DNA from: Candidatus Kapaibacterium sp. | Lineage (GTDB): Bacteria > Bacteroidota > Ignavibacteria > Kapaibacteriales > UBA2268 | DNA: 64,000 bases | Assembly: GCA_032027125.1 (NCBI GenBank) | Contig: JAVSMQ010000001.1 | Coordinates: forward strand, 3,241,620-3,305,619 | Reading direction: 5' to 3' | In this document: piece after piece, positions 1-64,000 of the stretch | Layout of the letters: the number at the start of each line of letters is the position of its first letter | Numbering within the stretch: position 1 is the first letter of the stretch | Made by a program: the position numbers and the translations under genes | Notes under the pieces: model-generated | Seen by the model: the letters and a program-made list of their open reading frames with translations, nothing else | What the model was told of the DNA's origin: nothing | The model's database searches: none

Positions 1-309
1 TTGCTTCTGAATTTTGAGAATCGGCAGTATCAAGAGCAAGCACAGTTTGTTTTTCAATAATTTTCTCTGCTGACTTGATTTCACTATCATTTTTTTGTTC
101 AATTATATCAAGCAAACTGTTGTATGCATCAAGCATTTCCTGTTTTGTATTCGTTGTTGATATTTTTTTGATATTTTGTTTGACAGCCATTTTATTAACC
201 TAAAATTAATTGATAAAAATTGAAAAATAAGAATACTAAAGTAATGATTATCTGATTAGTTTACAAACAATAAATGAAAATATTTTATATGAACCTAAAA
301 GATTCGGTT

Positions 310-1137
310 TTATTTCCCATACTCATAAACCAATTTTAAAGCGGGCTTATTATTCTCATCATAAGAAATACTCTCTAAAATGTTTCCGAATTTATCGTAA
401 GAATAACCGTGAATTAGTTTTGTACCGCCGATACCGTTTCTGACATCACGAATGATTTGATTTTTATCATTATACTCATATTCGTAAGTTACTTTATCAA
501 GTTCAGCAGGTGACTGCTCCTGCAATACTTCACTTTTGGAAGTGTTATTGCCTAAATCAACTTCTGCAGAAACTTCAACAGAAATTTCGCTGCTGTGATT
601 GGCACTTTCTTCAATCTTATTGCCGAATTTATCATTTTTGAAATAAGTTACTCCGGTTGCAACATCATTATCGGTATAAAATTCATGAACTTCCTTAACG
701 AGAAATTCATTTTCATCATATCTGTACGAACCTTTTGCTGTTTTTTTGTCATCTTTATCATAAGTTATGTCGGTAATTAAATTCATTTTTTCATCATAAC
801 TATACGTGAATTTTACAGTCGGATTCCCCTCAAAATTAAATAAAATCTTTTCAATTAGCAAACCTTCTGAATTATATTTGTTCTCTATCTTATTTTTGTA
901 TGTTTTTTTATTCTCACCGTAAGAAATCATCTCAATTGGATTTCCTTTCTCATCTAAAATCAGTTTGTATTGAATTTCACCCTTTTTGTTAGGTTTTCCC
1001 GCAGTGTATCTGTATTCTGTGACAGTGCAGGTTTTGTAGCCGCCTTTTACCTGAGGCTCGACCGGTTTAGATATGGTCTGATTTTGAACAACAAAATTAA
1101 AGCAGATAATCAAAGCCATCAATAATTTGAATTTCAT
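310..1137 (-). CDS. small secreted/lipoprotein with YD-repeat-like motifs
   Basis: N-terminal signal peptide (MKFKLLMALIICFNFVV). Repeated Y-x-Y-D-x-x-G-N/K motifs (YSYDEKMN, YRYDENEF, YSYDKFGN, SYDENNKP) resemble YD/RHS repeats. A similar paralog-like protein is at 23939..24817. Confidence 0.45.
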   Translation of the reverse strand: MKFKLLMALIICFNFVVQNQTISKPVEPQVKGGYKTCTVTEYRYTAGKPNKKGEIQYKLILDEKGNPIEMISYGENKKTYKNKIENKYNSEGLLIEKILFNFEGNPTVKFTYSYDEKMNLITDITYDKDDKKTAKGSYRYDENEFLVKEVHEFYTDNDVATGVTYFKNDKFGNKIEESANHSSEISVEVSAEVDLGNNTSKSEVLQEQSPAELDKVTYEYEYNDKNQIIRDVRNGIGGTKLIHGYSYDKFGNILESISYDENNKPALKLVYEYGK

Positions 1138-1347
1138 TTCATCACCTATTGTTTTAAGGAACTAAATATTTTTCTATACACAAATATAAGTAAAATATTT
1201 AAATTATATATTTATTTGATTTAAGAAAATGGTTATCATTGAATTTTAATGATGATGAATTTATAACCCCAATAATCTGAAGACTTCATAGTTTAAATAT
1301 AAAATAATGCTATTAAAAATCCGTTTAGTTAATATGAGAAATTATTT

Positions 1348-1590
1348 ATGAAATTTACAAAATATTTTGAAGTTACAAAGCAAAGACCGGATAGAAAGGA
1401 TATTCAAGAGGAATGGATAACTAAAGCTTTTTTAAATCCGATTTTTGAAGAAATTCAAAATGATGGAAGAATAAGAAGGTGGGCTAAAATTCCTGAAGCA
1501 GATGACAAATATCTAAGAATTGTTATACTTGAGGATAATGAAACTATTCACAATGCTTTTTTTGACCGTTCATTTAAGGAGAAATTATAA
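1348..1590 (+). CDS. DUF4258-like small protein (putative toxin of a DUF4258/DUF2283 pair)
   Basis: 80 aa. It overlaps its partner through a TAATG stop-start, which is typical of TA-like operons. The C-terminal ...RIVILEDNETIHNAFFD resembles the DUF4258 family C-terminus (compare 44373..44681 ...VITAYFTSK). Confidence 0.45.
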   Translation: MKFTKYFEVTKQRPDRKDIQEEWITKAFLNPIFEEIQNDGRIRRWAKIPEADDKYLRIVILEDNETIHNAFFDRSFKEKL

Positions 1591-1790
1591 TGCAGATAAA
1601 ATATTTTCAGGATACAGATACTTTATTGATTAACTTCAATAATAATAAAATTTATGAAACAAGGGATGTTAATGAGAATGTCCTTGTTGAACTTGATGAT
1701 GCCGGCAATGTAGTTAGTATGACATTTGAACATGCCAAAGACATTGCTGATGTTAATGATTTATCTTACCAGCAATTAGCTACTGCTTAA
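1590..1790 (+). CDS. DUF2283 family protein (putative antitoxin partner)
   Basis: 66 aa. MQIKYFQDTDTLLINF...VLVELDDAGNVVSMTFEHA matches the DUF2283 pattern (Y-D-x-E-x-D-x-L-Y-I ... D-x-D-x-x-G-x-V-V-G-I-E-I). Confidence 0.55.
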   Translation: MQIKYFQDTDTLLINFNNNKIYETRDVNENVLVELDDAGNVVSMTFEHAKDIADVNDLSYQQLATA

Positions 1791-1823
1791 TATTTTAAAA
1801 TTTAAATTATAAAAATGCAAACT

Positions 1824-3467
1824 TTACTTCTTTCTCCCTGACTCCAACAAGTCTAATGAATCTATCTGTTGCTGCTCAAGGAATTCATTTATATCACCCA
1901 TATATTCCTTAATCATTCCTTTTTTGAATTCAATAGTTTTGCTTGTTAATCCTTCAAGAAACTCTCTGTCGTGCGAAACAATAATCAAAGTACCTTTATA
2001 ATCAATCAGTGCATTCTTAAGCACATCTTTTGATATCATATCGAAGTGATTTGTCGGCTCATCGAGAATCAACACATTGATTGGCTGAAAGAGCATTTTG
2101 CAAAGACTTAAACGGGATTTTTCACCGCCGGAAAGTACTCTCACTTTTTTGTCAATTGAATTGCCGCTAAACAGAAATGCTCCGAGCATTGCACGTATTT
2201 TCTTTCTCATTTCCCCTTGGGCAACTCTGTCAATTGTTTCAAAAACTGTTGCGTCAGGGTCAAGAGATTCAGCCTGATGCTGAGAAAAATAACCGATGCT
2301 CAGATTTGCACCCGATTCCAAAACTCCCTCATAATCCATAATACCGGCTAAAATCTTTGATAATGTGGACTTACCTTCACCATTTTTGCCGACAAAACAA
2401 ACTTTTTCGCCACGTTCAATTTCAAAATTTATATCATTTAAAACAAGTTTTCTGTCATATTTTTTGATGAGACCCTTAGTCTCAAAAATCAATCTGGATG
2501 AGCGCGGGGGCTCAGGAAATGAAAAACGCATTTTGGATACATCTTCTTCTTCAACCTCAATCAAATCCATCTTCTCAAGCGCCTTAACTTTTGATTGAGC
2601 TCTGGCAGAAAATGCTGCTTTGGCTTTAAAACGTTCAATAAACCTTTCCTGCTGGGCTATATTTTTTTGCTGATTATTATATGCCGAAAGCTGCAGTTCT
2701 TTCTGGGTTGCTCTTTCCTGAACAAATCTTGAGTAAGGATACGGCAAATCATAAATTTTACCCAAAGAAAACTCAATGGTTCTATTGGTAATATTATCAA
2801 GGAATCTTTTATCGTGCGATACAATCATAATCGCGCCCTGATAAGTTTTCAGAAATACTTCAAGCCAGCGTATTGATTCGATATCAAGGTGGTTTGTCGG
2901 CTCATCAAGTAAAATGCAGTCATTCTGATTTAGAAGAATTTTTGCAAGATGAACACGCATCTGCCAGCCGCCGCTGAATTCATTCATATCCCTTGAAAAG
3001 TCACTACGTTCGAAACCAAGCCCAATCAGCACCTTTTCAATTTCCGCTTCAATAGACTGTCCGCCCAGATGATGGAAAAATTCACTTGCTTCTGTTAGGT
3101 TTTCGATGATTTTCATATACTCATCGGATTCATAATCGGTGCGTTCTTCAAGTTCTTTGGAATACCGGTTAATATCTTCTTCCAGTTTTTTAAATTCATC
3201 CAAAGCACTTTCAGCTTCTTCATAAATGGTTTTATCAGAATCGGTTTTGATTTCCTGCGGTAAATATCCGATTTTATATTTATTGGGTATTAAAATTTTA
3301 CCGCTTTCGGGAGATTCCAAACCGTATATGAGTTTCAGCATCGTTGATTTACCGGTACCGTTTCTGCCTATAAGACCGATTCTGTCATTTTCACCGACAG
3401 ATATAGATACATTGTCGAATAAATAACGTCCGGCAAAGTGAATTGAGACATTTTGTATATTTAGCAT
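1824..3467 (-). CDS. ABC-F family ATPase (two tandem ABC domains, no TMD)
   Basis: Two Walker A sites (GRNGTGKST; GKNGEGKST), ABC signature LSGG(W/E), two Walker B LLDEPTNHLD/ILDEPTNHFD, and a coiled linker between the domains. Confidence 0.85.
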   Translation of the reverse strand: MLNIQNVSIHFAGRYLFDNVSISVGENDRIGLIGRNGTGKSTMLKLIYGLESPESGKILIPNKYKIGYLPQEIKTDSDKTIYEEAESALDEFKKLEEDINRYSKELEERTDYESDEYMKIIENLTEASEFFHHLGGQSIEAEIEKVLIGLGFERSDFSRDMNEFSGGWQMRVHLAKILLNQNDCILLDEPTNHLDIESIRWLEVFLKTYQGAIMIVSHDKRFLDNITNRTIEFSLGKIYDLPYPYSRFVQERATQKELQLSAYNNQQKNIAQQERFIERFKAKAAFSARAQSKVKALEKMDLIEVEEEDVSKMRFSFPEPPRSSRLIFETKGLIKKYDRKLVLNDINFEIERGEKVCFVGKNGEGKSTLSKILAGIMDYEGVLESGANLSIGYFSQHQAESLDPDATVFETIDRVAQGEMRKKIRAMLGAFLFSGNSIDKKVRVLSGGEKSRLSLCKMLFQPINVLILDEPTNHFDMISKDVLKNALIDYKGTLIIVSHDREFLEGLTSKTIEFKKGMIKEYMGDINEFLEQQQIDSLDLLESGRKK

Positions 3468-3705
3468 AATAATTTTTCAGATTTGCGTTTTCAAAAGTTA
3501 CAAAAATAGTCATATTTTTGTTAATAAAGGAGAAATAAATTATGTGGATGTTGAAAATTAAAGTAATTTGTTTCAAAATTACAATATTTCTTGCTGAAAT
3601 CTTCGGCAATAAAAGCCATGCTATCATTTTTCGCAGATAACATATACTTATAAAAAACGGGTATCATAGATATTTGAAGTATAATATTAATTTATATATT
3701 ATTTT

Positions 3706-5220
3706 TTATTTACAAATTGCCTGTCTTAATTTCAAATCTTTAGATAATATGACTGTACCTCCAATAGTAGCAATCATTATTTCATTGACATTGATTTTTT
3801 TCAAAGAAATAGGTGCTCCAGGCAAAATTAGGATTTTAGTAACTAATATATGATTTGCAACCCGATGAAGTTTATAAACTATTCCTCTGTTAATATCTAA
3901 ATGAGCTGACCCAGCCAAAACAATTATATTGTTATTGAAATTATAAATGGCATGGATATTATCATCTATTAGACTTCTATGTTTGCCGTTTGAATAAATA
4001 AATTTTAAAGAACCTCCCCATTCTCCTTTATCTTCACCTATAAGCGTTCCATTCCAACAAGCTAGTCTATTTTGGTTTATATCACCTTCAAAAATACAAT
4101 TAGATATTCTATTTCCGTCGCTTTCATAATTAAAAAAATAATTTCCAAAAGTTGAATATATATTTAAATTAGTTTCTTGTTTGGAATCTGTTAATTTCAA
4201 TATTGTCTTCCTCGCAGCCTCCCGTATAAGACTATACCAATGATTTGATTCAATATTTTTAAGATGTGGAATTGCTTCTCCCGCCTGAAGCATTTCTAAT
4301 GAAAGTATAGATACATAGTTTAAACGCCAATCGTTTTCATAATATAATAACTTTTCAAGCTCAGGAATTGCAGGCTTATAATCAATAAATCCAACTGTGC
4401 GTGCCGCTGCAACACGTAAATCCCAATCTTCATCATTTAGAAATTTTAAAATAGTTTTTCCTGCTTTATTTGCAACAAAACCTAAACTCGATAAATCTCT
4501 TAAGGCAAGGATTTTATCATAAGTAGAATCCGCTTGAATTAGTTTATTTTCATACAGCTCCGATGCTAAAGGAGATTTCATTTCTAAGAGAGCAGTCGTA
4601 ACCTCTTTTGAAAACAATTGATTCTCATTTTCCCATACTTTATATAAGTCTTTATCAACGGTTTGTGCATAAATCCCAATATTCCCGAGCGATACTATGG
4701 AGAATTTTCTTGAAGTTATCGAGTTGTTTTTGGAGATAGCTAATGAATCAAGTAATGGAACTGCCGAAATAGCATCTTTCTCCAAAAATCCAAATATAGT
4801 GGAAACAGTATATAATAAACTCTCATCGCAATCTACATTACATTCTAATAACTGAATCAAAGCAGGAATACATTTAGATCCAAGTTTTTCAAATGAATGG
4901 GTTAAAGTTGATTCCTGCTCTTTATTTCTTTTTATTGCTTCAATTAAAATATTGACTGCTTTATCTGAACCTATTTTTGCAACATAAGGAGCTAACCATA
5001 GTTCGCCATTAATAAGAGCATCTCCCATATCATCAAGATATTTTTCACTTAAATTATCATATAATTCCAGAGTTCGAACAGCTCTGTATTTAATATATTC
5101 ATCTTTAACTTTCAGTAGTGCTAATAGCTTAGGTATTGCGATTTCTCCAAACTTATGAATATTTTCTGCCGTTTTCATTTCTTCATATGTTCTGTTATAG
5201 CCATTTGATTTGAAATTCAT
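3706..5220 (-). CDS. HEAT/PBS-lyase-like repeat protein
   Basis: Repeated ~30-aa units of the HEAT type with conserved aromatic/charged positions (e.g. DWDLRVAAARTVGFI, YIKYRAVRTLELY). C-terminal third has no recognisable domain. Confidence 0.4.
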   Translation of the reverse strand: MNFKSNGYNRTYEEMKTAENIHKFGEIAIPKLLALLKVKDEYIKYRAVRTLELYDNLSEKYLDDMGDALINGELWLAPYVAKIGSDKAVNILIEAIKRNKEQESTLTHSFEKLGSKCIPALIQLLECNVDCDESLLYTVSTIFGFLEKDAISAVPLLDSLAISKNNSITSRKFSIVSLGNIGIYAQTVDKDLYKVWENENQLFSKEVTTALLEMKSPLASELYENKLIQADSTYDKILALRDLSSLGFVANKAGKTILKFLNDEDWDLRVAAARTVGFIDYKPAIPELEKLLYYENDWRLNYVSILSLEMLQAGEAIPHLKNIESNHWYSLIREAARKTILKLTDSKQETNLNIYSTFGNYFFNYESDGNRISNCIFEGDINQNRLACWNGTLIGEDKGEWGGSLKFIYSNGKHRSLIDDNIHAIYNFNNNIIVLAGSAHLDINRGIVYKLHRVANHILVTKILILPGAPISLKKINVNEIMIATIGGTVILSKDLKLRQAICK

Positions 5221-5657
5221 TAATTTGTTTTTGTATTATAAACGAAATAATCTCCGGACTCAAAAAATTTGGAATCTTTTATAAAGAATTTTATATCATT
5301 AGACATCAAATATTTATAGCCATCCATATCATCGTATTCGTTTCCAATATAAAAAGTACCATCAAAAACACCTTTGTTAAAACTGCTCAAAAAATCCTTA
5401 AGATAATTTATATAAAGGCGTAAAATATTTTCATTTCTAAATTCAACATATTTTGATATAAATATTAAAGGTATGTGAACTTCTAAATCATCAACTTTAA
5501 TCAATTTAATTATGACATTATTACTATATACTTCTTTAGTTGGTGTTGATAACTTGATAGTTTTCTCCTCATTTTCTTCGATTGCAGTATAACCGCTTCT
5601 ACAGGATTGGAATAGAACTATATTTATAAAACATAAACAAATTAAAATCCTCAACAT
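5220..5657 (-). CDS. hypothetical secreted protein
   Basis: N-terminal hydrophobic signal-like segment (MLRILICLCFINIVLF). No recognisable domain. Confidence 0.3.
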   Translation of the reverse strand: MLRILICLCFINIVLFQSCRSGYTAIEENEEKTIKLSTPTKEVYSNNVIIKLIKVDDLEVHIPLIFISKYVEFRNENILRLYINYLKDFLSSFNKGVFDGTFYIGNEYDDMDGYKYLMSNDIKFFIKDSKFFESGDYFVYNTKTN

Positions 5658-5768
5658 ATTTTTCCTCTCATTTTATAATATAACAAATATATTTTTAAAT
5701 TACTCTAACAGCATACTCGAAACTTTTTCTCAGTGTAACATCATTTTCTTTCAAATTTTAAAAGCCGT

Positions 5769-5789
5769 AATTAGCTTCGCAGGTCTTCG
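5769..5789 (-). repeat. dispersed ~21-35-bp intergenic repeat, copy A (CGAAGACCTGCGAAGCTAATT, minus orientation)
   Basis: Reverse complement of 5769-5789 is CGAAGACCTGCGAAGCTAATT, identical to 23760-23780 and 1 mismatch from 24943-24963. Shares …GCTAATTACG with copy C. Confidence 0.7.
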
Positions 5790-6148
5790 ACTTCTTAATT
5801 GACTATACTTCTACTCTATTATAAAGGTTAATCAGTTAAATAATTTTCAGAATCAGGGCTATTTCGACATATTCCCAATTATGTATAATTATTTGAATAT
5901 CCACGTTGTGTTGGTAATATCATTTTATAAATAAAAATTATTTAAAAAGAATAAAAAATTCTATTTGCAAATTAAAAAATGTTAGGATATTCAAATTAAA
6001 TACCTTACATTTACTTATAGATATATAAAATATTGATTTAACATTTCATTGAATTTTAAAATGAATTGGTTTATTAAAAAATATATCTTATTAATGAATA
6101 TGATTTTTCATTAACTGGTTGAATTATTATTAACTAAGCAATAAATAT

Positions 6149-7729
6149 ATGGAAGATGAAGGTACAATTTATTTGAAAGAAAAGGCGATTTCAGAAATTG
6201 AAAATATTCTCAACCAGATAATTGAGAGTGAAATTCCTGAAGAAAAATTATTGGAACAAATGGGAATATTTAATAAAGGTCTTCCATTTGTAAAACTAAA
6301 CAGACCCTGCATTATTGCCGATGGAATAACCAAAATTCAGGAATCTGATTTTGATGCATTATTAAAATTGCACTCAAGAGTTTCAAATGATGGTAGAATT
6401 ATGAAGTTTGTTCCCGCCTCAGGAGCAGCAACACGTATGTTTAAAGATTTGATTACAACCTTCAATAATCGTCAAATAAAGTCTTTAGAAGAGAATTTAA
6501 GTAAAGAAATAGATTACACAATCGAATTTATAAAAAATATCAAAAAATTTGCTTTCTATGAAGTTTTAAATAATAAGTTATCGGAATTAGGCTATGATGC
6601 TGATAACATTATTTCTTCAGGCAATTTCAGAATAATTTTGGATTTATTATTATTTGATAAAGGGTTGAATTATTCATTACTACCAAAGGGTTTAATACCA
6701 TTTCACAGGTATAATGATGAGATTAGAACTCCTTTTTATGAGCATTTAATTGAAGCCTTGGACTATTCAGCGGATAACAATAAGAGAGCAAGAGTTCATT
6801 TCGCTGTGGCAAAAGAGTTTTTCGATGAAATTGAAAATCATTTATATGAAATTACTCAGTATTTGAAAAATAAAGGCAGTTTTGATATTAGTTTAACGAT
6901 ACAAAAGAAATCTACTAATACGATTGCCGTTGATATGAATAACGAGATTATCTTAGATGATGAAAATAATCTGATATTCCGGCCCGGCGGTCATGGTGCT
7001 TTAATTGAAAATCTCAATGAGTTAAATGGTGATTTGGTATATATTAAAAATATTGATAATATTCAGACCGATGATTTGAAAGAGACTACAATTTTTTATA
7101 AAAAGCTTCTCGGTGGTTTTCTTGTTCAAACTCAGGATAAAATATTCGAATTATTAGTTGGTTTACATTCAGGTAATTACTCCTCATCTTTATTTTCGGA
7201 AATTGCTGAGTTTTCAAAGAATATACTTTCCATTAATACCGGCGATGATTATGAGTATAAATCTATAAATGAAAAAGCTGAATTTTGGAAAAAGTGTCTT
7301 GATAAACCACTTAGAGTCTGCGGAATGGTAAGGAATTCCGGGGAGCCGGGCGGCGGTCCATTTTGGGTTGAGGATATCAGCGGAGAATTATCATTGCAGA
7401 TTGTTGAATCAGCTCAAATTGATTTAAATAATGTTGAACAGAAATTGATTTTCAATTCATCTACACATTTTAATCCGGTAGATTTGGTGTGTGGATTGAG
7501 AGATTACAAAGGCAATCCTTATGACCTGAACAAATTTATTGATATTAAAATGAGCTTTATAACAATTAAATCGGTTGGAAGTAAAGAAATCAAAGCTTAT
7601 GAGCTGCCTGGATTATGGAACGGTAGTATGGCTTATTGGAATACAGTATTTATTGAGGTACCTGATACTACTTTTACTCCTGTGAAAACAGTAAATGATT
7701 TGTTGAAGAAAGAGCATCTTCAAACTTGA
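6149..7729 (+). CDS. DUF4301-like / UDPGP-type nucleotidyltransferase-fold protein
   Basis: 526 aa. Motifs FVPASGAATRMFKDL and FRPGGHGALIENLNEL resemble the glycine-rich NTP-binding and G-H-G motifs of the UDP-glucose pyrophosphorylase superfamily. This is a tentative assignment. Confidence 0.4.
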   Translation: MEDEGTIYLKEKAISEIENILNQIIESEIPEEKLLEQMGIFNKGLPFVKLNRPCIIADGITKIQESDFDALLKLHSRVSNDGRIMKFVPASGAATRMFKDLITTFNNRQIKSLEENLSKEIDYTIEFIKNIKKFAFYEVLNNKLSELGYDADNIISSGNFRIILDLLLFDKGLNYSLLPKGLIPFHRYNDEIRTPFYEHLIEALDYSADNNKRARVHFAVAKEFFDEIENHLYEITQYLKNKGSFDISLTIQKKSTNTIAVDMNNEIILDDENNLIFRPGGHGALIENLNELNGDLVYIKNIDNIQTDDLKETTIFYKKLLGGFLVQTQDKIFELLVGLHSGNYSSSLFSEIAEFSKNILSINTGDDYEYKSINEKAEFWKKCLDKPLRVCGMVRNSGEPGGGPFWVEDISGELSLQIVESAQIDLNNVEQKLIFNSSTHFNPVDLVCGLRDYKGNPYDLNKFIDIKMSFITIKSVGSKEIKAYELPGLWNGSMAYWNTVFIEVPDTTFTPVKTVNDLLKKEHLQT

Positions 7730-7784
7730 AGAAAAAGCAGGTAAATTTTCTAAAGTTTTTTTTATTATATGATGAGGATATGAT

Positions 7785-8132
7785 ATGAATTTTGAAACTG
7801 AGATTAAGGGTAAAGTAACAATAGTTACTCTTAATGAAAAAAGATTTGATGCAAAAATTGCAGTTACATTTAAAGATGCCATGAAATCTTTAATTGATAA
7901 GGGTAGTCTATTCTTTATTGTCAACCTGAAAGCCGTAGAATTTATTGATAGCAGCGGGCTTGGCTCGATTGTTACAGTTCTAAAATTAGTCGGCAGAAAA
8001 GGTGATGTTTTTGTTAGCGGCTTAAATGACAGTGTTATGCAGATGTTTTCGCTAACAAGAATGGATAGGGTTTTTAAAATATTTCCTAATGTTGAAGATG
8101 CATTTGTTGAACTTAATAATAATTTAGAATGA
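7785..8132 (+). CDS. STAS-domain anti-sigma-factor antagonist (SpoIIAA/RsbV-like)
   Basis: 115 aa. STAS hallmarks are ...LKAVEFIDSSGLGSIV... with the phosphorylatable Ser in the DSSGLG context. Translationally coupled to the next gene (ATGA overlap at 8129). Confidence 0.8.
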   Translation: MNFETEIKGKVTIVTLNEKRFDAKIAVTFKDAMKSLIDKGSLFFIVNLKAVEFIDSSGLGSIVTVLKLVGRKGDVFVSGLNDSVMQMFSLTRMDRVFKIFPNVEDAFVELNNNLE

Positions 8133-8563
8133 ACGTGAATAATCCGGAAATAAAATTAATCATTACAAGTAACTTTGATAATGTTTCACTTATTGGTGTT
8201 ACTGTTCATCAACTCTGCAAATATTTTTATGACGATGAAGCATTTGCTTCAGAAATAGAGATTGGCATTGTTGAAGCTTGCAACAATGTTATTGAACATT
8301 CTTATCTTGCAAAGGACAATCAAGACATAGAAATGAGTTTAAAATTCTTTAAAGACAAATTAAATATTCGTTTAAGTGATTATGGTATTTTCAAAGACAA
8401 ACGAAAGAAACCCAAACTTGATTATGACCCCGATGATATTGATAATCTTCCTGAAGGTGGGATGGGGCTGTTTTTGATTTATAACATTATGGATGAGTTG
8501 TCATATTCAAGAAGTGGCGGAAAAAATACATTGTCAATGACAAAAAATATATCGGATAAGTAA
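8129..8563 (+). CDS. anti-sigma regulatory factor, Ser-protein kinase (RsbW/SpoIIAB-like HATPase_c)
   Basis: 144 aa. HATPase_c N-box VEACNNVIEHSY and G-box LPEGGMGLFLI. Sits immediately downstream of the STAS gene. Confidence 0.75.
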   Translation: MNVNNPEIKLIITSNFDNVSLIGVTVHQLCKYFYDDEAFASEIEIGIVEACNNVIEHSYLAKDNQDIEMSLKFFKDKLNIRLSDYGIFKDKRKKPKLDYDPDDIDNLPEGGMGLFLIYNIMDELSYSRSGGKNTLSMTKNISDK

Positions 8564-8980
8564 AGTGAGATTTAAATTGCTGCATATAATACTAAATTCA
8601 ATTGAAATATTACTTTCCAGTCTTTGGCAAGTTTTGTTCTTGACGAAAAATCAGGATAAATCCATATTACAAAGTTGGAGAATGACATCTTCCGGTATGT
8701 TATCTGCTGAATTTTTCTTACCAGGTGAATCGTACTTAGTGAGGAGTCATAACACATTTTTGAAAATTGAATTTTTGTTATATTCGGCGATGAATCAATT
8801 GAAACAGATTTTTCATTTCGATTTGGCATCGATTATGTTAAAGCAATAATTGGAAAAAATAAAAAGGATTTGAAGAATAGTCAATTTATAATTGTTGCCG
8901 GTGTTAATTTCTGTAATGAAAATGTGTTGGTTAAATTTAGTTTCTAAAAAATATTCTAATAGAATTACAAAATTACTTTT

Positions 8981-10786
8981 TTGATGAAAATTATGAGCTT
9001 TTACTTTGAGAAATTCGAGCATAGAAAACCTGAAAAGGCATTACCTTATTCTGCCGTAATTGAAACAATTTGGCAGTTATTTGCTACGATTAGTATAATC
9101 ATTGGTTTTTGGTATATTTCCTGGAGGTGGGGTTCATCACTTAATTACGATGCTTTATGGTTTTCCGTTCCACTGGTTCTTGCAGAAACTCTTGCTTATA
9201 TTGGATTAATTCTATTCTATATTAATATTTGGAAAGTGAAAGATTATCACAAATCAGAACCGCCTGAGTTATATTCCGAGTGTGTAGATGATAAAGCAGG
9301 AAATAACCGTCCATTAGCTATAGATATATATTTTCCTACTTATAATGAGGATGTTGAGCTTGTCCGTTTATCAATCAAAGATGCTAAAAAAATCACATAT
9401 CCACATAAGATTGATTTAAGAATTTATGTTTTGGATGACGGAAAAAGACCTGAAATGAAGCAGGTTGCCGATGAAGAAGGTGTCGGCTATATTACAAGAA
9501 ATAATAATCAGGGTTTTAAAGCCGGTAATTTAAGAAATGCAATGGAAAATACATCTGGTGATTTTATTGTCATTTGTGATGCTGATACAAGACCTTTTCC
9601 TACAATTTTGAATCATTGTATGGGGTATTTTAAAGATTCTGATGTAGCATGGGTACAGACTCCTCAATGGTTTTTCGATTTACCTGAAGGTACACCACTA
9701 CCTGTAATTATGAAAAAGTATTTAAGTTTACCTGGATTCTACTTCGGTAAACTATTTGAAAAAATTGCAGGTCCGGTTAATGTCGGACAGGACCCCTTTT
9801 GTAATGACCCTAAAATGTTTTATGATATCATTTTGAGAAGACGTAACTGGGCAAATGCTTCTTTCTGCTGCGGTGCCGGTTCAATTCATCGCCGCGAAGC
9901 TGTAATGAATGCTGCCGTAAAAACATTCGCAGACTCTATTGACGGATACATTCGTAAATATACCGAAGAAATTGAAGATGCAACACTGAAAAAGGAATTA
10001 CATGAGGCAATGGCACGTGAACTTATGATTGAAACCGAAATTACTCCTTATAAATATCATGTTTCCGAAGATATATATACTTCAATTATTATTCATTCCG
10101 AAAAATCAAGAAATTGGAAATCGGTTTTTCATCCTGATATCGAATCTAAAATGCTTTCTCCTCAGGATTTGTTGAGCTGGAGTGTCCAAAGATTTAAATA
10201 TGCAGGTGGTTCGCTTGATATCTTAATGCACGATAATCCATTATTTAGAAAGGGATTGAGTTTTGCACAAAAATTGATGTACGGCGCAACTTTTTGGTCA
10301 TATTTGTCAGGTATATGGAATATAATTTTTCTATTATCACCTATTGTTTATTTGTTTTTCGGAATTTCGCCTGTTTCTGCAGATTCTGTCGAATTTTTTA
10401 AGCATTTTCTGCCATTTATTGTTTTTATGCAGTTTTCATTTATGCTTGGAACATGGGGTATTCCTGCCTGGAAGGGCTCTTCATTTTATCTTTCATTTTT
10501 CCCGATAAATTTACGTGCAATATGGACTGTAATTAGAGGAGAAAAGATTAAATTTCCAATTACCCCAAAATCAAGACAGGAAGGGAACTATCTCATGCTT
10601 GTAATACCTCAGATTGTTGTAATGTCGCTTACTTTTCTTGGAATTCTTTTTGCAAGTGGAAAAATTATACTTGGATATTCGGATAATATTGGAGGTCTTA
10701 TTGCAAACATTTTTTGGGGCTTTGTAAACATTTTTTCACTTTGGGGTATTGTTGCCGCTTCAATTTGGAAGCCTGAAGACGAGTAA
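8981..10786 (+). CDS. processive family-2 glycosyltransferase, cellulose-synthase-like (BcsA/OpgH-like), no PilZ domain
   Basis: N- and C-terminal TM bundles flank a GT-A domain. It has DDG...DAD (VLDDGKRPE; VICDADTRP) and a Q-R-x-K/R-Y/W-A-x-G motif (SVQRFKYAGGSLDIL) matching the QxxRW processive motif. No RxxxR...DxSxxG PilZ signature at the C-terminus. Confidence 0.75.
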   Translation: MMKIMSFYFEKFEHRKPEKALPYSAVIETIWQLFATISIIIGFWYISWRWGSSLNYDALWFSVPLVLAETLAYIGLILFYINIWKVKDYHKSEPPELYSECVDDKAGNNRPLAIDIYFPTYNEDVELVRLSIKDAKKITYPHKIDLRIYVLDDGKRPEMKQVADEEGVGYITRNNNQGFKAGNLRNAMENTSGDFIVICDADTRPFPTILNHCMGYFKDSDVAWVQTPQWFFDLPEGTPLPVIMKKYLSLPGFYFGKLFEKIAGPVNVGQDPFCNDPKMFYDIILRRRNWANASFCCGAGSIHRREAVMNAAVKTFADSIDGYIRKYTEEIEDATLKKELHEAMARELMIETEITPYKYHVSEDIYTSIIIHSEKSRNWKSVFHPDIESKMLSPQDLLSWSVQRFKYAGGSLDILMHDNPLFRKGLSFAQKLMYGATFWSYLSGIWNIIFLLSPIVYLFFGISPVSADSVEFFKHFLPFIVFMQFSFMLGTWGIPAWKGSSFYLSFFPINLRAIWTVIRGEKIKFPITPKSRQEGNYLMLVIPQIVVMSLTFLGILFASGKIILGYSDNIGGLIANIFWGFVNIFSLWGIVAASIWKPEDE

Positions 10787-10881
10787 ATCTCAGGTCCATA
10801 TATTTGTAAATAGCTGATTTGAAAGTTTAATTTTGTTGTTTAAAGTAGATTTTTGCGTTCTAATTTAGTAAGGAAAAAAGA

Positions 10882-12222
10882 ATGTCTTTTAAAGAAAATT
10901 TAATTAAAGCCAGAAGCCATATCATTGTAATGTTAGGCATTATAATTGCCGGTGGTATTATTGTTGTTTTAGAAATATCTAATTTTAAAAGTGGATTTGA
11001 AAAGGAAAAATCTGAAGTGGAGAATTTAGTAGTTAAAAAAACAGCAGATATTAAACCGATATCCAAAAGCGAGTTAACAGATGAGGAAATTCAGTATGCA
11101 AAAATAGCATGGAATTTCTTTGAAAATAATTATATACCCGAAACCGGCATGGTTAATTCTACTGATAACTATAATGCATCAACAATGTGGGATACCGGCT
11201 CATATTTGATGGGCTTGATTTCTGCTTATCAACTTGGAATTATTGACCAAAAAGAATTTGATATACGGCTAACAAAAATATTGACTACTTTATCAGAGTT
11301 ACCTCTTTTTGACGGTGAAATTCCCAATAAATCATACAATACTGTATCACTCGAAATGATAGATTATAATAATAAGCTGTCGCCTCGCGGGATCGGTTGG
11401 TCAGCTATAGATATAGCGAGACTATTTATCCCTTTTCATGTAATAGCATGGAAATATCCCGAGCATAACGGGGAAATTGCACAGGTTTTAAGCAAATGGA
11501 ATTTTAGGAATATAGTAAAAGACGGTTATTTGTATTGTGCTGCTGTTGATTCAAATAACAGAAGTATATATTTTCAGGAAGGACGATTGGGATATGAGGA
11601 ATATTCGGCAAAATCATTTATCCTATTAGGGATTGATGTTTTTAAAGCCTTAAATTATGTAGATTTCCTCAAGTATATAGATATTTATGGTATAAAAGTT
11701 CCTGTTGACAGTAGAGAACATACTGAATATGGTGCTCATAACTATGTAGTAAGCGAACCGTACATTTTAAATGGTTTAGAATTTGGATTTGATGAAACCG
11801 GCGAAGAGTTTGCATATAGAGTTTATAAAGCTCAGGAATTAAGATGGAAAAATACAGGCATATTAACGGCAGTCAGCGAAGACAATATTGATTTACCTCC
11901 TTATTTTGTATATAACACTGTATATTCAAGCGGAAAAGCCTGGAATTGTATAACAGATGAAGGTGTTGATGCTTCTCAATTTAAATCCCTGTCGTCTAAA
12001 GCTGCTTTTGGATGGTATGTGATATACAAAACAGATTATACAGAAAAATTGATAGATAAAATAAAGAACAATTACGATATACAGAGGGGCTGGTACTCAG
12101 GAATATACGACAAAACAAACTTACAAAACAAATCAATAACCTGTAATACAAATGCCCTGATTCTTGAATCATTGGCATACAAAAAGTTCGGTCGTTTTAT
12201 CAATATTTTAAATATCCGGTAA
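10882..12222 (+). CDS. membrane-anchored periplasmic protein, paralog 1 of 3 (putative beta-glucan-binding/glycoside-hydrolase-like, DUF3131/glycoamylase-like)
   Basis: N-terminal signal-anchor TM. Shares with 17042..18439 and 18429..19838 the blocks IAWxxFxNNY, TGxVNSxDNY, LWDxGSY, LPNKxYNT, YQEGRLGYEEY, PVDSRxxxEYGAHN, RxKNTGILTA and PYFVYxxIYxxG. Family assignment is tentative. Confidence 0.5.
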   Translation: MSFKENLIKARSHIIVMLGIIIAGGIIVVLEISNFKSGFEKEKSEVENLVVKKTADIKPISKSELTDEEIQYAKIAWNFFENNYIPETGMVNSTDNYNASTMWDTGSYLMGLISAYQLGIIDQKEFDIRLTKILTTLSELPLFDGEIPNKSYNTVSLEMIDYNNKLSPRGIGWSAIDIARLFIPFHVIAWKYPEHNGEIAQVLSKWNFRNIVKDGYLYCAAVDSNNRSIYFQEGRLGYEEYSAKSFILLGIDVFKALNYVDFLKYIDIYGIKVPVDSREHTEYGAHNYVVSEPYILNGLEFGFDETGEEFAYRVYKAQELRWKNTGILTAVSEDNIDLPPYFVYNTVYSSGKAWNCITDEGVDASQFKSLSSKAAFGWYVIYKTDYTEKLIDKIKNNYDIQRGWYSGIYDKTNLQNKSITCNTNALILESLAYKKFGRFINILNIR

Positions 12223-12512
12223 ATAACATGATGATAAAAAATAACTATCTTCCGATATCTAACATCTTCATTTCATTGGAGGCTGGAGCGACTTTCCTAA
12301 TATATCGGGACTATTTATTTTTTGTGAACATATTTGAGCAGGAGTCTGAAAATATTTTATGATTGACATTAAAAAAAATATTATCAAACATTCTTTCTTT
12401 AAATTATTATCAGTTATAACAGTCATACGGAAATATTGTTATCATTTGATGACGTATTTTGGATTATACAGTAATTCAATTATTTTTTTCTCAATAAGTT
12501 TAAGGAATAATA

Positions 12513-13790
12513 ATGGGACATAAATTATTGGATAAATTATCTTATACTTCTACTGATTCTAATAGAGATCTGAGAATTGACTTTATCAGAGGTGTTGTTA
12601 TGTTGATTCTAATAATTAATCACCTTGAATTTAAGTCATGGTACAATTTTCTATTCAGCGAAAGAATAGGTATAGTATCAGGAGGTGAAGGTTTTGTCAT
12701 ACTTGCCGGTGTTGTGATAGGGATGATAAACCGAAAAAGGTTGGAAATAAATGGTTTTGTTATTACAACTAACAAACTGATTGACAGGGCATCAACGCTT
12801 TATATGACAAATATTTCAATAATTCTGATTATAGCTGTTCTATCTTTTGTTCCTATGATTAATACAAGTTCTGTCCAGACTTTTGTTGACAAACCGGGTA
12901 AAATTATATATTCTCTGTATCCAAAACCATTGATTGATTCCATAAAAATTGAAGATTATTCAGTCAGGTTTGAGAAAGACAGCGTCGCATTTCAAATCCC
13001 GTATCTTGCAACAGATAATATTCAAACAATAGCAGCTAAAACTGTATTGTTAAGAATTGGTCCTCATCAATACCAAATCATGGGACTTTATGTCTTACTT
13101 TTGTTTTTGACACCTTTAGCATTGCTTTTAATGAAAAATAAAAGAACTGCATTACTTTTAGCTTTATCCTGGATATTATATTTGAAAAATTGGGCTTTTC
13201 CTATCACAGGTTTCCCGCCGGGAATTACGGGATGTCAGTTCGAAAGCGGATTCCCACTTCTTACCTGGCAGCTGATTTTCTTTAATGGCATGGCTGTAGG
13301 TTATCATAAGGATAAACTGGTTGAAATAATGAAGGGAAGATTCAGATTTGCCATATTAACTTTATCATGGGTTTTATTCCTGTTTTTCTTATTTCTCGCT
13401 CAAAATAATCCTGACCCTGAAAAAGTTAACTTATATAGGTTTGCAATAATTGATACAGATTTATGGGGTAAATTATATAGTGAATATTTTCAAAAAAACA
13501 CATTAGGGATACTTCGTTTAGTGAATTATTTTGCTGTCCTTATGGTGTCTTATCATTTACTTACGAAGTTTTGGAGAGTTTTCGATAAATCTCTGGGTTG
13601 GTTCTTTGTTCCTATAGGTCAGTCATCCCTTTATGTTTTTATCATTCATATCTTTATTGTATTATTAATAAATCAGTTTCCTCAATTTTGGGATAATATG
13701 TTGTTTGGAACTTTAGGGCATACGTTAGCCCTGACAATTTCATGGCTGATGGTAAAATATAAGATATTATTTAATATTATTCCCAGATGA
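12513..13790 (+). CDS. multipass integral membrane protein (possible acyltransferase-3/OpgC-like)
   Basis: 425 aa with about 10 predicted hydrophobic helices and no soluble domain. Function inferred only from locus context (an OPG-like arrangement). Confidence 0.35.
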   Translation: MGHKLLDKLSYTSTDSNRDLRIDFIRGVVMLILIINHLEFKSWYNFLFSERIGIVSGGEGFVILAGVVIGMINRKRLEINGFVITTNKLIDRASTLYMTNISIILIIAVLSFVPMINTSSVQTFVDKPGKIIYSLYPKPLIDSIKIEDYSVRFEKDSVAFQIPYLATDNIQTIAAKTVLLRIGPHQYQIMGLYVLLLFLTPLALLLMKNKRTALLLALSWILYLKNWAFPITGFPPGITGCQFESGFPLLTWQLIFFNGMAVGYHKDKLVEIMKGRFRFAILTLSWVLFLFFLFLAQNNPDPEKVNLYRFAIIDTDLWGKLYSEYFQKNTLGILRLVNYFAVLMVSYHLLTKFWRVFDKSLGWFFVPIGQSSLYVFIIHIFIVLLINQFPQFWDNMLFGTLGHTLALTISWLMVKYKILFNIIPR

Positions 13791-13943
13791 ATCCAATTAT
13801 GATTAAAGATAATATAAATATTAAAAATCCTTTATTTAAACTGAATCTTATGACTTTAGTAAAAATGAATATTTACGGGTATATTCTTTTTTATGTTTTA
13901 TTCATTACTCTTTCTCAGGACTTAAAATTTATCAGGTGCAGTT

Positions 13944-16900
13944 ATGGAAAATAATGATACGCAATTAGAAAACTTAAGACTTGCTGAACTTAGAAGTTAT
14001 GCTCTTCTGGACACTCCTGCTCAGCAAACATTTGACGATATTACTCTAATGGCAGCACAAATATGTAATTTGCCGATAGCATTGATTTCACTAGTAGATG
14101 AAAAACGTCAGTGGTTTAAATCCAAAGTAGGTCTTGACGCAGATGAAACACCCCGTGAACATGCTTTTTGTGCACATGCTATCAAAAAGCCTGATGAGTT
14201 ATTCATAGTACCTGATGCTGAAGCAGATGAACGCTTTAAAGACAATCCACTTGTGATAGGAACACCGAATGTAAGATTTTATGCCGGTGCACCATTGGTA
14301 ACTAAAAATGGATTTGCTCTGGGCACATTGTGCGTAATTGATACAATTCCAAGAGAGCTTAATGTCCAGCAGTTGAAAGCATTAGATGCTTTACGCCGAA
14401 ACGTTATTACAGCCTTTGAATTAAGAAAAGCAATGCGAGATATTAAAGACACAGAAACTGCTTTAAAGGAAAGCCTTGCACGTCAGAATGCAATTTTCAA
14501 TAATGCGGCAGATGCAATTATATCAATTGACGCTAATGGAATTATTGATTCATTTAATCCTAAAGCGGTATCGCTTTTCAAAATCTCAGCTGAAGATGCT
14601 GTCGGACTAAATATTTCTGAATTTATGCCGCCTGAACACAGTTCAAAACATAATCAATATTTGAAGAATTATTTTGAATCGAAAGATAGTAAAGTAATTG
14701 GAAAATGTAATGAATTAACCTGCAAAAAATATGACGGGTCACTATTCATCGCCGAGTTATCTGTTGGTGAATTTGATGTCAACGGAAAGAAAATGTTTAC
14801 CGGTATTATTAGAGATATTACTGAAAGAAAAGAAATTGAAAATAACTTAAAGTACAGAGAAGAAAGATACAGAAAAATTTTCGAATTATCACCTGAAGTT
14901 ATTGTCCTGTTTGATGATAAAGGTTTTATACTGGACTTAAACGACAGGTGCTTTGATTTTACAGGCTATACGAAACAAGAATTATTAAACTTACATTTAA
15001 GTCATGTACCTTTTTTTGATAAGAAATCAAAAGAAACTGTAATGTATAATTTTTCAAACAGATTGTCTAACATATCAATTCCACCTTATGAAACTGAGTA
15101 TATCCATAAGAATGGAACAATTTGTACGGGGCTGATTTCGGCAGCGTTGATTAAAAATGAGAATGAACAGAATTTACAGATATTCGCAATGATTTCCGAT
15201 ATAACTGTGAGGAAAAATAATGAAAAGCAGATTAAACAGTCAAATGATATGATGAAGGCTATAAATTCCTTAATGGGTTTATATATTAGTGAATCGCTGC
15301 AAGAAAGTGAATTGTTTGATATTCTACTGGTTAAGCTTCTTGAAATATCCTGTTCGGAATATGGTTTTATTTCAAAGGTTTTGTATGACGTAGATGCTCA
15401 GCCTTACTTTAAAACTATATCAATTACAGATTTATCTTGGAATGAAGAAGTAAGAAAGCTCTATGATTTATATAGTAATAAAGATTTGGAATTCAGAAAT
15501 CTTAATACACTTTTCGGAAGTGTATTAAAAACCAAAAAAGCAGTAATATCAAATAATCCGGAAAATGATTCAAGGAGTGGCGGTTTACCGGAAAACCATC
15601 CGCCGCTAAATGCCTTTATCGGGATTCCGATTATGAAGAGCGATGATATAATCGGATTATACGGACTTGCTAACAGAATTGGAGGTTATGACAGGGAAAC
15701 AACGGATTATCTCGAGCCGTTTACTTCTACACTTGGGTATATACTTTTGGGATTAGATGAAAAAGATAAAAGAAAGAAAGCTGAGGAAGCTCTTAGAATA
15801 AATCAAAGAGCTATTGATTCAAGCAGTAACGGTATTGTGATTGTTGATGCTAAAGATACTCATCTTCCTGTAATTTATGTTAATAAAGGTTTTGAAAAAA
15901 TTACTGGTTATAAGTCTTACGATATTATTGGAAAGAATTGTAACATTTTACAGGGAACTGACAATGATCAACCCGGAATAACAGAGATAAGAAATGCAAT
16001 AAAAAATAATAAGCATGTTACAACTGTTTTAAGAAATTACAAAAAAGACGGAACTTTGTTTTGGAATGAATTGACGATTTCGCCGATATTTGACGATAAT
16101 AAAGATATTACTCATTTTGTAGGTTTGCAAAACGATATAACAGAAAGAAAAACATCGCAGGAAAAATTAGAAGCAGCATACAGAACAATTAAAAATGATT
16201 TTGAAGCAGCAGCTCAAATACAGAGAGATTTACTGCCTAATGTGAAATATGTTATTCCCGGACTCAGTTTTAAATGGCTTTTTATTCCAAGTGTTGAAGT
16301 ATCAGGTGATATTTTCAATTATTTTCAACTTGATGAAAATATAACGGCATTCTACCTGCTTGATGTTTCAGGTCATGGAATACCGGCTGCAATGATGAGT
16401 GTAACATTAAGCAGAATGATTTCACCCTATCAAAAACCTGAATCTCTGTTGAGAATTTTAAATCCGGTAACAAATAAGTACATAATTACTCCACCTGCAG
16501 AAGTAATCAGCCATTTAAATAGTATTTACCAATCTGAATTAGATTCAATTTCTTATTTCACTATGATTTACGGGGTAATTGATTTTGGGAAAAACAAAAT
16601 TACATTTTGTCAGGCAGGCCATCCATCACCAATGTTACTGACTTCCGGTGGTGAAGTTAAATCGGTTGGTACATCAGGCTTCCCTGTAGGTATGCTTCCC
16701 GACATGAATTATGAAAATCAGGAATTTGATTTTATTAAAGGTGATAAATTATTTATATATTCAGATGGAGTTACCGAATGTTCCAATAATCAAGATATTC
16801 TCTTTTCTGAGGAATTATTTATTAAGACAATATCTGAGAATAGAAATAAGCAGATGGAAGAAATAATTGAAAATCTGAAAATAAAACTTAAAAACTGGAA

Positions 16901-16964
16901 ATCCGGTGATGATTTTGAAGATGATATAACCATATTGGCTATTGAGAGGACTTATGATGTTTAA
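13944..16964 (+). CDS. multi-sensor PP2C-type Ser phosphatase (GAF-PAS-PAS-GAF-LOV-SpoIIE/RsbU-like)
   Basis: N-terminal GAF (…CAHAIKKPDELFIVPDAEADERF…GAPL). PAS domains carrying DITERK-type PAC ends (three times). A LOV core YVNKGFEKITGYKSYDIIGKNCNILQG…FWNELTISPIFDDNKDITHFVGLQNDITERK, close to canonical GRNCRFLQG with the adduct Cys. C-terminal PP2C/SpoIIE region (DVSGHGIPAAMMSV… DDITILAI). Confidence 0.85.
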   Translation: MENNDTQLENLRLAELRSYALLDTPAQQTFDDITLMAAQICNLPIALISLVDEKRQWFKSKVGLDADETPREHAFCAHAIKKPDELFIVPDAEADERFKDNPLVIGTPNVRFYAGAPLVTKNGFALGTLCVIDTIPRELNVQQLKALDALRRNVITAFELRKAMRDIKDTETALKESLARQNAIFNNAADAIISIDANGIIDSFNPKAVSLFKISAEDAVGLNISEFMPPEHSSKHNQYLKNYFESKDSKVIGKCNELTCKKYDGSLFIAELSVGEFDVNGKKMFTGIIRDITERKEIENNLKYREERYRKIFELSPEVIVLFDDKGFILDLNDRCFDFTGYTKQELLNLHLSHVPFFDKKSKETVMYNFSNRLSNISIPPYETEYIHKNGTICTGLISAALIKNENEQNLQIFAMISDITVRKNNEKQIKQSNDMMKAINSLMGLYISESLQESELFDILLVKLLEISCSEYGFISKVLYDVDAQPYFKTISITDLSWNEEVRKLYDLYSNKDLEFRNLNTLFGSVLKTKKAVISNNPENDSRSGGLPENHPPLNAFIGIPIMKSDDIIGLYGLANRIGGYDRETTDYLEPFTSTLGYILLGLDEKDKRKKAEEALRINQRAIDSSSNGIVIVDAKDTHLPVIYVNKGFEKITGYKSYDIIGKNCNILQGTDNDQPGITEIRNAIKNNKHVTTVLRNYKKDGTLFWNELTISPIFDDNKDITHFVGLQNDITERKTSQEKLEAAYRTIKNDFEAAAQIQRDLLPNVKYVIPGLSFKWLFIPSVEVSGDIFNYFQLDENITAFYLLDVSGHGIPAAMMSVTLSRMISPYQKPESLLRILNPVTNKYIITPPAEVISHLNSIYQSELDSISYFTMIYGVIDFGKNKITFCQAGHPSPMLLTSGGEVKSVGTSGFPVGMLPDMNYENQEFDFIKGDKLFIYSDGVTECSNNQDILFSEELFIKTISENRNKQMEEIIENLKIKLKNWKSGDDFEDDITILAIERTYDV

Positions 16965-17041
16965 CTTATATAACATTATAAAATTTAATTACATATTAAT
17001 CGCTTACGAGCAAATTATCTTAAGTTAAGGAGTAAAAATTT

Positions 17042-18439
17042 ATGAAAATAATAAATGTTAAACAAAAATTGCTTGCTATATTTGTTCTGTGTATTTTTAC
17101 TTTCTGCCCGGAAAAAATTATTTCACAAAATAATCATCACGGTAAGAATGGTGCTTTAACAGAAACTGAAATGAAAATTGCAAAAATCGCCTGGAAATAT
17201 TTTCAAAATAACTATATTGAGGAAACAGGATTAGTCAATTCTGTGGACAATTATCCGACAATTACGTTATGGGACAACGGTTCCTATCTCGGAGCATTAG
17301 TTGCTGCATTCGAACTCGGAATAATTGATAATAATGAATTTGAAAAACGTATGTCTTTGTTTTTAAAAACTACCGGTAATCTGACCTTATTTAATTCTGA
17401 ACTTCCAAATAAGGTATATAATACAAAAACATTGAATAAGGTTGATTATGTAAATAAAAATAAAGATTTAGGATATTCTGCTCTGGACATAGCAAGATAT
17501 ATTTTATGGCTCAAAATCGTAAAAGAAAGATACCCGCAGTACAGTAATACAATTGATAATATAATGTTATCCTATGACTTTTCGAAAATTATTGATAGTG
17601 ATGGAAATTTATATGGCGGGAATCTCAACGAAAAAAATGAAATAAAATATTATCAGGAAGGGCGATTAGGATATGAAGAATACTGCGGAAAAATCTTTGC
17701 TCTTTGGGGATTTAATACTGCCAAGGCATCAAAACTTGAACCCTATACTACAAAAATAATATACGATATTGAAATTCCGGTAGATTCGAGAGATTCAAGG
17801 GAATATGGCGCCCATAATGCCGTACTTGCTGAATCATTTATACTTGATGGAATTGAACTTAACTGGGACTTGCCTGATGACAAATCAACAGATGATATGA
17901 AAAGTTCTGATTCAATTCTAACCAAAGAATTAGCTGATAGAATTTTTAAAGTTCAGTATGAAAGATTTAAGAATACTGGAATTCTGACGGCAAGGAGCGA
18001 ACATCAACTGGACGAATCGCCGTATTTTGTTTATGATTGTATTTATGCAAATGGATATCGCTGGAATACTATTGATACGAAAGGGAATTTTGTTCCGGAA
18101 TATGCAGCAGTTTCAACAAAAGCGGCTTTTGGATTATGGGTATTATGGAATTCATCATATTCAGACACTCTTTTTAATAATTCAGTAAATAATTATGATG
18201 CTGAAAAGGGCTTCTATGAAGGTATTTATGAAAATAACAAAAAACCTATTAAAGCATTTTCTGCCAACAATAACGGTATAATCCTGGAATGTCTTCTATA
18301 TAAGGTACAAGGTAAACTTCTAAAATATAATTCAGACATTAATTCACTTTGGGATCAAAGTATAAATGAAGGTACTGCCGATAAAAAAAGAATTCTTGAC
18401 AGACAAATAAAATATTTAAAAGGTAAAAATGAGAAATAG
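17042..18439 (+). CDS. secreted paralog 2 of 3 (DUF3131/glycoamylase-like periplasmic protein)
   Basis: Signal peptide. Shares the conserved blocks listed for 10882..12222. Confidence 0.5.
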   Translation: MKIINVKQKLLAIFVLCIFTFCPEKIISQNNHHGKNGALTETEMKIAKIAWKYFQNNYIEETGLVNSVDNYPTITLWDNGSYLGALVAAFELGIIDNNEFEKRMSLFLKTTGNLTLFNSELPNKVYNTKTLNKVDYVNKNKDLGYSALDIARYILWLKIVKERYPQYSNTIDNIMLSYDFSKIIDSDGNLYGGNLNEKNEIKYYQEGRLGYEEYCGKIFALWGFNTAKASKLEPYTTKIIYDIEIPVDSRDSREYGAHNAVLAESFILDGIELNWDLPDDKSTDDMKSSDSILTKELADRIFKVQYERFKNTGILTARSEHQLDESPYFVYDCIYANGYRWNTIDTKGNFVPEYAAVSTKAAFGLWVLWNSSYSDTLFNNSVNNYDAEKGFYEGIYENNKKPIKAFSANNNGIILECLLYKVQGKLLKYNSDINSLWDQSINEGTADKKRILDRQIKYLKGKNEK

Positions 18440-19838
18440 AATATTATCAAGATTAATCATCATAATTTTTTTATTAAATATTACAGGATTCTCCGGATGT
18501 GCTTTTGTTATTGATTCATTTGAAAGCGGAATAAATTCCATAAAGCGTGTGTTTCATACGAATAGAACCGGAACACTTGATGATAAGGAATATAAATGGG
18601 CTAAAATAGCCTGGCAGTATTTTGATAATAACTACAACAAAAATACAGGTTTGGTAAATGGCAAGGATGGATATCAAATAGCTACATTATGGAATATGTC
18701 TGATAATATAATGGCACTTATGGCAGCCTATGATTTGAAAATAATCAGTGAACACGAATTTGAAGGAAAACTCAGTAACCAGCTTAGATTCTTAAGTAAT
18801 ATGCAGCTTTGCAGTAATCTTCTGCCTAACAGAACATATAACACAGTCACCGGATTAATGGTTGATTATTCATGGAATCCTGGTGAATCCGGATGGGATG
18901 CTGTTGATATAGGCAGAATGTTGATTGTTTTGAAAATACTTGCCCAAAAGCATTCGCAATATAATGAATTTATTGATAAAATTGTTTTAAGGTGGGACTT
19001 ATGTTCGGCAGTTGATTCAGATGGTAATCTATTAAGCAGCAGTAAATGGAATAATTCGATTTCTGCATATCAGGATGGATATATCGGAACTAAAGAATAT
19101 ATTTCCAGAGGTTTTCAGGCTTGGGGTTATAATGTAAAAAAAGCAGGTAAATTTGAAAATTTCAACAAGGAAATCATTTTCAAAAAAGTTCTTTTTGTTG
19201 ATGGAAGAGATGAACGGTTAACAAAAAGTATAAATTCATTAGTTAGTTCCCATTATTTACTTGATAGGATTGAATTTGATAATCAGAACTTTGGTTCGAT
19301 TAAGGAAATTGATTATTTAGAAATTGATGACAGATACAAAATTCAAACTGAAAATATTTACAAGATACAGAAAATGAGATTTGAAATTGATAAAGTTATG
19401 ACTGCAAGAAACACTTATCAAAGTAATTCCGAACCTTTTATAATTTATAACACAATTTTTGGAAATGGATATACTTGGAATGTTTTAGACCCGAATGGTA
19501 AATATTTGAAAAATAAGGCACTCATTTCAACACAATCAGTGTTTAGTATGTGGGTTTTATGGGATGACTATTATACTGATGAACTAATGAACTTTATGAA
19601 GAATGCATTTGACCCATTATCCGGCTGGTATGAAGGCAGGTATGAATCATCAAGCAGTTTTGAAACAACAATTGTTAGTTCCACAAATGCTGTGATTCTT
19701 GAATCGTTATGGTTTAAAACTAATGGAAGATTATATGAGCAGACTGATATAAGCAATTCATATTATCTCAAATCCATTACAAGTGAATTATCAAATAAAA
19801 CCGGTTGCATTGGTAAGATTAGAAAAATATCAAAATAA
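18429..19838 (+). CDS. lipoprotein paralog 3 of 3 (DUF3131/glycoamylase-like periplasmic protein)
   Basis: Signal peptide with a Cys (…ITGFSGC). Shares the paralog blocks (IAWQYFDNNY, LWNMSDN, LPNRTYNT, YQDGYIGTKEY). Overlaps the previous gene by 11 bp. Confidence 0.5.
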   Translation: MRNRILSRLIIIIFLLNITGFSGCAFVIDSFESGINSIKRVFHTNRTGTLDDKEYKWAKIAWQYFDNNYNKNTGLVNGKDGYQIATLWNMSDNIMALMAAYDLKIISEHEFEGKLSNQLRFLSNMQLCSNLLPNRTYNTVTGLMVDYSWNPGESGWDAVDIGRMLIVLKILAQKHSQYNEFIDKIVLRWDLCSAVDSDGNLLSSSKWNNSISAYQDGYIGTKEYISRGFQAWGYNVKKAGKFENFNKEIIFKKVLFVDGRDERLTKSINSLVSSHYLLDRIEFDNQNFGSIKEIDYLEIDDRYKIQTENIYKIQKMRFEIDKVMTARNTYQSNSEPFIIYNTIFGNGYTWNVLDPNGKYLKNKALISTQSVFSMWVLWDDYYTDELMNFMKNAFDPLSGWYEGRYESSSSFETTIVSSTNAVILESLWFKTNGRLYEQTDISNSYYLKSITSELSNKTGCIGKIRKISK

Positions 19839-19852
19839 AACAGGAAATAATT

Positions 19853-21712
19853 ATGCTGGAATCAAAGTTTAACCGAAAATATTATTTTTATTTGCTTTTT
19901 GTAAATATATGTCTGAATTTCTCAGTTGCATTTGCAGATGAAACAAAATTTGTAAAAGAAGTAATTAATATTGGGAAATATAAAAGAGAATTTTATGTAT
20001 TCATACCTTCAACTGCTAAAGATATCAATAATCCTGCTATAATCGCTTTTCACGGATTTGAAAGCAACGCAAATGCAATGAGGTATCTGATTAGTCCGGA
20101 TTTACTTGCTCAGGAATACGGTTTTGTAATGGTATATCCCCAGGGCAATAATAATAACTGGAATGTAGGGATAGGCAATGATACGCTTTTTTCTGATGCA
20201 GATGATTTTGAATTCATTTCTCAGATGATTGATACATTAATCTTTAAATACAAAATCAATAAGGATGAAATCTTTTCTCTGGGTTTTTCTGAAGGTGCAC
20301 AAATGGCTGCTTCATATACGTGCAAATTTCCCGGAAAAATCAGTGCTGTGGGAATGGTCTCATATATATATAAACCGGAATCCTGTAATTTTACAAAGAA
20401 AATTCCTATAGCTGTTATTAATTCAAAGGAAGATAAAATTGTCCCTTTCGAAGGGGGAGGTAAATTTAATCATATTTCGCACGATTCTGCAGTAAGTTAT
20501 TTTAAGTCGCTAAATCAGACTAATCCAATGTCATCGGTTGTAGTTAATAAAAATACAGCTAAGTGTATTTCATATAAAAATATTAGTGAGAATGTCGAAG
20601 TTATTGACTGTATATGCAGTAAAGGAGGACATACATGGCCCGGAGGTATTGAAATCAATGAAGCAACATTTGGAAAAGTAAATAATGATTTAAATGCTAC
20701 TGAATTTTTTATGAAATTCTTTTCAAAATACTGCAAGGAACCTTATCAAACAGAAACCGGATATACTGCTGCAAATGAATTAAAAAAAGCAAATGATAAC
20801 CAAATTAAATCAATCACACGATATGGTTTTCTTGTTTCGGATGATTTAAGCTCAGATGATAATAGGGAAGAGTCAGAATGGCAAAAAATTTTAAAGGGTA
20901 TTAAAAGCTCATTCTCCTTTAAAAGTACGAGGGAAAAGCCAAAATCCGGCTGGGATAAGCTGCTGGACGGATTCAGTGGCAATTTCTCTTTTGTTTTTCC
21001 TATTACAAAAACAGAAACATTTAATGATAAAGGAAGTAATTCACAAGGCGAACCAAATAATAATATAGCATTAAATGCTTCAATCAGATATAATCCTTTA
21101 TCGTATTGGTTTGTTGGGGCTACTTTTTATAAATATTTAAACAGTGATTTGCAGGCTCCCTGGCATCCTGATTTTACTTATACATTTGGTTATGACGACT
21201 GGCATCCCTATACTTTAAGTTTGGTTTATTCAAATTATAATGGTAATCGCTTTAATCCTGATAATAATGAATCGGTTACAAATATTTGGGAAGGTTCTTT
21301 TGCATTGGGATGGAAATTCCCGCCAATTAAGGTAATTGAAAATTTAATAAAATTTCATCCAACATCCGGTTTAGGGCATAAATTGAGTTATAATGTTGTT
21401 CCTGTTTATTATGACAATTCAACAAATTCTAAACAAGATTGGAAGCAATCAATCTCATTATATACAAAATACACAATATACAAGAGTTTCTATATAGATA
21501 TAAATATGTACTATTATTTGAACCAATCACAGCAACAGCCTTGGGATCCTGATTTTAATTATACATTTGGTTATTTCGATTGGAGGGCAGGTACATTTGC
21601 CTTCAGATATAACAACTACTCAGGTAACAGATTTTTCTGGAGAAACAGAAATGATAATACAGGGCGTTTTACTGACGGATTTTTCTCTATAGCATGGAGT
21701 TGGATGTATTAG
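19853..21712 (+). CDS. secreted alpha/beta-hydrolase (PHB-depolymerase/LpqC-type esterase) fused to a C-terminal internally duplicated domain
   Basis: Signal peptide. Esterase half has HGFESNANAM…YPQG…NWNVG and the nucleophile elbow LGFSEGAQM. C-terminal half has two copies of a ~35-aa unit (APWHPDFTYTFGYDDWHPYTLSLVYSNYNGNRF / QPWDPDFNYTFGYFDWRAGTFAFRYNNYSGNRF). Confidence 0.55.
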   Translation: MLESKFNRKYYFYLLFVNICLNFSVAFADETKFVKEVINIGKYKREFYVFIPSTAKDINNPAIIAFHGFESNANAMRYLISPDLLAQEYGFVMVYPQGNNNNWNVGIGNDTLFSDADDFEFISQMIDTLIFKYKINKDEIFSLGFSEGAQMAASYTCKFPGKISAVGMVSYIYKPESCNFTKKIPIAVINSKEDKIVPFEGGGKFNHISHDSAVSYFKSLNQTNPMSSVVVNKNTAKCISYKNISENVEVIDCICSKGGHTWPGGIEINEATFGKVNNDLNATEFFMKFFSKYCKEPYQTETGYTAANELKKANDNQIKSITRYGFLVSDDLSSDDNREESEWQKILKGIKSSFSFKSTREKPKSGWDKLLDGFSGNFSFVFPITKTETFNDKGSNSQGEPNNNIALNASIRYNPLSYWFVGATFYKYLNSDLQAPWHPDFTYTFGYDDWHPYTLSLVYSNYNGNRFNPDNNESVTNIWEGSFALGWKFPPIKVIENLIKFHPTSGLGHKLSYNVVPVYYDNSTNSKQDWKQSISLYTKYTIYKSFYIDINMYYYLNQSQQQPWDPDFNYTFGYFDWRAGTFAFRYNNYSGNRFFWRNRNDNTGRFTDGFFSIAWSWMY

Positions 21713-21780
21713 ATGCCAACTCAAATGAGCAAATATGACACTCATGTACTGCTTCAGAGAAAAATGGACCAATCAAGTAA

Positions 21781-22317
<537 letters not shown>

Positions 22318-22386
22318 TGTATTAATATAATACCTATATGATTATAATTTCCTTATTTTTGTTGTTAAAATTATAAGTATATCAGA

Positions 22387-23112
22387 TTAATGATATTTTA
22401 CTATCCTACTTTTTCCATTCTGATAATTTTTTATTTGAGGACTTGGTTTAAAAAATTGTAAGTTGTAGAAATCCATATTGATTTTACCATTTTCGAAAAG
22501 ATTTTTGACATGTTCATCATTTTTAAACATTCTGAAGCAATAAACATCGCCATAGTCCTTTTTGTGTATCATAAAAACACTACAAACTTTATAATTTTGA
22601 CCGAATTCAGGGTCAATATTACAAAATGCAGTAATGCCATAATCTGCATTAAACTGTTTCTTTACTCCTATCAAAGGAAATTCAGTGATTGATCGTTTTG
22701 CACCTGCCATGCTTGAGTCATCTTTTTTGCAAATATTAAATAAAATTGCCATAAAATATGATTTATGATAATTATTCGGGTCAACGAAGTATTCTTCTTT
22801 AATTGAATCATTTTTCTTCTTTCCGCTTGCTTTGCGTTCCAAAAAAGCATTATAATCTAATAGTGCGCTGTCTAAGGGTTGTATCAAATATCTTACTTCA
22901 ATTTCATTTTCAAGTCTATAAGCAAAGTTATAATATACCTGCTCATTTTTAACGACAGGAACATAATTAAATTTTTCAGGAAGAAATAATACCAAATCAG
23001 CTCTTTCAAGTAAATTTTGAATTTCTTTAAAATTATCTTCAGAACATTTTGAAGATATAAGAGTTAAAAATAAAATCAAAAATATTGTCAATAAAGCAAA
23101 TTTTGTTTTCAT
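22387..23112 (-). CDS. hypothetical secreted protein
   Basis: Signal peptide (MKTKFALLTIFLILFLTLISS). No recognisable domain. Confidence 0.35.
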   Translation of the reverse strand: MKTKFALLTIFLILFLTLISSKCSEDNFKEIQNLLERADLVLFLPEKFNYVPVVKNEQVYYNFAYRLENEIEVRYLIQPLDSALLDYNAFLERKASGKKKNDSIKEEYFVDPNNYHKSYFMAILFNICKKDDSSMAGAKRSITEFPLIGVKKQFNADYGITAFCNIDPEFGQNYKVCSVFMIHKKDYGDVYCFRMFKNDEHVKNLFENGKINMDFYNLQFFKPSPQIKNYQNGKSRIVKYH

Positions 23113-23113
23113 T

Positions 23114-23671
23114 TTATTTAATGTTCCGATTAATTAATGAACTATTATCTAAAAATTCAGTATTCTCATTTTTTCTTAAAGCCCATATTTTCAAATAATT
23201 AATATCAGTGTGGCTATATATTTTTTTTTCGCCTGATTCCGGAGAATCCACTATCAATATGTAACTTCCGTCAGCCCAATATGAATAGCCTTTCAGCTCT
23301 GCAGCATGAAGTTTGTTACTAAAGATATTTTTTTTCTCATATATTACAATATAACTTTCATTAATCCAAGTTATTGATAATAATGCAGTAGTATCAGGAT
23401 TATCAATTAATTTTGCTGTTAAACCAAGATTTTTCCAAATTTGTGGTAAGTCTTTTACAAATACTTTGCCTGCCGAATCTAAATTGATAAATTTCTGAAT
23501 ATTTTCATTAATTTCAAAATGATTATGGGGTTCATAATATAACATAATTCGTTTAGTACAAATTTGGATTGAACCATCATCAATAAATAGTTTCTCTTTC
23601 TCCTTATTGTAATCTATTGAAGTACATGAAGAAATGATTAAAACCATCATCAATAAATAAATTCCTTTCAT
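23114..23671 (-). CDS. hypothetical lipoprotein
   Basis: Signal peptide with a lipobox-like LIISSC. No recognisable domain. Confidence 0.35.
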   Translation of the reverse strand: MKGIYLLMMVLIISSCTSIDYNKEKEKLFIDDGSIQICTKRIMLYYEPHNHFEINENIQKFINLDSAGKVFVKDLPQIWKNLGLTAKLIDNPDTTALLSITWINESYIVIYEKKNIFSNKLHAAELKGYSYWADGSYILIVDSPESGEKKIYSHTDINYLKIWALRKNENTEFLDNSSLINRNIK

Positions 23672-23759
23672 AATTTTCCTATCAAATATTTGTTATAAAT
23701 TTTAGTTTTTTTTTAAAATTTCTTGTCAAATTCAAGAACTCCACAATCAATCACGAACT

Positions 23760-23780
23760 CGAAGACCTGCGAAGCTAATT
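23760..23780 (+). repeat. dispersed intergenic repeat, copy B
   Basis: AATCAATCACGAACTCGAAGACCTGCGAAGCTAATTTC. Extended similarity (AATCAA…GAAC.CGAAGACC.GCGAAGCTAATT) to copy C. Confidence 0.7.
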
Positions 23781-23938
23781 TCAATTTCTTGGAATATAAT
23801 TGTATCTTTCCGATATTTTAAGCAATTCTTAAAAATCTTTTACATCGTATTTTATCATCACTATGTTCAATTTAAATATATTTTAATTTTAAAAAATAAT
23901 AAATTCAACTCTTAAGTTTTCAAATATTTTTTCTATTA

Positions 23939-24817
23939 TTAATAATTTGTATATTCAATTTTGTATCTTGATTTACCAAAATCAGGATTTATATATCCAA
24001 TAATATTATCTTTTGAATCAAATTCGAATCTTTCTATCTTCTTTTCTTCTATGCGATATCCTTTGTACATTACCCACTCATAAATCCTTGTATTGTTTGT
24101 GTCGTTATTTATTTTATCATAAGAAATTTGTTTAATATTGTTTCCATCGCTATCATAAAAATATTCGGTTACAGATCCACTGGTTGAATCTTTTCCATTT
24201 AAAGTATAAATCAATTCCTTTTTGTTATCATAACGCCTGAACGTTTTTCTAACTGATCCTGAAATAATGGTTGAATCAACTTGTAATGTACATAATCCAT
24301 TTATATCATAAAAAAAATCACTAATTCCATAGAGGATATTATCTCTGTACATTTGCGTCTTGACTAATTTTTCTCCTTCTCTTGTATATACATAATATGA
24401 GGACTTATTCGACGAGGAATATGAGTCAAAATAGCCAATTTTGATATAACCCTCACTATCATATTCATAACGAGTAATAGCATAATAGCTTGAATCATTC
24501 GAATATTCAATATTTTTTATGAGGCAACCGTATTTAAATAGTGGAAGTGGGACGTTAGAACGATCTTGTTGGAGAGTACTTTGGTATTTAAAGTTTCCAG
24601 TCCAACTCCTTAACATTCTTCTGAGATATCCATCAACATCTCCATCAAAAAAATATTCTGAATTTTTAACAAAATCGTTAGTATCACCGGAATGAGAAAC
24701 ATAAATTGTTATTTTCATTTTTTGGAAAGAATTATTGACATTAATTCCATTATCACCACAAGATGAAAAAACAAGAAAGCAAAATAAACTAATAAAAAAA
24801 TAAAATGAATTCTTCAT
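23939..24817 (-). CDS. lipoprotein with YD-repeat-like motifs
   Basis: Signal peptide plus Cys (VFSSC). Repeated motifs YEYDSEGY, FFYDINGL, YFYDSDGNNIKQISYDKINN. Flanked on both sides by copies of a ~30-bp dispersed repeat. Confidence 0.45.
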   Translation of the reverse strand: MKNSFYFFISLFCFLVFSSCGDNGINVNNSFQKMKITIYVSHSGDTNDFVKNSEYFFDGDVDGYLRRMLRSWTGNFKYQSTLQQDRSNVPLPLFKYGCLIKNIEYSNDSSYYAITRYEYDSEGYIKIGYFDSYSSSNKSSYYVYTREGEKLVKTQMYRDNILYGISDFFYDINGLCTLQVDSTIISGSVRKTFRRYDNKKELIYTLNGKDSTSGSVTEYFYDSDGNNIKQISYDKINNDTNNTRIYEWVMYKGYRIEEKKIERFEFDSKDNIIGYINPDFGKSRYKIEYTNY

Positions 24818-24942
24818 AATTAACCTTTTAATGTATTATTTAACAGATTATTCAAAAATATAAATATTTTAAAGAAGAAAACAAAAAAAAATTACAAATT
24901 GACTTCTAATCATCATTTCATACGAATTTCAAATCAAGAACC

Positions 24943-24963
24943 CGAAGACCAGCGAAGCTAATT
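24943..24963 (+). repeat. dispersed intergenic repeat, copy C
   Basis: AATCAAGAACCCGAAGACCAGCGAAGCTAATTACG. Together with copy B it brackets the 292-aa YD-like lipoprotein gene in direct orientation. Confidence 0.7.
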
Positions 24964-25031
24964 ACGAGTTAATTGATGTAGATTGTATTTATATGATTTA
25001 AATTAACTTATACCAAATATTTTCTTACTTT

Positions 25032-25694
25032 TTATTTTTCTTCCAATTTTGTTACTAATGTTTCAACCCAATTCCTAAATCTCGGGCATTTTTCAATAAT
25101 TGCTTCTATTCCAATTTCCTGAGCTATAAGATTTCCATAAACAATCTTGTTGTAATCCTTAATAATATCCAATAATCTTTTTGATGGTGCAGTATTTGGA
25201 TTATCATTTATATCTTCGGGATTCGGGTATTTGTCGATAATATTTTCAATATCTTTAATAACTCTGGGTTCCGAACTCCAAAAAGAATTAAACCCTTTAT
25301 TTGATGAGAATAACAAAGCTTCAAACTCATAAAGTTGAATATAAGGTAGAAATCTGTCGTCAGATATATTATCCTTCATAGCTCTTTCTAATGCTTCTAC
25401 TTTAAGATTTGATGTTCTTAATTTCATTGATTGATCATATTTCGGAACGTTAGTTGGAATTTTAAAAAAATCTACTAAAGTTGAAACGAAAATATCTGAT
25501 TGGCTTTTTAATAATCTATTTACATCATTTTTTAAATGTTCATAATTAACAAATCCACCTTTTTGACTTTTACTAGTTTGAATCTTAATAGGATGTACAA
25601 CATAAATATTCTTTGAGATTAAATAGTTCCGCAGTATGGTTTTTACGAATTCTTCTTCAGTCTGACCTTCAACAATAATAAATAATCGTTTCAT
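25032..25694 (-). CDS. DUF4276-like protein (Toprim-like putative nuclease partner of an AAA ATPase)
   Basis: 220 aa. N-terminal MKRLFIIVEGQTEEEFV (acidic E-G-x-T-E in a beta-strand context, as in Toprim/OLD-type folds). Conserved YEFEALLFS block. Start overlaps the stop of the upstream ATPase (ATGA at 25694). Confidence 0.55.
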   Translation of the reverse strand: MKRLFIIVEGQTEEEFVKTILRNYLISKNIYVVHPIKIQTSKSQKGGFVNYEHLKNDVNRLLKSQSDIFVSTLVDFFKIPTNVPKYDQSMKLRTSNLKVEALERAMKDNISDDRFLPYIQLYEFEALLFSSNKGFNSFWSSEPRVIKDIENIIDKYPNPEDINDNPNTAPSKRLLDIIKDYNKIVYGNLIAQEIGIEAIIEKCPRFRNWVETLVTKLEEK

Positions 25695-26782
25695 TAAGGT
25701 TTGCCTCCGATTACATTCTTTTCCCAGAGTTCACCTATTGTATAATCTTCAAGCCAGTCTTTTAAATTTTCTTTTGATAATCTTTTAAAAACTGACTGTT
25801 TTTCTTCTCTATCCACAACTAAAATATTTTCAGGTTCAAAATTTTCTATTAAATTTACTGATTGTGTTGAAATAATTACCTGAGTTTTTTGTGAGGCACT
25901 CAATATTAACCCTGCAAGTTTATTTATTGCAAAAGGGTGTAATCCCAGTTCCGGTTCGTCAATAATAATCGTCTTTGGTAGATGAGGTTGTAATAATAAA
26001 GTAGCTAAACAAATAAATCTCAGTGACCCATCTGATAAATTATTAGCATCAAAATATGTATCTGTACCGGTTTCTTTCCATTCGATTTTTATAAAATCGG
26101 GATTAAGGGCTAATGGTTTTAAATCAAATTCATTAAAATAAGGTGCAACAGATTTAATTGTACTTTCGATTAAATTAAAATTCTTAGGATATTTATATTT
26201 CAATAAATATAGAAATGCTGATAAATTACTGGCATCCATTCTTAAAAAACTATTATCGTTTATATTACACGATTTCTTTACTTTAGCTGTATTACTTGTG
26301 TCATTAAAATGGAATACTTTAAATCCTCTTAAATAATCGTTAATAAATTTGTATCTACCTGTCTGCTTGTCTTTTAATGAACTTTCTGAATGACCTCGTA
26401 ACCAAGTATCATCTTTCCACTTTGGAGTTTTTTCTTTTTTGTCATAATTTGTATTAAAACCATTTGTCTCATAATCAAAGTAAAATGTTCCTGAATTTGT
26501 AGTATTTAATGATAATTCGTAGCAATTTGTATTTTCAAAGAAAATTTTTGTGTATATCCGATTTGTTACTTTTGAACCAAAATATAAAAGGTTGTCAGCT
26601 CCTCCCTGTTCTAAAGTGTAGTTTTGAAGATTTTTATCATAAATGTTACTTAACATTTCAAAAAAAGATATAAAATTGCTTTTACCCACACCATTAGCTC
26701 CTATTAGTATATTTAGATTTGATAATTCAATTTCTAAATTCCTAATCGATTTGTAACCTTGAATAAGTATTTTATTTATCAT
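25694..26782 (-). CDS. AAA_15/AAA_21-type ABC-like ATPase (OLD/PARIS-AriA/AbiLi-like)
   Basis: 362 aa. Walker A GANGVGKSN within the first 40 aa. ABC-type signature-like LSDGSLRF. Walker B IIIDEPELGLHP. The long insertion between A and B is typical of the SMC/OLD-like AAA_15/21 clade. Confidence 0.7.
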   Translation of the reverse strand: MINKILIQGYKSIRNLEIELSNLNILIGANGVGKSNFISFFEMLSNIYDKNLQNYTLEQGGADNLLYFGSKVTNRIYTKIFFENTNCYELSLNTTNSGTFYFDYETNGFNTNYDKKEKTPKWKDDTWLRGHSESSLKDKQTGRYKFINDYLRGFKVFHFNDTSNTAKVKKSCNINDNSFLRMDASNLSAFLYLLKYKYPKNFNLIESTIKSVAPYFNEFDLKPLALNPDFIKIEWKETGTDTYFDANNLSDGSLRFICLATLLLQPHLPKTIIIDEPELGLHPFAINKLAGLILSASQKTQVIISTQSVNLIENFEPENILVVDREEKQSVFKRLSKENLKDWLEDYTIGELWEKNVIGGKP

Positions 26783-26905
26783 TCCTATAATCCTCTTTAA
26801 AATCTATGGTTTTAATGTCTAAATTAAATTGTAATTATAAATTTCAATTTATGAAAGAAAAATACAATAATAGAACGTCTTAATTAAAAATCATTGTTTT
26901 TAATT

Positions 26906-28447
26906 TCATTCCCACTCTATTGTCCCCGGAGGCTTGCTTGTGATGTCATAAACAACTCGGTTTATGCCTCTAATTTCGTTAATTATACGGCTGCTGATTT
27001 TTGAAAGCACGTCGTAAGGCATCGGAAACCAATCGGCAGTCATACCGTCCACGCTTGTAACGGCACGCAGGGCGCAGGTGTTTTCGTAAGTACGTTCGTC
27101 GCCCATTACTCCGACTGATTTAACGGGCAGAAGTACTGCAAAAGCCTGCCAGATCTGGTCGTAAAGTCCGGCATTACGGATTTCTTCTATATAGATAGCG
27201 TCGGCTCTTTGGAGTGTATCAATTTTCTCACGGGTGATTTCGCCGAGTATGCGGATACCTAAACCGGGACCCGGAAACGGATGACGGTTGACAAACCAGT
27301 CCGGTACACCGAGTTCACGACCTACTGCACGAACTTCATCCTTAAATAATTCGCGGAAAGGTTCGAGCAGCTTAAGACCCATTTTTTCGGGTAAACCGCC
27401 GACATTATGATGCGACTTTATTACAACCGAAGGACCTTTTACCGAAACCGATTCAATTACATCGGGATAAAGTGTTCCCTGCGCGAGCCAGCCGGCATTG
27501 TTAAATCTTTCTGCAGCTACATCAAAGAGGTCAATAAAAGATTTTCCGATACTCTTGCGTTTCAATTCCGGGTCACTGACTCCTTCAAGAGCTCCAAGAA
27601 ATGTTTCTGTACCGTCAATTAATTCAAGCGACATTTTAAAATTTTCTTCAAAGAGCTTCATCAGTTTTAAGCTTTCGTTCAGCCGCATCAGACCGGTATC
27701 TATATGAATGCAATGAAGTTTATCCCCGATTGCCTTGTGCAGAAGTACCGCAAGAACAGTTGAATCAACTCCACCGGATAAAGCACAAATCACTTCTTTA
27801 TCACCAACCTGCTCCCGAATATTTTTAATTGCCAATTCAACAAAAGAATGTGCATCCCAATTTTCCGTACAGCCGCAAATATTTCTCAGGAAATTGTTGA
27901 GAATGATTTTTCCGTCTGGTGTATGATGAACTTCAGGATGAAACTGCACTCCCCAGATTTTACGTTTAGCAGAGCGGACAGCACAAATCGGCGCATTTGT
28001 GGTATGTGCTACAACTTCAAATCCTTCGGGAAGTTTTGTCAGTGAATCACCGTGACTCATCCAGACGGTTGAGTTTGCCGGAAATCCTTCAAATAGCGGG
28101 TCGGGTTTATCAACGAGCAAATGCGCCCTGCCGAATTCACGGTGGGCAGCTTTGTTAACTTCACCCCCCAACTGATAGGCAATTAGCTGCAAGCCGTAAC
28201 ATATCCCGACAACCGGAATATCCAGATTAAAGACATTAAAAGCAGGGTGAGGGGCGCCGTCGGCATATACGCTCGAAGGACCGCCTGATAAAATCAATCC
28301 CTTAGGATTTATCTCTTTAAGCTTTTCTTCCGTAATATTAAACGGATAAATTTCCGCAAAAACGCCGCATTCGCGGACTTTTCGTGCAATCAACTGCGTA
28401 TATTGAGAGCCGAAATCAAGGATTACAATTTTTTCTGTGTTGAGCAT
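26906..28447 (-). CDS. guaA: GMP synthase (glutamine-hydrolysing)
   Basis: Class-I GATase N-terminus ([18 protein letters not shown]…GICYGLQ). ATP-PPase SGGVDS motif. Dimerisation C-terminus …PPGTIEWE. Confidence 0.95.
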
Positions 28448-28595
28448 AGGTATTATAATTTGAATATTGTTTCATTTTATTAAAAGACTTTAAACGTTAA
28501 ATCTACTGATTTCTTTTAAAATCATTCACAAAGTTTTAAAGCCTTTGAATAATAACTGATGAAAAACAATATTCATAATTTTAATAAAATTTATC

Positions 28596-30968
28596 CTACC
28601 TGATTACTATGAACTTCTGCATAAACTTATGTTCCGATGTTTCACCCATAATAAAATACGTGCCGGAAGTAAGATTGGATACATCAATAAACTGACTATT
28701 TATTCCATTTGAGACTTCTTCACCTGAAATTGAAAAGATTGAATATTTAAATGCGAGTTGCAAAAGTTCCAGCTTTGAAAAGTGTGTTATTTCTGAATTT
28801 AGTATTTTATCACAAGTGATTCTATCAGCACTCACAGTTGTTGCCGGATCCGGTAAAACTAATTTAAATAAGCCATCATCATAAGTTGTTGACCAAAATG
28901 TATTGCCAATTTTAACAAATCTTACATAACTAACTTCGAATGAAATTCCTGTTGTATCAACCGTAAAAACACTATACGAATCCTTATCGTTTATTCTGAC
29001 CATCTTCTTATGGTTAACAATCCAGTTTTTACCATAATCATCAAATAAAATCACAGCACAATTTATATCCGGATTATAATTTAAAAAAATATTTTTATAG
29101 GTTTTATGGTCCCATGATTCTGTTAAAATATCATAAACGGAAATACCGTCATCATCTTTATAACTACCAAGTTCCCTACTCCAAACAGTACTTGCACGAA
29201 ATAATATAACTAATTGATTTTCGTTATTTAAACTCAGACTCCTTAATGTATTAACTTCAGGGTAATCTTTACCATCAGATATTTTAATATATTTAAATAT
29301 CCCATCTCTATACATAATAAAGTGTTCTTCTTCATCATCAAAAATACAAGTTCCGTCTCTCATACATATACCACTGGTAATACCGTCAACATATTTGGTT
29401 TCAAGATCGAATTTAAGTTCAAACTTTCCATTAATATATCTTCTTAAAGATTGATGATACTCGATAATTTTTGTATCGGGATTATAATCTTTTGTTGAAA
29501 TACTAAACCAGACTCCACCGAGTGAATCACGGAATAATACATTGTTATATTCATATTGATTTTCAATTATATCCGGATTTTTCAGAAAACTAATTTTTTC
29601 CCAATTTTTACCATCCCATTTTCCAAGATATTGATCAACAGATACAAAACAAATCCCATTCAAATCACACTCGATATTAGCTTTTTCATATGAATCGGCA
29701 AAAGGAACAGAAAAAGGGACTTTTAAAAAAGTCCAGTCATTTTCATCAAAAAATTGAACAAAAAAATCACGTCCTGACTGGCCAAGTGCAACTACTTTTT
29801 TGTTATAATAATCGTAAGTAATTCCATAAAATTTATTTGTAAAAACGCTATGGGAATTAAATACTTTTGGCAAGTAATTGTTGTACCACTCTATGTGATC
29901 TTCTTTTGCAATAATAATATTTTCATCCAATCCTTCGATTAAATGAATTATATCCCCATTATCATAGATTTTAATATTGGAAAGTCTGTCACTATTGATA
30001 TTATATACAAATACACTATCATCAATAACATAATAATAATTATTTTCTCCACCTATCATTTTAATTGAATTAACCGGATCTGTACTTATTTCTTTTAAAA
30101 GTGTTTCTTCTTTGGAATTAATATTATATTTGAAAATACCATATCTGTGAATTCCGTAAATTATTCCATTTTTAAATTTCCAACCATATAAATATTTATT
30201 ACTAAAAGTGTTATTGCTGTCAATTTTTGATATTATACCATCAATAAATTTATAAGTTCCATTAAAAGTATTTATCCATAATTCACCGTTTATATTATGA
30301 AGTGATATTGGAACTTTCTTTTTAAATTCTATATAATCCGGATGATTTTCATCAAAAAGGAATTCTATTCCTGTATTTAATATTTTAAAAAGAAAAGATT
30401 TATTTGAGTTTCGCAGTCTTATATATGTATATACTTCACCTTTTATATCTGTGATACTAAATACATAAGGCAAGTCATTATAACCTAAAGAAAATTCAGT
30501 ACTCTCACCATTATCAATTACCTGAACTCTCAGTTCATTACCACGGATTAAATAGAGTTTACCATTTAATACATAGTGGCCAACTACATTTTCACAAACT
30601 GATTCAGTCACTCCATTTCTTATTCTGAATAAATTTGAGTTTGTTCTGTAAAAATGAAGCTCACCATTATATTCAAAAAAATATTTGAAAGAATAATATT
30701 TGAATAATGCAGATTTAATTGGTTCTTTCACACCTGTTATTTTATTAATTTTATAAATCCCTGTCGAATTTGAAAAAACAAGTCCGTGCTCCTTGCTATC
30801 AAACATTCCGGTGATTTCAGCATAAATATTTTTGTAGTTAGTGATTTCTACTGATAAAGCAGAGAACGGGTAAATTGATATAATTAAAAGGAAACAAAAG
30901 GCAGCTATCAATTTTGAATTGGAAATCAGAGAAAGACAGAAATTATTTAGATTTTTAAATGCTCTCAT
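28596..30968 (-). CDS. T9SS-secreted repeat protein (beta-propeller-like repeats)
   Basis: Signal peptide. Repetitive Y/W/G-rich beta-strand repeats. C-terminal ~80 aa T9SS sorting domain (…FSISGEEVSNG…SNLTSGTYFIMGETSEHKFMQKFIVIR). Confidence 0.55.
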   Translation of the reverse strand: MRAFKNLNNFCLSLISNSKLIAAFCFLLIISIYPFSALSVEITNYKNIYAEITGMFDSKEHGLVFSNSTGIYKINKITGVKEPIKSALFKYYSFKYFFEYNGELHFYRTNSNLFRIRNGVTESVCENVVGHYVLNGKLYLIRGNELRVQVIDNGESTEFSLGYNDLPYVFSITDIKGEVYTYIRLRNSNKSFLFKILNTGIEFLFDENHPDYIEFKKKVPISLHNINGELWINTFNGTYKFIDGIISKIDSNNTFSNKYLYGWKFKNGIIYGIHRYGIFKYNINSKEETLLKEISTDPVNSIKMIGGENNYYYVIDDSVFVYNINSDRLSNIKIYDNGDIIHLIEGLDENIIIAKEDHIEWYNNYLPKVFNSHSVFTNKFYGITYDYYNKKVVALGQSGRDFFVQFFDENDWTFLKVPFSVPFADSYEKANIECDLNGICFVSVDQYLGKWDGKNWEKISFLKNPDIIENQYEYNNVLFRDSLGGVWFSISTKDYNPDTKIIEYHQSLRRYINGKFELKFDLETKYVDGITSGICMRDGTCIFDDEEEHFIMYRDGIFKYIKISDGKDYPEVNTLRSLSLNNENQLVILFRASTVWSRELGSYKDDDGISVYDILTESWDHKTYKNIFLNYNPDINCAVILFDDYGKNWIVNHKKMVRINDKDSYSVFTVDTTGISFEVSYVRFVKIGNTFWSTTYDDGLFKLVLPDPATTVSADRITCDKILNSEITHFSKLELLQLAFKYSIFSISGEEVSNGINSQFIDVSNLTSGTYFIMGETSEHKFMQKFIVIR

Positions 30969-31211
30969 TCTGAACCTCGAATTATTTTATTTTTATAATT
31001 GGATTTCAATATAATCAACAACAAATCAAAGTCAATAAAGTTACAAAATATTTGGTCTAACTTTAATGCAAATATTTTTTGTAACATAAAATATTAAAAT
31101 ATTATTTAATACTCTCTCAATATCCAAATATACTCCTTTTTCTCATAAACAAAAAAGGAATTCCCAAACATATCGGAAATTCCTTTTTATAAAATTTATG
31201 CCTTGAAAATA

Positions 31212-32333
31212 TTACTTTATTTCTTCTACTTCATAATAAAAGTTGTTTTTTCGGGAATCAAGCATCATTGCAGGTGTATATGTTTTGCCAATCAGGCTGT
31301 ACGGAGGCATGTGGTCGTTCAGATTTGTATTAGTAGGTCCGCCGGTAACAGGTTCATAAATCTGACCGTGTTTTTTCATCCATATTGACCACATTCTGTC
31401 AACATTTGCATGGTGAAGGAAGAATACGGGGTCGTTAGGCGAAACATTAAATGTCATTGTTCCCATAACAATCATTGTATCAACTTTAAATGCGCCGCCA
31501 ACCCAAAGGTGAACCGCATTATGCATTGCCGAGCGGATACCGTCTGCATCTGTAGAATCCGTCCAGTCATCATCGGTAACATCCATTGTACCGTTATTGC
31601 AAGGTACTTCGTGAGAACTTCTGAAGCCCTCCAGATAATTTCTGAAACTTAACAGGTGGTTTACATTAATATTATACGGTGGATGGTCGTAGCGGTCAAT
31701 TGTCATCATTTCATTGATATGCTCTTTAGTAGGAAGCTGCACTTTAGGCGGATTTTTGCCAAGCGCCCGGACAATATAAGTCCACTGGAAAGGGTCATCA
31801 TCCAAATCATCAAATATGGTAAGTACCCAATTGCCCTTTCTGAAAGGACCGGTTTTGAGAGCATAATCATCATTCGGGTCGCCGTCACCGCCCATCATAT
31901 CATCGCTGAAAACTGCTGCTGTACTTGCATCATCAGTCCAATCCCAGTAGGGCAGGGCTATATTTTTTCCCGAAACCTGACTCAGTGCTTTTTCATATTC
32001 AAGTAAAAAAGCGCGGTGCCAGGGAAGAAATGCCGGACCCATGTGGGCAGGATATTCATTAAATTGATGCTGGGGATTCATATCATCGCAAACAAATGCT
32101 TCGCGGTGCCACCATACAAACTGGTCATACCAGCTTAAAGTATCGTTGTAAGGCGATGGTGTTTCCTTTAGCTTTAAAATAGCATTAACATAATCCAGTT
32201 TCTCGGCAGCGGTAAGATTTTTCACGTTCTTCCGCAATTTCATCACATTATCAGCCGTACTTGTTGAGTCGTTACAGGAAGCAGCAAACAATAGACTTGC
32301 AGTGATTAGCAAATACAGATATAATTTAGACAT
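31212..32333 (-). CDS. tyrosinase (type-3 copper polyphenol oxidase), lipoprotein
   Basis: CuA signature H-x8-H…FLPWHRAFLLEYE and CuB signature DPVFFLHHANVDRMW. N-terminal signal with LFAASC lipobox. Confidence 0.85.
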   Translation of the reverse strand: MSKLYLYLLITASLLFAASCNDSTSTADNVMKLRKNVKNLTAAEKLDYVNAILKLKETPSPYNDTLSWYDQFVWWHREAFVCDDMNPQHQFNEYPAHMGPAFLPWHRAFLLEYEKALSQVSGKNIALPYWDWTDDASTAAVFSDDMMGGDGDPNDDYALKTGPFRKGNWVLTIFDDLDDDPFQWTYIVRALGKNPPKVQLPTKEHINEMMTIDRYDHPPYNINVNHLLSFRNYLEGFRSSHEVPCNNGTMDVTDDDWTDSTDADGIRSAMHNAVHLWVGGAFKVDTMIVMGTMTFNVSPNDPVFFLHHANVDRMWSIWMKKHGQIYEPVTGGPTNTNLNDHMPPYSLIGKTYTPAMMLDSRKNNFYYEVEEIK

Positions 32334-32622
32334 TTAGATACTCCTAAAATAAATATTAGATAATAAAATATAATAATTTATATACTGCAAATATATAAAT
32401 TTTATTTGAATTGGATATATGATATTTATGAAATATTAGTATTTTAATCTAATTTTTTTTGTAAAATGAAGATTCATAGGACTAATTGTATGTTTAATTA
32501 TTCGATAATTAATTAAGTCACTACTTTATTGTTACCTTTCAAAAAATTCCATTTTGAAATTAAATTAAAATATTATATATTGCAAAAATTGAAGTGCGGA
32601 AAATTTTATTAACAGGTGAAAT

Positions 32623-35600
32623 ATGAAAAAGATTTTGACTTTAGTATTAATATTACTTTTATCTTATGTTTCTTCATATTCTCAGATATGTAATTGGGCT
32701 GAAAAATATGTCGGTGCTTGGTCTCAAATTTTCAATATGACTACTGACGATAGCAATAACGTTTATGTATGCGGTTTTTTTGGTGATTTAACTCTTGATT
32801 TTAATAATGGGGTATCACTGTCGAGTTCAGGTTATGATCAATCAGGCTATATAGCTAAGTATAATAATTTAGGTCTTTGCCAATGGGCGCAATTAATTCA
32901 TGGCGAAAATAGTGACTTAGCTTTAGGAATTGCAGTTGATAAAAGTGGTAATGTATATGTAACCGGATTTTATAATTCTCCAAAATTGAATTTCAATAAT
33001 GGAATATTTCTTTCGAAAAATGGTACAACTAATTCATTTATAGCGAAATACAACATTAACGGAATATGTCAGTGGGCTGAAAATATTAGTGGTCCAAATA
33101 GTAACGAAGCAATTGGTCTGGCTATTGACAGTGAAGCAAATATATATATAACAGGGTATTTTACATCATCAACACTTAACTTTAATAATGGAAAGTCACT
33201 AACGAAATTGACTGCTGGTGATTATGATATTTATATCACCAAATATAATAATTCCGGAATTTGCCAGTGGGCTGAACAAATTTCAGGCAGTAATGCCGAC
33301 GACAAATCATCTTGTGTTGCATTGGACAAAAATGGTAATATTTATATATCAGGTGATTTTAAATCAGCTTCACTTAATTTTAATAATAATATAACACTTA
33401 CAAAAGGTAATAATAAAGATGCATTCATTACAAAATATAACAATAACGGCGAGTGCCAGTGGGCAGAAAAAATATCCGGAGATGGTGATGATTTTGTTGT
33501 TAGATTAGTTTTAGACGCCGGCAATAATGTATTTGTAACCGGGCAGTACGGTTCAACTACTCTCAATTTCAATAATAATAAATCTATATCAAGAATTTAC
33601 AGCCTTGACGGATATGTGGCTAAATTCAATGAAAATGGATTATGTCAATGGGCTGAAAATATTTCAGGTTCAAAGGAAGATTATTCAAGAGGAATTTCTG
33701 TTGATAGGGGTGGAAATGTTTATGTAGTTGGCAGCACTAATTCAGCCGGGCTTACTTTCAATAATAATAAATTTCTTGAAAATGATGGAAGCATGGTTGC
33801 TTACTTTGTGAAATATGATAATTGGGGAACTTGTAAGTGGGTAGAAAAAATTTATAGTTTAACAACAAGACCTGTCTATGGCGGCGGAATTGCATTTGCA
33901 AAAAGCGGACTTATTTATATTGCAGGAGAATGTGCTGCTGTAAATATTATCTTTAATAATGATAAATCAATAATAAATAGTGAGCGTGCTTGTTATATAG
34001 CCCAATACTCACTTCTTCAGGAACCGGAAATTTTAACTTTAAAACCTGTTAAAATTACAGCCACAACAGCAATGTCAGGCGGAAGTCTGGTTAATGACGG
34101 AGGTAGTCCTGTATTGAAACGTGGTATTTGCTGGTCAAAATCAGAGAATCCGACAATAAATGACAGTGTAATTGTAAATGAAACTACCGGTAACTTGTTT
34201 TTTACAGATATGTCAGGATTGAGTCCGAATACTGAATATTTTGTTCGGGCATTCGCTACCAATAATAATGGTACGGGTTACGGAAATCTTGAAAAATTTA
34301 AAACTTTGATTGAATTACCTTCAATCACTACAAAAACTATTACGAATGTAAATTACAACTCGGCAAAAAGCGGGGGAGTTATTATAAGCGATGGTGGCGA
34401 TAGTATAACTGCCCGTGGTGTATGCTGGTCTAAAAACCAGAATCCGACAGTTGCAGACTCCAAAACAGTTGACTCAAGCGGTTCGGGCAGCTTTGTAAGC
34501 TTTATCACAGAATTGAGTGCTGCCACAATATATTATGTCCGTGCTTATGCTGTAAATAGTTTTGGAACCGCTTACGGCGATGAAAAGAGTTTTAAGACAA
34601 ACGGCGTAATATATGTAAACGATGATGCTAAAGGAAAAAATAACGGAACTAGTTGGACTGATGCATTCAATTTGCTGCAATCAGCATTGGACGGAGCTAA
34701 TTCAGGTGACCAGATTCTTGTGGCTGAAGGCACTTATTATCCGACAAAGAAAGCCGGAGGCATTAATGAAAGGAACAAAGCATTTCAATTAAAGAAAGGT
34801 GTTGGTGTTTATGGTGGTTATTCAGATATTGATAGCCCTATAAACGATAGAAACTGGAATATCAACTTAACAATTCTTAGCGGGGATATAGGTGTTTCAA
34901 AGGATAGTTCAGATAATTGTTACCATGTTTTTTATCATCCTAATGGTTCGATTTTGGATACAACTTCAATTTTGGACGGATTTATAATCAAATACGGCAA
35001 TGCTGATGGATTAGGTGAATACTCACGGGGCGGTGCAGTATTTAATTTCAAATCAAGTCCTAAATTTCAAAATATTAGATTTGAAATGAATTTTGCCGAA
35101 GATGGCGGCGGTGCAATTTACAACAATTTATGTCAACCGATGATTTTATATTCAACATTTATTGCCAATTATTCGAATTCAAAAAATGTAGGTGGTGGTG
35201 GCGTTCTGAATATTGAAAGTAAAACTATAATTTCAGAATGTATATTTGTAAATAATTTTTCAAAATCGAGAGGCGGCGGTGTGTTTAATTTTGAAAGTGA
35301 GGCTGAGATTTCAAATTCCGATTTTGTTCATAATGTATCCAATGACAGAGGTGGCGGACTTGTTAATGACTACCACTCAGATGCTATCATGACAAATTGT
35401 AAATTTATTGAAAATGAATCCGGTTTTGGCGGCGGTGTTTATAATCTTTTAAGCAGTCCGACATTTTTGAATTCTTTATTCCATTCAAATGTTGCAAATG
35501 GAATTTTATTTAATGATGAAATAAGTTACGGTGGTGGTGGACTGGCTAATGATTATAATGCAGATGCGGTTATAACTAATTGTACTTTTTCAAAAAATAT

Positions 35601-36567
35601 ATCAAAAGTAAGCGGTGGTGGAATATTAAGCTATCGCAGCAATACTAAGATAAATAATTCAATAGTTTGGGGAAATAATGCTGAAGTCAGTGGAAATGAA
35701 CTGACATTTTCAGGTGAAGGAACGTCAACTATAAATTATTCGTGCTTCAGCAATAGTTCAGATGATGTTTCAGGTTCAAATTTCAATCAAATTAACTGTA
35801 TATATTCAAATCCTGAATTTTCAGGTCAAAGTAATACTTATGAATATAGTTTAGTTTCAAATTCTTCATGTATTGACAAGGGTAATAACTCATATATTGT
35901 TTTAACAACAGACATCAGAGGTGAAGGATTTCCGAGAAAACTAAATCCAAATGACGGTTCGGAAGGAATTGTTGATATTGGTGCTTATGAATATAAATAT
36001 GGTTATGATAAACTTCAGGAAACTGAACTAACAACACCATTCTTAATATCCCCATCAATCGGACAGAATAATGTTGAAACATCATTTAAATTTTTATGGC
36101 ATAAAGTTGAAGATGCATCAGCTTACAATTTACAAATTTCCGAAGATTTAACATTTAAACAAATAAACAAAACTGCACTTGTGCCTGATACTAATAAATT
36201 AATTTCAGATTTGTCAAAAAATACAAGTTACTTTTGGAGAGTAAATTCAATAAATGAAACTGATACCAGCGATTGGTCAAGTGTTTGGAAATTTATAACA
36301 GAAGATGTCCAGATACATGTTCATAACGATTATTTTTCAAAATCTGATGAATTATCAGTAAACCCTAATCCGGCTTACGATATTCTAAACATTCAATATT
36401 CGGCATTTAATTTTCCCCAAGTCTTAAAAATATATGATTTAATTGGTAATGTTGTATTACAAAGTGAAATTTCAAACTCTTCAAGCTCGATTGATGTTTC
36501 CGGTCTATACCCTGGTGTATATTTTATTTATATTAACGATAGCAAGGGGATTTTTGTGAAGTATTAA
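32623..36567 (+). CDS. large T9SS-secreted protein: SBBP beta-propeller repeats + Fn3-like domains + right-handed beta-helix + T9SS CTD
   Basis: Nine repeats of the …CQWAE…G…D…A/GIA(V)D..GN(I/V)YVTG… SBBP type. Two Fn3-like segments follow (…GICWSK…NPT…). Then a parallel beta-helix (repeated GGG(A/V)xxN… turns). C-terminal …LKIYDLIGNVVLQSE…GLYPGVYFIYINDSKGIFVKY. Confidence 0.65.
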   Translation: MKKILTLVLILLLSYVSSYSQICNWAEKYVGAWSQIFNMTTDDSNNVYVCGFFGDLTLDFNNGVSLSSSGYDQSGYIAKYNNLGLCQWAQLIHGENSDLALGIAVDKSGNVYVTGFYNSPKLNFNNGIFLSKNGTTNSFIAKYNINGICQWAENISGPNSNEAIGLAIDSEANIYITGYFTSSTLNFNNGKSLTKLTAGDYDIYITKYNNSGICQWAEQISGSNADDKSSCVALDKNGNIYISGDFKSASLNFNNNITLTKGNNKDAFITKYNNNGECQWAEKISGDGDDFVVRLVLDAGNNVFVTGQYGSTTLNFNNNKSISRIYSLDGYVAKFNENGLCQWAENISGSKEDYSRGISVDRGGNVYVVGSTNSAGLTFNNNKFLENDGSMVAYFVKYDNWGTCKWVEKIYSLTTRPVYGGGIAFAKSGLIYIAGECAAVNIIFNNDKSIINSERACYIAQYSLLQEPEILTLKPVKITATTAMSGGSLVNDGGSPVLKRGICWSKSENPTINDSVIVNETTGNLFFTDMSGLSPNTEYFVRAFATNNNGTGYGNLEKFKTLIELPSITTKTITNVNYNSAKSGGVIISDGGDSITARGVCWSKNQNPTVADSKTVDSSGSGSFVSFITELSAATIYYVRAYAVNSFGTAYGDEKSFKTNGVIYVNDDAKGKNNGTSWTDAFNLLQSALDGANSGDQILVAEGTYYPTKKAGGINERNKAFQLKKGVGVYGGYSDIDSPINDRNWNINLTILSGDIGVSKDSSDNCYHVFYHPNGSILDTTSILDGFIIKYGNADGLGEYSRGGAVFNFKSSPKFQNIRFEMNFAEDGGGAIYNNLCQPMILYSTFIANYSNSKNVGGGGVLNIESKTIISECIFVNNFSKSRGGGVFNFESEAEISNSDFVHNVSNDRGGGLVNDYHSDAIMTNCKFIENESGFGGGVYNLLSSPTFLNSLFHSNVANGILFNDEISYGGGGLANDYNADAVITNCTFSKNISKVSGGGILSYRSNTKINNSIVWGNNAEVSGNELTFSGEGTSTINYSCFSNSSDDVSGSNFNQINCIYSNPEFSGQSNTYEYSLVSNSSCIDKGNNSYIVLTTDIRGEGFPRKLNPNDGSEGIVDIGAYEYKYGYDKLQETELTTPFLISPSIGQNNVETSFKFLWHKVEDASAYNLQISEDLTFKQINKTALVPDTNKLISDLSKNTSYFWRVNSINETDTSDWSSVWKFITEDVQIHVHNDYFSKSDELSVNPNPAYDILNIQYSAFNFPQVLKIYDLIGNVVLQSEISNSSSSIDVSGLYPGVYFIYINDSKGIFVKY

Positions 36568-36655
36568 GTAGTTTTTCAATGTCCGAATTTTTTGAACGGT
36601 TTATTAATTTATTCAATAGATTCGAGGATGCAGGCAATGTTTTAAAATGGTATTT

Positions 36656-37666
36656 CTACCACCACCATTCGCTTTTTGATTGTCTGGTCATTAGGTCTTT
36701 TATAGCATCTAATGGCTTGATATTTTCAAAAAGGATGCGGGAAACCTGCTCTGTAATAGGCATTTCAACATTGTATTTTTTCCCGAGTTCCATAGCAGCA
36801 CGTGTGGTAAAAACTCCTTCAGCGACCATTTTCATAGTAGCGTTTATTTCTTCCATTGTTTTGCCGGCACCAATCATTTCTCCAACACTTCGGTTACGGC
36901 TGTGACGGCTGCTACAGGTTACAAAAAGGTCACCTAAACCAGACAGACCCGAAAAAGTGATGGCTTTTGCCCCCATTGCAACACCGAGACGGGAAATTTC
37001 TGCCAAACCCCGTGTGATAAGTGCCGCTTTTGTATTGTCGCCGAGACCCAAGCCGTCAATTATACCTGCTGCAATTGCAATAACATTCTTAAGCGAACCG
37101 CCAAGTTCACAGCCCGTTACATCATCAGATGAATAAACACGAAAATATTCATTTGAGAAAACTTCCTGAACATCACGGGCAAATGACATATTCTCTGATG
37201 CGACAACTATTGTCGTAGGCGTTTTTCTTGATACTTCCTCGGCATGACTGGGACCTGTAAGAACAGCAAAATTTTTATAGTCAAGTCCGGCTGTTTTATG
37301 AAATATTTCGGATATTCGGTTTAAAGATGAAATCTCTATACCTTTTGAACCGTTTACAACATACTTCCCATTGACAGGTATATCATACTTAACTAGTGAT
37401 TCATGAATATATTGAGTGGGTATGGCATTAACAAGCCATTGGCAATTAACCAACTCACGGCTGTCGGAAGTAACTTTTATTTTATTATTAATATTAATTC
37501 CCGGCAGAAAATCAGGATTATTTCTTTCTCTGTTGATAACTTCAGCAAGTTCCGGGTCATGCGACCATAAAGTTACATTATAACCATTGTCATTTAGAAC
37601 AAGAGCCAGTGATGTTCCCCATCCACCGGCTCCTAATACACCAATATTCAGATTATCTTTAATCAA
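36656..37666 (-). CDS. gpsA: NAD(P)H-dependent glycerol-3-phosphate dehydrogenase
   Basis: N-terminal GAGGWGT Rossmann motif and full-length GpsA similarity. ATGA overlap with plsY. Confidence 0.9.
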   Translation of the reverse strand: MIKDNLNIGVLGAGGWGTSLALVLNDNGYNVTLWSHDPELAEVINRERNNPDFLPGININNKIKVTSDSRELVNCQWLVNAIPTQYIHESLVKYDIPVNGKYVVNGSKGIEISSLNRISEIFHKTAGLDYKNFAVLTGPSHAEEVSRKTPTTIVVASENMSFARDVQEVFSNEYFRVYSSDDVTGCELGGSLKNVIAIAAGIIDGLGLGDNTKAALITRGLAEISRLGVAMGAKAITFSGLSGLGDLFVTCSSRHSRNRSVGEMIGAGKTMEEINATMKMVAEGVFTTRAAMELGKKYNVEMPITEQVSRILFENIKPLDAIKDLMTRQSKSEWWW

Positions 37667-38388
37667 TTTTTATCCTTATCAGTAGGGATTTCCGCCGTTC
37701 GGGGTTTTCGTTTAAATAGCTGTAGTTTTGAAAACTTATTCTCATTACCGTTCAGTAGTCTTTTAATGTTGGCTCTGTGGGTGTAGAATACCAAAACCAT
37801 AAGTCCGACCGCAAAGTAAATAAGAATACCGTAACCCGGTATATCTGCACCAAAAATGTTGTATCGTACAATCATTGATGACGGTATCGAAAATGCTGCC
37901 ATAATCGAACCAAGTGAAATATATCCGGAAAATATAACTGTCAGGGCAAACAAAGAAGCTGCAATAAGTACATCATAAGGCGCCAGACCAATCAGCATAC
38001 CGGCAGCAGTATTTACACCCTTGCCGCCTTTGAATCCTGCAAAAACCGACCATATATGACCTACGACAGCAAATATTCCGGCAAGTATTTTCAGTAAAGT
38101 AATATGCTCAAACATTGTGACATTAGGAAAAATCAATCCTTCACCAATTAAACCAGCAACCAGAACAACTGCCAAATAACCCTTTAAAATATCGGCTATT
38201 TGTACAAAAAGTCCCCATTTCCACCCAAGAAGCCGGAAAGCATTTGTACTGCCCATATTACCACTGCCCTTGGTACGTATATCAAATCCAAAAAATCGTT
38301 TACTTATAATTATAGCGGTTGGGATGCTGCCTATCAAGTAGCTCAGGCATGCTATCAATATGATTTTTAAAACTACTTCCATTACCAA
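37663..38388 (-). CDS. plsY: glycerol-3-phosphate acyltransferase PlsY
   Basis: GSGNMGSTNAFR motif and multiple TM helices. Classic gpsA-plsY pairing. Confidence 0.85.
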   Translation of the reverse strand: MVMEVVLKIILIACLSYLIGSIPTAIIISKRFFGFDIRTKGSGNMGSTNAFRLLGWKWGLFVQIADILKGYLAVVLVAGLIGEGLIFPNVTMFEHITLLKILAGIFAVVGHIWSVFAGFKGGKGVNTAAGMLIGLAPYDVLIAASLFALTVIFSGYISLGSIMAAFSIPSSMIVRYNIFGADIPGYGILIYFAVGLMVLVFYTHRANIKRLLNGNENKFSKLQLFKRKPRTAEIPTDKDKN

Positions 38389-38488
38389 ATACCAAAAAAA
38401 ATGAAATCAAGAACCTAAATGCGCTCTTGATTATAAGAAAAATAACAATGAACAACAAATTATTAATATAGAGTGAATTTTCGTCAAA

Positions 38489-39262
38489 TTATTTTAAAAA
38501 ATTCTTGAAATGATACATTGAAATTCCTGCTGCAATTGCAACATTCAATGACTCTGCGGAACCGTCACCTTCGATTTTGTACATTCCTTTCAAAACGTCT
38601 TCTACCTCTTTGGAAATGCCTCTTGATTCGTTCCCAAAAACCAGACCAAAATTCTTTTTGACTTTAGCAGACTTTAGAGGATTATCGGATTGCAGTGCTG
38701 CACCCAATATATCAAATCCCTTGTAATTTTCCGTTAAATATGTTTCTAAATCAGGTGCTTCATGAATTGATGTCTTGAAAATTGCTCCCATAGTAGAACG
38801 TACGGTTTTAGGGTTGAAACAGTCTGCGCAGTCTCTTCCTAAAATTATCTGGTCGAATCCGAACCATGATGCAGTTCGTATTATCGTACCCACATTGCCG
38901 GGGTCTGAAACACCGTCCAATGCGATGAACGGTTTTGTATAATCAGGTTCCAGCGTTTGTGTAGTCACAACAGCTAAAATGCTCTGCGGAGTTTTTGTAT
39001 CAGTAAGCTGGTCAAAAAGATGCTTTTGTGCAGTATATACCGGCAACCCCTGCTCTGAATAAAACTCTGCAAGATTTAGAACCTCCGGTGATGGAGAATC
39101 TCGAATGACAATAAGCTCGGTAGTAAAGTCACTTTGGGATAACTCGGTTACTAATTTTTCTCCTTCAGCAATAAATAACCCGTTCTGGTCTCTAAAGGAT
39201 TTTTGAAGAAGGGATCTTATCAATTTCTTCAGTTTTTGAGTGACTTGCATTGTATATAACAT
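38489..39262 (-). CDS. TrmH/SpoU-family RNA 2'-O-methyltransferase
   Basis: SPOUT motifs: GLVFGNESRGIS and ESLNVAIAAGI. Confidence 0.8.
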   Translation of the reverse strand: MLYTMQVTQKLKKLIRSLLQKSFRDQNGLFIAEGEKLVTELSQSDFTTELIVIRDSPSPEVLNLAEFYSEQGLPVYTAQKHLFDQLTDTKTPQSILAVVTTQTLEPDYTKPFIALDGVSDPGNVGTIIRTASWFGFDQIILGRDCADCFNPKTVRSTMGAIFKTSIHEAPDLETYLTENYKGFDILGAALQSDNPLKSAKVKKNFGLVFGNESRGISKEVEDVLKGMYKIEGDGSAESLNVAIAAGISMYHFKNFLK

Positions 39263-39374
39263 TAATCAACTTTTTTTTATTTTTCAATATTTACCATTTT
39301 CAGAATATAAAAATACGATTTAATTTTAAAAAATAATATTTTTACATGATATTAATTTACAAATTCAATTAATT

Positions 39375-40673
39375 ATGTTAACATCTGAGATTTTAAAGAA
39401 GAAAAGAGACGGTTTTGAACTGTCAAAACATGATATAAAATATTTTATTGAAGGATTAGAAAATTCAAATGTTTCGGATATCCAGGCTGCTGCATTTCTA
39501 ATGGCTTGCTGCACGAGGGGTTTGTCGCAGAGTGAAGTTTCTTCCCTGACTTTTGAAATGCGTGATTCGGGAATGAAATTTGATTTTTCAAAAATAAAAA
39601 ATAAAAAAGTAGATAAACACTCAACCGGCGGAGTCGGGGATAAAATTTCTTTACTGATTACACCTCTTTGTATGGCTTTTGATGTTGCAGTACCGATGAT
39701 TTCCGGCAGGGGGCTTGGTCACACAGGCGGAACTGCTGACAAGCTTGAATCAATTACAGGGTTCAGAATCAGGCTCGAAACCGATGAATATTTAGAATTA
39801 CTTGAAAAAAACGGTGTTTTTATGGCTTGTCAGACTGAAGATATAGCTCCGGCTGACAAAAAGTTGTATCATATTCGTGATGTTACCGGTACTGTAGAAT
39901 CGGTTGGCTTGATAACCGCTTCAATATTAAGCAAAAAATTGGTTGAAGACCTTGATGCTCTGATTATTGATATGAAAGTTGGAAACGGTGCTTTTATGCT
40001 GGATATGGAGTCTGCCCTTGAATTGGCAGGAGCAATGGCAAGCGTTGCCGGTCAGGCAGGATTAAATATGAGAATCATTTTTACTTCAATGGAGCAGCCG
40101 CTGGGTAATAATATCGGAAATTGGCTGGAAATTGAAGAAACTATGTCAGCACTTAAAGGCGACTGTCCCGATGATATAAGAGAGATTACAGAAAAACTAA
40201 CCGCAGCGATGCTTTTGAGCACAAATATATTTGATAATGAAGAGCAGGCATTGATTGAAATTAGAAAAGTCTGGGATGCAGGTACTGGATATCAAAATTT
40301 CGTAAAAATGATTGAAGCACAAGGCGGTGACCTTGAAAAAAGCAGGGAGAGTTATGCTCAATATCCCACACATACAATTTATGCTGAATCTGACGGCTAT
40401 ATAGTGCAGATTGACTCGCTTTATACCGGTTTGGCTGGTATTATGCTCGGTGCCGGAAGACGTGATGTTGATGACAGCATTGATTATGGTGCAGGGATTA
40501 TTCTAAAGAAAAAAGTAGGTGACAAAGTTGTTAAGGACGAACCAATAGCAATACTTAAAGCAAAAGACAAATCTCTATTCAGTGCTGCTGCCGAGATTCT
40601 GCAAAATTGCTTTATCATTGGTGAAAAGAGAATTACTCCGCCTCAGCTCATTATTGAAGAGTGGGTAGTATGA
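39375..40673 (+). CDS. thymidine/pyrimidine-nucleoside phosphorylase
   Basis: Signature DKHSTGGVGDK and full-length similarity to the DeoA/Pdp family. Confidence 0.9.
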   Translation: MLTSEILKKKRDGFELSKHDIKYFIEGLENSNVSDIQAAAFLMACCTRGLSQSEVSSLTFEMRDSGMKFDFSKIKNKKVDKHSTGGVGDKISLLITPLCMAFDVAVPMISGRGLGHTGGTADKLESITGFRIRLETDEYLELLEKNGVFMACQTEDIAPADKKLYHIRDVTGTVESVGLITASILSKKLVEDLDALIIDMKVGNGAFMLDMESALELAGAMASVAGQAGLNMRIIFTSMEQPLGNNIGNWLEIEETMSALKGDCPDDIREITEKLTAAMLLSTNIFDNEEQALIEIRKVWDAGTGYQNFVKMIEAQGGDLEKSRESYAQYPTHTIYAESDGYIVQIDSLYTGLAGIMLGAGRRDVDDSIDYGAGIILKKKVGDKVVKDEPIAILKAKDKSLFSAAAEILQNCFIIGEKRITPPQLIIEEWVV

Positions 40674-42055
40674 CGCTTACATTTGCCGACATTCTGGTCA
40701 TTTGTGCTTATTTTGCTATTATTCTTTATGTAGGATTTGTAATTTCACAAAAAGATAAGAAGCAAAAACCATCAAACGAAGAATACCTGCTTGCCGGAAG
40801 GAAGCTTACAATGCCTCTTTTTGTAGCTTCGCTTGTAGCTACGTGGTACGGGAGTATTCTTGGGATAGGCGAATTTGTATATACATCGGGTTTTGTTGCC
40901 TGGGTTTGTTTTGGACTGCCGTATTATATTGCAGCAGGTTTGTTTGCATTTTTTCTTGCAGGAAAAATCAGAGAGTCGAATGTAACCTCCATTCCTGAAC
41001 AAATTAATTTGAAATACGGCAAGTTTGCAGGTATCGCTGCCTCATTGATAGTATTGGTTATCACAATTCCGGCGGCTTATATTCTGATGCTTGGGATAAT
41101 TATTCAGCTTTTCTCGGGATGGACTTTATGGGTATCAATAATAACCGGTGCAATTTTATCGCTTGTATATTTATTTAACGGCGGATTTAGAGCTGATGTC
41201 TATACTAATACAGCACAATTTATTTTGATGTATCTCGGATTTGGGATTCTGCTTATTTTTACAATCATTCATTTCGGTTCATTTGGTAATATGATGAGCC
41301 AATTACCGGTAAACCATAAGACTTTTACCGGCGGATACAACTGGCAGTTCCTGATTGCCTGGTTTATTATTGCATTCCAGACTTTTGTTGACCCGAGCTT
41401 TCATCAGAGGTGCTCAGCTGCAAAATCTCCTAAAACTGCAAGAAACGGTATATTCGTATCAATAATATTTTGGGCAATATTTGATTTTATGACTTTATCA
41501 ACAGGCTTATTTGCAAAAGCTTATTTGGAAATTGATAATCCTCTAATGTCGTTTCCACTCCTTGGCGAAGCCGTATTACCTGCTTTTTTCAAGGGTATAT
41601 TTATTGTTTCGCTGCTTGCTACTGTAATGTCAACATTGGACAGCTACGCATTTATCAGTGCAGCGACAATTGGTAATGATATATTATCGCATTTTAAACA
41701 ATTGAAACGATTTTCAGCCGAGAAGCTTACAAAAGCCGGATTGATTATAACAGGGGTTATCGGAGTAATTGTAGCAATTGCATTGCCATCGGCTGTTGAC
41801 ATAATATATAAAACTGCATCAATTGCAGTACCCGGTTTGATTTTCCCGCTGACTTTAAGTATGAATAATAAAGTATTTATCAGTCCGGTTAATACAATAG
41901 TAATTATGATTGGCTCAAGTACTCTGTCATTAATCTGGACTATTCTGAAAGGTATGGAATATCCGTTTTTTAAAGAAATTGAGCCTATGTTTCCGGGCAT
42001 AATTTTTGCTTTTATACTCACATTGATTTTTATAAGAAAGGTTAAGAAAATATGA
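40661..42055 (+). CDS. sodium:solute symporter family transporter
   Basis: About 13 TM helices. SSF-like N-terminal region (…YLLAGRKLTMPLFVASLVATW…). Confidence 0.65.
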   Translation: MGSMTLTFADILVICAYFAIILYVGFVISQKDKKQKPSNEEYLLAGRKLTMPLFVASLVATWYGSILGIGEFVYTSGFVAWVCFGLPYYIAAGLFAFFLAGKIRESNVTSIPEQINLKYGKFAGIAASLIVLVITIPAAYILMLGIIIQLFSGWTLWVSIITGAILSLVYLFNGGFRADVYTNTAQFILMYLGFGILLIFTIIHFGSFGNMMSQLPVNHKTFTGGYNWQFLIAWFIIAFQTFVDPSFHQRCSAAKSPKTARNGIFVSIIFWAIFDFMTLSTGLFAKAYLEIDNPLMSFPLLGEAVLPAFFKGIFIVSLLATVMSTLDSYAFISAATIGNDILSHFKQLKRFSAEKLTKAGLIITGVIGVIVAIALPSAVDIIYKTASIAVPGLIFPLTLSMNNKVFISPVNTIVIMIGSSTLSLIWTILKGMEYPFFKEIEPMFPGIIFAFILTLIFIRKVKKI

Positions 42056-42567
42056 ATATATCAAATTCATTAAGCTTATTAAGAATAATTTTAACTGCAC
42101 CGGTTGCTTATCTGATTTATACAGGTGATTTAAATTTAGCAATTATCATTGGAATTATAGCCGGTATAACTGATTTTCTCGATGGATTTTTAGCCAGGAA
42201 ACTAAATCAAATTACTGAGCTCGGGAAAATTCTCGACCCTGTTGCAGACAAAATATTTGTTGCCGTAATAGCCTTAGTAATGATTTTAGTTGATTTAATG
42301 CCGTTATGGTTTTTTCTTGTTGTAATTGCAAGAGATATTTTGATACTTCTGGGAGGATTATATTTATCCCAAAAATATAATCTGATTTTGGCATCAAATT
42401 TCGAAGGAAAAGCAACATTTATGCTAATTATACTTACAATACTCGGAGTGCTTCTCGGTGTGCAGGATGTTGGTTTCTACGGCTATTATCTGTGTCTTGC
42501 AGCATTGATATATTCATTCGGTACATATCTAATCAGGATGATTGAGGTGCTGAGAGAGAGGAAGTGA
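42052..42567 (+). CDS. CDP-alcohol phosphatidyltransferase family protein
   Basis: D-x2-D-G-x2-A-R…G-x3-D-x3-D motif (DFLDGFLARK…GKILDPVADK). Membrane protein. Confidence 0.7.
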   Translation: MNISNSLSLLRIILTAPVAYLIYTGDLNLAIIIGIIAGITDFLDGFLARKLNQITELGKILDPVADKIFVAVIALVMILVDLMPLWFFLVVIARDILILLGGLYLSQKYNLILASNFEGKATFMLIILTILGVLLGVQDVGFYGYYLCLAALIYSFGTYLIRMIEVLRERK

Positions 42568-42583
42568 TGATTTGTTTGAATGA

Positions 42584-43186
42584 TTATCTTGACACATTAT
42601 TAATATCTATGAAACAATTTTCCAACTCTATCATTGCGTTAATAAGTATAACTCTTTTGAAATCAACCAAATCATCAACTAATATTTCTAATGGTTCGAT
42701 TCTTTTCTCACGCAATAATTGTTCTCTTTTCGTTCCCCTGAGCAACGGATTTGCGGGAGTGTAGAGTTTATTCCCGTCATCTAAAACAACATTACAGTAT
42801 GAAGTATCGGTGATTAAACCATTTCGGACTATCAATATTTCATCACATTCGCCGCGGGCTGAAAATAGTCTGTTAATGGCAGTTCTTTCCAAATATTTGA
42901 AATCATATTTCAGATTGTCAGCCTGTACAATTTTCAAAGTTTTAGTTTCATAAATTTTATAAGACAGAAATTCATATTTTTCAATTTTATCCGAATATAT
43001 AATTCTTAATTTATATAGTCCCTGTCCGTACATTGGAAAGATTATTATTTCGCTTAGATCAATTTTAGTATTTGGATAAAATTCGGATAAAGTTCTGTTA
43101 ACCCGCTCCTGATGCAGAGCGAGGTTATATATAATTCCGTTAAATACTTTTATTGATTCAATAAATAGGTACATATACCTTGTCAA
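42584..43186 (-). CDS. class-IV aminotransferase-fold protein, probable aminodeoxychorismate lyase
   Basis: Class-IV fold similarity (…RNGLITDTSYCNVV…). Overlaps a PabB-like gene. Confidence 0.55.
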   Translation of the reverse strand: MTRYMYLFIESIKVFNGIIYNLALHQERVNRTLSEFYPNTKIDLSEIIIFPMYGQGLYKLRIIYSDKIEKYEFLSYKIYETKTLKIVQADNLKYDFKYLERTAINRLFSARGECDEILIVRNGLITDTSYCNVVLDDGNKLYTPANPLLRGTKREQLLREKRIEPLEILVDDLVDFKRVILINAMIELENCFIDINNVSR

Positions 43187-44168
43187 TTAGTTCCTGATAT
43201 TCAGAATTTACTTCACTCATAGACGTAATTCCTCCACCGCTCTTGAATTCGTATCCATCATTGGTTTTTTCTATAAATCTTATTATAACAGCACTATCAA
43301 GATTTTCTCCGTCAAAAGCCCCGAAAACACCAGAATAAAAACCTCTTTCGTAACCTTCTGCTTCTTTGATTATTTCGACGGTTTTTTTCTTCGGTGCACC
43401 GGTAACCGAGCCTGCAGGCAGAAGTTTGTCAAATATATTGCCGAGATTTTCATTATAATTTCCGGGTAAATCACCGCATATTTCAGAACTGATTTGTATC
43501 AACCGTTTATTGCTGGTTTGCAGAAAATCAGCATAACGAAACTTATTTACACGAACATTCTTTGAAACAATCGAAAGGTCGTTTCGGATTAAATCCACTA
43601 TTGTATTATGCTCTGCAAACTCTTTTTCATCATTTAGAATAATATTCAATGCATCGGGTATGTCAGCATCTATTGTACCTTTCATCGGATATGAAGATAT
43701 TTTGCCGTCCCGGATTTTCACAAAAATCTCAGGTGAAAAACAGACAAAATTATCTTTCACAAAAATCTTATATTTAGCTATACTGTGATAAAAGATTTCC
43801 TCAAGTGTAAGATTCAATTCAATTTTTGTTGGAAAAGTTAAATTGAGAAGATAAGAATTGCCGTTAATGATATTATCCTGAACGTATTTAAATGCACTGG
43901 AATATTTTTCAAATGTTACCGGATGTTTTTCAAGTTTAAAATCCGGTATTTCGATTTTGCTTTCTTCAAAATTTTTGGCATCTTCTGTCTGAAATAGTAT
44001 TTCCGAACTATTGATTTCTGTTAAAAGGATAATAATCGGATTTGCAAAATCAAAATCAATAATAAATAAAAAAGGCAGTTTGAGGCTGCCGAATTTGTTC
44101 ATTGTTTGTATGAATTCTGATTTTGTCAATTGTGGTGCTAAATTTTTAGTCAATTCTTTTAGAAGCAT
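43158..44168 (-). CDS. chorismate-binding enzyme (aminodeoxychorismate synthase component I-like)
   Basis: C-terminal chorismate-binding signature …GSVTGAPKKKT…GFYSGVFG. Confidence 0.75.
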   Translation of the reverse strand: MLLKELTKNLAPQLTKSEFIQTMNKFGSLKLPFLFIIDFDFANPIIILLTEINSSEILFQTEDAKNFEESKIEIPDFKLEKHPVTFEKYSSAFKYVQDNIINGNSYLLNLTFPTKIELNLTLEEIFYHSIAKYKIFVKDNFVCFSPEIFVKIRDGKISSYPMKGTIDADIPDALNIILNDEKEFAEHNTIVDLIRNDLSIVSKNVRVNKFRYADFLQTSNKRLIQISSEICGDLPGNYNENLGNIFDKLLPAGSVTGAPKKKTVEIIKEAEGYERGFYSGVFGAFDGENLDSAVIIRFIEKTNDGYEFKSGGGITSMSEVNSEYQELIDKVYVPIY

Positions 44169-44391
44169 CTAAAAGTGTGATTCCAACTAATTCGTCATCT
44201 CTATATCTTAATAATACTCCATCTTTCAACATTTCAGAATCTGATGCTTGCTGCGGTTTTTTATAATTTATATATAAAACATCTGCATCTTTATCATAAT
44301 CTAACCAAAATTTCTTAGTCTGCATTTTTAATAAATGAGGCAACATACCGTAAAATTCGTTAATTGTATTTGTTATTGTTGAGCTTTCCAT
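44146..44391 (-). CDS. DUF2283 family protein (putative antitoxin)
   Basis: 81 aa. …LDYDKDADVLYINYK…VGITLLDASKR matches the DUF2283 pattern. Confidence 0.6.
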   Translation of the reverse strand: MESSTITNTINEFYGMLPHLLKMQTKKFWLDYDKDADVLYINYKKPQQASDSEMLKDGVLLRYRDDELVGITLLDASKRID

Positions 44392-44681
44392 AAAATTTCC
44401 TCATTTTCAATTTTAAGTTTACTTGTAAAATATGCAGTAATTACAAAACCATCTTCCTCTGAAAGTTCTTTATAAACTACTGACATATATTTTTTATCAC
44501 GAATTTCTCTTAATGCTATTTTAGCTTCCCCATATCCTCTTATAACAAAATCAGGAAATTCCAATGTATCAATAATATCATCATAATAGCCGGATAAATC
44601 ATCGTGGTTTTCAACAATATGAAACCATCGTTCTTCCGTCATTCTTATTGGTACTTTATTTACAGAGTTAATAGTTTTCAA
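44373..44681 (-). CDS. DUF4258 family protein (putative toxin)
   Basis: 102 aa. …VITAYFTSK C-terminal block typical of DUF4258. Overlaps its DUF2283 partner by 19 bp. Confidence 0.6.
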   Translation of the reverse strand: MKTINSVNKVPIRMTEERWFHIVENHDDLSGYYDDIIDTLEFPDFVIRGYGEAKIALREIRDKKYMSVVYKELSEEDGFVITAYFTSKLKIENEEILWKAQQ

Positions 44682-44758
44682 ATATTTTTACTTCAATTTT
44701 AGTAGCTAATAGTGATTTAATCTTGATTTAAAAATAACAAAATTCTATAATTGAAAAA

Positions 44759-45913
44759 CTACTGTTCCGGCTGAAATGCGTGAATCTCTTTCAGCAACTC
44801 AGAAACAATATCCGCTTCAGGTACATAACGGAGCGGTACGCCCTTTCTAAACAACAAGCCCTTGCCTTTCGCGGCTGCAACGCCTAAATCGGCTTCACGG
44901 GCTTCTCCGGGACCGTTTACGGCACACCCGAGTATTGATACTGTCATTGGCTTTTTAATATCTTTAACTGCTTCTTCAATCTGTTCGGTTATTTTGAATA
45001 AATCAACATCGAGCCGTCCGCAGGTAGGGCAGGAGATGATTTCGACATTACGCTGGGCATATCCGAGTGTACGTAAAATTTCTTTACCGACTTCGACCTC
45101 TCTTTCGGGTTCATCCGTAAGCGAAACTCTGATTGTATCGCCAATTCCTTCAGCAAGTAATGTTCCGATACCTATAGCCGATTTGATTGTGCCTACGCGT
45201 ATTCTTCCTGCTTCTGTAACACCGAGGTGGAGGGGAAAATCTGTACGTTCGGCAATTAATCTGTAAGCTTCAATCATCAGTGGAACAGATGTTGACTTTA
45301 CGGAAATAATCAAGTCTTCAAAACCGAATTCCTGTGAAATACGGACGTGCTTCATTGCCGATTCATAAAGAGCCTCGGCGGTAGGATAACCATATTTATC
45401 CAAAATTTCCTGGTCAAGCGAACCGGAATTTACACCGATTCTTATCGGAATACCGCGCTGCTTGGCTGCCATCAGTACTTTTTGCACTCTCTCAACTTTA
45501 CCTATATTGCCCGGATTAATCCTGACTTTTGCAACACCTGCTTCAATAGCCTTCAGGGCAAATGTATAGTTAAAATGAATGTCTGCTACTATCGGCACAT
45601 CTACCATTCTTACTATATCGGCAATTGCCTCGGATGCATCTTTGTTATTAACGGTTACTCTGACAATATCCACACCGGCTTCCTGACATCTTCTGATTTG
45701 TGCAACAGTTGCTGCAACGTCAGAAGTTTTGGTTTTTGTCATTGTCTGAACGGAAATCGGCGAACCTCCGCCAACCGGAATTCCGCCAATCATTATTTTC
45801 CTTGATGTCCTTCTCTGATATCTGCCGGCGGATTGAATAACGTTTCCGTTTTTATGATGTGCACCCGGACTTCCGACCACAGTCAATCCAAGCTCTTCGT
45901 TAATTAATTCCAT
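44759..45913 (-). CDS. ispG: 4-hydroxy-3-methylbut-2-en-1-yl diphosphate synthase
   Basis: Full-length GcpE similarity. 4Fe-4S ligand cysteines (SCPTCGR…GCAVNGPGE). Confidence 0.95.
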   Translation of the reverse strand: MELINEELGLTVVGSPGAHHKNGNVIQSAGRYQRRTSRKIMIGGIPVGGGSPISVQTMTKTKTSDVAATVAQIRRCQEAGVDIVRVTVNNKDASEAIADIVRMVDVPIVADIHFNYTFALKAIEAGVAKVRINPGNIGKVERVQKVLMAAKQRGIPIRIGVNSGSLDQEILDKYGYPTAEALYESAMKHVRISQEFGFEDLIISVKSTSVPLMIEAYRLIAERTDFPLHLGVTEAGRIRVGTIKSAIGIGTLLAEGIGDTIRVSLTDEPEREVEVGKEILRTLGYAQRNVEIISCPTCGRLDVDLFKITEQIEEAVKDIKKPMTVSILGCAVNGPGEAREADLGVAAAKGKGLLFRKGVPLRYVPEADIVSELLKEIHAFQPEQ

Positions 45914-45943
45914 TAATATTTCAAAATTAATCTGATAAAAAAG

Positions 45944-46924
45944 TTAAAGTGTTTTGCTCAATTGCGTTAATATATGTTTTTCTCTTTCAGTGAGATTTTG
46001 ATAACCGGATGCAGAAATTTTATCTAAAATTGTATCTATCTTCATCTGAGTAATTTCTTCGCCGTCAATTATATATTTTTTTTGATTTGATTCAATACTA
46101 ATTGCCGGTGCAGGTACTTCTTTTACTGTTTTCCATGACATTTGAAAAACGGGTGCTGCCTTTGGTTTTGAATAAGTATTTGAATAATCTCCTGATGTTT
46201 CCGTACCGTAACTGTTGTCATATACCTGACCGCCTGAAAGCCATCCGACTAATTTTTCAAATCCGACCTGCTTACCATACTTAAGCAGTATAAAACCTGT
46301 CAGCGCGCCGCCGAGATGTGCAAAATGTGCAACTCCGCTTGAACCGCTTACACCGTTTATTAGCTCAATACCTGCAAAAATCATAACGAAGTATTTTGCA
46401 GGAATGGGTATAAAAAGAGGGAACATAAATATCTGACGGTTGGGATATGTCATTCCAAATGCCAGCAGCAGTCCATATACAGCACCTGATGCACCAATCG
46501 CAGGAAGTACTTTTCCACCGATAAGAGGCATAACCGCCATGTGAATTATTGCAGCTCCGATACCGGCTAAAATATAATAAAGAAAAAATCTTTTTGGTCC
46601 CCATTTAATCTCAAGTTCACTGCCAAACATCCATAAAGCAAACATATTCATAAATAAATGCCAAAAGTCTGCATGCATAAACTGATATGTTATTAATTGC
46701 CATGGATAAAATTGATAATCGCCTGCTGAAAAAGATAAGTTATTCAAATTAATCTGCCACAAAGCAAAATATTGAATTACTTTGTCTATTAGAGGGACTC
46801 CGTTAAAAGTTAATGTACCGATAAAAAAATGCTGTATTAAAAATACTGCTATGTTTGCTATTAACAAACTTTTAATGACTGGGGGGAACATTCCTGAACC
46901 CTTTATATTACCAAATCCGCTCAT
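45944..46924 (-). CDS. rhomboid-family intramembrane serine protease with C-terminal extension
   Basis: GASGAVYGLL (GxSG) and AHxxGxxxG (AHLGGALTG) in TM helices. About 100-aa soluble C-terminal tail. Confidence 0.8.
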   Translation of the reverse strand: MSGFGNIKGSGMFPPVIKSLLIANIAVFLIQHFFIGTLTFNGVPLIDKVIQYFALWQINLNNLSFSAGDYQFYPWQLITYQFMHADFWHLFMNMFALWMFGSELEIKWGPKRFFLYYILAGIGAAIIHMAVMPLIGGKVLPAIGASGAVYGLLLAFGMTYPNRQIFMFPLFIPIPAKYFVMIFAGIELINGVSGSSGVAHFAHLGGALTGFILLKYGKQVGFEKLVGWLSGGQVYDNSYGTETSGDYSNTYSKPKAAPVFQMSWKTVKEVPAPAISIESNQKKYIIDGEEITQMKIDTILDKISASGYQNLTEREKHILTQLSKTL

Positions 46925-46997
46925 AATCTACTTATATCCTGAAATTTTTCTTGATAGACGTTGAAATTATGTTTGAATTGCTTTTGATGGTATTTCT

Positions 46998-47441
46998 CTA
47001 ATTGAGATTGATATTCTCAAATTTATTACTTTCAATCAAATTGATTGTATGTGTCCGGTATGATACCCAGTAATATATGAAATCTTTCCAAGCCTGTCTT
47101 AATCTCTCGGGGTCTTCCTCACAGAAATGAAGTGCCACCTGAGTATTATGAAGTGAATATATCAATTCATCCTTGATATTTCTCCCGTTGAGTTTTCCCG
47201 TAATGATATAAGGAAAGACTGCAATCAATTTATGATAACCATCAATCAAGCATTGAATAGATGAATGAATATTGTTGTCATACAGTCCGTAATCAATAAA
47301 AAAATCAATCAGCTTCTTTGTGGCAGGGATTGTTGATTCAAGATAATTCATACTAAACATCATTAATTCTTTCTTTTGCAAAGAAAAATTAAAACAAAAC
47401 TGGACATTTTGAGTGAATATATTTTTTAGATTTTTATACAA
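46998..47441 (-). CDS. hypothetical protein
   Basis: No recognisable motif. True start may be the internal MMFSMNY. Confidence 0.3.
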   Translation of the reverse strand: MYKNLKNIFTQNVQFCFNFSLQKKELMMFSMNYLESTIPATKKLIDFFIDYGLYDNNIHSSIQCLIDGYHKLIAVFPYIITGKLNGRNIKDELIYSLHNTQVALHFCEEDPERLRQAWKDFIYYWVSYRTHTINLIESNKFENINLN

Positions 47442-47795
47442 TTATACACTATAATTTTTTTCGGTTGATAAAAATAATTTCAACACTATTTAAAAATAAA
47501 GAACTTACAATATTTTTGTCTTATATGTTCGGACTATTTGAACTTTAAGTTCATCTTTCCAAATCTCTATTTGCTGCCAAATTGATATACATAAATCACA
47601 AAACAAAAGTAATAAATTTTATCTAAATATAATCATAAAAAAAAAATATTTCTGATAAATTAATTATTTTGTTGAAAATTGTAATATTTTTCCAAAATGA
47701 GCGATAAAAAATTATACGTGATTTTGATAAATTATTCAATAGTGACGATAAGTCTGTTTATCATTTTATTACCATGTTTCCACTTTAAATAAAAT

Positions 47796-48521
47796 TTACA
47801 CATCACAATACCTGCCGTTTTCAGCCAGCCAGTTAATATTTTTTTTATAATCAGGGACAATCTTTTCGACTATAGCCCAGAATTTGTCGGAGTGATTATG
47901 TTCGACAGTGTGGGCAAGTTCATGAATTATCACATAATCAATTACTTCAGGCGGAGCCATAACCAATCTCCATGCAAGATTAATCGTTCCGCTGCTTGAG
48001 CACGACCCCCATCTCCCTTTAGCAGGTGATATTTTTACATTTCTGATTTTGAAATCGTGCTTTTTGGCAAGTTCAAAAATGCGGTGTGCAAGATGATTCC
48101 ATGCTAGATTTTTATATAATGCGGAAATATAATTGGCTGCATCATTGCGGCAGGTCTCAGTAAGATAAAATGTACCGTTTTCATATTGAACGGCATGAGG
48201 AGAATCATTTACAATTTTAAGCTCCCGCTGAATTCCGAGATAAAGAAATTTTTCTCCTTCTGTATAAGTCCTTTCCGGCAGTTTGGCAGAGATAACCTTC
48301 AGTTTACTTTTTATTATCCAGTCTCTTTTCGACTCGACAAACCTGTTAATCTCTGATATTTGGGCATAATGCGGTGCCTTGATTACAACTTTTGCGTCCT
48401 TGTTGATTAACAGAGAAAGTCTTTTGCCTTTAACTCTTTGCAGTTCATCAACAATAGAATCTATTTTAATTGTTTTTATTGACATTTTAAAATCATATTT
48501 TTGTAAATCGTATATGTACAA
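47796..48521 (-). CDS. YgjP/DUF45-family zinc metallopeptidase-like protein (SprT/WLM-like)
   Basis: HELAH zinc motif followed by H-x2-FW (…YVIIHELAHTVEHNHSDKFW…). Confidence 0.75.
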   Translation of the reverse strand: MYIYDLQKYDFKMSIKTIKIDSIVDELQRVKGKRLSLLINKDAKVVIKAPHYAQISEINRFVESKRDWIIKSKLKVISAKLPERTYTEGEKFLYLGIQRELKIVNDSPHAVQYENGTFYLTETCRNDAANYISALYKNLAWNHLAHRIFELAKKHDFKIRNVKISPAKGRWGSCSSSGTINLAWRLVMAPPEVIDYVIIHELAHTVEHNHSDKFWAIVEKIVPDYKKNINWLAENGRYCDV

Positions 48522-48578
48522 ACATAAATGATTTTTTTCATTTAGATATTAGAAATTAATTTTTAGAAGCAGGTATTC

Positions 48579-49850
48579 TTGACAGAAAGTACAGAATTTA
48601 TCGAAAAAGCAGTAATCATCTCAGTTATAAGAAAAGGTTCGGATCGTGCAATCAGCGATGAGCATTTGGATGAACTGGAGTTTTTGGTACAGACCGCAGG
48701 TGCAGAGATTATAGAGCGGTTCGTTCAGGAGCTTGCAAAGCCCAATTCTTCTACATTGGTAGGGTCGGGTAAAGCTGAGGAGATTAAGGAGTACATCAAA
48801 GAAAACTCAGCTAATCTTGCAATCTTTGATGATGATTTATCACCTGTTCAGGTAAGAAATCTTGAAAAAATACTCGAAGTGAAGGTTATTGACCGCAGCG
48901 GTTTAATCCTTGATATCTTTGCAAAACATGCACGTACCAACGAAGCTAAAACTCAGGTTGAGCTTGCCCAGCTTCAATATGTTATGCCCCGTCTAACGAG
49001 AATGTGGACTCACTTATCCAAACAGTTCGGCGGTATCGGCACTAAAGGTCCCGGCGAAACCCAGATAGAGACAGACAGAAGGGCAATCAAGCAAAGGATT
49101 CAGATGCTCAAGGAGAAACTTGACGACATCACAAGAAATAAGGAAGTCCAACGAAAGAACAGGTCATCATTTCCGAGATTTTCGCTCGTCGGATATACAA
49201 ATGCCGGCAAATCAACATTGATGAACGTGCTGACAGATGCAGGAGTTTATGTCGAGAACAAACTTTTTGCAACACTCGACACAACCGTCCGTCAGTTTAC
49301 TATGCCTGCCGGTATGTCTGCTCTTCTTTCCGATACTGTAGGTTTCATCCGTAAACTGCCAACCCATTTGATTGCATCATTCAGAAGCACACTTGCCGAA
49401 GCAGCCGAGGCTGATGTAATAGTTCATGTTGTAGATGTTTCTCACCCTTTTTTCAGAGACCAGATTAAAGTGGTTGAGGAAACTCTTGAATCTTTGAAAA
49501 TAAAAAATAAACCGACAATTCTGGTGTTAAACAAGATTGATTTGATTGAGGATTATATCGGTATTAATGCTATTAAGCAGGAGTTTGACAAAAGTATTTT
49601 CGTCTCTGCCAAACGTCATATCAACATTCAGGCTCTTCTCGAAAAGTTTCAGGATGTTTACAACGAACAAAGCAAAGAAATAAAGTTTATTCTGCCCTAC
49701 AATAGAATGGATATGATAGCCATGCTATATAAATGTGCTGAAATAATAACAAAAAATGAGGGTGATGACGGAATTGAATTCTCTGTCCGCGTTCAGCCCG
49801 ATGATTTAGATTTTTTCAACAATAAATTTGGCGGATTTATAAAAAAATAG
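48579..49850 (+). CDS. hflX: GTPase HflX
   Basis: HflX N-domain plus G-domain (GYTNAGKSTL, DTVGF, NKID). Confidence 0.9.
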   Translation: MTESTEFIEKAVIISVIRKGSDRAISDEHLDELEFLVQTAGAEIIERFVQELAKPNSSTLVGSGKAEEIKEYIKENSANLAIFDDDLSPVQVRNLEKILEVKVIDRSGLILDIFAKHARTNEAKTQVELAQLQYVMPRLTRMWTHLSKQFGGIGTKGPGETQIETDRRAIKQRIQMLKEKLDDITRNKEVQRKNRSSFPRFSLVGYTNAGKSTLMNVLTDAGVYVENKLFATLDTTVRQFTMPAGMSALLSDTVGFIRKLPTHLIASFRSTLAEAAEADVIVHVVDVSHPFFRDQIKVVEETLESLKIKNKPTILVLNKIDLIEDYIGINAIKQEFDKSIFVSAKRHINIQALLEKFQDVYNEQSKEIKFILPYNRMDMIAMLYKCAEIITKNEGDDGIEFSVRVQPDDLDFFNNKFGGFIKK

Positions 49851-49924
49851 ATTGAAAAATTTGGATAAATAATTAGATATTTTAAATTTATAAAAAATTG
49901 AATGAATGAATTCTGCATACAATA

Positions 49925-50020
49925 ACACACCCCCTAACCCCCTCTTATTAGAGGGGGAACTAAGATTATATATATCAATGGCTTATTCCCCCTCTATCAA
50001 GAGGGGGTTAGGGGGTGTGT
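49925..50020. repeat. GC-rich nested palindromic element, copy 1 (33-bp inverted arms, each arm an 8-bp-stem hairpin)
   Basis: Left arm ACACACCCCCTAACCCCCTCTTATTAGAGGGGG (49925-49957). Right arm CCCCCTCTATCAAGAGGGGGTTAGGGGGTGTGT (49988-50020). The right arm is the reverse complement of the left except for the 4-nt loop. 30-bp AT-rich spacer. Confidence 0.85.
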
Positions 50021-50196
50021 AGTGAATTCAAGCAAAAACTCACTGAATAAGAACTTTTTCCAATTGACATTATACGCCGACGGGGGATTAAAGGGGTGGA
50101 TTTTTTGATTTCCACAATATTATTATTTTGCAATGAACAATAGAGAATTTTTAGATTTTGTTTTTTTAAGAGATACATGAAGATTACCTGAATTAA

Positions 50197-50230
50197 AACC
50201 CCACCCCCTGCCCCCGCCAGCGGGGGACAA
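50197..50230. repeat. solo/half copy of the GC-rich element (CCCCACCCCC…CCCCCGCcagCGGGGG hairpin)
   Basis: AACCCCACCCCCTGCCCCCGCCAGCGGGGGACAA shares the CCCCACCCC lead and an internal 6-7-bp GC hairpin with the arm of the 62886 copy. Confidence 0.6.
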
Positions 50231-50354
50231 TTAGTCACCTGAAAAACTGTCTGCCTTGATTTTTTTCAGAGGAACAAATCTAAAAGTGCGGTCTGATAAG
50301 ATGGATTTTAGTTAGATATCAATTATTGAAAGTTTTGACATAATTTCGAATTAA

Positions 50355-53300
50355 ATGAATAAGCAACTTAAAAATATAGAAAAATTACTCAAGCAAAGCG
50401 AATCTTTTAAAAATATAATAAGCCGTCTCGAAACCGAGAGCGAAGTGCGGATAAGAGATGCTGCTGGTTCTCTGCTGAGTTTGATGATTACATCAATAAG
50501 CGAAACAACAAACCGTAAAACAGTTTTTGTATCGAATAATATTGATAAATTAGATGATATTTATCATGATATAAAACTGATTGGTTTTGAAAGTCCGCTC
50601 AATTTGGTTAAAGAGCCGCAAGCAACTTTAAGAAGCAGGGTTAACAACACAGGCAGCGCCCTTGACTGGCTGATTGAGGGATTGATGTCTTTCAGCAGGA
50701 GTGAGTCAGGAATTTTACTCTGCCAACCTGACATATTTCAATATCAAATTCCAAGCAATGAAATTGTCGAAGGGCATTACAAAAAGATTGAAAAAGGGCA
50801 GACTTTTGATTTTGATTCGTTTATAAAAGAGTTGATTCTAAACGGGTTCGAGAGAATGGATTACGTTTCGGGTCAGGGACAAATTGCTGTTCGGGGCGGT
50901 ATAGTTGACTTGTTTCCAATAGGCTGGGATAATCCTGTCAGAATTGAATTCTGGGGAAATGACATTGAATCATTAAGGGAATTTGAAGTAATTTCGCAGC
51001 GAAGCATTCGTGAATTTGACAGCATTGAGTATCTTGACAGTATGTTCAGCGATGGACCTGATAATGAAGATTCCGATAAAAGTGCAATTGATTTCATTGG
51101 TGACGATATTCTGCTGATGATTGACGAAACTGTTGATACGGAGGAGCTTAATAATATTATAACGGGACATGATTTCAAGAAAATATTCTTAAGTCCTGTA
51201 GGAAGTTATAATCTTGGAATTAAATCTTTCAGACAGCCGCAATTTGCGAGTTCGATAAAATTCTTTATAAGTGAAATGAACAAGTTTGCTGTTGAAAATT
51301 ATAAAATATTTCTTGCCTGCGAAGGACATATTCATCTTGACAGATTCAAAAACCTTGTTTACAGTACTTTAGACGACCAAATTGAGAACGCCGAATCAGA
51401 TAATTATTTGAGTCCGAAAGTTCGTGAAAAGCTGCTTATCTGGGACACTGTGTCTTTATCACGGGGATTTTTCAGCGAAGAGCTCAAAGTTGCCTATTAT
51501 ACCGAGCATGAGGTATTTGAAAGACACAGAATTTATGATACTCAGCAAAAAAAGAAAAGCAAAGGATTAACTATTAAGGAATTGCAGGACCTGAGAATCG
51601 GTGACTATGTTGTTCACGAAGATAAAGGCATTGGCATATTCGACGGTTTCCAAACTATTACAATCGCTGATTCAAAACAAGACTGCGCCCGGGTAAGGTT
51701 TGCTGACGGAGATATGCTGTATGTTCATTTGAATTATATCGGCAAATTAAGTAAATACTCTGCTCAGGAAGGTTCGGCTCCGGTACTTACAAAACTCGGT
51801 TCCGGAGAATGGCTCAGACGAAGGGCAAAAACAAAGAAACGTCTGAAAGATATAGCCCGCGATTTGATAAAACTCTATGCAGAACGCAAAGCTCAGAGAG
51901 GATTTGCTTTTCCGGCAGATACAATCTGGCAGAAGGAATTTGAAGCTGCTTTCATTTATGAAGATACACCCGACCAGGTCTCCTCAACCGAAGATGTCAA
52001 ATCAGATATGGAAAGTATTTCTCCGATGGACAGGCTTGTATGCGGTGATGTAGGATTCGGCAAGACTGAAGTTGCAATAAGGGCTGCATTCAAAGCTGTT
52101 CAGGCTGGCAAACAGGTGGCGGTGCTTGTGCCGACTACGATTCTTGCCCAGCAGCACTATATGTCATTCAAAGACAGATTAAGCAAGTATCCGGTTAATA
52201 TTGATGTAATTTCCAGATTCCGTTCTAAAAAAGAGCAGTCGCAGATTACCGAGAAATTGCAACGAGCCGGAATTGATATTTTAATCGGCACTCATAGAAT
52301 TTTAAGCAAAGATATAATATTTAAAAATCTTGGTCTGCTTGTGGTTGATGAAGAACACAGATTTGGAGTCAGCCATAAAGAAAAACTCCGTCAGATGAAA
52401 GCAAATGTTGATACCTTGACTATGACTGCAACACCTATACCGCGAACACTGAACTTTTCGCTTATGGGAGCGCGCGATTTGAGTCTTATCGAGACTCCAC
52501 CGAGAAACAGAATACCAGTATTAACAGAAATTCTTGAGTGGGATAATAATGCTATCGTTCAGGCGATTAACAGCGAAATTGAACGAGGCGGACAGGTATT
52601 TTTCGTAAGTGACAGAATTGATGATATTGAAAAGATTGCCGCCGAAATGAAGACACTGCTGCCGCATCTTAACTTTGCAGTAGGTCACGGGCAGATGAGA
52701 CCATCCGAACTTGAAGACATTATGGAAAAATTCATCGAAGGCAAGTATGATGTACTTGTGGCTACCAAAATAATCGAGTCGGGTATTGATATACCAAATG
52801 CAAATACTATTCTGATTAACCGAGCCCACAATTTCGGACTGGCAGAGTTATACCAGCTTAGAGGCAGAGTAGGACGCTCTAATGTACAGGCATACTGCTA
52901 TCTGCTTATTCCGCCTGCTCATAAACTGCCGCAGAAATCAATTCAAAGGCTGCAGGCAATCGAGGAATTTTCCGAACTTGGCAGCGGATTTAAACTCTCT
53001 ATGCGTGATATGGAAATTCGCGGTGCAGGAAATTTACTGGGTGCTGAACAAAGCGGATTTATCATTGATATCGGATTTGAATTATATCAAAAAGTATTGG
53101 GCGAAGCAGTTAACGAACTCAAAACAGGTGAATTTGCAGATATTTTCGGGGATGCTGAAGTTGATGACAAACCCAAATATCTTAATGAAGAAATTGTGAT
53201 TGAAATTGATGAAGATGCTCTTTTTCCGGCAGATTATATCAGCGGCGATACAGAAAGATTTATGTATTACAAAAAACTATATACTCTCAATGATAATTTT

Positions 53301-53651
53301 GAACTTGATGACGTTATCAAAGAAATTACCGATAAATACGGAAAACTTCCGAAAGAAGCACGGAATCTGATATTTGTTGTCAGGCTTAGAATTGCTTCAA
53401 TGGCTACAGGTTTTTCAAGAATTATAGTTAAAAAAACCAAACTTATTTGTGAATTTCCATCTCGTGATTTAAAAGATTATTATGATGAAGTTTTCCCGCA
53501 AATTATTGACTATCTGAACCAGACAGACGGAATAATGTTAAATCAGAGCAAAGAAAAATTATTTCTCGAAATACCGCTTGATAACAGAAGCCGGGCACTG
53601 GAATATATCTGGAAAATAAAGAGAATCATTGAGATGAGTGGGGAGAAGTAA
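50355..53651 (+). CDS. mfd: transcription-repair coupling factor
   Basis: 1098 aa with UvrB-homology N-terminus. RNAP-interaction and SF2 helicase motifs (GDVGFGKTEVA, DEEHRFG) and TRG motif region. Confidence 0.95.
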   Translation: MNKQLKNIEKLLKQSESFKNIISRLETESEVRIRDAAGSLLSLMITSISETTNRKTVFVSNNIDKLDDIYHDIKLIGFESPLNLVKEPQATLRSRVNNTGSALDWLIEGLMSFSRSESGILLCQPDIFQYQIPSNEIVEGHYKKIEKGQTFDFDSFIKELILNGFERMDYVSGQGQIAVRGGIVDLFPIGWDNPVRIEFWGNDIESLREFEVISQRSIREFDSIEYLDSMFSDGPDNEDSDKSAIDFIGDDILLMIDETVDTEELNNIITGHDFKKIFLSPVGSYNLGIKSFRQPQFASSIKFFISEMNKFAVENYKIFLACEGHIHLDRFKNLVYSTLDDQIENAESDNYLSPKVREKLLIWDTVSLSRGFFSEELKVAYYTEHEVFERHRIYDTQQKKKSKGLTIKELQDLRIGDYVVHEDKGIGIFDGFQTITIADSKQDCARVRFADGDMLYVHLNYIGKLSKYSAQEGSAPVLTKLGSGEWLRRRAKTKKRLKDIARDLIKLYAERKAQRGFAFPADTIWQKEFEAAFIYEDTPDQVSSTEDVKSDMESISPMDRLVCGDVGFGKTEVAIRAAFKAVQAGKQVAVLVPTTILAQQHYMSFKDRLSKYPVNIDVISRFRSKKEQSQITEKLQRAGIDILIGTHRILSKDIIFKNLGLLVVDEEHRFGVSHKEKLRQMKANVDTLTMTATPIPRTLNFSLMGARDLSLIETPPRNRIPVLTEILEWDNNAIVQAINSEIERGGQVFFVSDRIDDIEKIAAEMKTLLPHLNFAVGHGQMRPSELEDIMEKFIEGKYDVLVATKIIESGIDIPNANTILINRAHNFGLAELYQLRGRVGRSNVQAYCYLLIPPAHKLPQKSIQRLQAIEEFSELGSGFKLSMRDMEIRGAGNLLGAEQSGFIIDIGFELYQKVLGEAVNELKTGEFADIFGDAEVDDKPKYLNEEIVIEIDEDALFPADYISGDTERFMYYKKLYTLNDNFELDDVIKEITDKYGKLPKEARNLIFVVRLRIASMATGFSRIIVKKTKLICEFPSRDLKDYYDEVFPQIIDYLNQTDGIMLNQSKEKLFLEIPLDNRSRALEYIWKIKRIIEMSGEK

Positions 53652-53655
53652 TAGA

Positions 53656-53916
53656 CTATTCGTAATGAGTCCACATTTTAAGTATTTTAATTTGCTTAGT
53701 TTCATCGAAAATTTGATATACCATTCTATGTTGGTTATTAATTCTTCTGGAAATGAATCCTTTCAATCTTCCTTTCAAAAATTCATATTTCGGTGGGTAA
53801 ACAAAAGGGTCTTTTGAGATTATTTCAAGCAGATATTCTACATTTTTCTTTAAACCTGCACTTGCAATCTTTTTTGCATCAATTCGGGCTTGATGAGTAT
53901 AATATATTTCCCACAT
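53656..53916 (-). CDS. YoeB/Txe-family toxin
   Basis: 86 aa. …LKGRLKGFISRRINNQHRMVYQIFDE…HYE matches YoeB (…L.G.WSRRI..EHRLVY…, C-terminal H-Y). Confidence 0.75.
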   Translation of the reverse strand: MWEIYYTHQARIDAKKIASAGLKKNVEYLLEIISKDPFVYPPKYEFLKGRLKGFISRRINNQHRMVYQIFDETKQIKILKMWTHYE

Positions 53917-54129
53917 TTACCAATCCAATGATTTTGAGCAATTTTTTAAATCTTCTTGAGAAGCAGTTACAATCGAATCCACGATTCCGGGAATACTCTC
54001 CAAATATTCAGTATCATTTTCCTTATGAGATTTTGCTTTTAGAAAGATTGCATAGTCGAGTAAATCTTTTAGATAATAATATGGCATATTGTTGGTCACA
54101 TTTATTATATCTGACTGCATAGTATTCAT
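53917..54129 (-). CDS. antitoxin partner of YoeB (Phd/YefM-like C-terminus)
   Basis: 70 aa directly upstream, abutting with no gap. C-terminal DTEYLESIPGIVDSIV resembles YefM/Phd ETxYLLxSPxNxxxLxxSI. Confidence 0.5.
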   Translation of the reverse strand: MNTMQSDIINVTNNMPYYYLKDLLDYAIFLKAKSHKENDTEYLESIPGIVDSIVTASQEDLKNCSKSLDW

Positions 54130-54214
54130 TTTTATCGCCTTAATTTAATTTGTAAATATTTTTTAAACGTATTTTCTGTACAGATATTTTGATTTATTAA
54201 TCTTAAAACAACAA

Positions 54215-54263
54215 CTTTTATCATATCATTATCTCCAATAAACGAATGCTCAAAAGTACAAAT
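54215..54263 (-). promoter_or_regulatory. conserved ~45-bp cassette-leader element, copy 1 (upstream of the YefM-like/YoeB operon)
   Basis: Minus-strand reading ATTTGTACTTTTGAGCATTCGTTTATTGGAGATAATGATATGATAAAAG. Shared with the copies at 55177-55225 and 56161-56196. Contains a GGAGA-N5-ATG with a short MIKV… leader ORF. Confidence 0.6.
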
Positions 54264-54485
54264 TAAAACGTTTATAATTCACAGAGTTTTAAAAATAGAG
54301 TTATTTCTTTTGAAAATATTGGAAATAGTAATTAAATCAGTAATTAGTTGCTTTAACTTTTAAAAGTCAAATAGTTTTAAATCCTCTATAAAAATAAAAT
54401 CCTTTTTGTTTAGGGTAAAAAGCTTATAATTATATTTAATTGCAGTAGCAGCTATCAAACAATCAGGAATTTTTAATTTGTGACT

Positions 54486-54749
54486 TTAACAATACTTTTT
54501 CATTAACTTAAGAAATCTATCATTTATGCTTTGATTTATTGAAACAACATTTAGGCTATCAATATCATTACAAATTTTTGTAAGTTCACTTTTATTAAAG
54601 GCACCATAAATCAATTCAGCAGCAGTTATTGAACTTATTGCAATTTTTTCAACTGATATTTGTTGTAAATTCTTTGCAACCGCTAAGTTATCTTTATAGA
54701 ATTCAATTATTACATCTGTATCGCATAAAATCATTTCTATATTTTCCAC
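54486..54749 (-). CDS. PIN-domain protein, short (possibly truncated VapC-like toxin)
   Basis: MILCDTDVIIEF matches the N-terminal PIN motif (first Asp). Only 87 aa, so the distal catalytic Asp residues are probably missing. Confidence 0.45.
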   Translation of the reverse strand: MENIEMILCDTDVIIEFYKDNLAVAKNLQQISVEKIAISSITAAELIYGAFNKSELTKICNDIDSLNVVSINQSINDRFLKLMKKYC

Positions 54750-54988
54750 GCTTCTTTCCTTAATTGCATGGCATCAATATTTCTGTTTTTCCAAATCCCC
54801 TGAGAATTCAGAAAATTATGCTTGGATTTGTTATTTTTTAAATCAATACTTATTTTTTCTTCTGAACCATTTATTTTGGCAATTTCAATACCTAATTTCC
54901 TTGCTAAACTAAGAATCAGTTCCATATCCGATATTGAATTACTTTTTAATAAAACCGCTTCCATGATAAGTCCATTATTTAATTTCAA
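54737..54988 (-). CDS. small protein upstream of the PIN gene (putative VapB-like antitoxin)
   Basis: 83 aa, overlaps the PIN ORF by 13 bp. Partner role inferred from position only. Confidence 0.35.
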   Translation of the reverse strand: MKLNNGLIMEAVLLKSNSISDMELILSLARKLGIEIAKINGSEEKISIDLKNNKSKHNFLNSQGIWKNRNIDAMQLRKEAWKI

Positions 54989-55176
54989 AATACTAATTTA
55001 AATTAATCAACGCTAAGTAATACTTTTTATTATTTTTTAAAATTATTTACCGGTACTTTTTATCAAATACATATTAATAAAGATTGCCTTTTCTGTCTTG
55101 AAAGTAAAGATATTATCATGAGTAACTATATAAACCGAATAGGCAAACTCTGAATCACACTGATTTATATCTTTAA

Positions 55177-55225
55177 CTTTTATCATATCATTATCTCCAA
55201 AGAACAGATGCTCTAAAGTACAAAT
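55177..55225 (-). promoter_or_regulatory. conserved cassette-leader element, copy 2 (upstream of the VapB-like/PIN operon)
   Basis: Minus-strand ATTTGTACTTTAGAGCATCTGTTCTTTGGAGATAATGATATGATAAAAG. Followed by a ~48-codon MIKVKDINQ… leader ORF. Confidence 0.6.
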
Positions 55226-55308
55226 AACTGAATTTTTGGCAAAAACCAGAATAACAAGAATAGATTTGTAATATAACCACTTTGATATATTGTTCTAATA
55301 ATTAAATT

Positions 55309-55650
55309 TCAAAATAATTTGAAATTAATAATTTCAGTATTCAAAATATCATCACCGTTAGTTACAATTTCCAAAAGATCAATTCTACCATTAGTGATAT
55401 TTAAAACAAAACTAAGTTCATTTTCTAAAAGATCTATGGTTAAGCATTTTGTTGAAGTCACTAACACATTAACATCATTAAATTCAAAATATTTAGAATA
55501 TTCAAAATAGACGTATATCCCAACTCCTGTATATTCTCTACTTTTTATATAAATATGAGGGAAGTGAATTTTCAAAAATGGATAATTGCTTTCATTGTCT
55601 TTAATTATTGCTTTTAAAAGTTCAATTTCCAAATTGTTTAAACTATTCAT
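55309..55650 (-). CDS. hypothetical protein downstream of the MNT gene (non-HEPN partner)
   Basis: 113 aa. No Rx4-6H HEPN motif or other recognisable signature. Confidence 0.3.
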   Translation of the reverse strand: MNSLNNLEIELLKAIIKDNESNYPFLKIHFPHIYIKSREYTGVGIYVYFEYSKYFEFNDVNVLVTSTKCLTIDLLENELSFVLNITNGRIDLLEIVTNGDDILNTEIINFKLF

Positions 55651-55713
55651 TTTAAAGTCCTTTTCTACTAAATGAAGTTAAAGTTATTTTGCCATTTATA
55701 ACTCTACTGCTTA

Positions 55714-55986
55714 TCAGGATTCATATATGACTTTACCGTATTTGGTAATTATTCTCATAAAGGGGTCGTTATAATCAAGGGGAGTGATATCAACAGGTAT
55801 TTTGAGCATTTCTTCTAATTTACTACCAAACAGAAATAAGTTTAATCCCGGAATATCGCAGGCTAAATCAATATCATTACAATTTTCGGGATTATCAAGG
55901 GCTGACCCAAACAAAATAATTTTCTTTACATCAAATTCTTTTGCTTTTTCTCTAATATTTCTAATATAATCTTTTTTAAATATCAT
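55714..55986 (-). CDS. minimal nucleotidyltransferase (MNT) family protein
   Basis: 90 aa. ILFGSALDNPENCNDIDL is the G-S…D-x-D pol-beta NTase motif. Confidence 0.7.
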   Translation of the reverse strand: MIFKKDYIRNIREKAKEFDVKKIILFGSALDNPENCNDIDLACDIPGLNLFLFGSKLEEMLKIPVDITPLDYNDPFMRIITKYGKVIYES

Positions 55987-56160
55987 TATTCAAATCTATT
56001 TTATATATTGACTACCTATATATAGACTATGAGTAATTATTTTTATTATTTTCAATCGGTATTTTAAGCACACATATTCTGCGAAATTACATAATGAACA
56101 TTTTACGTTTTGATTCAACTCAAACTCCGAATCTCACTGCGTTCTACTTTAGCCGCTTCC

Positions 56161-56196
56161 CAATCATTATCTCCAAAGACCGGATGCTAAAAATAC
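56161..56196 (-). promoter_or_regulatory. conserved cassette-leader element, copy 3 (upstream of the MNT operon)
   Basis: Minus-strand GTATTTTTAGCATCCGGTCTTTGGAGATAATGATTG. A partial copy sharing the GAGCAT/TAGCAT…TTTGGAGATAATGAT core. Confidence 0.5.
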
Positions 56197-56419
56197 TTAT
56201 TTCTGAATTTATGGTAAAATATAATTTTAAGAATTCATTTGTACTTCTTTCAACAATATTCTGCACAGGATTTAATTCCGTTTTATTTGTTTTGTTATTG
56301 TATGACAATACTCTATCTCCCGCTTTTTATTTTATCAATAGTCAGACTTGTAAATGAATTAAACTTTAAATTGATTGATTATCGTCTAATGAAGAAATTA
56401 TTAATCAATTTAAAAGAAT

Positions 56420-58426
56420 ATGACCAGGCTGTATTTAGTTTTTATCTGTTTCGTGCTTTTGACAATATCTGATTTGAAATCTGACACAATTTATTGGGCA
56501 GATAAGGTTGTCGGCATTTCTTCCCAGATGAGTAATAAGGAGTTTTCAGCATCCCAGGTTTTGGGCAAACCGAGTATCATACCTTCTCAAGGCAAGACTG
56601 CAGCAGCATGGATGCCCAAATTCCCGATTTACAGGATTGAATGGCTAAGGGTCAAATTTACGGAGAAAATATTTGTAAATCAGATTTTAATTAACGAGAA
56701 TTTTAATCCGGGTGCAATTGTCAAAATTATTCTTTATGATTCTCTTGATAACGGGATTCTTGTTTATTCAAATCACAAAGTAAGTAATTCTCCCGGTGCG
56801 GGGAAATTATCAAAATTCGATATTGATAAGACAAACTTTAGAACAGATGAATTAAAAATTGAAGTAAATTTAACTAATTATCTCGACGAATACCAGATTG
56901 ATGCCGTCGGTATTGCTGACTATATCAGCAGTTATGAAGTAAAAATTAACCATGCCGATGATACTTTGAATTATGAAAAAGAAAAATTCGGTGATAATAT
57001 AAATAGTCAGTATAGAGAACTTGGACCTATAATATCACAGGACGGCAAAACACTTGTTTTTACGCGTGAAGGACATCCTGATAATATCGGAATTCAAAAG
57101 AGACAGGATGTATGGATATCTAAAGCGGACGAAAAAGGTGAATTCCAAAAAGCATATAACATTGGTGAGCCGATTAATAATGAGATGACCAATTTTGCAA
57201 TTTCTATTTCGACAAACGCTAATTCAATATTTCTCGGTAATAAATATTTACCGGACGGAACATCAAAGCCGGGTTTTTCCGAAAGTCATTTTGATGGAAT
57301 TCGATGGTCATTTCCGGATTCAATAATCATCAGAGATTATTATAATTTATATCCTTTTTCAAGTTTTTGTCTTGGAAGTAACGGCAAAATACTCATTACG
57401 GCAATTAAACGTGAAGATAGTTTCGGAAAATCAGACCTTTATGTGAGTTTTCTGGATGATGACAGTACATGGACTGCTCCGAAAAGTCTTGGTAAAGTTA
57501 TAAATACTGCTGAAGAAGAATTATCTCCTTTTCTTGCAAGTGACAATAAAACTTTGTATTTTTCAACCCAGGGGCTGCCGGGATTTGGCAATAGTGATAT
57601 GTACGTATCCCGCAGACTTGATGAGAGCTGGACTAACTGGTCAGAACCGGTTAACTTAGGTCCCAATATAAATACCGACGGCTGGGATGCTTATTACACA
57701 GTCACAGGCGACGGACAATATGCTTATTTTGTTTCATCATTTGATACACGTACCGCAGAAGATATTTACAGAGTTAAACTGCCTGTTTCAGTAAAACCCG
57801 ATGCTGTTGTATTGGTCAGGGGTAAGGTTATAAATCAGAAAACCGGTAAACCGCTGGCTGCAGATATTCATTACGAAATTCTACCTGAAGGATTCGAAGC
57901 CGGAATTGCAAAATCAAATCCAAAGACCGGTGATTACAGTATTATACTGCCTGCAGGAAAAAACTACGGATTTCTTGCGACATCAAAAGGATTTGCATCA
58001 ATTAATGAGAATATTGATTTAAAAGACATCAGGCAGTATAATGAAATATCAAGGGATTTGTTTCTGGTTCCGATAGAAACAGGTCAGACTGTAAGAATTA
58101 ATAATATATTCTTTAATTACGGTGAGTTTGAATTGCTGCCTGAGTCATATTCTGAGTTAAACAGGCTTGTAAAGTTTCTCAATGAAAATCCACTGATGAA
58201 AATTCAAATCAGCGGACATACTGATAACATCGGCAGTGATATTTTCAACAAAGAACTTTCACTCAAAAGGGCTGAATCTGTATATGATTTTTTAAAACTG
58301 AAGAATATAAATTCTTCCAGACTTAAAATTGCAGGATTTGGAATGAATAAGCCTATTGCAAAAAACAATACCGAAGAAGGCAGAAGTAAAAACCGAAGGG
58401 TAGAGTTTCTGATACTCGAAAATTAA
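56420..58426 (+). CDS. OmpA-family protein with TolB/PD40-like beta-propeller repeats
   Basis: Signal peptide. PD40-like repeats (…YFSTQGLPGFGNSDMYVS…). C-terminal OmpA/MotB peptidoglycan-binding domain (…ISGHTDNIGSDIFNKELSLKRAESV…NRRVEF). Confidence 0.75.
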   Translation: MTRLYLVFICFVLLTISDLKSDTIYWADKVVGISSQMSNKEFSASQVLGKPSIIPSQGKTAAAWMPKFPIYRIEWLRVKFTEKIFVNQILINENFNPGAIVKIILYDSLDNGILVYSNHKVSNSPGAGKLSKFDIDKTNFRTDELKIEVNLTNYLDEYQIDAVGIADYISSYEVKINHADDTLNYEKEKFGDNINSQYRELGPIISQDGKTLVFTREGHPDNIGIQKRQDVWISKADEKGEFQKAYNIGEPINNEMTNFAISISTNANSIFLGNKYLPDGTSKPGFSESHFDGIRWSFPDSIIIRDYYNLYPFSSFCLGSNGKILITAIKREDSFGKSDLYVSFLDDDSTWTAPKSLGKVINTAEEELSPFLASDNKTLYFSTQGLPGFGNSDMYVSRRLDESWTNWSEPVNLGPNINTDGWDAYYTVTGDGQYAYFVSSFDTRTAEDIYRVKLPVSVKPDAVVLVRGKVINQKTGKPLAADIHYEILPEGFEAGIAKSNPKTGDYSIILPAGKNYGFLATSKGFASINENIDLKDIRQYNEISRDLFLVPIETGQTVRINNIFFNYGEFELLPESYSELNRLVKFLNENPLMKIQISGHTDNIGSDIFNKELSLKRAESVYDFLKLKNINSSRLKIAGFGMNKPIAKNNTEEGRSKNRRVEFLILEN

Positions 58427-58447
58427 TATATTTCTTAAAGGCACATA

Positions 58448-59068
58448 TTAAACACCGCTGTATCTGTCACCGGCATCACCCAGTCCGGGCATGATATATT
58501 TCTTTTGGTTAAGTTCGCGGTCTAAGGCGGCTGTTATAATTCTGATTTTCGGGAATGATGTTCTAATCTTATCTACACCTTCTGGAGCTGAAATAACAGA
58601 AACAATTGTCATATCACTAACTCCTTCAAGTTGTAGTTTGTTAATTGCTGCAGAAGTAGAGCCGCCGGTTGCGAGCATAATCTCAAGTAATATAACTTTG
58701 TCGTCAGGATTTATCTGCGGCATTGAAAAATAATATTCTTCAGCTTCGAAAGTAACTTCGTTTCGTCTCAAACCGATATAACCGAGCACACATTCGGGAT
58801 AAACCGTTTGAAAAGCACTTACCAGACCAAGCCCTGCCCTCAAAACCGGAACTATAACGACTTTCCCCCTGATAACTGCACCTGATGTAATTTCCATAGG
58901 AGTTTTCACATCAATAATATCCACAGCTAAATCATCTGTTGAGGAAACAGCTAAATGAATTCCAATTCTATATGCAGCATTTCTGAATGCTTCGGTGCCG
59001 GAAATTTCATCTCTTAAAATTCTAAGGTCATTCTGCACTAACGGATGATTGAGTATTGTAATCATCAA
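58448..59068 (-). CDS. upp: uracil phosphoribosyltransferase
   Basis: PRPP-binding LLEIMLATGGS and C-terminal YIMPGLGDAGDR. Confidence 0.9.
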   Translation of the reverse strand: MMITILNHPLVQNDLRILRDEISGTEAFRNAAYRIGIHLAVSSTDDLAVDIIDVKTPMEITSGAVIRGKVVIVPVLRAGLGLVSAFQTVYPECVLGYIGLRRNEVTFEAEEYYFSMPQINPDDKVILLEIMLATGGSTSAAINKLQLEGVSDMTIVSVISAPEGVDKIRTSFPKIRIITAALDRELNQKKYIMPGLGDAGDRYSGV

Positions 59069-59073
59069 AACAC

Positions 59074-60516
59074 CTATATATCAGGGTAGAAAATTAAATT
59101 AACTCGTGGAATTGAAAAGAAAGTAGAAACCTCAACAGGGTTATTTTCCTGTTTTCCCTTAGGTAAACGAGAGTCATAATCAAATTTTTGTTTTGAAAGC
59201 ATAAAGTCGAGTTTCCATTCAGCCGAAATGGTAATAAGTCCTGCACCCTGAATAGGAATATTAAAGAAAAAACCCAAACCTGTATTTATACCCAAGCTGT
59301 TTCTTTCTTCAAAACCGCCGCTTGGATTACCGTATGAATTAAGAAGATAAGACGGTCCGACAAATCCATACAGATTAATCTTACCATGCGGGTTTACTAA
59401 AAAATTTGCAGATAATTCAATCTGGCGGTGAGTATTAGGTTCGAGATTATCAAATTCTTCCTGAAGTTTTGTATTTTTTGAATACACATAACTGCCGCTA
59501 AGAATCAAATAATCGGTTAGACTATAATGTACAATACCTCCAAATGCGAACAAACCCTCGTAAGAAATGTTGTTTGGTCTGGGTGTAAAAGATTCGACAA
59601 TAGTATTTGAACCGAAAACAGGTCCAAAACCAAATGTTTTATTATATGATGCCTGCAATGGCTCCTCTTCGTCGTAATACTGGTCATCAATCTCACCATC
59701 CTGTGCATACGAACTGAGTGAAGAAAATACAAACATTAATAAAAAGCTAAGAATTCCGAAAAACTTTTTTGCATTTTGAGTAGTCATTTTAATTACCTCG
59801 TCTATTTCAATATTTTTAATTTCTGCAATTTTACCGGCAACATACTTGACGTATGAAGGTTCATTTCGTTTCCCTCTAAAAGGTACGGGAGTCATATACG
59901 GAGAATCAGTTTCAATCATAAATCTGTCCATAGGAACATTTTTAACTGCTTCTAAGGCATCAAATTTTTTAAAAGTGACATTTCCTGTAAAAGAAACATT
60001 AAAATTCAAGTCCAGCACTTTTGCAATCATATCTTCATTACCATAGAAGCAATGGAAAACACCTCTTAGGTTTCCATCTTGTGCATTACCAACTATTTCC
60101 AACAAATCTTCATCAGAATCTCGGTTATGAACAATTACCGGCAAACCTAAATCTTTTGCAATTTCCAACTGGTCGCGAAAACCCTTTTTCTGAACATCAA
60201 CGGGAGCAAAATCATAAAAGTAATCCAGTCCGATTTCACCGATAGCAACCACTTTCCTGTCATTTTTTGCCAAATCGTATATCTCATTAAGAATAGAAGA
60301 ATTTATCTCCTTAGCATTGTGAGGATGAATTCCCAGACCACAGTATATTTTATCACTTAACCGGCAAACATCAAACAGGCTGTCAAATCTTCGCGGTTCA
60401 ATTGCGGGTATTATAATTGATTCAACACCGCCATTGAATGCCCTGTCTAAAACCTCTAAACGGTCATTGTCAAAATCAGCCGAATCTATATGAGCATGAG
60501 TATCTATCAAGCTCAA
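59074..60516 (-). CDS. TatD-family metal-dependent hydrolase fused in-frame to a signal-peptide + beta-barrel-like domain
   Basis: N-terminal 255 aa is TatD (DTHAHID…, HxH, and the usual C-terminal TxxNAxxFFG motif). It runs without a stop into MTTQNAKKFFGILSFLLMFVFSSLSSYAQ. That segment is a textbook signal peptide with an internal ATG preceded by GAGGT. About 215 aa of alternating-hydrophobic OMP-like sequence follows. Confidence 0.6.
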   Translation of the reverse strand: MSLIDTHAHIDSADFDNDRLEVLDRAFNGGVESIIIPAIEPRRFDSLFDVCRLSDKIYCGLGIHPHNAKEINSSILNEIYDLAKNDRKVVAIGEIGLDYFYDFAPVDVQKKGFRDQLEIAKDLGLPVIVHNRDSDEDLLEIVGNAQDGNLRGVFHCFYGNEDMIAKVLDLNFNVSFTGNVTFKKFDALEAVKNVPMDRFMIETDSPYMTPVPFRGKRNEPSYVKYVAGKIAEIKNIEIDEVIKMTTQNAKKFFGILSFLLMFVFSSLSSYAQDGEIDDQYYDEEEPLQASYNKTFGFGPVFGSNTIVESFTPRPNNISYEGLFAFGGIVHYSLTDYLILSGSYVYSKNTKLQEEFDNLEPNTHRQIELSANFLVNPHGKINLYGFVGPSYLLNSYGNPSGGFEERNSLGINTGLGFFFNIPIQGAGLITISAEWKLDFMLSKQKFDYDSRLPKGKQENNPVEVSTFFSIPRVNLIFYPDI

Positions 60517-60983
60517 CCCTTTAATTCATTGAGTTTTGAAATAACTTCATCTACATGTCCATCAACATTTACTTTATTAAAGACGTATTCGATTTTTCCT
60601 TTTGGTGATATGATGTAAGTAGTTCGAATTACACCTAAATATTTTTTCCCGAACATAGATTTTTCACCAATAATGTCATAACTTTTACAAATCGTCTTAT
60701 CAGGGTCAGCTAATAGTGCAAAGTTTAAATCATATTTTACTTTAAACTTATCATGTGAATTTACTTTATCAGTACTTACACCTAAAACAACTGCACCCAT
60801 AGAAGTAATTCTTTCCATATTATCACGAAACTCGCAGGCTTCTTTTGTACAGCCGGATGTATCATCTTTAGGATAGAAATAAAGGATTACCCATTTCCCT
60901 GCAAAATCACTTAATTTTACAGAAAGTCCGCCGTCAGTCTGAGCAGTAAAATTCGGTGCTTTTACACCTTTTTCCAAAGCCAT
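60513..60983 (-). CDS. bcp: peroxiredoxin Bcp (AhpC/TSA family)
   Basis: FYPKDDTSGCTKEAC peroxidatic Cys motif. Confidence 0.85.
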   Translation of the reverse strand: MALEKGVKAPNFTAQTDGGLSVKLSDFAGKWVILYFYPKDDTSGCTKEACEFRDNMERITSMGAVVLGVSTDKVNSHDKFKVKYDLNFALLADPDKTICKSYDIIGEKSMFGKKYLGVIRTTYIISPKGKIEYVFNKVNVDGHVDEVISKLNELKG

Positions 60984-60984
60984 A

Positions 60985-62658
60985 TTATCTCTCCTTACTA
61001 TGGTCCATTAATAATTCCGCTCCAAAATCTTCAATCAGCATCCTTTCGACAGGATGTAAATTCGGGTCGGAAATGTTGTTTATAGTCTTTTCTTTAGACG
61101 TTGGTAGGCTGTTTAAGTTGTTTGGAATAATATCGGATTGGTAATTCGGAGTCGTTGTGGGCTTTGATTTAACTTCAATCTCAAATTTTATTATCAAATC
61201 AAATAAATTTTCAACTATTAATGAGAGTCCTTCTAACTTTCTATCTAAATAGTTCCTTTCAAATTCAGACTCACAAGTCAGAATTACTGTTCTGCCCTTA
61301 AGTTCGGGTTTAAAGGCATCAAGTTTAAATCCGGCTTTCAGAATTTCATCAAGTTTTATAAAATCGTTCCATTCAGCCAAAAACTCCTCGGGACTTAGTT
61401 TACGTTTGGGTGTTATATCCGGTATTTCTTTCACTGGCGAGGCCGATGATGTATAGGTTTTGGATTGTTCCTGTAAATTCAAATCGCTATTTGAATTACT
61501 ATTATGATTAATCAACCCCTTTTTTTTTACTGCTCTCAGTTCATTAATCAGCTCAGCAATGTCGGTTGTGGAATCAATGTGAGCAAGCTGTAGAAGAGCA
61601 AGTTCAAAACGGATTCTCGGCTGCGGGCTGTACTTCAGGGATTGTTCAGCCTGAGCAATATGATTCATCATACGGATTAAATCCAACTTGCCGAACTTTT
61701 TTGATTCCTCGAGATATTTTGCTTTCATTTGTGACGATGTTTCTAAAATTTCAGGGTCATTTGTAACTTTCACCGCCGTAAGATTACGTAAATGCTCAAG
61801 TAATCCCTGAAGAGTCTCCTGAAAATCGTAACCTTTGCGGACAACATTACCCACGAGTTCAAAAACCGAAGCTGTATTCTTTTCCAAAACAGCAGAGGTA
61901 ATACGAAAGAAAAATTCTTCATCAATTAAATGCAACGCATCAGCAAGCTCTGAATATACTACATTTTTTCCGCAAAACGAAATAACCTGGTCAAATATAC
62001 TTTGCGAATCCCGCATGGAACCGTCACCTTTTTTGGCAATAGTAACAAGCGATTCTTCATCAATCGTAACCCCTTCTTTTCCAGCTATAAATTCAATTTG
62101 CTTTTTGATGTCTTCGATTTCCATTCTTCGAAAATCGAATCTCTGGCATCGGCTTGTTATTGTTGCAAGTACTTTATGAACTTCAGTTGTAGCAAACACA
62201 AACAGTAAATGCGGGGGCGGTTCCTCCAATGTTTTTAGAAGTGCGTTAAATGCCGCATTCGAGAGCATGTGCACTTCATCAATGATATACATTTTATATT
62301 TACCAGTCGAAGGCGGATATTTTGCATTTTCTCTGAGTTTACGTATATCATCAACGGAATTGTTTGAAGCACCGTCAATTTCAATAATATCCATCGAACG
62401 GCCATCCATCACGGCACGGCAGTTATCACATTCATTACAAGGCTCTGCATCCTGAGGATTCAGACAGTTTATCGAACGTGATAAAATTCTTGCAGTTGTT
62501 GTTTTACCAACTCCGCGGGGACCGCTGAAAAGATAAGCATGATGAATCCGGTTCTTTAATACGGCGTTTTTTAGAGTTTGCGTGATATGTTCCTGACCTA
62601 CCACATCTTTAAAAAATAATGGACGCCACTTTCTGGCTGTAACTATAAAGTCATTCAT
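60985..62658 (-). CDS. dnaX: DNA polymerase III subunit gamma/tau
   Basis: Walker A GPRGVGKTTTARI, Zn module C-x-x-C…C-x-x-C, and SRC arginine-finger region. Confidence 0.9.
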   Translation of the reverse strand: MNDFIVTARKWRPLFFKDVVGQEHITQTLKNAVLKNRIHHAYLFSGPRGVGKTTTARILSRSINCLNPQDAEPCNECDNCRAVMDGRSMDIIEIDGASNNSVDDIRKLRENAKYPPSTGKYKMYIIDEVHMLSNAAFNALLKTLEEPPPHLLFVFATTEVHKVLATITSRCQRFDFRRMEIEDIKKQIEFIAGKEGVTIDEESLVTIAKKGDGSMRDSQSIFDQVISFCGKNVVYSELADALHLIDEEFFFRITSAVLEKNTASVFELVGNVVRKGYDFQETLQGLLEHLRNLTAVKVTNDPEILETSSQMKAKYLEESKKFGKLDLIRMMNHIAQAEQSLKYSPQPRIRFELALLQLAHIDSTTDIAELINELRAVKKKGLINHNSNSNSDLNLQEQSKTYTSSASPVKEIPDITPKRKLSPEEFLAEWNDFIKLDEILKAGFKLDAFKPELKGRTVILTCESEFERNYLDRKLEGLSLIVENLFDLIIKFEIEVKSKPTTTPNYQSDIIPNNLNSLPTSKEKTINNISDPNLHPVERMLIEDFGAELLMDHSKER

Positions 62659-62885
62659 ATTCTGTTAAATGAAATATATTGAATGTAAAATTTAAGTAAC
62701 GAATCAAACGGAATATAATTTATAACTTTCCAAAAATGACCGTGTTTATATTTGATTCCAAAATAATAAATCAAAAAGCAGTATATAGTTCCCGCGTGTA
62801 TCATATTGATGAATAGTATCTGAACGAAAAGTAGCAAATATATAGATTGTAAAGAATTGCAAACATTTTATCCCGCGAAGAATTA

Positions 62886-62973
62886 AGACCCCACCCCAAC
62901 CCTCCCCAAGGGGAGGGAGTAGTCAGAGCAAGGTTTTAAAGCCCTCCCCTTGGGGAGGGTTGGGGTGGGGTCT
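62886..62973. repeat. GC-rich nested palindromic element, copy 2 (perfect 32-bp inverted arms)
   Basis: AGACCCCACCCCAACCCTCCCCAAGGGGAGGG (62886-62917) and its exact reverse complement CCCTCCCCTTGGGGAGGGTTGGGGTGGGGTCT (62942-62973). 24-bp spacer. Each arm contains its own CCCTCCCC/GGGGAGGG hairpin. Confidence 0.9.
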
Positions 62974-63203
62974 GTTAATATTAAGTGATTTTTCAAAATT
63001 TACAACATAATTAACTTCTTTTAAAATATGAAAATTGGGATGTTTTCGTTCAGCCACTAAATATAAGAAAATACAGGAAAATGACAAACGAATCAAAATA
63101 ATTGAAACAAAACATTAGAAAATGGTTACTTTTGTGAATTATAGAAATTAAAAATATAATTTAGAATTTTTGTTTATCCTTAATTATTTAAGTGATTTGA
63201 AAT

Positions 63204-64000
63204 ATGAAAATAGCAGTAATTTTTGGCGGAATATCTACAGAAAGAAATGTTGCCATTACAGGCGGACATTCGGTAATTGAAGCTCTTCGGGGGCTCGGTC
63301 ACGAGGTCGTGCCTTGCGATCCTGCACTTGGAGCTGACTTTAAAGAAAAATCAGAGAATTTATTATCAGATATGTCCAAATTTAATGATATTGATGAAAT
63401 AAAGAATTTTAATCCGCGAAACTATATAAATGCAGTTAATTCAGCAGAATTTGATGATATAGAGGCTGCATTTATAGTATTGCACGGCAAATATGGTGAG
63501 GATGGTTTGATTCAGTCTCTGCTTGAACTTCGTGGAATTCCATATACCGGAAGTAATGTTAAAGCGAGTAGTCTGTCCTGCGATAAAGCTGCGTCAAAGT
63601 CATCTTTTGCTTCAGCCGGCGTTCTCACTCCGCCCTGGACAGTTGTAAACAGGGAGGATATTGATAATGAAGGCTTGGTCAAAGATATTAGAACTCAATT
63701 CGGAAAAGAAATTGTAATCAAGCCAAATGACCAGGGTTCGACTATTGGTCTTACTATTGTTAAAGGCGGAAATATTGATGATATTGAGCAGGGATTGAAA
63801 CTTGCTGCGAAATATTCACACGAAATATTAATTGAAAAATTTATTGCCGGACGTGAACTTACTGTTGGAATTGTTGATGGTGACGCTCTGCCGGTTATAG
63901 AGATTGAAATTGATGACGGTTTTTACGATTACGAGCATAAATATACAAAGGGCAAAACCAATTATATCTGTCCTGCTGAATTAAGTGAGGATATTACTGA
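63204..64000 (+). CDS. ddl: D-alanine--D-alanine ligase (5' portion, runs off the window)
   Basis: MKIAVIFGGISTERNVAITGG…ATP-grasp motifs (…LHGKYGEDG…). Truncated by the window end. Confidence 0.85.
   Translation, partial: MKIAVIFGGISTERNVAITGGHSVIEALRGLGHEVVPCDPALGADFKEKSENLLSDMSKFNDIDEIKNFNPRNYINAVNSAEFDDIEAAFIVLHGKYGEDGLIQSLLELRGIPYTGSNVKASSLSCDKAASKSSFASAGVLTPPWTVVNREDIDNEGLVKDIRTQFGKEIVIKPNDQGSTIGLTIVKGGNIDDIEQGLKLAAKYSHEILIEKFIAGRELTVGIVDGDALPVIEIEIDDGFYDYEHKYTKGKTNYICPAELSEDIT

Follow-up and report, generated by a model that had tools for sequence, protein, structure and literature searches.

An oriented intergenic repeat ahead of small lipoprotein genes in the guaA-adjacent island of Candidatus Kapaibacterium, a candidate protein-binding control site

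Introduction

Response regulators of the OmpR/PhoB/CpxR type recognize tandem direct-repeat boxes, such as the CpxR box GTAAA-N5-GTAAA. The repeat described here, the K box, resembles them in having two identical pentamers spaced 10 bp centre to centre, in being non-palindromic and oriented, and in lying upstream of envelope-protein genes. It differs from a typical regulator box in that all of its 21–26 nt are invariant, most of the spacer and the tail CTAATT included, and from CpxR-type boxes in that very few copies are seen and both the cognate regulator and the promoter position are putative.

Other described systems share some of these traits. In the vpma locus of Mycoplasma agalactiae, recombination sites (RS) used by Xer1 lie in the conserved 5′ UTRs of lipoprotein genes (PMC2268961). 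Like K, the RS is a short conserved sequence less than about 100 nt upstream of the start codons of clustered surface-lipoprotein genes. The vpma genes, however, are paralogues with conserved signal peptides, which face either way around one promoter and share the locus with the recombinase gene, whereas the genes at K are unrelated and all co-oriented, with no recombinase nearby in the gene calls that we screened. Integron cassettes, like the genes between copies of K and its distal module D, are single genes between recurring same-orientation sites of 50–65 nt, with content that varies among relatives, for K among the three lineages compared; attC sites, in contrast, come with a linked IntI and consist of imperfect inverted repeats able to fold when the DNA is single-stranded, and K and D have no such structure. 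The BIME and REP elements of enterobacteria, associated with RAYT, are also short intergenic modules that mix with others in mosaics, and one foreign copy of K lies beside a RAYT-like ORF, but K is non-palindromic and appears rare, in contrast to the palindromic REPs with their hundreds of copies.

Genomic islands are known to integrate at the 3′ end of guaA, as GIsul2 does at GAGTGGGA (PMC9376610). The island that holds two of our copies likewise lies directly downstream of guaA, and the 55-bp guaA 3′-end duplications or remnants of relatives include the GIsul2 site region; K itself, however, shows no relation in sequence to the guaA att region, and the window island was found to contain no integrase. 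Finally, TAACTGA heptamers form intergenic direct repeats in Beggiatoaceae, Cyanobacteria and Bacteroidetes (PMC4679880). K, too, is set among short runs of NNNNATT heptamers that precede genes and shares their register, but its three heptamers are unique, not tandem copies, and the arrays here comprise 2–5 imperfect units.

Results

Three intergenic copies of K

We searched the window, that is, the whole 64-kb stretch of DNA analysed, for the 21-mer CGAAGACC(T/A)GCGAAGCTAATT, allowing up to three mismatches. Three matches were found, at 5769–5789 (−), 23760–23780 (+) and 24943–24963 (+), all of them intergenic and all at the coordinates given in a preliminary description of this DNA; none was found in 100 dinucleotide-preserving shuffles of the window, for a chance expectation of 0. 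The repeat is real and non-random. Copies A and B are identical over the 21-mer, and C differs by one base. The pairwise spacing is 1.2 kb and 18 kb, all copies falling within 19.2 kb, and the sub-words CGAAGACC, GCGAAGCTAA and GAAGCTAATT are confined to the same three places in the window and about 19 kb of contig flank. A profile search found no further copies in these 83 kb, intermediate similarity included, and so there is no degenerate, regulon-like spread, which speaks against a regulatory role.

The K box consists of AATTAGCTTCGCWGGTCTTCG followed by RSTTCKTRATTGA, is oriented and unstructured, and has a G+C content of 48% against 19–20% in the surrounding spacers. Copy A occupies 5769–5803 (+) and reads AATTAGCTTCGCAGGTCTTCG + ACTTCTTAATTGAC, with the 21-mer at 5769–5789 on the minus strand. 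Copy B is a 51-nt block at 23730–23780 (−) that includes the 21-mer at 23760–23780, and copy C lies at 24929–24963 (−), its 21-mer at 24943–24963, where the variable base W is T on this strand. An extension to about 35 bp had been noted for B and C; the conserved unit is about 35 nt in A as well (89–91% identity to B and C over 34–35 nt). Similarity between B and C reaches 66 nt at 73%, and these two additionally share the distal module of about 38 nt directly 5′ of K, D_B (ATCGGAAAGATACAATTATATTCCAAGAAATTGAAATT) at 23777–23814 (−) and D_C (ATCATATAAATACAATCTACATCAATTAACTCGTAATT) at 24960–24997 (−).

K points to downstream start codons at a near-fixed distance

Copies B and C flank, as direct repeats, the 292-aa lipoprotein ORF at 23939–24817 (−), B being 159 nt past its stop and C 125 nt before its start, as had been proposed. 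The "YD-like" character assigned to this protein is unconfirmed, for it matches no Pfam family; it has only 8 homologues among 5.8 billion proteins. Downstream of K_B are the 185-aa and 241-aa lipoprotein ORFs (22387–23671, −), and K_A adjoins the 145-aa lipoprotein ORF at 5220–5657 (−).

The orientation of K, AATTAGC→TTCG, points to the next co-directional start codon, and the distance from K to the ATG is 88 nt for B, 125 nt for C, 86 and 82 nt for the two copies in the related locus L136 and 89 nt in the metagenome contig L005. The pattern of orientation and distance is seen at 5 of 6 independent sites if copy A, at 359 nt, is included (the exception is another metagenome contig, L006), and the spacing is 82–125 nt at four independent sites. 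Both the direction of K and its distance to the start codon are thus consistent. The genes behind it mostly encode small lipoproteins, four of them in all, with proteins of 292, 185 and 221 aa among them. These three are not paralogues of one another; the 221-aa protein is paralogous, at 33% identity, to the 241-aa protein. Copy A sits in a divergent spacer. It is indeed upstream of another small secreted-protein gene, the 145-aa ORF, 112 nt away, but this gene runs in the opposite sense, and the next co-directional start belongs to a DUF4301–STAS–HATPase_c_2 operon. That A faces away from its nearest lipoprotein gene counts against a regulatory role.

Bracketing of the 292-aa gene is what one would see if every member of a tandem row of genes came with a box of its own upstream, and may therefore be a by-product of neighbouring genes so equipped. 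The bracketing would be expected in any case under such an arrangement, and this weakens it as evidence that K marks a cassette.

Tandem half-sites and absence of structure

The core of K contains the tandem pentamers CTTCG-N5-CTTCG, phased at 10 bp; a third CTTC often follows after another 6 nt. Without mismatch, CGAAG-N5-CGAAG occurs in the window only at the three copies, and all copies have the two direct half-sites at 10–11-bp spacing that define a response-regulator box. The sole variable base among the window copies falls in the half-site spacer, as do 3 of the 5 changes in the copy of the relative L119, inside the 5 nt. A TTGAY word follows the core and could serve as a −35 element; scans for sigma-70-type promoters in this A+T-rich DNA performed no better than on shuffles, which counts against transcriptional control. 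The tandem pentamers in 10-bp phasing and the TTGAY word that follows them suggest that the most plausible factor would be a winged-helix, response-regulator-like protein.

No tRNA, Rfam match or significant fold was found at the copies, in keeping with the description of the repeat as lacking tRNA-like or hairpin character. DNA folds of 51-nt and approximately 100-nt stretches gave z-scores of −0.6 to +1.4 on both strands, the Rfam 15 covariance models gave no window match at gathering score, and around the copies and in four metagenome contigs that carry K (L004–L007) chance-level matches alone were obtained (E ≥ 0.5). A REP/BIME palindrome was ruled out by the absence of a hairpin in folds of both strands, and attC by the absence of inverted symmetry in the 35–65-nt unit. 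K was also rejected as a CRISPR repeat: collection scans showed a single copy per locus, and the two copies in L136 are about 870 nt apart and form no array. No terminal inverted repeats were found at K, which sets it apart from a MITE, and the AATT/NATT words flanking it reproduce the local heptamer pattern with no clear target-site duplication.

These results also bear on whether K acts as RNA, being a stretch of 5′ UTR transcribed from a promoter in D and bound by a protein or small RNA that would control translation or stability. Its sense is consistent relative to the downstream genes; at B, C, L136, L134 and L119, D has the conserved −10-like word ATACAAT some 20 nt ahead of K; and in other bacteria a post-transcriptional function has been proposed for heptamer direct repeats that precede start codons (PMC4679880). 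However, K has neither a predicted structure nor an Rfam family match, copy A, L136 copy 2 and the copies in L004–L007 have no D, and at A the nearest gene lies in the opposite sense. We consider a role as RNA improbable.

Conservation and decay of K among relatives

The window and the related loci L136/L137 are 66% identical at four-fold sites, which corresponds to about 34% synonymous divergence. At the orthologous B site of L136, the core is nevertheless identical at 21 of 21 positions (P = 1.6e-4) and the block at 47 of 51 (P = 1.3e-5), while the alignment between the block and the ribosome-binding region is, by eye, poor. Such identity across 34% synonymous divergence indicates purifying selection on K at the orthologous B site, and not recent spread. 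In the sibling genome and in L119, the orthologous copies have decayed to 17/21 and 16/21, approximately the neutral rate of change, so the function of K appears not to be universally kept, a point against the regulatory reading. In degenerate copies, 9 of 11 substitutions replace G/C by A/T, and some relatives have no K altogether, as a clean absence. The alignments thus show K decaying by GC-to-AT changes, or being lost, in other lineages.

We also asked if the three copies could be remnants of a local segmental duplication, neither functional nor mobile. They do all lie within the same small region, and B and C share their long imperfect similarity; but the sequences around A bear no relation to those around B and C, the orthologous copy is perfect despite the divergence just given, and the identical 21-mer is present in four apparently unrelated metagenome contigs (L004–L007). 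A duplication origin is thus extremely unlikely.

Gene content changes at K in the guaA island

guaA (26906–28447, −) borders the island, and the lineage has an integration hotspot at the 3′ end of this gene, with att-like duplications or remnants of this end in L058 (a true 55-bp guaA duplication), L118 and L136. Between guaA and D_C/K_C lies an AAA_21 ATPase and DUF4276 pair (25032–26782, −) that matches the PADLOC HEC-01 candidate defence system; in L058 this pair is missing from that position and the 292-aa gene directly follows guaA. The far edge of the variable island is marked by a 129-aa C-terminal fragment of an aldo/keto reductase (21928–22317, +), next to which an IS is inserted in the sibling genome; there, the 145-aa ORF is also truncated, by an IS21-like element.

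Gene content differs between lineages exactly at the K junctions, a result that counts against a regulatory role and underlies the main rival explanation, in which K and D form a recombination site or cassette junction at which individual genes, flanks included, would undergo insertion, excision or exchange downstream of guaA. This could proceed through an unlinked site-specific recombinase or through homologous recombination between conserved patches of 50–65 nt, the latter likened to the upstream-homology sequences of variable lipoprotein loci. Direct copies of K surround a lipoprotein gene both in the window and in L136, but the two genes differ; in L136, copy 2 sits 10 nt from a remnant of the guaA 3′ end. 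In L134, the proximal flank of the 185-aa gene homologue directly abuts an 89%-identical copy of D_C, and the 292-aa gene and both K boxes are gone; in L119, an 84%-identical copy of D_B occurs without a K box. Homology between window and sibling stops 10 nt before K_A. At K_B, their BLAST alignment runs as far as the distal edge of the box, although by eye identity is already lower beyond about 55 nt before the ATG. Past K_B, the 185-aa and 241-aa ORFs and the aldo/keto-reductase fragment show 12–22% synonymous divergence from the sibling, compared to 5% in the adjacent core gene, which indicates that this lipoprotein block was exchanged. The same 21-mer in unrelated contigs would also fit a junction.

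Several results speak against it. No integrase, recombinase or transposase, Y1_Tnp included, and hence no linked IntI/attI, was found in the Pfam-annotated gene calls of window positions 1–34,800 and 50,400–64,000 (about half) plus 10 kb on each side. K lacks the inverted-repeat arms or hairpin of tyrosine-recombinase core sites, attC and REP, and is by inspection unrelated to the guaA 3′ att sequence. The absences of 28 and 35 nt are multiples of 7 beside CGTAATT-type heptamers, so slippage can explain them. The preliminary description had predicted a single repeat copy as the footprint where the bracketed gene is absent, but L134 has neither the gene nor any K; this comparison of junctions rests on three lineages. 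We therefore regard a junction role as rather unlikely, if still the chief competitor. Two narrower versions were rejected: K does not represent the att sites of an integrase-borne island, being unlike the guaA 3′ end and bracketing a segment that carries the lipoprotein gene alone, with no tRNA and no integrase, nor is this a vpma/vsp-type phase-variation locus, given its non-paralogous genes on one strand and no recombinase in the screened calls.

K in other organisms

In L004–L007, identity with our copies extends over 21–26 nt in apparently unrelated organisms, which is unusual for an operator; this perfect conservation is partly an ascertainment effect, because exact-match scans of public collections find perfect copies only. 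In L004, L006 and L007, K lies inside mosaics of other short repeats and heptamer runs, a context that, like the shared identity, counts against a regulatory box. Of two arrays in L007 that are otherwise similar, one has an insert of about 72 nt that contains K and the other lacks it. In L005, REP-like palindromes occur around K, and the box is 93 nt from a Y1_Tnp (RAYT/IS200-like) ORF.

Hence, K might be a module of selfish or neutral BIME-like mosaic repeats with no role for neighbouring genes, that is, three special heptamers in NNNNATT arrays spread by an unspecified mechanism or by gene conversion. Besides these contexts, the register of K with the flanking heptamers and the indels of 7, 28 or 35 nt agree with such spread, and copies within the genome are more alike than the orthologues in the sibling genome and L119. 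Against this, K is scarce, with three copies in 83 kb, no copy in the roughly 1 Mb of guaA loci from relatives and 0 exact copies of the 21-mer in 185,579 species genomes; it offers no palindrome to a RAYT/HUH enzyme; and neither its conservation at the orthologous B site nor its consistent direction and distance to start codons is expected of a neutral module. We judge this explanation unlikely, and less probable than a junction.

Discussion

Three roles had been suggested for the repeat, and together they are partly borne out. As a recombination site, K lacks the symmetry and structure of known sites and a recombinase among the screened calls. As a cassette boundary, it does have other genes at its junctions in L134 and L136, but leaves no footprint in L134 and again comes with no recombinase seen. 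A shared regulatory site for small secreted proteins fits best, in view of direction, the 82–125-nt distance and purifying selection. Its near-fixed distance before small lipoprotein genes, kept in a much-reshuffled guaA-adjacent island, suggests that K is most likely a protein-binding control site and not the scar of a mobile element. More specifically, we tentatively favour a selected, oriented cis-regulatory box whose CTTCG-N5-CTTCG half-sites would be bound by protein.

In this model, built from sequence comparison, a trans-acting protein would bind K and control transcription of the downstream gene, with the nature of the factor and the promoter geometry as sketched above being likewise inferred. 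In the variable island next to guaA, genes may be exchanged along with their control region, which would explain why K lies at rearrangement junctions.

The K box occurs at three intergenic sites

When we scanned the window with CGAAGACCWGCGAAGCTAATT, the 21-nt core of the G+C-rich K box, matches were found at 5769-5789 on the reverse strand (copy A) and at 23760-23780 and 24943-24963 on the forward strand (copies B and C), with no fourth match in the window even at three mismatches. The pattern was matched in none of 100 dinucleotide-preserving shuffles, and the scan thus bears out the three-copy dispersed repeat of the preliminary description. All copies are intergenic, and the sub-words CGAAGACC, GCGAAGCTAA and GAAGCTAATT were confined to the same three sites in the window and about 19 kb of further flank on the same metagenomic contig. 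JGI metagenome contigs reproduce the window without a difference. Copy A resembles B and C over 34-35 nt (89-91%), and B and C resemble each other over 66 nt (73%).

Alignment of all copies, including those of relatives, showed that the unit reads, on the strand opposite to the one originally described, as AATTAGCTTCGCWGGTCTTCG followed by RSTTCKTRATTGA. A distal module, D, of about 38 nt (ATC..A.ATACAAT......AA.TCGTAATT) precedes it in copies B and C. K is 48% G+C, versus 19-20% in the surrounding spacers, and contains CTTCG-N5-CTTCG, which is mismatch-free in the window only at these three places. It lies in register with NNNNATT heptamers, and its relatives differ in length by multiples of seven (7, 28 or 35 nt); these runs recall the heptamer direct repeats described in Beggiatoaceae, Cyanobacteria and Bacteroidetes, where they lie upstream of genes. 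Heptamers seen around the box include CGTAATT, TGAAATT, CAGAATT and CAGCATT (window 24900-25000 and 23730-23830; in other contigs, L004 1-70, L007 1930-1990 and L119 215-260).

The copies had been said to lack tRNA-like or hairpin character, and we likewise found no tRNA, no significant DNA fold and no Rfam match, the Rfam searches being empty both at the gathering score and at permissive E-values. An RNA element in the 5' untranslated region fits less well as an account of K and is very unlikely. We also rejected a single-stranded DNA mini-hairpin (GCGAAGC, GTCGAAGAC), for which folding gave no support and the would-be pairing flank bases are not conserved. By inspection, sigma-54, ECF-type and Bacteroidetes -33/-7 promoters were discarded, as critical bases are missing, and so was a coding remnant or micro-ORF (ISFAGLR...), which has no consistent start codon and, in several copies, a stop immediately upstream.

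Copies B and C lie in a mosaic island downstream of guaA

Copies B and C are located inside a 4.9-kb stretch that runs from guaA (26906-28447) to a truncated aldo/keto-reductase fragment (21928-22317) and holds lipoprotein genes of 292, 185 and 241 aa. As previously proposed, B and C flank the 292-aa ORF (23939-24817, reverse strand) as direct repeats, and copy A lies upstream of a gene for a small secreted protein, 112 nt from a 145-aa lipoprotein ORF (5220-5657, reverse strand). The label "YD-like" given to the 292-aa protein could not be confirmed because it matches no Pfam family. The reductase ORF matches its 291-position profile from 187 to 289 alone; it is the C-terminal remnant of a gene at the island edge.

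In the window, guaA is separated from the 292-aa gene by an AAA_21 ATPase and DUF4276 pair (25032-26782) corresponding to HEC-01, a candidate defence system in PADLOC (E = 1e-83 and 2e-148); in L058, a relative, guaA and the lipoprotein gene adjoin. There, the 292-aa homologue directly follows guaA, whose 3' end is duplicated on either side of the homologue as a 55-bp direct repeat, the two copies (11471-11525 and 12596-12650) being 98% identical. In L118 a degenerate guaA remnant (about 1700-1760) precedes the 292-aa homologue, and in L136 a degenerate remnant of the guaA 3' end (about 150-178) likewise lies in front of a cassette gene. Among 185,579 species genomes, the closest GuaA proteins, at 79-82% identity, belong to metagenome-assembled genomes of Kapabacteria/Ignavibacteria. 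Integration of islands at the guaA 3' end has been documented (GAGTGGGA; PMC9376610). These duplications and remnants are the hallmark of recurrent site-specific integration at this gene, known from GIsul2-type islands. In this lineage, the region downstream of guaA is a mosaic island of a candidate HEC-01 pair, lipoprotein genes, IS insertions and guaA attachment-site remnants, whose module junctions coincide with the K box.

The B-site box is conserved in a diverged lineage

Among 5.8 billion proteins, only 8, 3 and 4 are homologous to the flanking lipoproteins, and relatives were compared through the contigs that carry these very rare homologues. A sibling genome (L123-L133) is 96.9% identical to the window in the adjacent core versus 88% in the lipoprotein block, and the block has therefore been exchanged or imported. 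Over the part holding the 185-aa and 241-aa genes and the reductase fragment (21928-23783 versus L123 266-2082), identity at four-fold sites is 78-88%, compared to 95% in the adjoining core. A DDE_Tnp_1 element lies at one edge of the block and the end of an IS21-like element near the other, both types being inserted nearby. The B site of this genome retains a decayed K (17/21); at its A site no K is recognisable, and homology to the window ends 10 nt from K_A. The 145-aa homologue is cut short by the IS21-like element (L133 590-660), which has an IstA-like ORF and ends marked by repeated GAAAACTGACCAA words. A similar element end, about 180 nt upstream of the sibling B site (L123 1-60), is probably why many assemblies break in that vicinity.

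In L119, whose 292-aa homologue is 78% identical, the C-site K is decayed (16/21) and a module 84% identical to D_B, with no K of its own, lies 100 nt upstream of it. The decayed copies carry mostly G/C to A/T substitutions (9/11), and elsewhere K is lost. In L134 and L135, where the 292-aa gene and both boxes are missing, D_C (89% identical) directly abuts the 185-aa gene's proximal flank, and upstream there is a Bro-N gene. The single repeat copy that the preliminary description expected where the bracketed gene is absent was not present in L134, nor did we see strain polymorphism of that gene, every contig with an identical protein showing the same context.

L136, L137 and L138 share about 82% nucleotide identity with the window, and 66% at four-fold sites. 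Their B site nevertheless matches the core at 21/21 positions and the 51-nt block at 47/51 (binomial P = 1.6e-4 and 1.3e-5); by eye, the stretch from this block to the ribosome-binding region aligns poorly. Another copy in L136 matches at 19/21 and stands 82 nt ahead of the gene for a 221-aa lipoprotein, paralogous (33%) to the 241-aa protein; the guaA 3'-end remnant follows this copy after 10 nt. Judged from these alignments, the B-site K is older than the split of lineages now 34% diverged at synonymous sites and is unchanged in two; it has therefore been under purifying selection or else recently replaced. We conclude that the K box is real and selected, with recent replacement as the alternative that the same sequences would allow at the B site.

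Identical cores occur in unrelated metagenomic contigs

The exact 21-mer had no match in the 185,579 species genomes or in IMG/VR, and four in metagenomes, one on each of contigs L004-L007. These contigs (35-43% G+C) have no genes or flanks in common with the window, and the box is again intergenic, set in a patchwork of different short repeats; the L005 copy has a Y1_Tnp (RAYT/IS200-like) ORF 93 nt away. Such scans detect perfect copies only, and this ascertainment bias accounts for part of the apparent perfection of the core in different organisms. Neither mismatch searches nor nhmmer profiles of K and D turned up new copies in about 1.5 Mb of collected loci, BLAST with the B unit as query found nothing relevant among plasmids and phages, and the box sequence has no match in 8 million full-text papers. 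Matches of looser 16-base sub-patterns on viral contigs were dropped as chance matches, all inside G+C-rich phage genes.

A selfish or neutral module of the BIME kind fits less well and is unlikely. K lacks defining features of REP/BIME elements, attC sites, MITEs, integrase att duplications, vpma-type loci (PMC2268961) and CRISPR repeats, and it fits no Rfam family. Plain local duplication also fits less well and is highly improbable as the origin of the copies.

Other repeats were seen in these sequences. After its box copy, L004 (150-700) carries two opposed blocks of tandem repeats of about 25-30 nt (…CAGTTGACTTGAGTCGTCAAA… / …GACTCAAGTGAACACTATTTT…). In the window, two long G+C-rich intergenic palindromes (49925-50020 and 62886-62973) stand out in a 33% G+C genome, one with 35-nt arms of 94% complementarity, the other with 32-nt arms of 100% (CCCCCTAACCCCCTC... 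/ ...GGGGTTAGGGGG); they may be REP-like elements or bidirectional terminators, and L006 has similar C-run/G-run hairpins beside its box copy. Six 189-nt tandem repeats (32847-33863; 60-75% identity) are protein-level repeats within the gene for a 1314-aa Por_Secre_tail (type IX secretion) protein. A 51-nt sequence occurs three times (54213-54263, 55175-55225 and 56151-56201; 90% and 63% identity) at a spacing of about 960-975 nt, among small toxin-antitoxin-like genes (Polbeta nucleotidyltransferase, PIN, YoeB).

K as a possible regulatory box or recombination site

Several observations speak for K and D acting as a recombination or cassette-junction element. The genes between or beside K boxes change from one lineage to another, homology is interrupted at K or close to it, the region is a hotspot for integration, and synonymous divergence of the lipoprotein block from the sibling is 12-22% versus 5% next door. 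Against this, the gene tables for about half of the window (1-34,800 and 50,400-64,000) and 10 kb on each side hold no recombinase gene, known recombination sites have a symmetry or structure that this one lacks, K is unlike the guaA attachment sequence, L134 retains no K footprint, and slippage can account for the heptamer-phased indels. We regard this role as rather unlikely, though the main alternative. In a more novel version, which is unlikely, K plus D (about 65 nt, oriented, unstructured) would serve as recombination site for a gene-cassette system of Kapabacteria that is neither described nor of the integron type. Single lipoprotein or defence genes would then be inserted, excised and swapped downstream of guaA by a recombinase encoded elsewhere, and the same core in unrelated metagenomic bacteria would mark horizontal spread of the system. 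Such a new kind of cassette system would make K much more interesting. Inversion of the shufflon type between A and B/C was rejected, the orientation of the sites relative to the genes being unfit for promoter swapping.

With K read in the direction AATTAGC to TTCG, the distance to a co-directional start codon is 88 nt (B), 86 and 82 nt (the L136 copies), 89 nt (L005), 125 nt (C and L119) or 359 nt (A), L006 being the sole exception. Most of the genes that follow encode small lipoproteins; paralogy among the flanked lipoproteins was looked for and not found. The sequence architecture of K is that of a response-regulator-type tandem box, and its tandem pentamers with 10-bp phasing resemble the boxes of such regulators; the TTGAY word after K could act as a -35 element. 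We tentatively favour a cis-regulatory role for K, which may well be an oriented box to which a protein binds in the 5' flank of these genes. The bracketing of the 292-aa gene then needs no special mechanism, because each gene in the row would own a box. Weighing against a regulatory role, K_A faces away from the nearest lipoprotein gene, no degenerate members of the family were found, the identical box occurs in foreign contigs among selfish-looking repeats, and promoter scans were uninformative in this A+T-rich DNA.

We file K as a newly seen, uncharacterised candidate in the broad class of cis-regulatory DNA boxes, located at mosaic-island junctions. Kapabacteria are uncultured and, to our knowledge, their gene regulation is wholly unstudied. 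A selected, oriented box common to unrelated small lipoprotein genes would provide a handle on a candidate envelope regulon, with K serving as bait for the regulator and as a motif by which to list the genes it controls. As a regulatory candidate, K is modest but clearly defined.

What the first reader, a model, noticed from the sequence alone, without database searches (positions are those of the whole stretch)
7785..16964. Blue-light LOV sensor fused to a PP2C phosphatase, with STAS antagonist and HATPase kinase but no sigma factor, embedded in a glucan-synthase locus
The 1006-aa protein carries GAF, PAS, PAS, GAF, then a textbook LOV core (…GYKSYDIIGKNCNILQG… with the adduct-forming Cys in the NCxxLQG context, and …FWNELTISPIFDD…FVGLQNDITERK) ahead of a SpoIIE/RsbU-type PP2C domain. 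An STAS antagonist (DSSGLG) and an RsbW-like kinase sit 6 kb upstream, coupled to each other and directly preceding a processive GT2. No sigma factor gene lies between or beside them. This suggests a light- and small-molecule-responsive partner-switching circuit. Its output may be polysaccharide synthesis, with the GT2 lacking a PilZ domain, rather than a sigma factor. Light-gated partner switching that controls an exopolysaccharide synthase in a presumably non-phototrophic FCB bacterium would be unusual.
Basis: partly seen in the sequence, partly recalled or inferred. Interest (0 to 1): 0.7.

Follow-up and report, generated by a model that had tools for sequence, protein, structure and literature searches.

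The report
Light-sensing phosphatase switch wired to glucan synthase
A three-protein phosphorylation switch that normally controls a sigma factor is instead built into a widespread beta-glucan synthesis gene cluster, and in this Kapabacteria genome its input phosphatase carries a blue-light (LOV) sensor domain.

Summary
Window 6149-21712 is one same-strand cluster:
- a DUF4301 protein, an STAS protein and an RsbW-type kinase;
- a BcsA-like GT2 without PilZ;
- three DUF3131 proteins and an OpgC protein;
- a 1006-aa GAF-PAS-PAS-GAF-LOV-PP2C protein.

The LOV core matches YtvA and PpSB1 structures at about 1e-33. It keeps the adduct Cys and five of six flavin contacts; the first phosphate-binding Arg is Asn (NCNILQG).

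- Of 48 related GT2 loci with full flanks, 46 carry STAS, kinase and PP2C. The other two are one contig, cut at a DUF4301-STAS fusion.
- No sigma factor or GGDEF protein recurs in 84 loci.
- The phosphatase's sensor varies by lineage: LOV here, H-NOX/hybrid kinase/Hpt feeding REC-PP2C in Thiothrix-type loci, CHASE3 in Methylobacillus.

Two new annotations emerged. DUF4301 has a UDP-sugar pyrophosphorylase fold. DUF3131 resembles beta-1,2-glucanases and the Cgs cyclization domain.

The kind is known: sigma-less partner switches control polysaccharides (SypE/SypA, BgrUVW, HenR/All4160), and LOV-PP2C is a common architecture. This conserved, c-di-GMP-free cluster appears undescribed. The direct target (GT2 or sugar-nucleotide enzyme) and light responsiveness remain inferred.

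The parts
6149..7729 (+). DUF4301 protein (526 aa); predicted UDP-sugar (UDP-glucose/UDP-GlcNAc type) pyrophosphorylase fold; candidate target or co-regulated precursor supplier
   Evidence: PF14134 at 1e-193. AF2 model pLDDT 88.5. All top 50 Foldseek PDB hits are UGPase or UAP/AGX enzymes, E about 1e-10, prob 1.0. Fused to STAS in L002. Directly precedes STAS in L001, L087 and L084.
7785..8132 (+). STAS-domain antagonist (115 aa); predicted phospho-site Ser56 (nt 7950-7952)
   Evidence: PF01740 at 1.5e-17 and TIGR00377 at 4e-18. D55 and S56 are invariant in 69/69 locus homologues.
8129..8563 (+). RsbW/SpoIIAB-type serine kinase (144 aa), translationally coupled to STAS by a 4-bp overlap
   Evidence: PF13581 at 5e-23; RsbW NCBIfam models at 1e-20, below cut-off. 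N-box E49/N53/H57, G1 D84/G86 and G2 G113 are near-invariant in 68 homologues.
8565..8980 (+). Non-coding gap holding a remnant of a GH2 gene lost in this lineage
   Evidence: tblastn with the L001 GH2 (714 aa): residues 657-696 match at 42% identity, E 0.002. GH2 occupies this slot in 43 of 84 loci.
8981..10786 (+). BcsA-like processive GT2 (about 597-601 aa; likely start ATG 8993), no PilZ; invariant DDG, DAD, SED and QRFKY motifs
   Evidence: PF00535. BcsA structures at 5e-42. 2274 homologues at 58-88% identity. Invariant columns in A1. No PilZ motif; membrane helices flank the GT domain.
10882..12222 (+). DUF3131 protein 1 (446 aa, N-terminal hydrophobic anchor or signal); SGL-clan (alpha/alpha)6-like, probably acting on beta-1,2-glucan
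   Evidence: PF11329 at 2e-145. Family profile hits the Cgs cyclization domain 8wy1 at 1.7e-5 and Cgs 8rf9 at 0.018. The low-confidence model's best fold hits are GH144 and new SGL beta-1,2-glucanases. Hydrophobic N-terminus.
12513..13790 (+). OpgC-family membrane acyltransferase (425 aa)
   Evidence: PF10129 OpgC_C at 1e-51. Six or more hydrophobic segments. Present in 17 of 84 loci.
13944..16964 (+). Input phosphatase: GAF-PAS-PAS-GAF-LOV-PP2C (1006 aa)
   Evidence: Pfam domains. PP2C motifs GD, DxxGHG, DG..E and DD are invariant in 62 locus PP2Cs. The exact protein is MDT3740468.1 from a Candidatus Kapabacteria MAG.
15801..16178 (+). LOV core (aa about 620-745), adduct Cys666 (nt 15939-15941) in the motif GKNCNILQG
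   Evidence: PDB LOV hits at 4e-34. YtvA_fam at 6e-51. Residue mapping: C, Q66, R79, N94, N104 and Q123 are kept; R63 is Asn.
17042..18439 (+). DUF3131 protein 2 (465 aa, signal-like N-terminus)
   Evidence: PF11329 at 1e-123; hydrophobic N-terminus.
18429..19838 (+). DUF3131 protein 3 (469 aa, lipoprotein-like N-terminus); overlaps the previous gene by 11 bp
   Evidence: PF11329 at 2e-93; gene spacing.
19853..21712 (+). PHB-depolymerase-family esterase domain (aa about 44-290) fused to a conserved unknown domain (aa 316-619) that is a separate gene of about 330 aa in relatives
   Evidence: NF050058 at 2e-31 and PF10503. The C-terminal half is 49% identical to the 351-aa L001 protein. This family is present in 43 of 84 loci.

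Best explanation
This is a sigma-factor-independent partner-switching module dedicated to a beta-glucan biosynthesis cluster.

Shown:
- An STAS protein, an RsbW-type kinase and a PP2C phosphatase, each with intact catalytic or phospho-acceptor motifs, are a near-obligate part of a conserved cluster.
- The cluster is built around a PilZ-less BcsA-like GT2 and exported DUF3131 proteins. An NDP-sugar pyrophosphorylase, GH2, GH9, OpgC and an esterase are optional.
- The cluster occurs in Bacteroidota-related lineages, Desulfobacterota, Alpha-, Beta- and Gammaproteobacteria and Sericytochromatia.
- The phosphatase is the variable input. Here it carries GAF, PAS and a LOV domain that keeps the adduct Cys and most flavin contacts.

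Inferred mechanism:
1. The kinase phosphorylates STAS Ser56.
2. The PP2C removes that phosphate when its sensors (blue light through LOV; small ligands through GAF/PAS) change its activity.
3. Unphosphorylated STAS then acts in one of two ways. It may sequester the kinase away from an enzyme target (classic switching), or it may bind and activate the enzyme directly (as with SypA or All4160).
4. The target is the GT2 synthase and/or the adjacent UDP-sugar pyrophosphorylase-like DUF4301, so polymer synthesis is gated post-translationally without c-di-GMP.

The product is probably a periplasmic or extracellular beta-glucan. Beta-1,2 linkage is likely, given DUF3131's resemblance to beta-1,2-glucanases and Cgs, together with OpgC. 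The sign of the light response is unknown.
For: Domains and motifs.

Co-conservation:
- STAS is in 71, the kinase in 73 and PP2C in 62 of 84 loci.
- The full trio is in 46 of 48 loci with at least 8 kb on both sides.
- Gene orders such as STAS-kinase-GT2 and STAS-NTP_transferase-kinase-GH2-GT2 recur.

No sigma factor and no c-di-GMP components:
- No sigma hit in the 84 loci.
- No Sigma70 family is matched by two or more of 150 unlabelled ORFs.
- The sigma seed works elsewhere.
- No GGDEF-motif protein is in any locus and the GT2 has no PilZ.

Interchangeable inputs:
- H-NOX + hybrid kinase + Hpt + REC-PP2C, and CHASE3-PP2C.
- The window's PP2C catalytic domain is closest to REC-PP2Cs (47-52% identity), while its LOV domain is closest to LOV proteins.

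Enzyme link:
- DUF4301 has a UDPGP fold.
- A DUF4301-STAS fusion exists.
- DUF4301-STAS-kinase-PP2C forms a tight operon in L087.
- A PF00483 nucleotidyltransferase sits between STAS and kinase in about 20 loci.

Glucan nature.

Precedents: PMC13555669 (HenR/All4160), PMC8256260 (SypA, HmpV), PMC7647112 (BgrUVW, HsbA-HsbD).
Against: - No experiment supports any step; no protein-protein contact was tested.
- The first phosphate-binding Arg of the LOV core is Asn, a variant absent from the 120 closest LOV-PP2C-type hits.
- The nearest non-congeneric relative has a degenerate LOV (C to L, Q to H, Q to E), so photosensing may be weakening in this clade.
- The search for enzyme fusions among the 150 best STAS representatives found only fusions to PP2C, kinase and PilZ, none to GT2 or a pyrophosphorylase.
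- DUF4301 is mostly unlinked to STAS elsewhere.
- An NDP-sugar enzyme is present in only 28 of 48 full loci.
- The DUF3131 model is low confidence (pLDDT 54).
- A sigma factor encoded elsewhere in the genome cannot be excluded from 64 kb.
Confidence: 0.65

Rival explanations
1. The partner switch is real and tied to the glucan cluster, but the LOV-like domain no longer works as a photoreceptor. It would act as a structural, dimerisation or redox PAS module, and the effective signals would enter through the GAF/PAS domains.
For: - R63 (YtvA numbering) is Asn in the window and in L001, and F is Ile (NCNILQ). None of the top 120 hits shares this; 75 have NC[RK][FLY]LQ.
- The closest other relative, P0241, has lost the Cys, Q66 and Q123.
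- True LOV motifs occur in only 2 of 84 loci.
Against: - The adduct Cys, Q66, R79, N94, N104 and Q123 are all retained.
- Overall similarity to proven photoreceptors is very high (4e-34).
- The same sequence is conserved at 93% between two diverged genomes that are about 80% identical at the nucleotide level. That argues for purifying selection.
Confidence: 0.3
2. The module is a conventional anti-sigma / anti-anti-sigma system. Its sigma factor is encoded elsewhere, and it controls transcription of the glucan cluster or a wider regulon rather than enzyme activity.
For: - The kinase scores best against RsbW models (1e-20, below cut-off).
- Only 64 kb of a 4.5-Mb genome is visible.
- Some non-canonical STAS systems are still thought to act on transcription (PMC8256260).
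Against: - No sigma factor lies within about 10 kb in any of 84 loci, although the trio is present in 46 of 48 full loci. The sigma seed is validated.
- Anti-sigma kinases are normally encoded beside their sigma factor (established knowledge of the sigB and spoIIA operons).
- Enzyme genes are interleaved between the STAS and kinase genes.
- A DUF4301-STAS fusion exists.
Confidence: 0.12
3. The switch acts through c-di-GMP. As in S. meliloti BgrUVW-BgrR or P. aeruginosa HsbA-HsbD, unphosphorylated STAS would activate a diguanylate cyclase encoded elsewhere, and c-di-GMP would activate synthesis.
For: - Direct precedents exist for beta-glucan and biofilm control (PMC7647112, citing Baena 2019 and Valentini 2016).
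- One close STAS relative is fused to a PilZ domain (P0481).
Against: - No GGDEF-motif protein is in any of 84 loci.
- The GT2 has no PilZ domain or RxxxR/DxSxxG motifs.
- No other c-di-GMP receptor is evident in the cluster.
Confidence: 0.08

Closest known systems
Anabaena HenR / Alr3423 / All4160 (STAS-glycosyltransferase) partner-switching-like module (PMC13555669)
   Same: A SpoIIE-type phosphatase and a serine kinase set the phosphorylation of an STAS domain, which directly controls a polysaccharide biosynthetic enzyme. No sigma factor is involved.
   Different: In Anabaena the STAS is fused to a non-processive GT, and the kinase and phosphatase genes are dispersed. Here STAS is free-standing (fused to DUF4301 in one relative). 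The trio is encoded inside the cluster with a BcsA-like processive GT2, and the phosphatase carries LOV/GAF/PAS sensors.
Vibrio fischeri SypE-SypA in the syp polysaccharide locus (PMC8256260, PMC4517449)
   Same: An STAS protein phosphorylated on Ser56 is encoded within a polysaccharide locus. The unphosphorylated form promotes polysaccharide or biofilm production, and there is no cognate sigma factor.
   Different: SypE combines the kinase and PP2C in one response-regulator protein, and the syp locus is a Wzx/Wzy-type multi-GT cluster. Here the kinase and PP2C are separate proteins and the synthase is a single processive GT2.
Sinorhizobium meliloti BgrU/BgrW/BgrV-BgrR control of the mixed-linkage beta-glucan synthase BgsA (Baena 2019, as summarised in PMC7647112)
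   Same: A PP2C/kinase/STAS partner switch governs output of a BcsA-like beta-glucan synthase.
   Different: The S. meliloti output is a diguanylate cyclase, and BgsA is activated by c-di-GMP. Here no GGDEF protein is in any locus and the GT2 lacks a c-di-GMP-binding domain.
Bacillus subtilis YtvA/RsbU/RsbV/RsbW and LOV-SpoIIE phosphatases (PMC4844311)
   Same: The LOV core is about 45% identical to YtvA-type LOV and has the adduct Cys. LOV-PP2C is a recognised class of bacterial LOV protein, and blue light is known to feed partner-switching cascades.
   Different: In Bacillus the output is SigB, and LOV sits on an STAS stressosome protein. Here LOV is fused to the PP2C behind four further sensor domains, the output is not a sigma factor, and Arg63 is Asn.
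Pseudomonas HptB-HsbR-HsbA (PMC7647112, PMC6482189)
   Same: The Thiothrix-type versions of this cluster use hybrid kinase, then Hpt, then REC-PP2C, then STAS, as in HptB-HsbR-HsbA.
   Different: HsbR carries both kinase and PP2C domains, and its outputs are FlgM/RpoS and the cyclase HsbD, not a glucan synthase cluster.
BcsA cellulose synthase, and the OpgH / Cgs beta-1,2-glucan systems
   Same: The GT2 aligns with the BcsA GT and membrane-channel regions (5e-42). OpgC and SGL-clan-like DUF3131 proteins recall OPG and cyclic beta-1,2-glucan metabolism.
   Different: There is no PilZ, BcsB, OpgG/D or GH94 domain. The motifs are SED and QRFKY instead of TED and QxxRW. The linkage of the product is unknown.

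Membership tests
LOV photoreceptor domain | PAS fold with significant similarity to proven LOV domains | tested here: met
   YtvA, YF1 and PpSB1 structures at 4e-34 to 7e-33; YtvA_fam at 6e-51.
LOV photoreceptor domain | Adduct-forming Cys in the GxNCRFLQ motif | tested here: met
   Cys666 lies in GKNCNILQG. The motif deviates at two positions (R to N, F to I).
LOV photoreceptor domain | Flavin-contacting Gln/Asn network (YtvA Q66, N94, N104, Q123) | tested here: met
   All four are conserved in the window and in L001.
LOV photoreceptor domain | Pair of Arg residues binding the FMN phosphate (YtvA R63, R79) | tested here: inconclusive
   R79 is conserved; R63 is Asn. The effect on FMN binding is unknown.
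LOV photoreceptor domain | Flavin binding and a blue-light photocycle | not testable with these tools
   Requires the expressed protein and UV-vis spectroscopy.
Partner-switching system (RsbU/V/W, SpoIIE/AA/AB type) | STAS protein with a phosphorylatable Ser in DSxG | tested here: met
   D55 and S56 are invariant in 69/69 homologues.
Partner-switching system (RsbU/V/W, SpoIIE/AA/AB type) | GHKL-type serine kinase with N, G1 and G2 boxes | tested here: met
   PF13581 at 5e-23; box residues are near-invariant in 68 homologues.
Partner-switching system (RsbU/V/W, SpoIIE/AA/AB type) | PP2C/SpoIIE phosphatase with metal-binding Asp motifs | tested here: met
   PF07228 at 2e-45; the GD, DxxGHG, DG and DD motifs are invariant in 62 PP2Cs.
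Partner-switching system (RsbU/V/W, SpoIIE/AA/AB type) | Cognate sigma factor encoded with the module | tested here: not met
   No sigma factor in the window flanks or in 84 loci; seed validated. It therefore belongs with the non-canonical, sigma-less systems.
Partner-switching system (RsbU/V/W, SpoIIE/AA/AB type) | Mutually exclusive binding of the kinase to STAS or to a target | not testable with these tools
   Needs binding assays.
BcsA-type c-di-GMP-gated cellulose synthase | GT2 core with D, DxD, TED and QxxRW motifs and a membrane channel | tested here: inconclusive
   DDG and DAD are present. SED and QRFKY replace TED and QxxRW and are invariant in 18 homologues. The protein aligns with BcsA at 5e-42 in two blocks.
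BcsA-type c-di-GMP-gated cellulose synthase | C-terminal PilZ domain | tested here: not met
   No PilZ Pfam hit; no RxxxR or DxSxxG motif; the protein ends after the last membrane helix.
OPG (OpgGH) system | OpgH synthase and OpgG/OpgD periplasmic proteins | tested here: not met
   No OpgH or OpgG family hit; only OpgC_C is present.
SGL clan (GH144/GH162/GH189 beta-1,2-glucan enzymes), for DUF3131 | (alpha/alpha)6 fold related to beta-1,2-glucanases or the Cgs transglycosylase | tested here: inconclusive
   Profile hit to 8wy1 at 1.7e-5 over about 90 residues. The top Foldseek hits are GH144, SGL and Cgs, but the model's pLDDT is 54.
UDPGP (UDP-glucose/UDP-GlcNAc pyrophosphorylase) family, for DUF4301 | Full-length fold match to UGPase or UAP | tested here: met
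   pLDDT 88.5. The top 50 PDB hits are all UGPase or UAP, E about 1e-10, TM 0.40-0.55. There is no sequence-level hit.
UDPGP (UDP-glucose/UDP-GlcNAc pyrophosphorylase) family, for DUF4301 | Nucleotidyltransferase activity and sugar-1-phosphate specificity | not testable with these tools
   Needs an enzyme assay.

The most novel reading that the evidence does not exclude
In a GT2 family found in more than 500 species representatives, a phosphorylation-based partner switch has replaced c-di-GMP/PilZ as the post-translational gate of a BcsA-like glucan synthase, or of its dedicated UDP-sugar supplier. The sensor is plug-in: blue light through LOV here, nitric oxide through H-NOX phosphorelays in Thiothrix-type loci, and CHASE3 elsewhere. 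This Kapabacteria locus would then be a natural light-switchable polysaccharide synthase system.
Probability: 0.4. Interest if true: 0.75.

Novelty: new variant of a known kind. Interest (0 to 1): 0.62.

Why it matters
Processive bacterial glucan synthases are usually thought of as c-di-GMP-gated. A widespread family that instead carries its own kinase/phosphatase/STAS switch would add a second general control logic for exopolysaccharide synthesis.

It would also give two large domains of unknown function a testable role: DUF4301 (at least 8000 proteins) and DUF3131.

A LOV-driven version would be a ready-made optogenetic handle on polysaccharide production. The H-NOX versions would link nitric oxide sensing to matrix or periplasmic glucan synthesis.

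Tried and rejected
- Sequence and profile searches of DUF4301 against PDB sequences found nothing. Only the fold comparison was informative.
- The idea that DUF4301 is the universal partner of the switch was tested with 80 metagenome loci and rejected. Almost none have STAS, kinase or GT2 nearby.
- A search for fusions of the STAS protein to enzymes (1.8 billion representatives, best 150 listed) found fusions only to REC-PP2C, to the kinase, to further STAS copies and to PilZ. None was to GT2 or a pyrophosphorylase.
- Apparent long 'fusion' ORFs in Ramlibacter loci were ORF-calling artefacts in high-GC DNA.
- Promoter and terminator scans were at chance level in this AT-rich DNA.
- PADLOC found no defence-system relationship.
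- Other 'LOV' seed hits in loci are ordinary PAS domains without the Cys motif.
- The DUF3131 structure from a three-sequence alignment was poor (pLDDT 54), so its fold matches are only supportive.
- Literature searches for DUF3131, DUF4301, and H-NOX plus partner switching found no description of this cluster. The Baena 2019 paper itself is not in the library.

Full report
**1. What is in the window**

Between 6149 and 21712 all sizeable ORFs lie on the + strand with short gaps (55, 417, 95, 290, 153, 77, -11 and 14 bp). In order, with Pfam and NCBIfam assignments:
- 6149-7729: DUF4301.
- 7785-8132: STAS, motif D55-S56-SGLG.
- 8129-8563: HATPase_c_2 kinase, best matching RsbW. It overlaps STAS by 4 bp.
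- 8981-10786: GT2, BcsA-like. The consensus start MSFYF implies the ATG at 8993.
- 10882-12222: DUF3131.
- 12513-13790: OpgC_C.
- 13944-16964: a 1006-aa GAF-PAS-PAS-GAF-PAS(LOV)-SpoIIE protein.
- 17042-18439 and 18429-19838: two more DUF3131 proteins.
- 19853-21712: an esterase fusion.

Exact-sequence look-up places the window in a Candidatus Kapabacteria MAG, on a 4.53-Mb contig. The STAS is MDT3740462.1 and the LOV-PP2C is MDT3740468.1, annotated only as 'PAS domain S-box protein'.

**2. The LOV claim**
- Residues about 612-760 hit YtvA, the YF1 chimera and the Pseudomonas short-LOV structures at 4e-34 to 7e-33. They hit the NCBIfam YtvA family model at 6e-51.
- In the alignments, the adduct Cys (Cys666) and Q66, R79, N94, N104 and Q123 (YtvA numbering) are conserved.
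- The one departure is Arg63, one of the two FMN-phosphate ligands, which is Asn. The motif reads NCNILQG instead of NCRFLQG.
- This variant is shared by the 80%-identical relative L001 but by none of the 120 best LOV-PP2C-type homologues. Of those, 75 have NC[RK][FLY]LQ.
- The nearest other relative, a Kapaibacterium REC-PAS-PP2C (P0241), has a degenerate LOV with C to L, Q66 to H and Q123 to E.

The domain is therefore very probably a LOV photosensor, with a real residual doubt.

LOV-PP2C itself is a common architecture. Hundreds of proteins of about 400-420 aa are annotated RsbU, and the class is listed in the 2014 review PMC4844311.

**3. The partner-switch components are intact**
- Across homologues from related loci, STAS D55 and S56 are invariant (69/69).
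- The kinase N-box (E49, N53, H57), G1 (D84, G86) and G2 (G113) residues are invariant or nearly so (68 sequences).
- The PP2C motifs GD, DxxGHG, DG..E and DD are invariant in 62 sequences.

**4. Co-conservation with the glucan genes**

The GT2 belongs to a very conserved family: 2274 hits below 1e-20, at 58-88% identity across phyla. A scan of one genome per species found 559 relatives, of which 80 loci with 10-kb flanks were kept. With three further contexts and the window, this gives 84 loci.

Counts over the 84 loci:

| Component | Loci (of 84) |
|---|---|
| DUF3131 | 82 |
| RsbW-like kinase | 73 |
| STAS | 71 |
| PP2C | 62 |
| GH2 | 43 |
| esterase-associated unknown domain | 43 |
| PF00483 nucleotidyltransferase | 25 |
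| GH9 | 21 |
| OpgC | 17 |
| DUF4301 | 13 |

- Among the 48 loci with at least 8 kb on both sides of the GT2, 46 have the whole STAS + kinase + PP2C trio.
- The other two are one contig seen twice, cut at a DUF4301-STAS fusion gene.
- L003 and L018 are likewise one contig seen twice, so the independent full-flank count is smaller than 48. This does not change the conclusion.
- Recurrent gene orders are STAS-kinase-GT2 (18 loci), STAS-NTP_transferase-kinase-(GH2)-(GH9)-GT2, and DUF4301-STAS-kinase-GH2-GT2.
- The lineages include Kapaibacteria/Ignavibacteria, Calditrichaceae, Desulfoluna and other Desulfobacterota, and Sericytochromatia. Proteobacterial members are Thiothrix, Leucothrix, Ferrimonas, Methylobacillus, Ramlibacter, Noviherbaspirillum and Paracoccus.

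**5. No sigma factor and no c-di-GMP parts**
They do hit ORFs in four unrelated metagenome loci, so the seed works.
- Pfam scans of window flank ORFs show none.
- A Pfam tally of 150 unlabelled 140-330-aa ORFs from the loci shows no Sigma70 family matched by two or more members.
- No ORF in any locus has an RxGG[DE]EF motif.
- The GT2 lacks PilZ motifs and ends after its last membrane helix.

**6. The input is modular**
- In Thiothrix-type loci the PP2C is a 400-aa REC-PP2C. It is preceded by H-NOX (PF07700), a hybrid histidine kinase and an Hpt protein. H-NOX is present in 20 loci.
- In Methylobacillus the input is CHASE3-PP2C.
- A genuine LOV motif occurs only in the window and L001.
- The window's PP2C catalytic domain is 47-52% identical to REC-PP2Cs but only 34-39% identical to canonical LOV-PP2Cs. 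Its LOV domain is closest to LOV proteins. This pattern indicates a sensor swap onto a resident phosphatase.

**7. What the enzymes are**

*DUF4301*
- It had no sequence-level PDB match.
- A 31-sequence AlphaFold model (pLDDT 88.5) matches only eukaryote-type UDP-glucose and UDP-GlcNAc pyrophosphorylases over its full length (top 50 hits, E about 1e-10, prob 1.0).
- Its invariant PASGAA(T/S)RM, RPGGHGAL and NIDN motifs resemble the UGPase nucleotide loop, PPGHGD and NIDN motifs. That comparison is from my own recollection and was not tested.
- In other lineages a PF00483 + hexapeptide nucleotidyltransferase occupies the equivalent slot, often between the STAS and kinase genes. This looks like a non-orthologous replacement.

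*DUF3131*
- A 38-sequence profile hits the cyclization (GH189) domain of cyclic beta-1,2-glucan synthase (8wy1 at 1.7e-5; Cgs 8rf9/8rf0 at 0.018).
- A low-confidence model (pLDDT 54) finds GH144 and newer beta-1,2-glucanases plus Cgs as its best folds (family background in PMC12102758).
- All three window paralogues have hydrophobic N-termini, so they probably act outside the cytoplasm.

*GT2*
- It aligns with BcsA in two blocks.
- It has invariant SED and QRFKY where BcsA has TED and QxxRW.

Together with OpgC, this points to a beta-glucan, plausibly beta-1,2-linked. The linkage is not established.

**8. Which protein is the target?**

For the nucleotidyltransferase:
- a DUF4301-STAS fusion (673 aa);
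- a DUF4301-STAS-kinase-PP2C operon with no GT2 on the 17.5-kb contig, which ends 765 bp downstream of the phosphatase gene (L087);
- DUF4301-STAS adjacency in an unrelated genome (L084);
- interleaving of PF00483 between STAS and kinase.

Against it as the general target:
- only 28 of 48 full loci encode either nucleotidyltransferase;
- 80 metagenomic DUF4301 loci almost never have STAS or kinase nearby;
- the best 150 STAS representatives include fusions to REC-PP2C, to the kinase, to further STAS copies and to PilZ, but none to an enzyme.

The invariant companions of the trio are the GT2 and DUF3131. I therefore rank the GT2 synthase complex as the most likely target and the sugar-nucleotide enzyme as a strong second or additional target.

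**9. Comparison with known systems**

Sigma-less partner switches that control polysaccharide output are established:
- SypE/SypA and HmpU/V/W (PMC8256260);
- BgrU/W/V acting through the cyclase BgrR on mixed-linkage beta-glucan, and HsbA-HsbD (PMC7647112);
- HenR/Alr3423 acting on the STAS-fused glycosyltransferase All4160 (PMC13555669, 2026).

The present system works like these, but the combination differs. The trio is free-standing and encoded inside a conserved cluster with a processive PilZ-less GT2. No cyclase is present, and the sensors are interchangeable. I found no paper describing it, within the limits of that library.

**10. Verdict**
- The kind is known, so this is a new variant rather than a new category.
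- Light control and the identity of the direct target remain to be shown.

Noticed in passing
window 8565-8980: The 417-bp gap between the kinase and the GT2 carries a faint remnant of the C-terminus of a GH2 gene (42% identity over 40 aa, E 0.002). That gene is intact at this position in the 80%-identical relative L001 and is present in 43 of 84 loci. The GH2 gene was therefore lost recently in this lineage.
   Followed up: partly
window 8981-10786 (GT2 residues 362-364 and 403-407): The whole GT2 family has invariant SED and QRFKY where BcsA-type synthases have TED and QxxRW. The acceptor-stacking Trp is Tyr. This may relate to a non-cellulose linkage.
   Followed up: no
window 6149-7729; loci L002, L084, L085, L087: DUF4301 (at least 8000 homologues, no literature) has a UDP-sugar pyrophosphorylase fold. 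It is fused to STAS in L002 and followed by STAS in L084 and L087. In L085 it sits beside a glycogen phosphorylase.
   Followed up: yes
L170:10001-18149: One of the closest relatives of the window's PP2C domain lies in a cluster REC-PP2C / hybrid kinase / STAS / kinase. This cluster sits directly upstream of a glycogen (alpha-glucan) phosphorylase and has no sigma factor. The same switch clade may regulate other glucose-polymer enzymes.
   Followed up: no
L013:2106-5750 and 19 other Thiothrix-type loci: H-NOX (haem-NO-binding), a hybrid histidine kinase, an Hpt protein and a REC-PP2C sit next to STAS, nucleotidyltransferase, kinase and GT2. This implies NO-responsive control of the same glucan cluster.
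   Followed up: partly
P0241 / L087:10001-12064: The nearest non-congeneric homologue of the LOV-PP2C unit has a LOV-derived PAS domain that has lost the adduct Cys (NLAFLH) and Q123. This is a case of LOV degeneration within Kapaibacteria.
   Followed up: partly
P0481: A close relative of the window's STAS is fused to a PilZ domain (276 aa). This hints that some members of the STAS clade are coupled to c-di-GMP.
   Followed up: no
window 19853-21712: The 619-aa protein fuses a PHB-depolymerase-family esterase to a conserved domain of about 300 aa. In relatives that domain is a separate gene with no Pfam match. It is rich in aromatic/Gly repeats and ends in ...SWMY, which resembles an outer-membrane beta-barrel; this is my reading and was not tested.
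   Followed up: partly
window 21928-22317: A 129-aa ORF with a GTG start looks like the C-terminal part of an aldo/keto reductase, so it is probably a truncated gene fragment just downstream of the cluster. This is judged by eye from the sequence only.
   Followed up: no
window 25032-26782 (- strand): Two adjacent ORFs: a 362-aa P-loop ATPase-like protein (GANGVGKSN) and a 220-aa protein. They sit in a very AT-rich stretch (GC about 0.28) and could be a small mobile or defence-type pair. Not scanned.
   Followed up: no

Follow-up and report, generated by a model that had tools for sequence, protein, structure and literature searches.

A pair of overlapping genes beside guaA in a Candidatus Kapabacteria genome raised the question of whether it constitutes a phage defence system and, if so, of which kind. 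The earlier note on this DNA had regarded it as a candidate defence pair of the OLD/PARIS/AbiL type. The core of that reading was upheld in the analysis of a 64-kb stretch of DNA (the window), whereas membership of PARIS, AbiL or Gabija was not. It was found that the pair is a stand-alone copy of a catalogued candidate anti-phage module, PADLOC HEC-01, and therefore the combination of this ATPase with a DUF4276 protein is not new.

We propose, with a probability of about 0.7, that the locus is an intact stand-alone HEC-01 cassette, in which a compact ABC ATPase and an OLD-like Toprim nuclease are encoded by two translationally coupled genes, and that it represents a ~2 kb accessory insertion, flanked by guaA on one side and by a native lipoprotein gene on the other. 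Direct support exists for the family identity, the folds, the catalytic-type residues, the obligate pairing, the patchiness, the presence or absence at the site and the Type III nesting. A defence function of the present copy is what we infer by analogy.

HEC-01 (Hma-embedded candidate 01) was described by Payne et al. as an ABC ATPase with a TOPRIM protein, the metal site of which aligns to that of BpOLD (10.1101/2024.01.29.577857). The family was discovered among genes embedded in Hma systems, and the candidates were chosen as being also common outside Hma loci; the systems surveyed there for embedding were Hma, BREX, DISARM and Type I R-M (10.1101/2024.01.29.577857). The published phage tests of HEC-01, made with representatives other than the present copy, conflict. 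With the representative tested by the discoverers, protection was seen against none of the BASEL or classic coliphages (10.1101/2024.01.29.577857), whereas in another assay E. coli B was protected by one representative from one or more of the phages T7, T5 and T4 (10.1101/2024.09.26.614923).

Gene organization

Both open reading frames were located as previously described (Table 1), and scanning with Pfam and PADLOC models assigned AAA_21/AAA_15 to the first protein and DUF4276 to the second, with full-length matches to HEC-01A and HEC-01B, respectively. The two genes had been claimed to be translationally coupled through ATGA. The overlap was confirmed, however the junction reads CCT TAA TG A, and since the stop codon of the ATPase gene and the start codon of the DUF4276 gene have one base in common (TAATG), it is not the 4-nt ATGA overlap. 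ATGA is the most frequent junction among homologues. The GGAGG located 9 nt ahead of the second start is formed by two adjacent Gly codons in the conserved tail of the ATPase. Across 80 homologous loci the stop and start overlapped or lay within ~10 nt of each other, and GGAGG preceded the second start in 49 of them.

Judging from its sequence, the spacer between guaA and the ATPase gene may possibly contain a promoter of its own or let transcription of guaA read through into the pair. A scan for promoters and terminators recorded no terminator-like site in this spacer, and its promoter-like matches did not exceed those of shuffled controls. A single chance snoRNA match was obtained when positions 21500-27200 were scanned with Rfam.

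Table 1. Positions of the gene pair, its conserved residues and neighbouring features in the window.
Feature	Position	Strand	Description
HEC-01A gene	25694..26782	-	362 aa; ABC (SMC/Rad50-head-like) ATPase
HEC-01A Walker A	26678-26701		GANGVGKS, residues 28-35 (G28-S35)
HEC-01A signature	26027-26035		S250-G252
HEC-01A Walker B	25955-25960		D275-E276
HEC-01A switch (H-loop) position	25862-25864		Q307
HEC-01B gene	25032..25694	-	220 aa; DUF4276 protein
HEC-01B E9	25668-25670	-	invariant
HEC-01B E13	25656-25658	-	invariant
HEC-01B D75	25470-25472	-	invariant
HEC-01B E123-x-E125	25320-25328	-	invariant
HEC-01B K183	25146-25148	-	invariant
A-B coupling junction	25692..25708	-	from the sequence and 80 homologous loci
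HEC-01A stop codon	25696-25694		TAA
HEC-01B start codon	25694-25692		ATG
GGAGG	25708-25704		ahead of HEC-01B start
guaA-ATPase spacer	26783..26905	-	123 nt, guaA stop to ATPase start
SD-like motif	26796-26791		AGAGGA, in the spacer
guaA	26906..28447	-	directly upstream of the ATPase gene
Three Pfam-less ORFs	22387..24817	-	lipoprotein-like N-termini; downstream of the pair, then aldo/keto-reductase remnant
Dispersed repeat	5769-5789; 23749-23814; 24932-24997		three copies

ATPase of the pair

The 362-aa protein matched the HEC-01A model PDLC04175 at 2.2e-148, with residues 2-362 aligned to profile positions 6-362 of 363. Its earlier reading as an ABC-type AAA_15/21 ATPase agreed with Pfam, and the Walker A motif, LSDGSLRF and IIIDEPELGLHP were all present as described. 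Only sub-threshold matches were returned by the NCBIfam scan. The search for homologues was saturated, yielding at least ~8,000 matches.

An ABC head fold carrying Walker A, the signature motif and the Walker B Asp-Glu was recognized, and these three motifs were invariant in all 76 HEC-01A sequences. The histidine of the H-loop was missing: the switch position, which follows the strand 301-306, was occupied by Gln in the same 76 sequences. An invariant His, H282, was located in the D-loop segment ELGLHP. The C-terminal tail, KN[VI]IGG[RK]P, was conserved but disordered. According to the structure model, which was confident, the fold is close to the defence ATPases PtuA, AriA and GajA, and the best structural matches were the SMC, Rad50 and RecN/RecF heads. 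No coiled coil was found in HEC-01A.

DUF4276 protein of the pair

The 220-aa protein, which opens with MKRLFIIVEGQTEEEFV as claimed, matched the HEC-01B model PDLC04188 over residues 1-215 (1.1e-83). The HEC-01B profile collected 4,384 clusters (50% identity) at E <= 0.001. DUF4276 has been placed in the Toprim superfamily (PMC12065111), and no biochemical activity of any DUF4276 protein was reported in the literature found. Searches of the PDB with sequence and profile gave either nothing or spurious matches to ribonucleotide reductase and adenylate cyclase, and the NCBIfam scan assigned no family; only the comparison of folds was informative for the relationships of this protein. A confident model consisted of an OLD-like Toprim core, in which alpha/beta elements form three layers around a parallel sheet of four strands, followed by a C-terminal helical region. 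By two methods, the best match among solved structures was the Toprim and helical region of class 2 OLD, and the next ones were GajA, AriB and the Eco8 OLD nuclease.

The earlier Toprim-like reading was borne out by this fold and by the conserved acidic residues. E9, E13, D75, E123 and K183 were unchanged in 133 relatives of 32-58% identity. E9, invariant in 133 of 133, stands straight after strand 1 (3-8), where the Toprim Glu is placed, and D75 ends strand 3 (68-75) at the position of the first Toprim Asp. The second Asp of the DxD was absent: position 77 was Tyr or Phe in every one of the 133 sequences. From topology and conservation we infer the geometry of the active site, in which E123-x-E125 after strand 4 may act as the second metal ligand. 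Due to the aromatic second DxD position and the Gln switch, catalysis may differ from that of OLD or PARIS, or be slow.

Genomic site

As described before, guaA adjoins the pair, and three ORFs of signal-peptide type and an aldo/keto-reductase remnant lie on the other side; the remnant has lost its 5' end, the side of the gene that points away from the pair. In a relative (L104) whose guaA is 83% identical, guaA is directly followed by a homologue of the lipoprotein gene orf292 with no pair in between. The pair, missing at the same site, is thus a ~2 kb accessory indel. The intergenic alignment at this empty site was too diverged for the breakpoints to be placed. The pair occurred at a different locus in a second Kapaibacterium, and the same arrangement as in the present genome was found again in contigs of three separate samples.

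The earlier note had proposed a horizontally acquired islet bracketed by a dispersed repeat. Acquisition was retained for the ~2 kb pair but not for orf292, which is not island cargo because it is syntenic with guaA in the relative that has no pair. The repeat, with the core CGAAGACCWGCGAAGCTAATT, was present in three copies in 64 kb against none expected by chance, but it does not bracket the pair: two of the copies (those at 23749 and 24932) flank orf292 instead, and no copy occurs between guaA and the ATPase gene. No common structure was obtained when the three copies were folded. Neither direct repeats nor a target-site duplication were found around the pair, no integrase, transposase or tRNA was present in the window, and the GC content of the pair (0.26-0.29) was the same as that of the flanking non-guaA DNA. 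An islet bracketed by the repeat was ruled out by the position of the repeat around orf292, the lack of flanking direct repeats and of an integrase, and the plain GC content.

No other defence genes were found in the window, hence the pair is not part of a defence island there. Within +/-10 kb of it lie guaA and genes for tyrosinase, Por_Secre_tail proteins, DUF3131, a PAS/SpoIIE protein and an esterase-like protein. The other PADLOC matches in the window most likely reflect a generic resemblance of ordinary genes to the models. The mad3/AriA match elsewhere in the window was an ABC-F protein, which has two nucleotide-binding domains, and was rejected as a defence gene; the QatD, ZorB and Cas3/mad8 matches probably represent a TatD DNase, an OmpA/MotB-like protein and an Mfd-like helicase.

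A location next to guaA in a window with no defence island could also be expected of a housekeeping pair for DNA repair or maintenance, in the manner of RecF (ABC ATPase) and RecR (Toprim); this composition is the same, and the ATPase is structurally closest to heads of the SMC, Rad50 and RecN/RecF type. Such a role is highly improbable, given that a close relative lacks the pair at this site, another Kapaibacterium has it elsewhere, its distribution is patchy and there is no coiled coil. In addition, the RecF model TIGR00611 scored 23 bits, its cutoff being 172, and the family-specific HMMs that did match were those of defence candidates.

Homologous loci and distribution

In all 80 homologous loci the two genes were immediate neighbours of the same orientation, with the ATPase gene first. 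Close relatives were found in Bacteroidota, Acidobacteriota, Cyanobacteria, Armatimonadota and one Hyphomicrobiales MAG. This patchiness across phyla and the empty site in L104 did not agree with a housekeeping operon, so the defence reading withstood that comparison. It also stood with respect to the neighbourhoods of homologues, where the pairs often lay inside Type III R-M operons. A Type III MTase adjoined the pair upstream in 13 of 68 loci and a Type III REase adjoined it downstream in 13 of 61, and in 14 of 60 loci, about a quarter, the pair was located exactly between mod and res. Genes for AbiEi, Type IIG and AriA-like proteins were further neighbours. About two thirds of the homologous pairs had ordinary metabolic genes beside them, which counts against the defence reading, as do the negative phage test of the discoverers, the lack of a defence island, R-M partner and integrase in the window and the lack of phage-genome matches.

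PrrC inside EcoprrI senses inhibition of restriction. By comparison, HEC-01 might be an accessory or guard module fully dependent on Type III R-M or an Hma-like system and might sense restriction inhibition, so that the present copy, having no R-M partner, would be an orphan of little or no activity. This was suggested by the 2-nt and 4-nt junctions in the mod-[A-B]-res loci, by the order SNF2 helicase - MTase - A - B - ResIII in gut Bacteroidales and by the discovery of the family within Hma systems; moreover, tblastn revealed no MTase (mod), Res or SNF2 homologue in the 64-kb window. We nevertheless consider it unlikely, because about two thirds of the homologous pairs, the closest relatives (L001-L003) among them, lack R-M genes next to them. 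The present copy also retains all invariant residues of both proteins in an arrangement that recurs in three separate samples, and the candidates of Payne et al. were chosen as common outside Hma loci too.

The pair was carried by 13 plasmids, and a search of 50,697 phage genomes yielded no match. A small, two-gene, translationally coupled and horizontally mobile unit that is inserted beside unrelated housekeeping genes and occurs also on plasmids resembles a selfish addiction cassette of the toxin-antitoxin kind, in which a nuclease toxin would be held by the ATPase and the module kept since its loss is harmful, not for phage defence. The negative phage test of the discoverers fits such a cassette, while the one positive assay reported does not. 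We regard it as quite improbable, as a large ATPase placed first, an effector placed second and the joining of ABC with Toprim correspond to sensor-effector defence rather than to known TA families, and nesting in R-M operons points to immunity. The addiction and defence readings are not mutually exclusive.

Proposed mode of action

For the preferred reading, a defence cassette working on its own, a reaction sequence was proposed by analogy with PARIS, OLD and Gabija. An oligomer of the ATPase would bind ATP and hold or license the nuclease. A phage cue, plausibly a restriction-blocking protein or a foreign nucleic-acid structure, would alter the state of the ATPase, upon which the Toprim protein would cut nucleic acid, either host tRNA or DNA. 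The metal site for cleavage would be built from E9, E13, D75 and E123/E125, together with K183 of the helical region. Replication of the phage would thus be halted at the cost of the infected cell.

It was also considered, as a doubtful but tenable extension, that HEC-01 could represent a minimal 'split OLD' whose mechanism is distinct, with a non-canonical metal site, a Gln-switch latch, an origin as a Type III guard and autonomous stand-alone copies. The metal site would then consist of E, E, D-x-[YF] and E-x-E with the Lys of the helical domain, and Gln in place of the switch His might produce a slow ATP-bound latch. The ATPase tail could be a tether that holds the nuclease. Positioned between Type III mod and res, the pair would be a guard firing when restriction is blocked, and stand-alone copies such as the present one would have turned autonomous.

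HEC-01 is a large family, and the present copy offers a clean natural case of an autonomous pair for which the empty site is defined. Three features emerged from the survey: a variant catalytic constellation in the nuclease, the Gln switch of the ATPase and the frequent placement of A-B between mod and res in Type III operons.

Comparison with known systems

Membership of PARIS was ruled out, as there is no effector of the DUF4435/AriB type: neither DUF4435 (Pfam) nor the AriB model (PADLOC, E <= 0.1) gave a match, and HEC-01B is a DUF4276 protein. AriA is ~53-55 kDa, whereas HEC-01A is ~40 kDa, and PARIS is often borne by phages or satellites, unlike the HEC-01 family with its zero phage-genome matches. 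In MADS, Mad3 is an AAA_15/21 ABC ATPase and Mad4 was reported as a DUF4276 homologue (PMC12065111, PMC11464382). HEC-01A showed weak matches to mad3 models; however, MADS was rejected because NCBIfam MAD3 NF047739 scored 101.7 bits against a cutoff of 420 and the window holds no other mad genes or methyltransferase.

AbiL and Gabija likewise join an AAA_15/21 ABC ATPase with a nuclease of the Toprim superfamily, and HEC-01A matched the AbiLi model at 1.4e-20 and GajA models at ~1e-18, compared with 2.2e-148 for its own model. AbiL was excluded since AbiLii is of the RloB type and no RloB or AbiLii match was obtained here with Pfam or PADLOC. GajA is a fused protein that needs the UvrD-like helicase GajB; the two separate ORFs and the lack of a UvrD-like helicase within +/-10 kb excluded both Gabija and OLD of classes 1-2.

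Class 2 OLD (BpOLD 6NK8, XccOLD 6NJV) is the best match of HEC-01B, over ~160 residues of the Toprim core and helical region, with no similarity detectable at the sequence level. As judged from topology, a Glu after strand 1, E-x3-E, an Asp after strand 3 and a helical Lys would be shared. The differences are that ATPase and Toprim are fused in one polypeptide in OLD and encoded by two genes here, and that HEC-01B has Tyr/Phe for the second DxD Asp and an invariant E-x-E after strand 4.

With HEC-01 itself, the pair shares end-to-end matches of both proteins to the HEC-01A and HEC-01B models, adjacent genes on the same strand, the order A then B and the same fold assignments. The present copy differs in lying outside Hma or any R-M system and in coming from a Kapabacteria MAG, and the related pairs sampled here nest in Type III R-M operons. 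The kind of system was already known, and the present copy leaves that picture unchanged.

Identity of the gene pair

Both minus-strand ORFs were found at exactly the positions given by the earlier note (Table), as were all the motifs it had quoted, namely GANGVGKS, LSDGSLRF and IIIDEPELGLHP in the ABC ATPase (A) and the N-terminus MKRLFIIVEGQTEEEFV of the DUF4276 Toprim-like protein (B). Pfam matches were obtained to AAA_21 (2.8e-31) and AAA_15 (2.6e-15) for A and to the entire DUF4276 profile (3.6e-58) for B. The full-length PADLOC matches were HEC-01A for A (2.2e-148) and HEC-01B for B (1.1e-83), with the generic AriA, AbiLi, Old, GajA and mad3 models far behind (1e-16 to 1e-30). The NCBIfam scan yielded only a sub-threshold MAD3 match for A (101.7 bits, cutoff 420); for B it yielded no match.

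Payne et al., who named HEC-01 ('Hma-embedded candidate 01'), described an ABC ATPase paired with a TOPRIM-like protein in which the metal site can be aligned with that of Burkholderia OLD; the representative that they assayed did not protect against any phage in their tests (bioRxiv 10.1101/2024.01.29.577857). In a later study of cold-seep microbes, E. coli B with one HEC-01 representative was reported to be protected from at least one of the phages T7, T5 and T4 (10.1101/2024.09.26.614923). DUF4276 was assigned to the Toprim superfamily in a paper that also names Mad4 among its homologues (PMC12065111), and the list of ABC-ATPase-plus-TOPRIM systems was extended by MADS3-4 and AbiL (PMC11464382). 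The pairing had therefore already been named, and the pair is a further member of HEC-01, a candidate family already catalogued.

Features of the window and of related loci
Feature	Position	Strand	Details
A ORF	26782..25694	-	362 aa; ORF call on window
B ORF	25694..25032	-	220 aa; ORF call on window
A Walker A	residues 28-35		GANGVGKS (sequence)
A tail	25695-25718	-	KN[VI]IGG[RK]P, near-invariant; also across the homologous loci L001-L080
guaA	28447..26906	-	directly upstream of pair
Three ORFs	24817..22387	-	lipoprotein-like N-termini, no Pfam match; downstream of pair
Aldo/keto-reductase pseudogene remnant	~21790-22317	+	C-terminal ~175 residues still in frame
orf292	23939-24817	-	292 aa; lipoprotein-like
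orf292 homologue	L104 1356-2240		52% identity to orf292; directly after guaA
Dispersed intergenic repeat	23749-23814, 24932-24997, 5769-5789	+, +, -	short; 21-nt near-identical core CGAAGACCWGCGAAGCTAATT
ABC-F protein	1827-3467	-	two nucleotide-binding domains; PADLOC mad3 match 7.7e-45
Two tandem DUF3131 paralogues	17042-19838	+	slight overlap
Pairs between Type III mod and res	L004, L011, L013, L032, L039, L041, L043, L045-L050, L055, L084-L093		2-4 nt junctions

Conserved residues and predicted folds

The Walker A motif, the signature S250-D251-G252, the Walker B residues D275-E276 and His282 of the D-loop segment were invariant in all 76 A sequences. The switch position was always Gln (Q307) and never His in the same set, which suggests slow hydrolysis, as would suit a latch better than a motor. 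At the near-invariant residue 160 (window 26303-26305) the window copy had Asn versus His160 in 71/76. The C-terminal tail of A (last about seven residues, KNVIGGKP) was nearly invariant and disordered in the AlphaFold model, and is a candidate tether.

The model of B, built from an 87-sequence alignment, was predicted with a pLDDT of 93 and a pTM of 0.89 and consisted of four strands with helices between, followed by a helical C-terminal half. Its best Foldseek match was the C-terminal region of Xanthomonas OLD (6njv, probability 0.96, TM 0.46-0.48). A profile was run against 1.84 billion representatives and recovered 4,384 relatives at E <= 0.001; among these, the 150 best matches listed were mostly about 220 aa long. 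Conservation was assessed in 133 sequences among these best 150 (32-58% identity to the window B): E9, G10, E13, D75, E123, P170, K183, F206 and W209 were invariant, and E125 (132/133), E160 (132/133) and R173 (130/133) nearly so. E9 directly followed strand 1 and D75 ended strand 3 in the model, the places expected for the Toprim Glu and the first DxD Asp, respectively. At position 77, the site of the second DxD Asp, each of the 133 sequences had either Tyr or Phe. The family motif is therefore D-x-[YF], joined by an E-x-E behind strand 4, and reads as a variant of the canonical Toprim one. At the near-invariant residue 122 (window 25329-25331) the window copy had Tyr versus His122 in 121/133 of the same set.

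Junction and pairing

The junction sequence was CCT TAA TG A. The overlap was 1 nt (TAATG), because the TAA stop of A and the ATG start of B have a single base in common, and not the 4-nt ATGA reported earlier. A GGAGG lay 9 nt ahead of the B start, encoded by the Gly-Gly codons of the A tail, and these codons gave GGAGG about 9 nt ahead of the partner start in 49/80 loci. Bacteroidota rarely use Shine-Dalgarno sites, and such a GGAGG is unusual for them.

These 80 loci were kept from 239 close B relatives found when each species was represented by one genome. They were mostly from Bacteroidota, with Acidobacteriota, Pseudanabaena, Fimbriimonadales and a Proteobacteria MAG also represented, and a Hyphomicrobiales MAG carried a B homologue at 63% identity. 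An A homologue stood immediately upstream of B on the same strand in 80/80, with the two genes overlapping by 4 nt (ATGA) or by 1 nt, or lying a few bases apart; the pairing is obligate and translationally coupled.

Genomic context and empty site

Entries from a Candidatus Kapabacteria MAG matched A and B at 100% identity, and the order guaA-A-B-orf292 (orf292 being a 292-aa lipoprotein-like gene) recurred in contigs from three samples. In the metagenome contig L104, whose guaA is 83% identical, this gene was followed after about 160 nt by the orf292 homologue, with no pair between. The pair was also missing downstream of guaA in two further relatives (guaA 77-79% identical), and another Kapaibacterium carried it (65-66% identity) elsewhere, with a HEPN gene on one side and 2-oxoglutarate dehydrogenase on the other. 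Therefore, the variable unit was the ~2 kb pair alone, and the pair is accessory. A RecF/RecR-like housekeeping role was considered highly improbable: the empty site contradicts it, as does the patchy distribution. The breakpoints of the unit could not be placed by alignment with the empty site, and no direct repeats were found flanking the pair.

The synteny of L104 also ruled out orf292 as island cargo: its homologue directly follows guaA, so that orf292 is a lineage-specific native gene. The other two lipoprotein-like orphans had no homologue in any locus fetched. The repeat said earlier to bracket the pair was real, with three copies in 64 kb versus none expected by chance, but two copies flanked orf292 rather than the pair and the third lay 18 kb away. 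Two of the copies closely follow the 3' ends of minus-strand genes, and the remaining one lies between divergent genes; neither an Rfam match nor a shared predicted fold was found. Overlap, repeat and orf292 were thus the context details in need of correction. The aldo/keto-reductase remnant lacked its 5' part, on the side away from the pair, where it adjoined the 3' end of an esterase-like gene (19853-21712).

No other defence genes were found within +/-10 kb of the pair, and Type III mod, res and SNF2 homologues were absent from the window. The remaining PADLOC matches in the window most likely reflect generic similarity of ordinary genes. The mad3/AriA match was rejected as a defence gene, its source being the ABC-F protein with generic ABC similarity, which could wrongly be taken for one. 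We infer that the QatD, ZorB and Cas3/mad8 matches represent a TatD DNase, an OmpA/MotB-like protein and an Mfd-like helicase. A third DUF3131 protein was detected elsewhere in the window (Pfam).

Association with restriction-modification operons

The immediate upstream neighbour was a Type III methyltransferase in 13/68 homologous loci and the immediate downstream one a Type III restriction enzyme in 13/61. By tblastn, among 60 loci with both flanks available, mod lay directly upstream and res directly downstream in 14, and one or both adjoined the pair in 19. Some nested loci had an SNF2 helicase upstream and an integrase nearby; the order in gut Bacteroidales contigs was SNF2 helicase - MTase - A - B - ResIII, with an integrase close by. 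The embedded-gene survey of the HEC-01 discovery paper covered Hma, BREX, DISARM and Type I R-M systems rather than Type III (10.1101/2024.01.29.577857). A few other neighbours were AbiEi, Type IIG, AriA-like or PDC candidate genes, and the rest were ordinary metabolic genes. That the pair depends on an R-M partner was judged improbable. The family had no match in 50,697 phage genomes and was present on 13 plasmids and 4 IMG/VR contigs. It was regarded as quite improbable that the pair is a selfish addiction module.

Proposed mechanism

The core interpretation of the earlier note, an OLD/PARIS/AbiL-type candidate defence pair, stood and came through all three refuting conditions set in that note: B is modelled with a Toprim-like fold and has conserved acidic residues, some homologous pairs adjoin R-M genes and the pair is accessory. 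What makes it of interest is chiefly its mechanism, together with the Type III R-M nesting. By analogy with PARIS, OLD and Gabija, A would sense a phage cue and would then license the B nuclease, which would cleave tRNA or DNA and abort the infection. In PARIS, an ATPase scaffold releases a Toprim nuclease (PMC11464382).

Follow-up and report, generated by a model that had tools for sequence, protein, structure and literature searches.

The window, meaning the whole stretch of 64,000 nucleotides that was analysed, comes from a Candidatus Kapabacteria metagenome contig with a GC content of 33%. According to the Pfam domains of the called genes, hflX (48579-49850) and mfd (50355-53651) flank a gap that an earlier note on this DNA had described as long and non-coding, and which measures 504 nt. 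The gap holds a nested palindrome (E1, 49925-50020), which starts 75 nt past the hflX stop codon and is built of two 35-nt arms around an AT-rich spacer of 26 nt (49960-49985). On the plus strand, the left arm (49925-49959) consists of an outer clamp ACACACCCCC, the linker TAA and the hairpin CCCCCTCT-tatt-AGAGGGGG, and the right arm (49986-50020) of the hairpin CCCCCTCT-atca-AGAGGGGG, a TTA loop and the segment GGGGGTGTGT. The nested palindrome is perfect, and mismatches between the arms are confined to the 4-nt hairpin loops (TATT vs ATCA on the plus strand), as the earlier note had stated; overall, the arms are 94% complementary.

The nearby half-copy mentioned in the same note was recovered as a solo arm (E3, 50199-50226) with its motif on the minus strand; on the plus strand it reads CCCCACCCCC tg CCCCCGC ca GCGGGGG. 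We also noticed a decayed arm of the E3 subtype on the plus strand at 50075-50099 (CGCCGACGGGGG attaaa GGGGTGG), in a region that matches 50215-50227 with 85% identity. This arm had not been listed before, was recognised partly by eye and was not recovered by the arm finder. Stretches of at least five C or G, said to be essentially absent from the rest of the window, number 21 in the 64 kb, and 10 of them fall within 49930-50226. An ORF of 76 codons on the minus strand (50008-50238) was rejected as coding, because it is not a called gene and is composed of translated arms.

The same architecture with another sequence had been reported near 62886-62973, and we located it at 62887-62972 (E2), between the divergently transcribed dnaX (minus strand) and ddl (plus strand). 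E2 is a perfect nested palindrome of two fully complementary 31-nt arms and a 24-nt spacer (62918-62941). Its left arm (62887-62917, motif on the minus strand) is composed of the clamp GACCCCACCCC, the linker AA and the hairpin CCCTCCCC-aa-GGGGAGGG, and its right arm (62942-62972, plus strand) of CCCTCCCC-tt-GGGGAGGG, the loop TT(G) and the third strand GGGGTGGGGTC.

A feature overlooked in the earlier note is that the outer clamp mirrors the G-rich arm of the hairpin, with T or A placed opposite A. Each arm therefore reads Y-loop-R-loop-RH, in which Y is the C-rich strand, R its Watson-Crick partner and RH a G-rich segment mirroring R, and represents a class II purine-motif intrastrand triplex motif; the left arm of E1, which carries it on the minus strand, reads CCCCCTC taataa GAGGGGG tta GGGGGTG. 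The class is defined by a C-rich 5' strand and its G-rich complement, which form a stem of 6-15 nt with at most one mismatch, closed by a first loop of 1-6 nt, and by a G-rich third segment, the mirror of R, located 3' of the hairpin after a loop of 1-6 nt (PMC4666352). In the window, the stems are of 7-8 bp in E1 (loop 4-6 nt), 7-8 bp in E2 (loop 2-4 nt) and 6-7 bp in E3, all without hairpin mismatches. No triad mismatch is present in the four arms of E1 and E2 and there is one in E3, a T opposite a C-G pair. The three sites are intergenic and lie in two spacers, two of them being inverted pairs. The mirror-repeat clamp thus makes E1, E2 and E3 members of the G/C-rich intrastrand-triplex-motif class (BoxC / PIT / TM(ECO)), E1 and E2 in the form of inverted doublets and E3 in that of a solo arm. 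Run on the window, the full three-part arm finder returned four perfect arms; 30 block shuffles yielded none. Its first version, with a fixed stem of 7 nt, had missed long-stem and short-stem arms, and the improved one, the thresholds of which are arbitrary, still misses the 5-6-nt stems of cyanobacteria, which were read by eye.

The E. coli BoxC repeat is also called PIT (potential intrastrand triplex) element, in Hoyne et al. 2000 and in Hoyne and Maher 2002, and TM(ECO), in Holder et al. 2015 (PMC4666352). Like the window arms, this repeat has a C-rich strand, a G-rich complement and a mirror G-rich third strand preceded by a TTA-like loop of about 3 nt. Like the window elements, its copies are intergenic and dispersed, show no strand bias, often form inverted pairs in which the clamps lie on the outer sides and the spacer is 20-50 nt long, and are tied to strain-variable spacers. 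One E. coli doublet has the order clamp-linker-hairpin, 46-nt spacer, hairpin-linker-clamp, as in the window. However, the window arms depart from the strict TM(ECO) consensus (CCCTCNCCC N3-6 GGGNGAGGG N3 GGGNGAGGG) in that their 7-8-nt stems have a single interruption (C4-5 T C2-4), namely CCCCCTC(T) in E1 and CCCTCCC(C) in E2. In the E. coli pairs, one arm has the loop TTA and the other CCG, whereas the window pairs are made of arms of the same subtype, and hence form a perfect long palindrome. The hosts also differ, an AT-rich Kapabacteria genome in one case and a proteobacterium in the other. The window elements are inside the class and outside the E. coli subfamily. They are ordinary members of a known, unexplained group of repeats, orphan elements since the 1990s, the range of which is now extended to AT-rich Kapabacteria. 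Another likeness is to the repetitive potential G4 sequences of Methanomicrobiaceae, which are also intergenic and multi-copy and have GGGG-T-GGGG / GGGG-A-GGGG beside a complementary C-tract; there the C-tract is placed 3' of the G-tracts (class I), whereas in the window arms it is placed 5' (class II). In vitro, oligonucleotides of the Methanomicrobiaceae repeats were in equilibrium between hairpin, triplex and G4 (Chashchina et al. 2021, PMC8044849).

The earlier note had asked for further copies, and the architecture was found again in the window and at hundreds of other loci. Arm patterns of the E1 and the E2 type each occur at at least 120 loci in genomes and in metagenomes. Among the matches listed, doublets were common in both scans, solo arms were as common as pairs, and doublets with separate hairpins in other genomes had spacers of 3-147 nt. 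A scan of viral contigs with a pattern for the clamp only was set aside; it returned mainly chance hairpins of GC-rich phages. The mirror rule was judged at the positions left free in the search patterns, in about 250 arms from many phyla among the matches listed. Of the 122 distinct metagenomic E1-type arms listed, all 69 with C following the Y core had C preceding the clamp, and 24 of the 27 with T had A there; for the second position, again among the matches listed, CC went with CC (18/19), CT with AC (14/15) and TT with AA (7/8). For the 120 E2-type arms parsed among the matches listed from genomes, the base interrupting Y was T in 116, the effective second loop was of 3 nt in 92, and the lengths of the C-runs on either side of the linker were correlated (Spearman 0.54, p = 2e-10). 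The arm sequence is near-identical in E. coli, cyanobacteria, Deinococcus, Bacteroidota, Planctomycetes and Kapabacteria. This mirror covariation (G with G, A with T or A) across phyla is comparative evidence that a triplex-compatible arrangement is maintained.

As a single strand, E1 folds into one long stem, with an energy of -72.3 kcal/mol as RNA (z = -12.0, none of 200 shuffles being as good) and -40 kcal/mol as DNA (z = -10), and the opposite strand gave equivalent energies for both. Such a stable RNA fold on both strands, 75 nt past the stop codon, would suit an RNA-level role, in which the element would terminate transcription in both directions or stabilise RNA downstream of hflX, or be a structured small RNA. 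We regard this as very unlikely. No T-run is present 3' of E1 or E2, and a scan for terminators and promoters yielded no convincing hit, its sole terminator-like call being a sub-hairpin whose tail is poor. The genes on either side of E2 are transcribed divergently, and the element of the hflX-mfd spacer is missing from the same spacer in strains that are ~96% identical. Rfam searches, with gathering thresholds for the whole window and permissive ones for 49800-50400, returned only generic long-hairpin matches to miRNA precursor models. The E. coli copies have no strand bias (PMC4666352), and the PIT elements are cited there as having neither terminator nor promoter activity (Hoyne and Maher 2002). 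The terminator module suggested in the earlier note fails on the missing T-tract, the divergent genes at E2 and the inactivity of the PIT elements. E1, E2 and E3 belong to the DNA level; they have neither a coding role nor one as RNA genes.

At the DNA level, the single-stranded G-rich arm can form a hairpin with a reverse-Hoogsteen third strand, and the whole doublet can be extruded as a long hairpin or cruciform. The triplex fold was observed in vitro by CD and imino NMR for E. coli oligonucleotides only, and in E. coli it was undetected on duplex DNA and in vivo (PMC4666352); we infer that the arms may adopt it in vivo. Kaplan et al. 2016 (PMC5100583) proposed for the E. coli copies a switch between G-quadruplex, hairpin and duplex, in which the G-rich strand would alternate between a G4 and a hairpin form to regulate the neighbouring genes. 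Their CD data on the E. coli motifs agree with such a switch, as do the E2 arms, which contain four G-tracts (GGGG A GGG TT GGGG T GGGG) and fit a four-tract G4 motif (at least 3 G per run, loops of 1-7 nt). The E1 arms do not fit this motif, since they have just two long G-runs (GAGGGGG TTA GGGGGTG), and the G4 potential is therefore not family-wide, whereas the mirror rule is valid in all subtypes. Moreover, NMR preferred triplex over G4 for TM(ECO), and no link of the E. coli copies to gene function was found (PMC4666352). We thus consider the quadruplex switch highly improbable as an explanation of the window elements.

The earlier note had also called the element REP-like, and the layout of the doublets does resemble REP/BIME. 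In both cases short intergenic, multi-copy hairpin units are present as singlets and as inverted doublets with a short spacer, which give a long hairpin. E1 and E2 could accordingly be regarded as REPINs, i.e. REP doublets mobilised in trans by a RAYT (an IS200/IS605-like Y1 transposase) encoded elsewhere in the genome. However, the window arms have no conserved GTAG-like guide tetranucleotide beside the hairpin and no RAYT nearby; among the genes called in the window (3944-64000) there is no Y1 transposase (Y1_Tnp, PF01797) and no other transposase gene, and no transposase-like cluster was seen in 2145 arm-adjacent ORFs of 240 loci among the matches listed. Each REP sequence evolves together with its own RAYT and varies from species to species, unlike the window-type arms, which are almost constant across phyla. 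The mirror third segment is foreign to REPs and plays no part in their recognition. A REPIN origin is, in our opinion, barely credible. A MITE does not fit either, as target-site duplications are absent at both E1 (…CAATA / AGTGA…) and E2 (…TTAAG / CTGTT…). From the earlier proposal of a structured mobile or protein-bound element, what stands is a dispersed, structured repeat family that is not due to chance, without its REP/RAYT, MITE and terminator versions. The idea of a cognate protein was reasonable too, but the candidate partner is a DUF559 nuclease and not a RAYT.

Both window loci lie at homology breaks with respect to strains that are ~96-97% identical. At the first locus the strain-variable segment (49854-50343) is the hflX-mfd spacer as a whole, which has no homology to the 254-nt spacer of the ~96% identical strains and is wholly replaced; a relative with 80% identical HflX has a spacer of 15 nt. 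A 4.5-Mb contig encodes an HflX identical at 100%, by local BLASTP alignment, to that of the window; it belongs to a cluster (P0001) distinct from that of the window itself (P0002). A relative with 97% identical Ddl, reached through this Ddl homologue, lacks E2 and has a different gene upstream of ddl. Exact matches to DnaX, AhpC and the OmpA-like protein, used to look for the dnaX-ddl spacer of a sister strain, led to nothing but the source contig or contigs of very short length. Homology breaks are frequent nearby (5 in ~20 kb), so the two coincidences are weak statistics. The TM loci of E. coli also vary between strains more than control loci (PMC4666352).

Such variability is in favour of a repeat driven by its structure, without a protein partner. 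According to the instability model of Holder et al. 2015 (PMC4666352), a triplex, hairpin or cruciform would stall replication or repair and cause local rearrangement, so that copies arise and decay; DUF559 genes would then simply build up in the same unstable spacers. The retention of BoxC arms in E. coli genomes without ycjD points in the same direction. However, this model leaves unexplained the near-identity of the arms across phyla, the location of most arms next to DUF559 genes and the ordered flanking of these genes by near-identical doublets (both described below), and we consider it unlikely, if still worth weighing.

DUF559 was found in 11 of the 240 arm-selected loci (among the matches listed), with arms at most 100 nt away in 10 of these 11. 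When loci were chosen by the protein alone (14 loci: 4 viral contigs and 10 plasmids or chromids from 10 genera), the pattern finder placed arms or doublets within 200 nt in 12, and short-stem variants were read by eye in the remaining two, giving 14 of 14; the independent DUF559 sample is small (16 loci). In 156 kb, 21 of 25 arms lay within 300 nt of a DUF559 gene. Doublets bracket the gene in Sinorhizobium, Sphingomonas, Pseudanabaena, Azospirillum and others, and in one locus of a Kapabacteria MAG (L293) the gene, at 2501-2869, is placed between two near-identical 88-nt doublets, the hairpin of which is identical to that of E2. DUF559 is a Vsr-like PD-(D/E)XK protein with residues D, E-x-D and H invariant across phyla; its nearest solved structure is 3hrl, and its clade includes a homing endonuclease (PMC3424549). 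DUF559 genes and doublets are thus associated, although this might come from DUF559 genes inserting preferentially at such repeats and not from a functional unit. A sensitive HMM search for a DUF559 gene or remnant in six frames of both spacers and the whole window gave nothing better than E = 0.3.

In E. coli, a TM(ECO) arm is located ~170 nt from ycjD, inside the ycjD-specific segment, and a decayed arm at the stop codon is accompanied by a duplicated remnant of the gene's 3' end. Of 5426 genomes, 5414 contain BoxC arms, at a median of 18 places, whereas 38% of genomes lack ycjD, which indicates that the arms do not need ycjD for their maintenance. The possibility that ycjD is multi-copy or mobile in E. 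coli was tested and rejected, as the gene is single-copy and restricted to one locus.

Our preferred reading is that the E1 and E2 doublets and the E3 arm are triplex-motif repeats, the doublet being probably the cis-acting repeat of a DUF559 selfish cassette. More tentatively, BoxC / PIT repeats in general might be the cis-acting ends and gene-less derivatives of a pan-bacterial DUF559 (YcjD-type, Vsr-like) cassette. The putative cassette would have the layout D-ORF-D, with D for the doublet and ORF for the nuclease gene. The nuclease, presumably specific for doublets, would cut or nick at a doublet, and repair from a D-ORF-D donor, with the two D copies as homology arms, would copy the gene into a solo doublet; such homing would make the cassette mobile. 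Recombination between the D copies would delete the gene and restore a solo doublet. The gene-less doublets of the window may be empty targets or scars, and they would mark intergenic spacers with fast turnover between strains. The three-strand mirror rule could be what the nuclease recognises, directly or as a structure that it requires, and this would account for the near-constant arm sequence across phyla. No pair of filled and empty alleles with a clean junction was found among the loci.

A comparable system is I-Bth0305I (PDB 3r3p), grouped with DUF559 in PMC3424549, which is likewise encoded by a small nuclease gene that is free-standing, shares the fold clade and lies within repeated or conserved DNA, and for which spread by break repair through flanking homology has been proposed. 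It differs in that its context is a group I intron or intein in phage genes, whereas the DUF559 cassettes are bracketed by palindromic triplex-motif doublets and their nuclease activity is predicted.

Two points emerged here, the covariation of three strands across phyla and the link to DUF559. Neither was found in the accessible papers, and among these no paper tied DUF559 or YcjD to BoxC/PIT repeats, the subscription literature being outside the coverage. The link, which includes ycjD, makes the 30-year-old BoxC/PIT question testable at the bench. If it is functional, it would define a very widespread small mobile element and would account for intergenic spacers that are hypervariable, for breaks of assemblies at these repeats and for insertions rich in Pro/Gly that lie in frame within conserved proteins.

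Rickettsia palindromic elements are short palindromic repeats that may sit in frame in protein-coding genes. They share this habit with the arms and DUF559, their sequences are unrelated, and they are not known to have an associated nuclease gene. The cassette may be tolerated in frame in inter-domain linkers of essential genes (LeuRS, UvrA). Arms together with DUF559 were observed in frame within LeuRS, UvrA, an IcmF-like protein and a Type ISP enzyme.

The nested palindrome that the earlier note had described from position 49925 proved to be real. E1 (49925-50020) is a doublet, i.e. two inverted arms, each made of a hairpin and an outer clamp, with the clamps outside; its 35-nt arms are 94% complementary, with mismatches only in the inner hairpin loops (4 nt each), and are separated by an AT-rich spacer of 26 nt. 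The nearby half-copy corresponded to the single arm E3 (50199-50226), which is of the same subtype as a decayed arm at 50075-50099, and the architecture indeed recurs with a different sequence in the doublet E2 (62887-62972), whose 31-nt arms are fully complementary and lie 24 nt apart. E1 and E3 have hflX (48579-49850) and mfd (50355-53651) as neighbours, and E2 is flanked by the divergent dnaX (minus strand) and ddl (plus strand); the closest named relatives of the window HflX were Candidatus Kapabacteria MAGs. Single-stranded E1 was predicted to form one long stem whichever strand was folded, with RNA energies of -72.3 kcal/mol (z = -12.0) for the plus and -69.8 kcal/mol (z = -10.4) for the minus strand, and DNA energies of about -40 kcal/mol (z about -10) for each; no shuffle matched the folding energy, either as RNA or as DNA. 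Of the 21 C or G homopolymer runs of at least 5 nt in the window, which has 33% G+C, 10 lie within 49930-50226.

Several identities proposed for these elements were considered. A search of Rfam returned generic hairpin matches and nothing further. No T-run follows E1 or E2 and E2 lies between divergent genes, which makes the terminator module suggested earlier unlikely. The MITE option found no backing in target-site duplications, as none was seen at the window elements, nor was a RAYT-like partner (REP-associated tyrosine transposase) recovered, since no IS200-like or other transposase was present among the genes called over window positions 3944-64000. We also considered G-quadruplex formation as the basis; its potential is present in E2 and absent in E1, so it is not the common denominator.

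A full-text search on the core words identified the class in Chashchina et al. 2021 (PMC8044849), Holder et al. 2015 (PMC4666352) and Kaplan et al. 2016 (PMC5100583). E1, E2 and E3 belong to the BoxC / PIT / TM class, as new members of a kind already known, and the window arm is by its sequence a class II G/C-rich intrastrand triplex motif. The E. coli motif was first called BoxC, then PIT element (Hoyne and Maher) and then TM(ECO) (Holder et al.); MG1655 has 23 copies, all intergenic and without strand bias, including five inverted pairs (PMC4666352). The isolated G-rich strand of TM(ECO) forms a very stable triplex, the triplex signal is absent on duplex DNA and in vivo, promoter or terminator activity and associated mobility genes were not found, and sequence variability is raised around the copies (PMC4666352). 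We found TM(ECO) copies in 5414 of 5426 complete E. coli genomes, with a median of 18 sites per genome and no annotation beneath them. One E. coli BoxC/TM(ECO) locus is organized like E1 and E2, as clamp-linker-hairpin, a 46-nt spacer and hairpin-linker-clamp. The window arms agree with the class definition but not with the strict TM(ECO) consensus, and therefore represent a separate subfamily of the same class.

The clamp, described earlier as an outer stem, follows a regularity that had been overlooked: in all arms it is the mirror image of the G-rich strand of the hairpin, with T opposite A. On the G-rich strand the order is Y (C-rich), a loop, R (its complement), a loop of about 3 nt, and RH (the G-rich mirror of R), e.g. 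CCCCCTC / GAGGGGG / tta / GGGGGTG in E1 and CCCTCCC / GGGAGGG / ttg / GGGTGGG in E2. E1, E2 and E3 are unlike one another in sequence, and the three strands are in register in each. In the window a three-part arm finder detected four perfect arms, against none in 30 block shuffles; it also recovered E3, with one non-canonical triad, once G was permitted in Y.

Pattern searches for further copies in genomes and metagenomes gave at least 120 loci per scan, for the E2-type arm pattern in one genome per species and for the E1-type pattern in metagenomes. The E2-type matches listed include Prevotella, Alistipes, Hymenobacter, Nostoc, Sphingomonas, Hyphomicrobium, Planctomycetia, Anaerolineae, Clostridia, Saccharibacteria, an Ignavibacteria MAG and Rahnella. 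Inverted pairs with the clamps outside were common: with single-hairpin forms discounted, the genome scan gave at least about 27 and the metagenome scan at least about 25, with spacers of 3-147 nt. The copies were much more similar to each other than the search patterns demanded. Among the matches listed, the 120 parsed E2-type arms had T as the base interrupting Y in 116 and an effective second loop of 3 nt in 92, and the lengths of their C-runs on either side of the linker co-varied (Spearman 0.54, p = 2e-10). In the 122 distinct E1-type arms among the matches listed, covariation was scored just outside the search pattern: at the first position beyond it C occurred with C (69/69) and T with A (24/27), and with the next position out CC occurred with CC (18/19), CT with AC (14/15) and TT with AA (7/8). 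This covariation is the purine-motif triplex code of G.G-C and T.A-T triads, and a Kapabacteria relative (MAG GCA_026390695.1) uses A.A-T in place of T.A-T. The triplex-motif repeat class follows the three-strand rule in nature.

Clustering of 2145 ORFs around arms in 240 fetched loci revealed one cluster united by the DUF559 domain (PF04480, E ~1e-32), a Vsr-like nuclease family. It was present in 11 of these loci, with arms at most 100 nt away in 10 of them, mostly on both sides. Since these loci had been selected by their arms, DUF559 genes were then sampled by protein alone, in four viral contigs and 10 plasmid or chromid loci from ten genera (Picosynechococcus, Azospirillum, Synechocystis, Photobacterium, Deinococcus, Sphingomonas, Pseudanabaena, Neisseria, Sinorhizobium and Methylobacterium). 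Arms adjoined the gene in all 14, 12 by an improved finder and two, short-stem variants, by eye, and doublet-ORF-doublet was the most frequent layout. In 156 kb of larger regions, used to gauge the background, 21 of 25 arms lay within 300 nt of the DUF559 gene, a zone of about 3% of the sequence, and no arm was present in about 97 kb of Kapabacteria loci that lack the gene. Doublets of the same kind bracket DUF559 genes in distant phyla. The DUF559 residues D, E-x-D and H are kept across phyla, the closest solved structure is 3hrl, and a survey of PD-(D/E)XK nucleases groups the family with Vsr and a homing endonuclease (PMC3424549); models of known defence systems gave no match to the protein.

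Among the metagenome matches listed, many DUF559 proteins are encoded on contigs of only 0.5-2 kb, and several occur with exactly the same sequence on 10-30 contigs, a pattern expected of multi-copy genes whose flanking repeats break assemblies. DUF559 with its flanking arms also occurs in frame inside long ORFs (L148 1785-4853, minus strand; L090 2-3046, plus; L095 1151-5125, minus; L163 3732-7670, minus), the hosts being conserved multi-domain proteins: UvrA, a Type ISP restriction enzyme, LeuRS, in which it separates the catalytic domain from the editing domain, and an IcmF-like mutase, in which it separates the B12 domain from MeaB. The arms translate there to Pro/Gly-rich linkers such as HPSPTLPQEKGE, and in L163 the DUF559 domain itself is split by an additional doublet.

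The only DUF559 gene of E. coli K-12, ycjD, is followed by a TM(ECO) arm about 170 nt past its stop codon; a decayed arm is located at the stop codon itself, and the C-terminal RSPSP of YcjD comes from translation of arm sequence. Between these two BoxC-type arms, part of the ycjD 3' end is present as a duplicate (fabI-ycjD-sapF, L278 16041-16830). Some strains have the eefRABCD operon in place of ycjD (PMC12817139); in these, homology ends 15-45 nt ahead of the outer arm, which makes the arm part of the ycjD-specific segment; in K-12 this segment begins about 45 nt ahead of the outer arm. A possible decayed arm fragment (AGGGGGAGGTTGGGGA) is close to the junction in the eef+ allele (L297, ~880-905). 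The locus most relevant to the window is that of the Kapabacteria MAG GCA_026390695.1 (L293), where a DUF559 gene of 122 residues (2501-2869) has on either side an 88-nt doublet (2348-2435 and 2918-3006), the two being almost identical to each other, with spacers of 20-23 nt and a hairpin (CCCTCCCC/GGGGAGGG) identical to that of E2.

We infer that the doublet serves a DUF559 cassette as its cis element, whereby the nuclease would make a break, a doublet-ORF-doublet donor would convert any solo doublet, and recombination between two doublets would remove the gene again. Such a model would explain the doublet-ORF-doublet layout, why doublets without the gene and single arms are in excess, and the sameness of arms across phyla. 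Against it count the lack of a DUF559 gene or remnant in the window and of a clean filled/empty pair among the loci compared, and the state of ycjD in E. coli: single-copy, at one fixed site and absent from 38% of the genomes that still have BoxC. Possibly, DUF559 genes merely prefer to insert at these repeats. Literature linking DUF559 or YcjD to BoxC / PIT / TM repeats, or reporting the triad covariation, was not found in a search that left subscription titles mostly outside, so priority cannot be claimed. The DUF559-BoxC lead is open to a direct test with purified YcjD and BoxC DNA.

The window copies are located in strain-variable spacers. Contigs with an HflX 100% identical (local alignment) to that of the window, though assigned to another protein cluster (P0001, against P0002 for the window), are about 96% identical to the window in DNA; their homology ends 3 nt past the hflX stop codon and restarts 11 nt ahead of the mfd start codon, with an unrelated, arm-free spacer of 254 nt in between, and in a relative with an 80% identical HflX the spacer is 15 nt. 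A relative with a 97% identical Ddl is without E2, and homology ends about 85 nt from it; upstream of its ddl a response-regulator/histidine-kinase gene replaces dnaX (L275 2490-2845, window 62659-63203), so that the dnaX-ddl junction holding E2 is a synteny breakpoint. This turnover agrees with the reported link between TM copies and variable spacers, with small statistical weight, as this region has many homology breaks (five in ~20 kb).

In the alternative hflX-mfd spacer of the sister strains (L134 11276-11529; also L135-L139) there is a different repeat-like unit (…CCATGATTTGTCACTCTGAAGCGGAGCGAAGAGTCCATGATTT…), flanked by the direct repeat CCATGATTT; this unit is possibly a further small dispersed repeat of the lineage. 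Downstream of mfd (window 53656-56300, L134 14843-17600) lies a strain-variable island of toxin-antitoxin-type genes, with YoeB, PIN and Polbeta in the window and HepT-like/Polbeta and RhuM in the sister strain; further small islands differ between strains at 42563-42617 and 44147-44725. At 25032-26782 an AAA_15/SMC_N ATPase gene adjoins a DUF4276 gene, and a second AAA_15 ATPase with a 191-residue protein is inserted elsewhere in the sister strain (L134 2310-4176); these are possibly defence-type gene pairs, differing from strain to strain.

Head-to-tail tandem arrays of arms were observed in L246 (1146-1620, four copies with a 64-nt period), L236 (2251-2620) and L111 (1786-3440). Ten related GC-rich (0.57-0.65) metagenome contigs (L151, L152, L166, L192, L200, L212, L238, L243, L258 and L263) have one common arm (CACCCCCTAACCCCCTCG…CGAGGGGG) at a conserved position, adjoining a 429-residue HTH-like protein, a 189-residue protein and an HNH-type endonuclease, and look like one phage- or plasmid-like element family.
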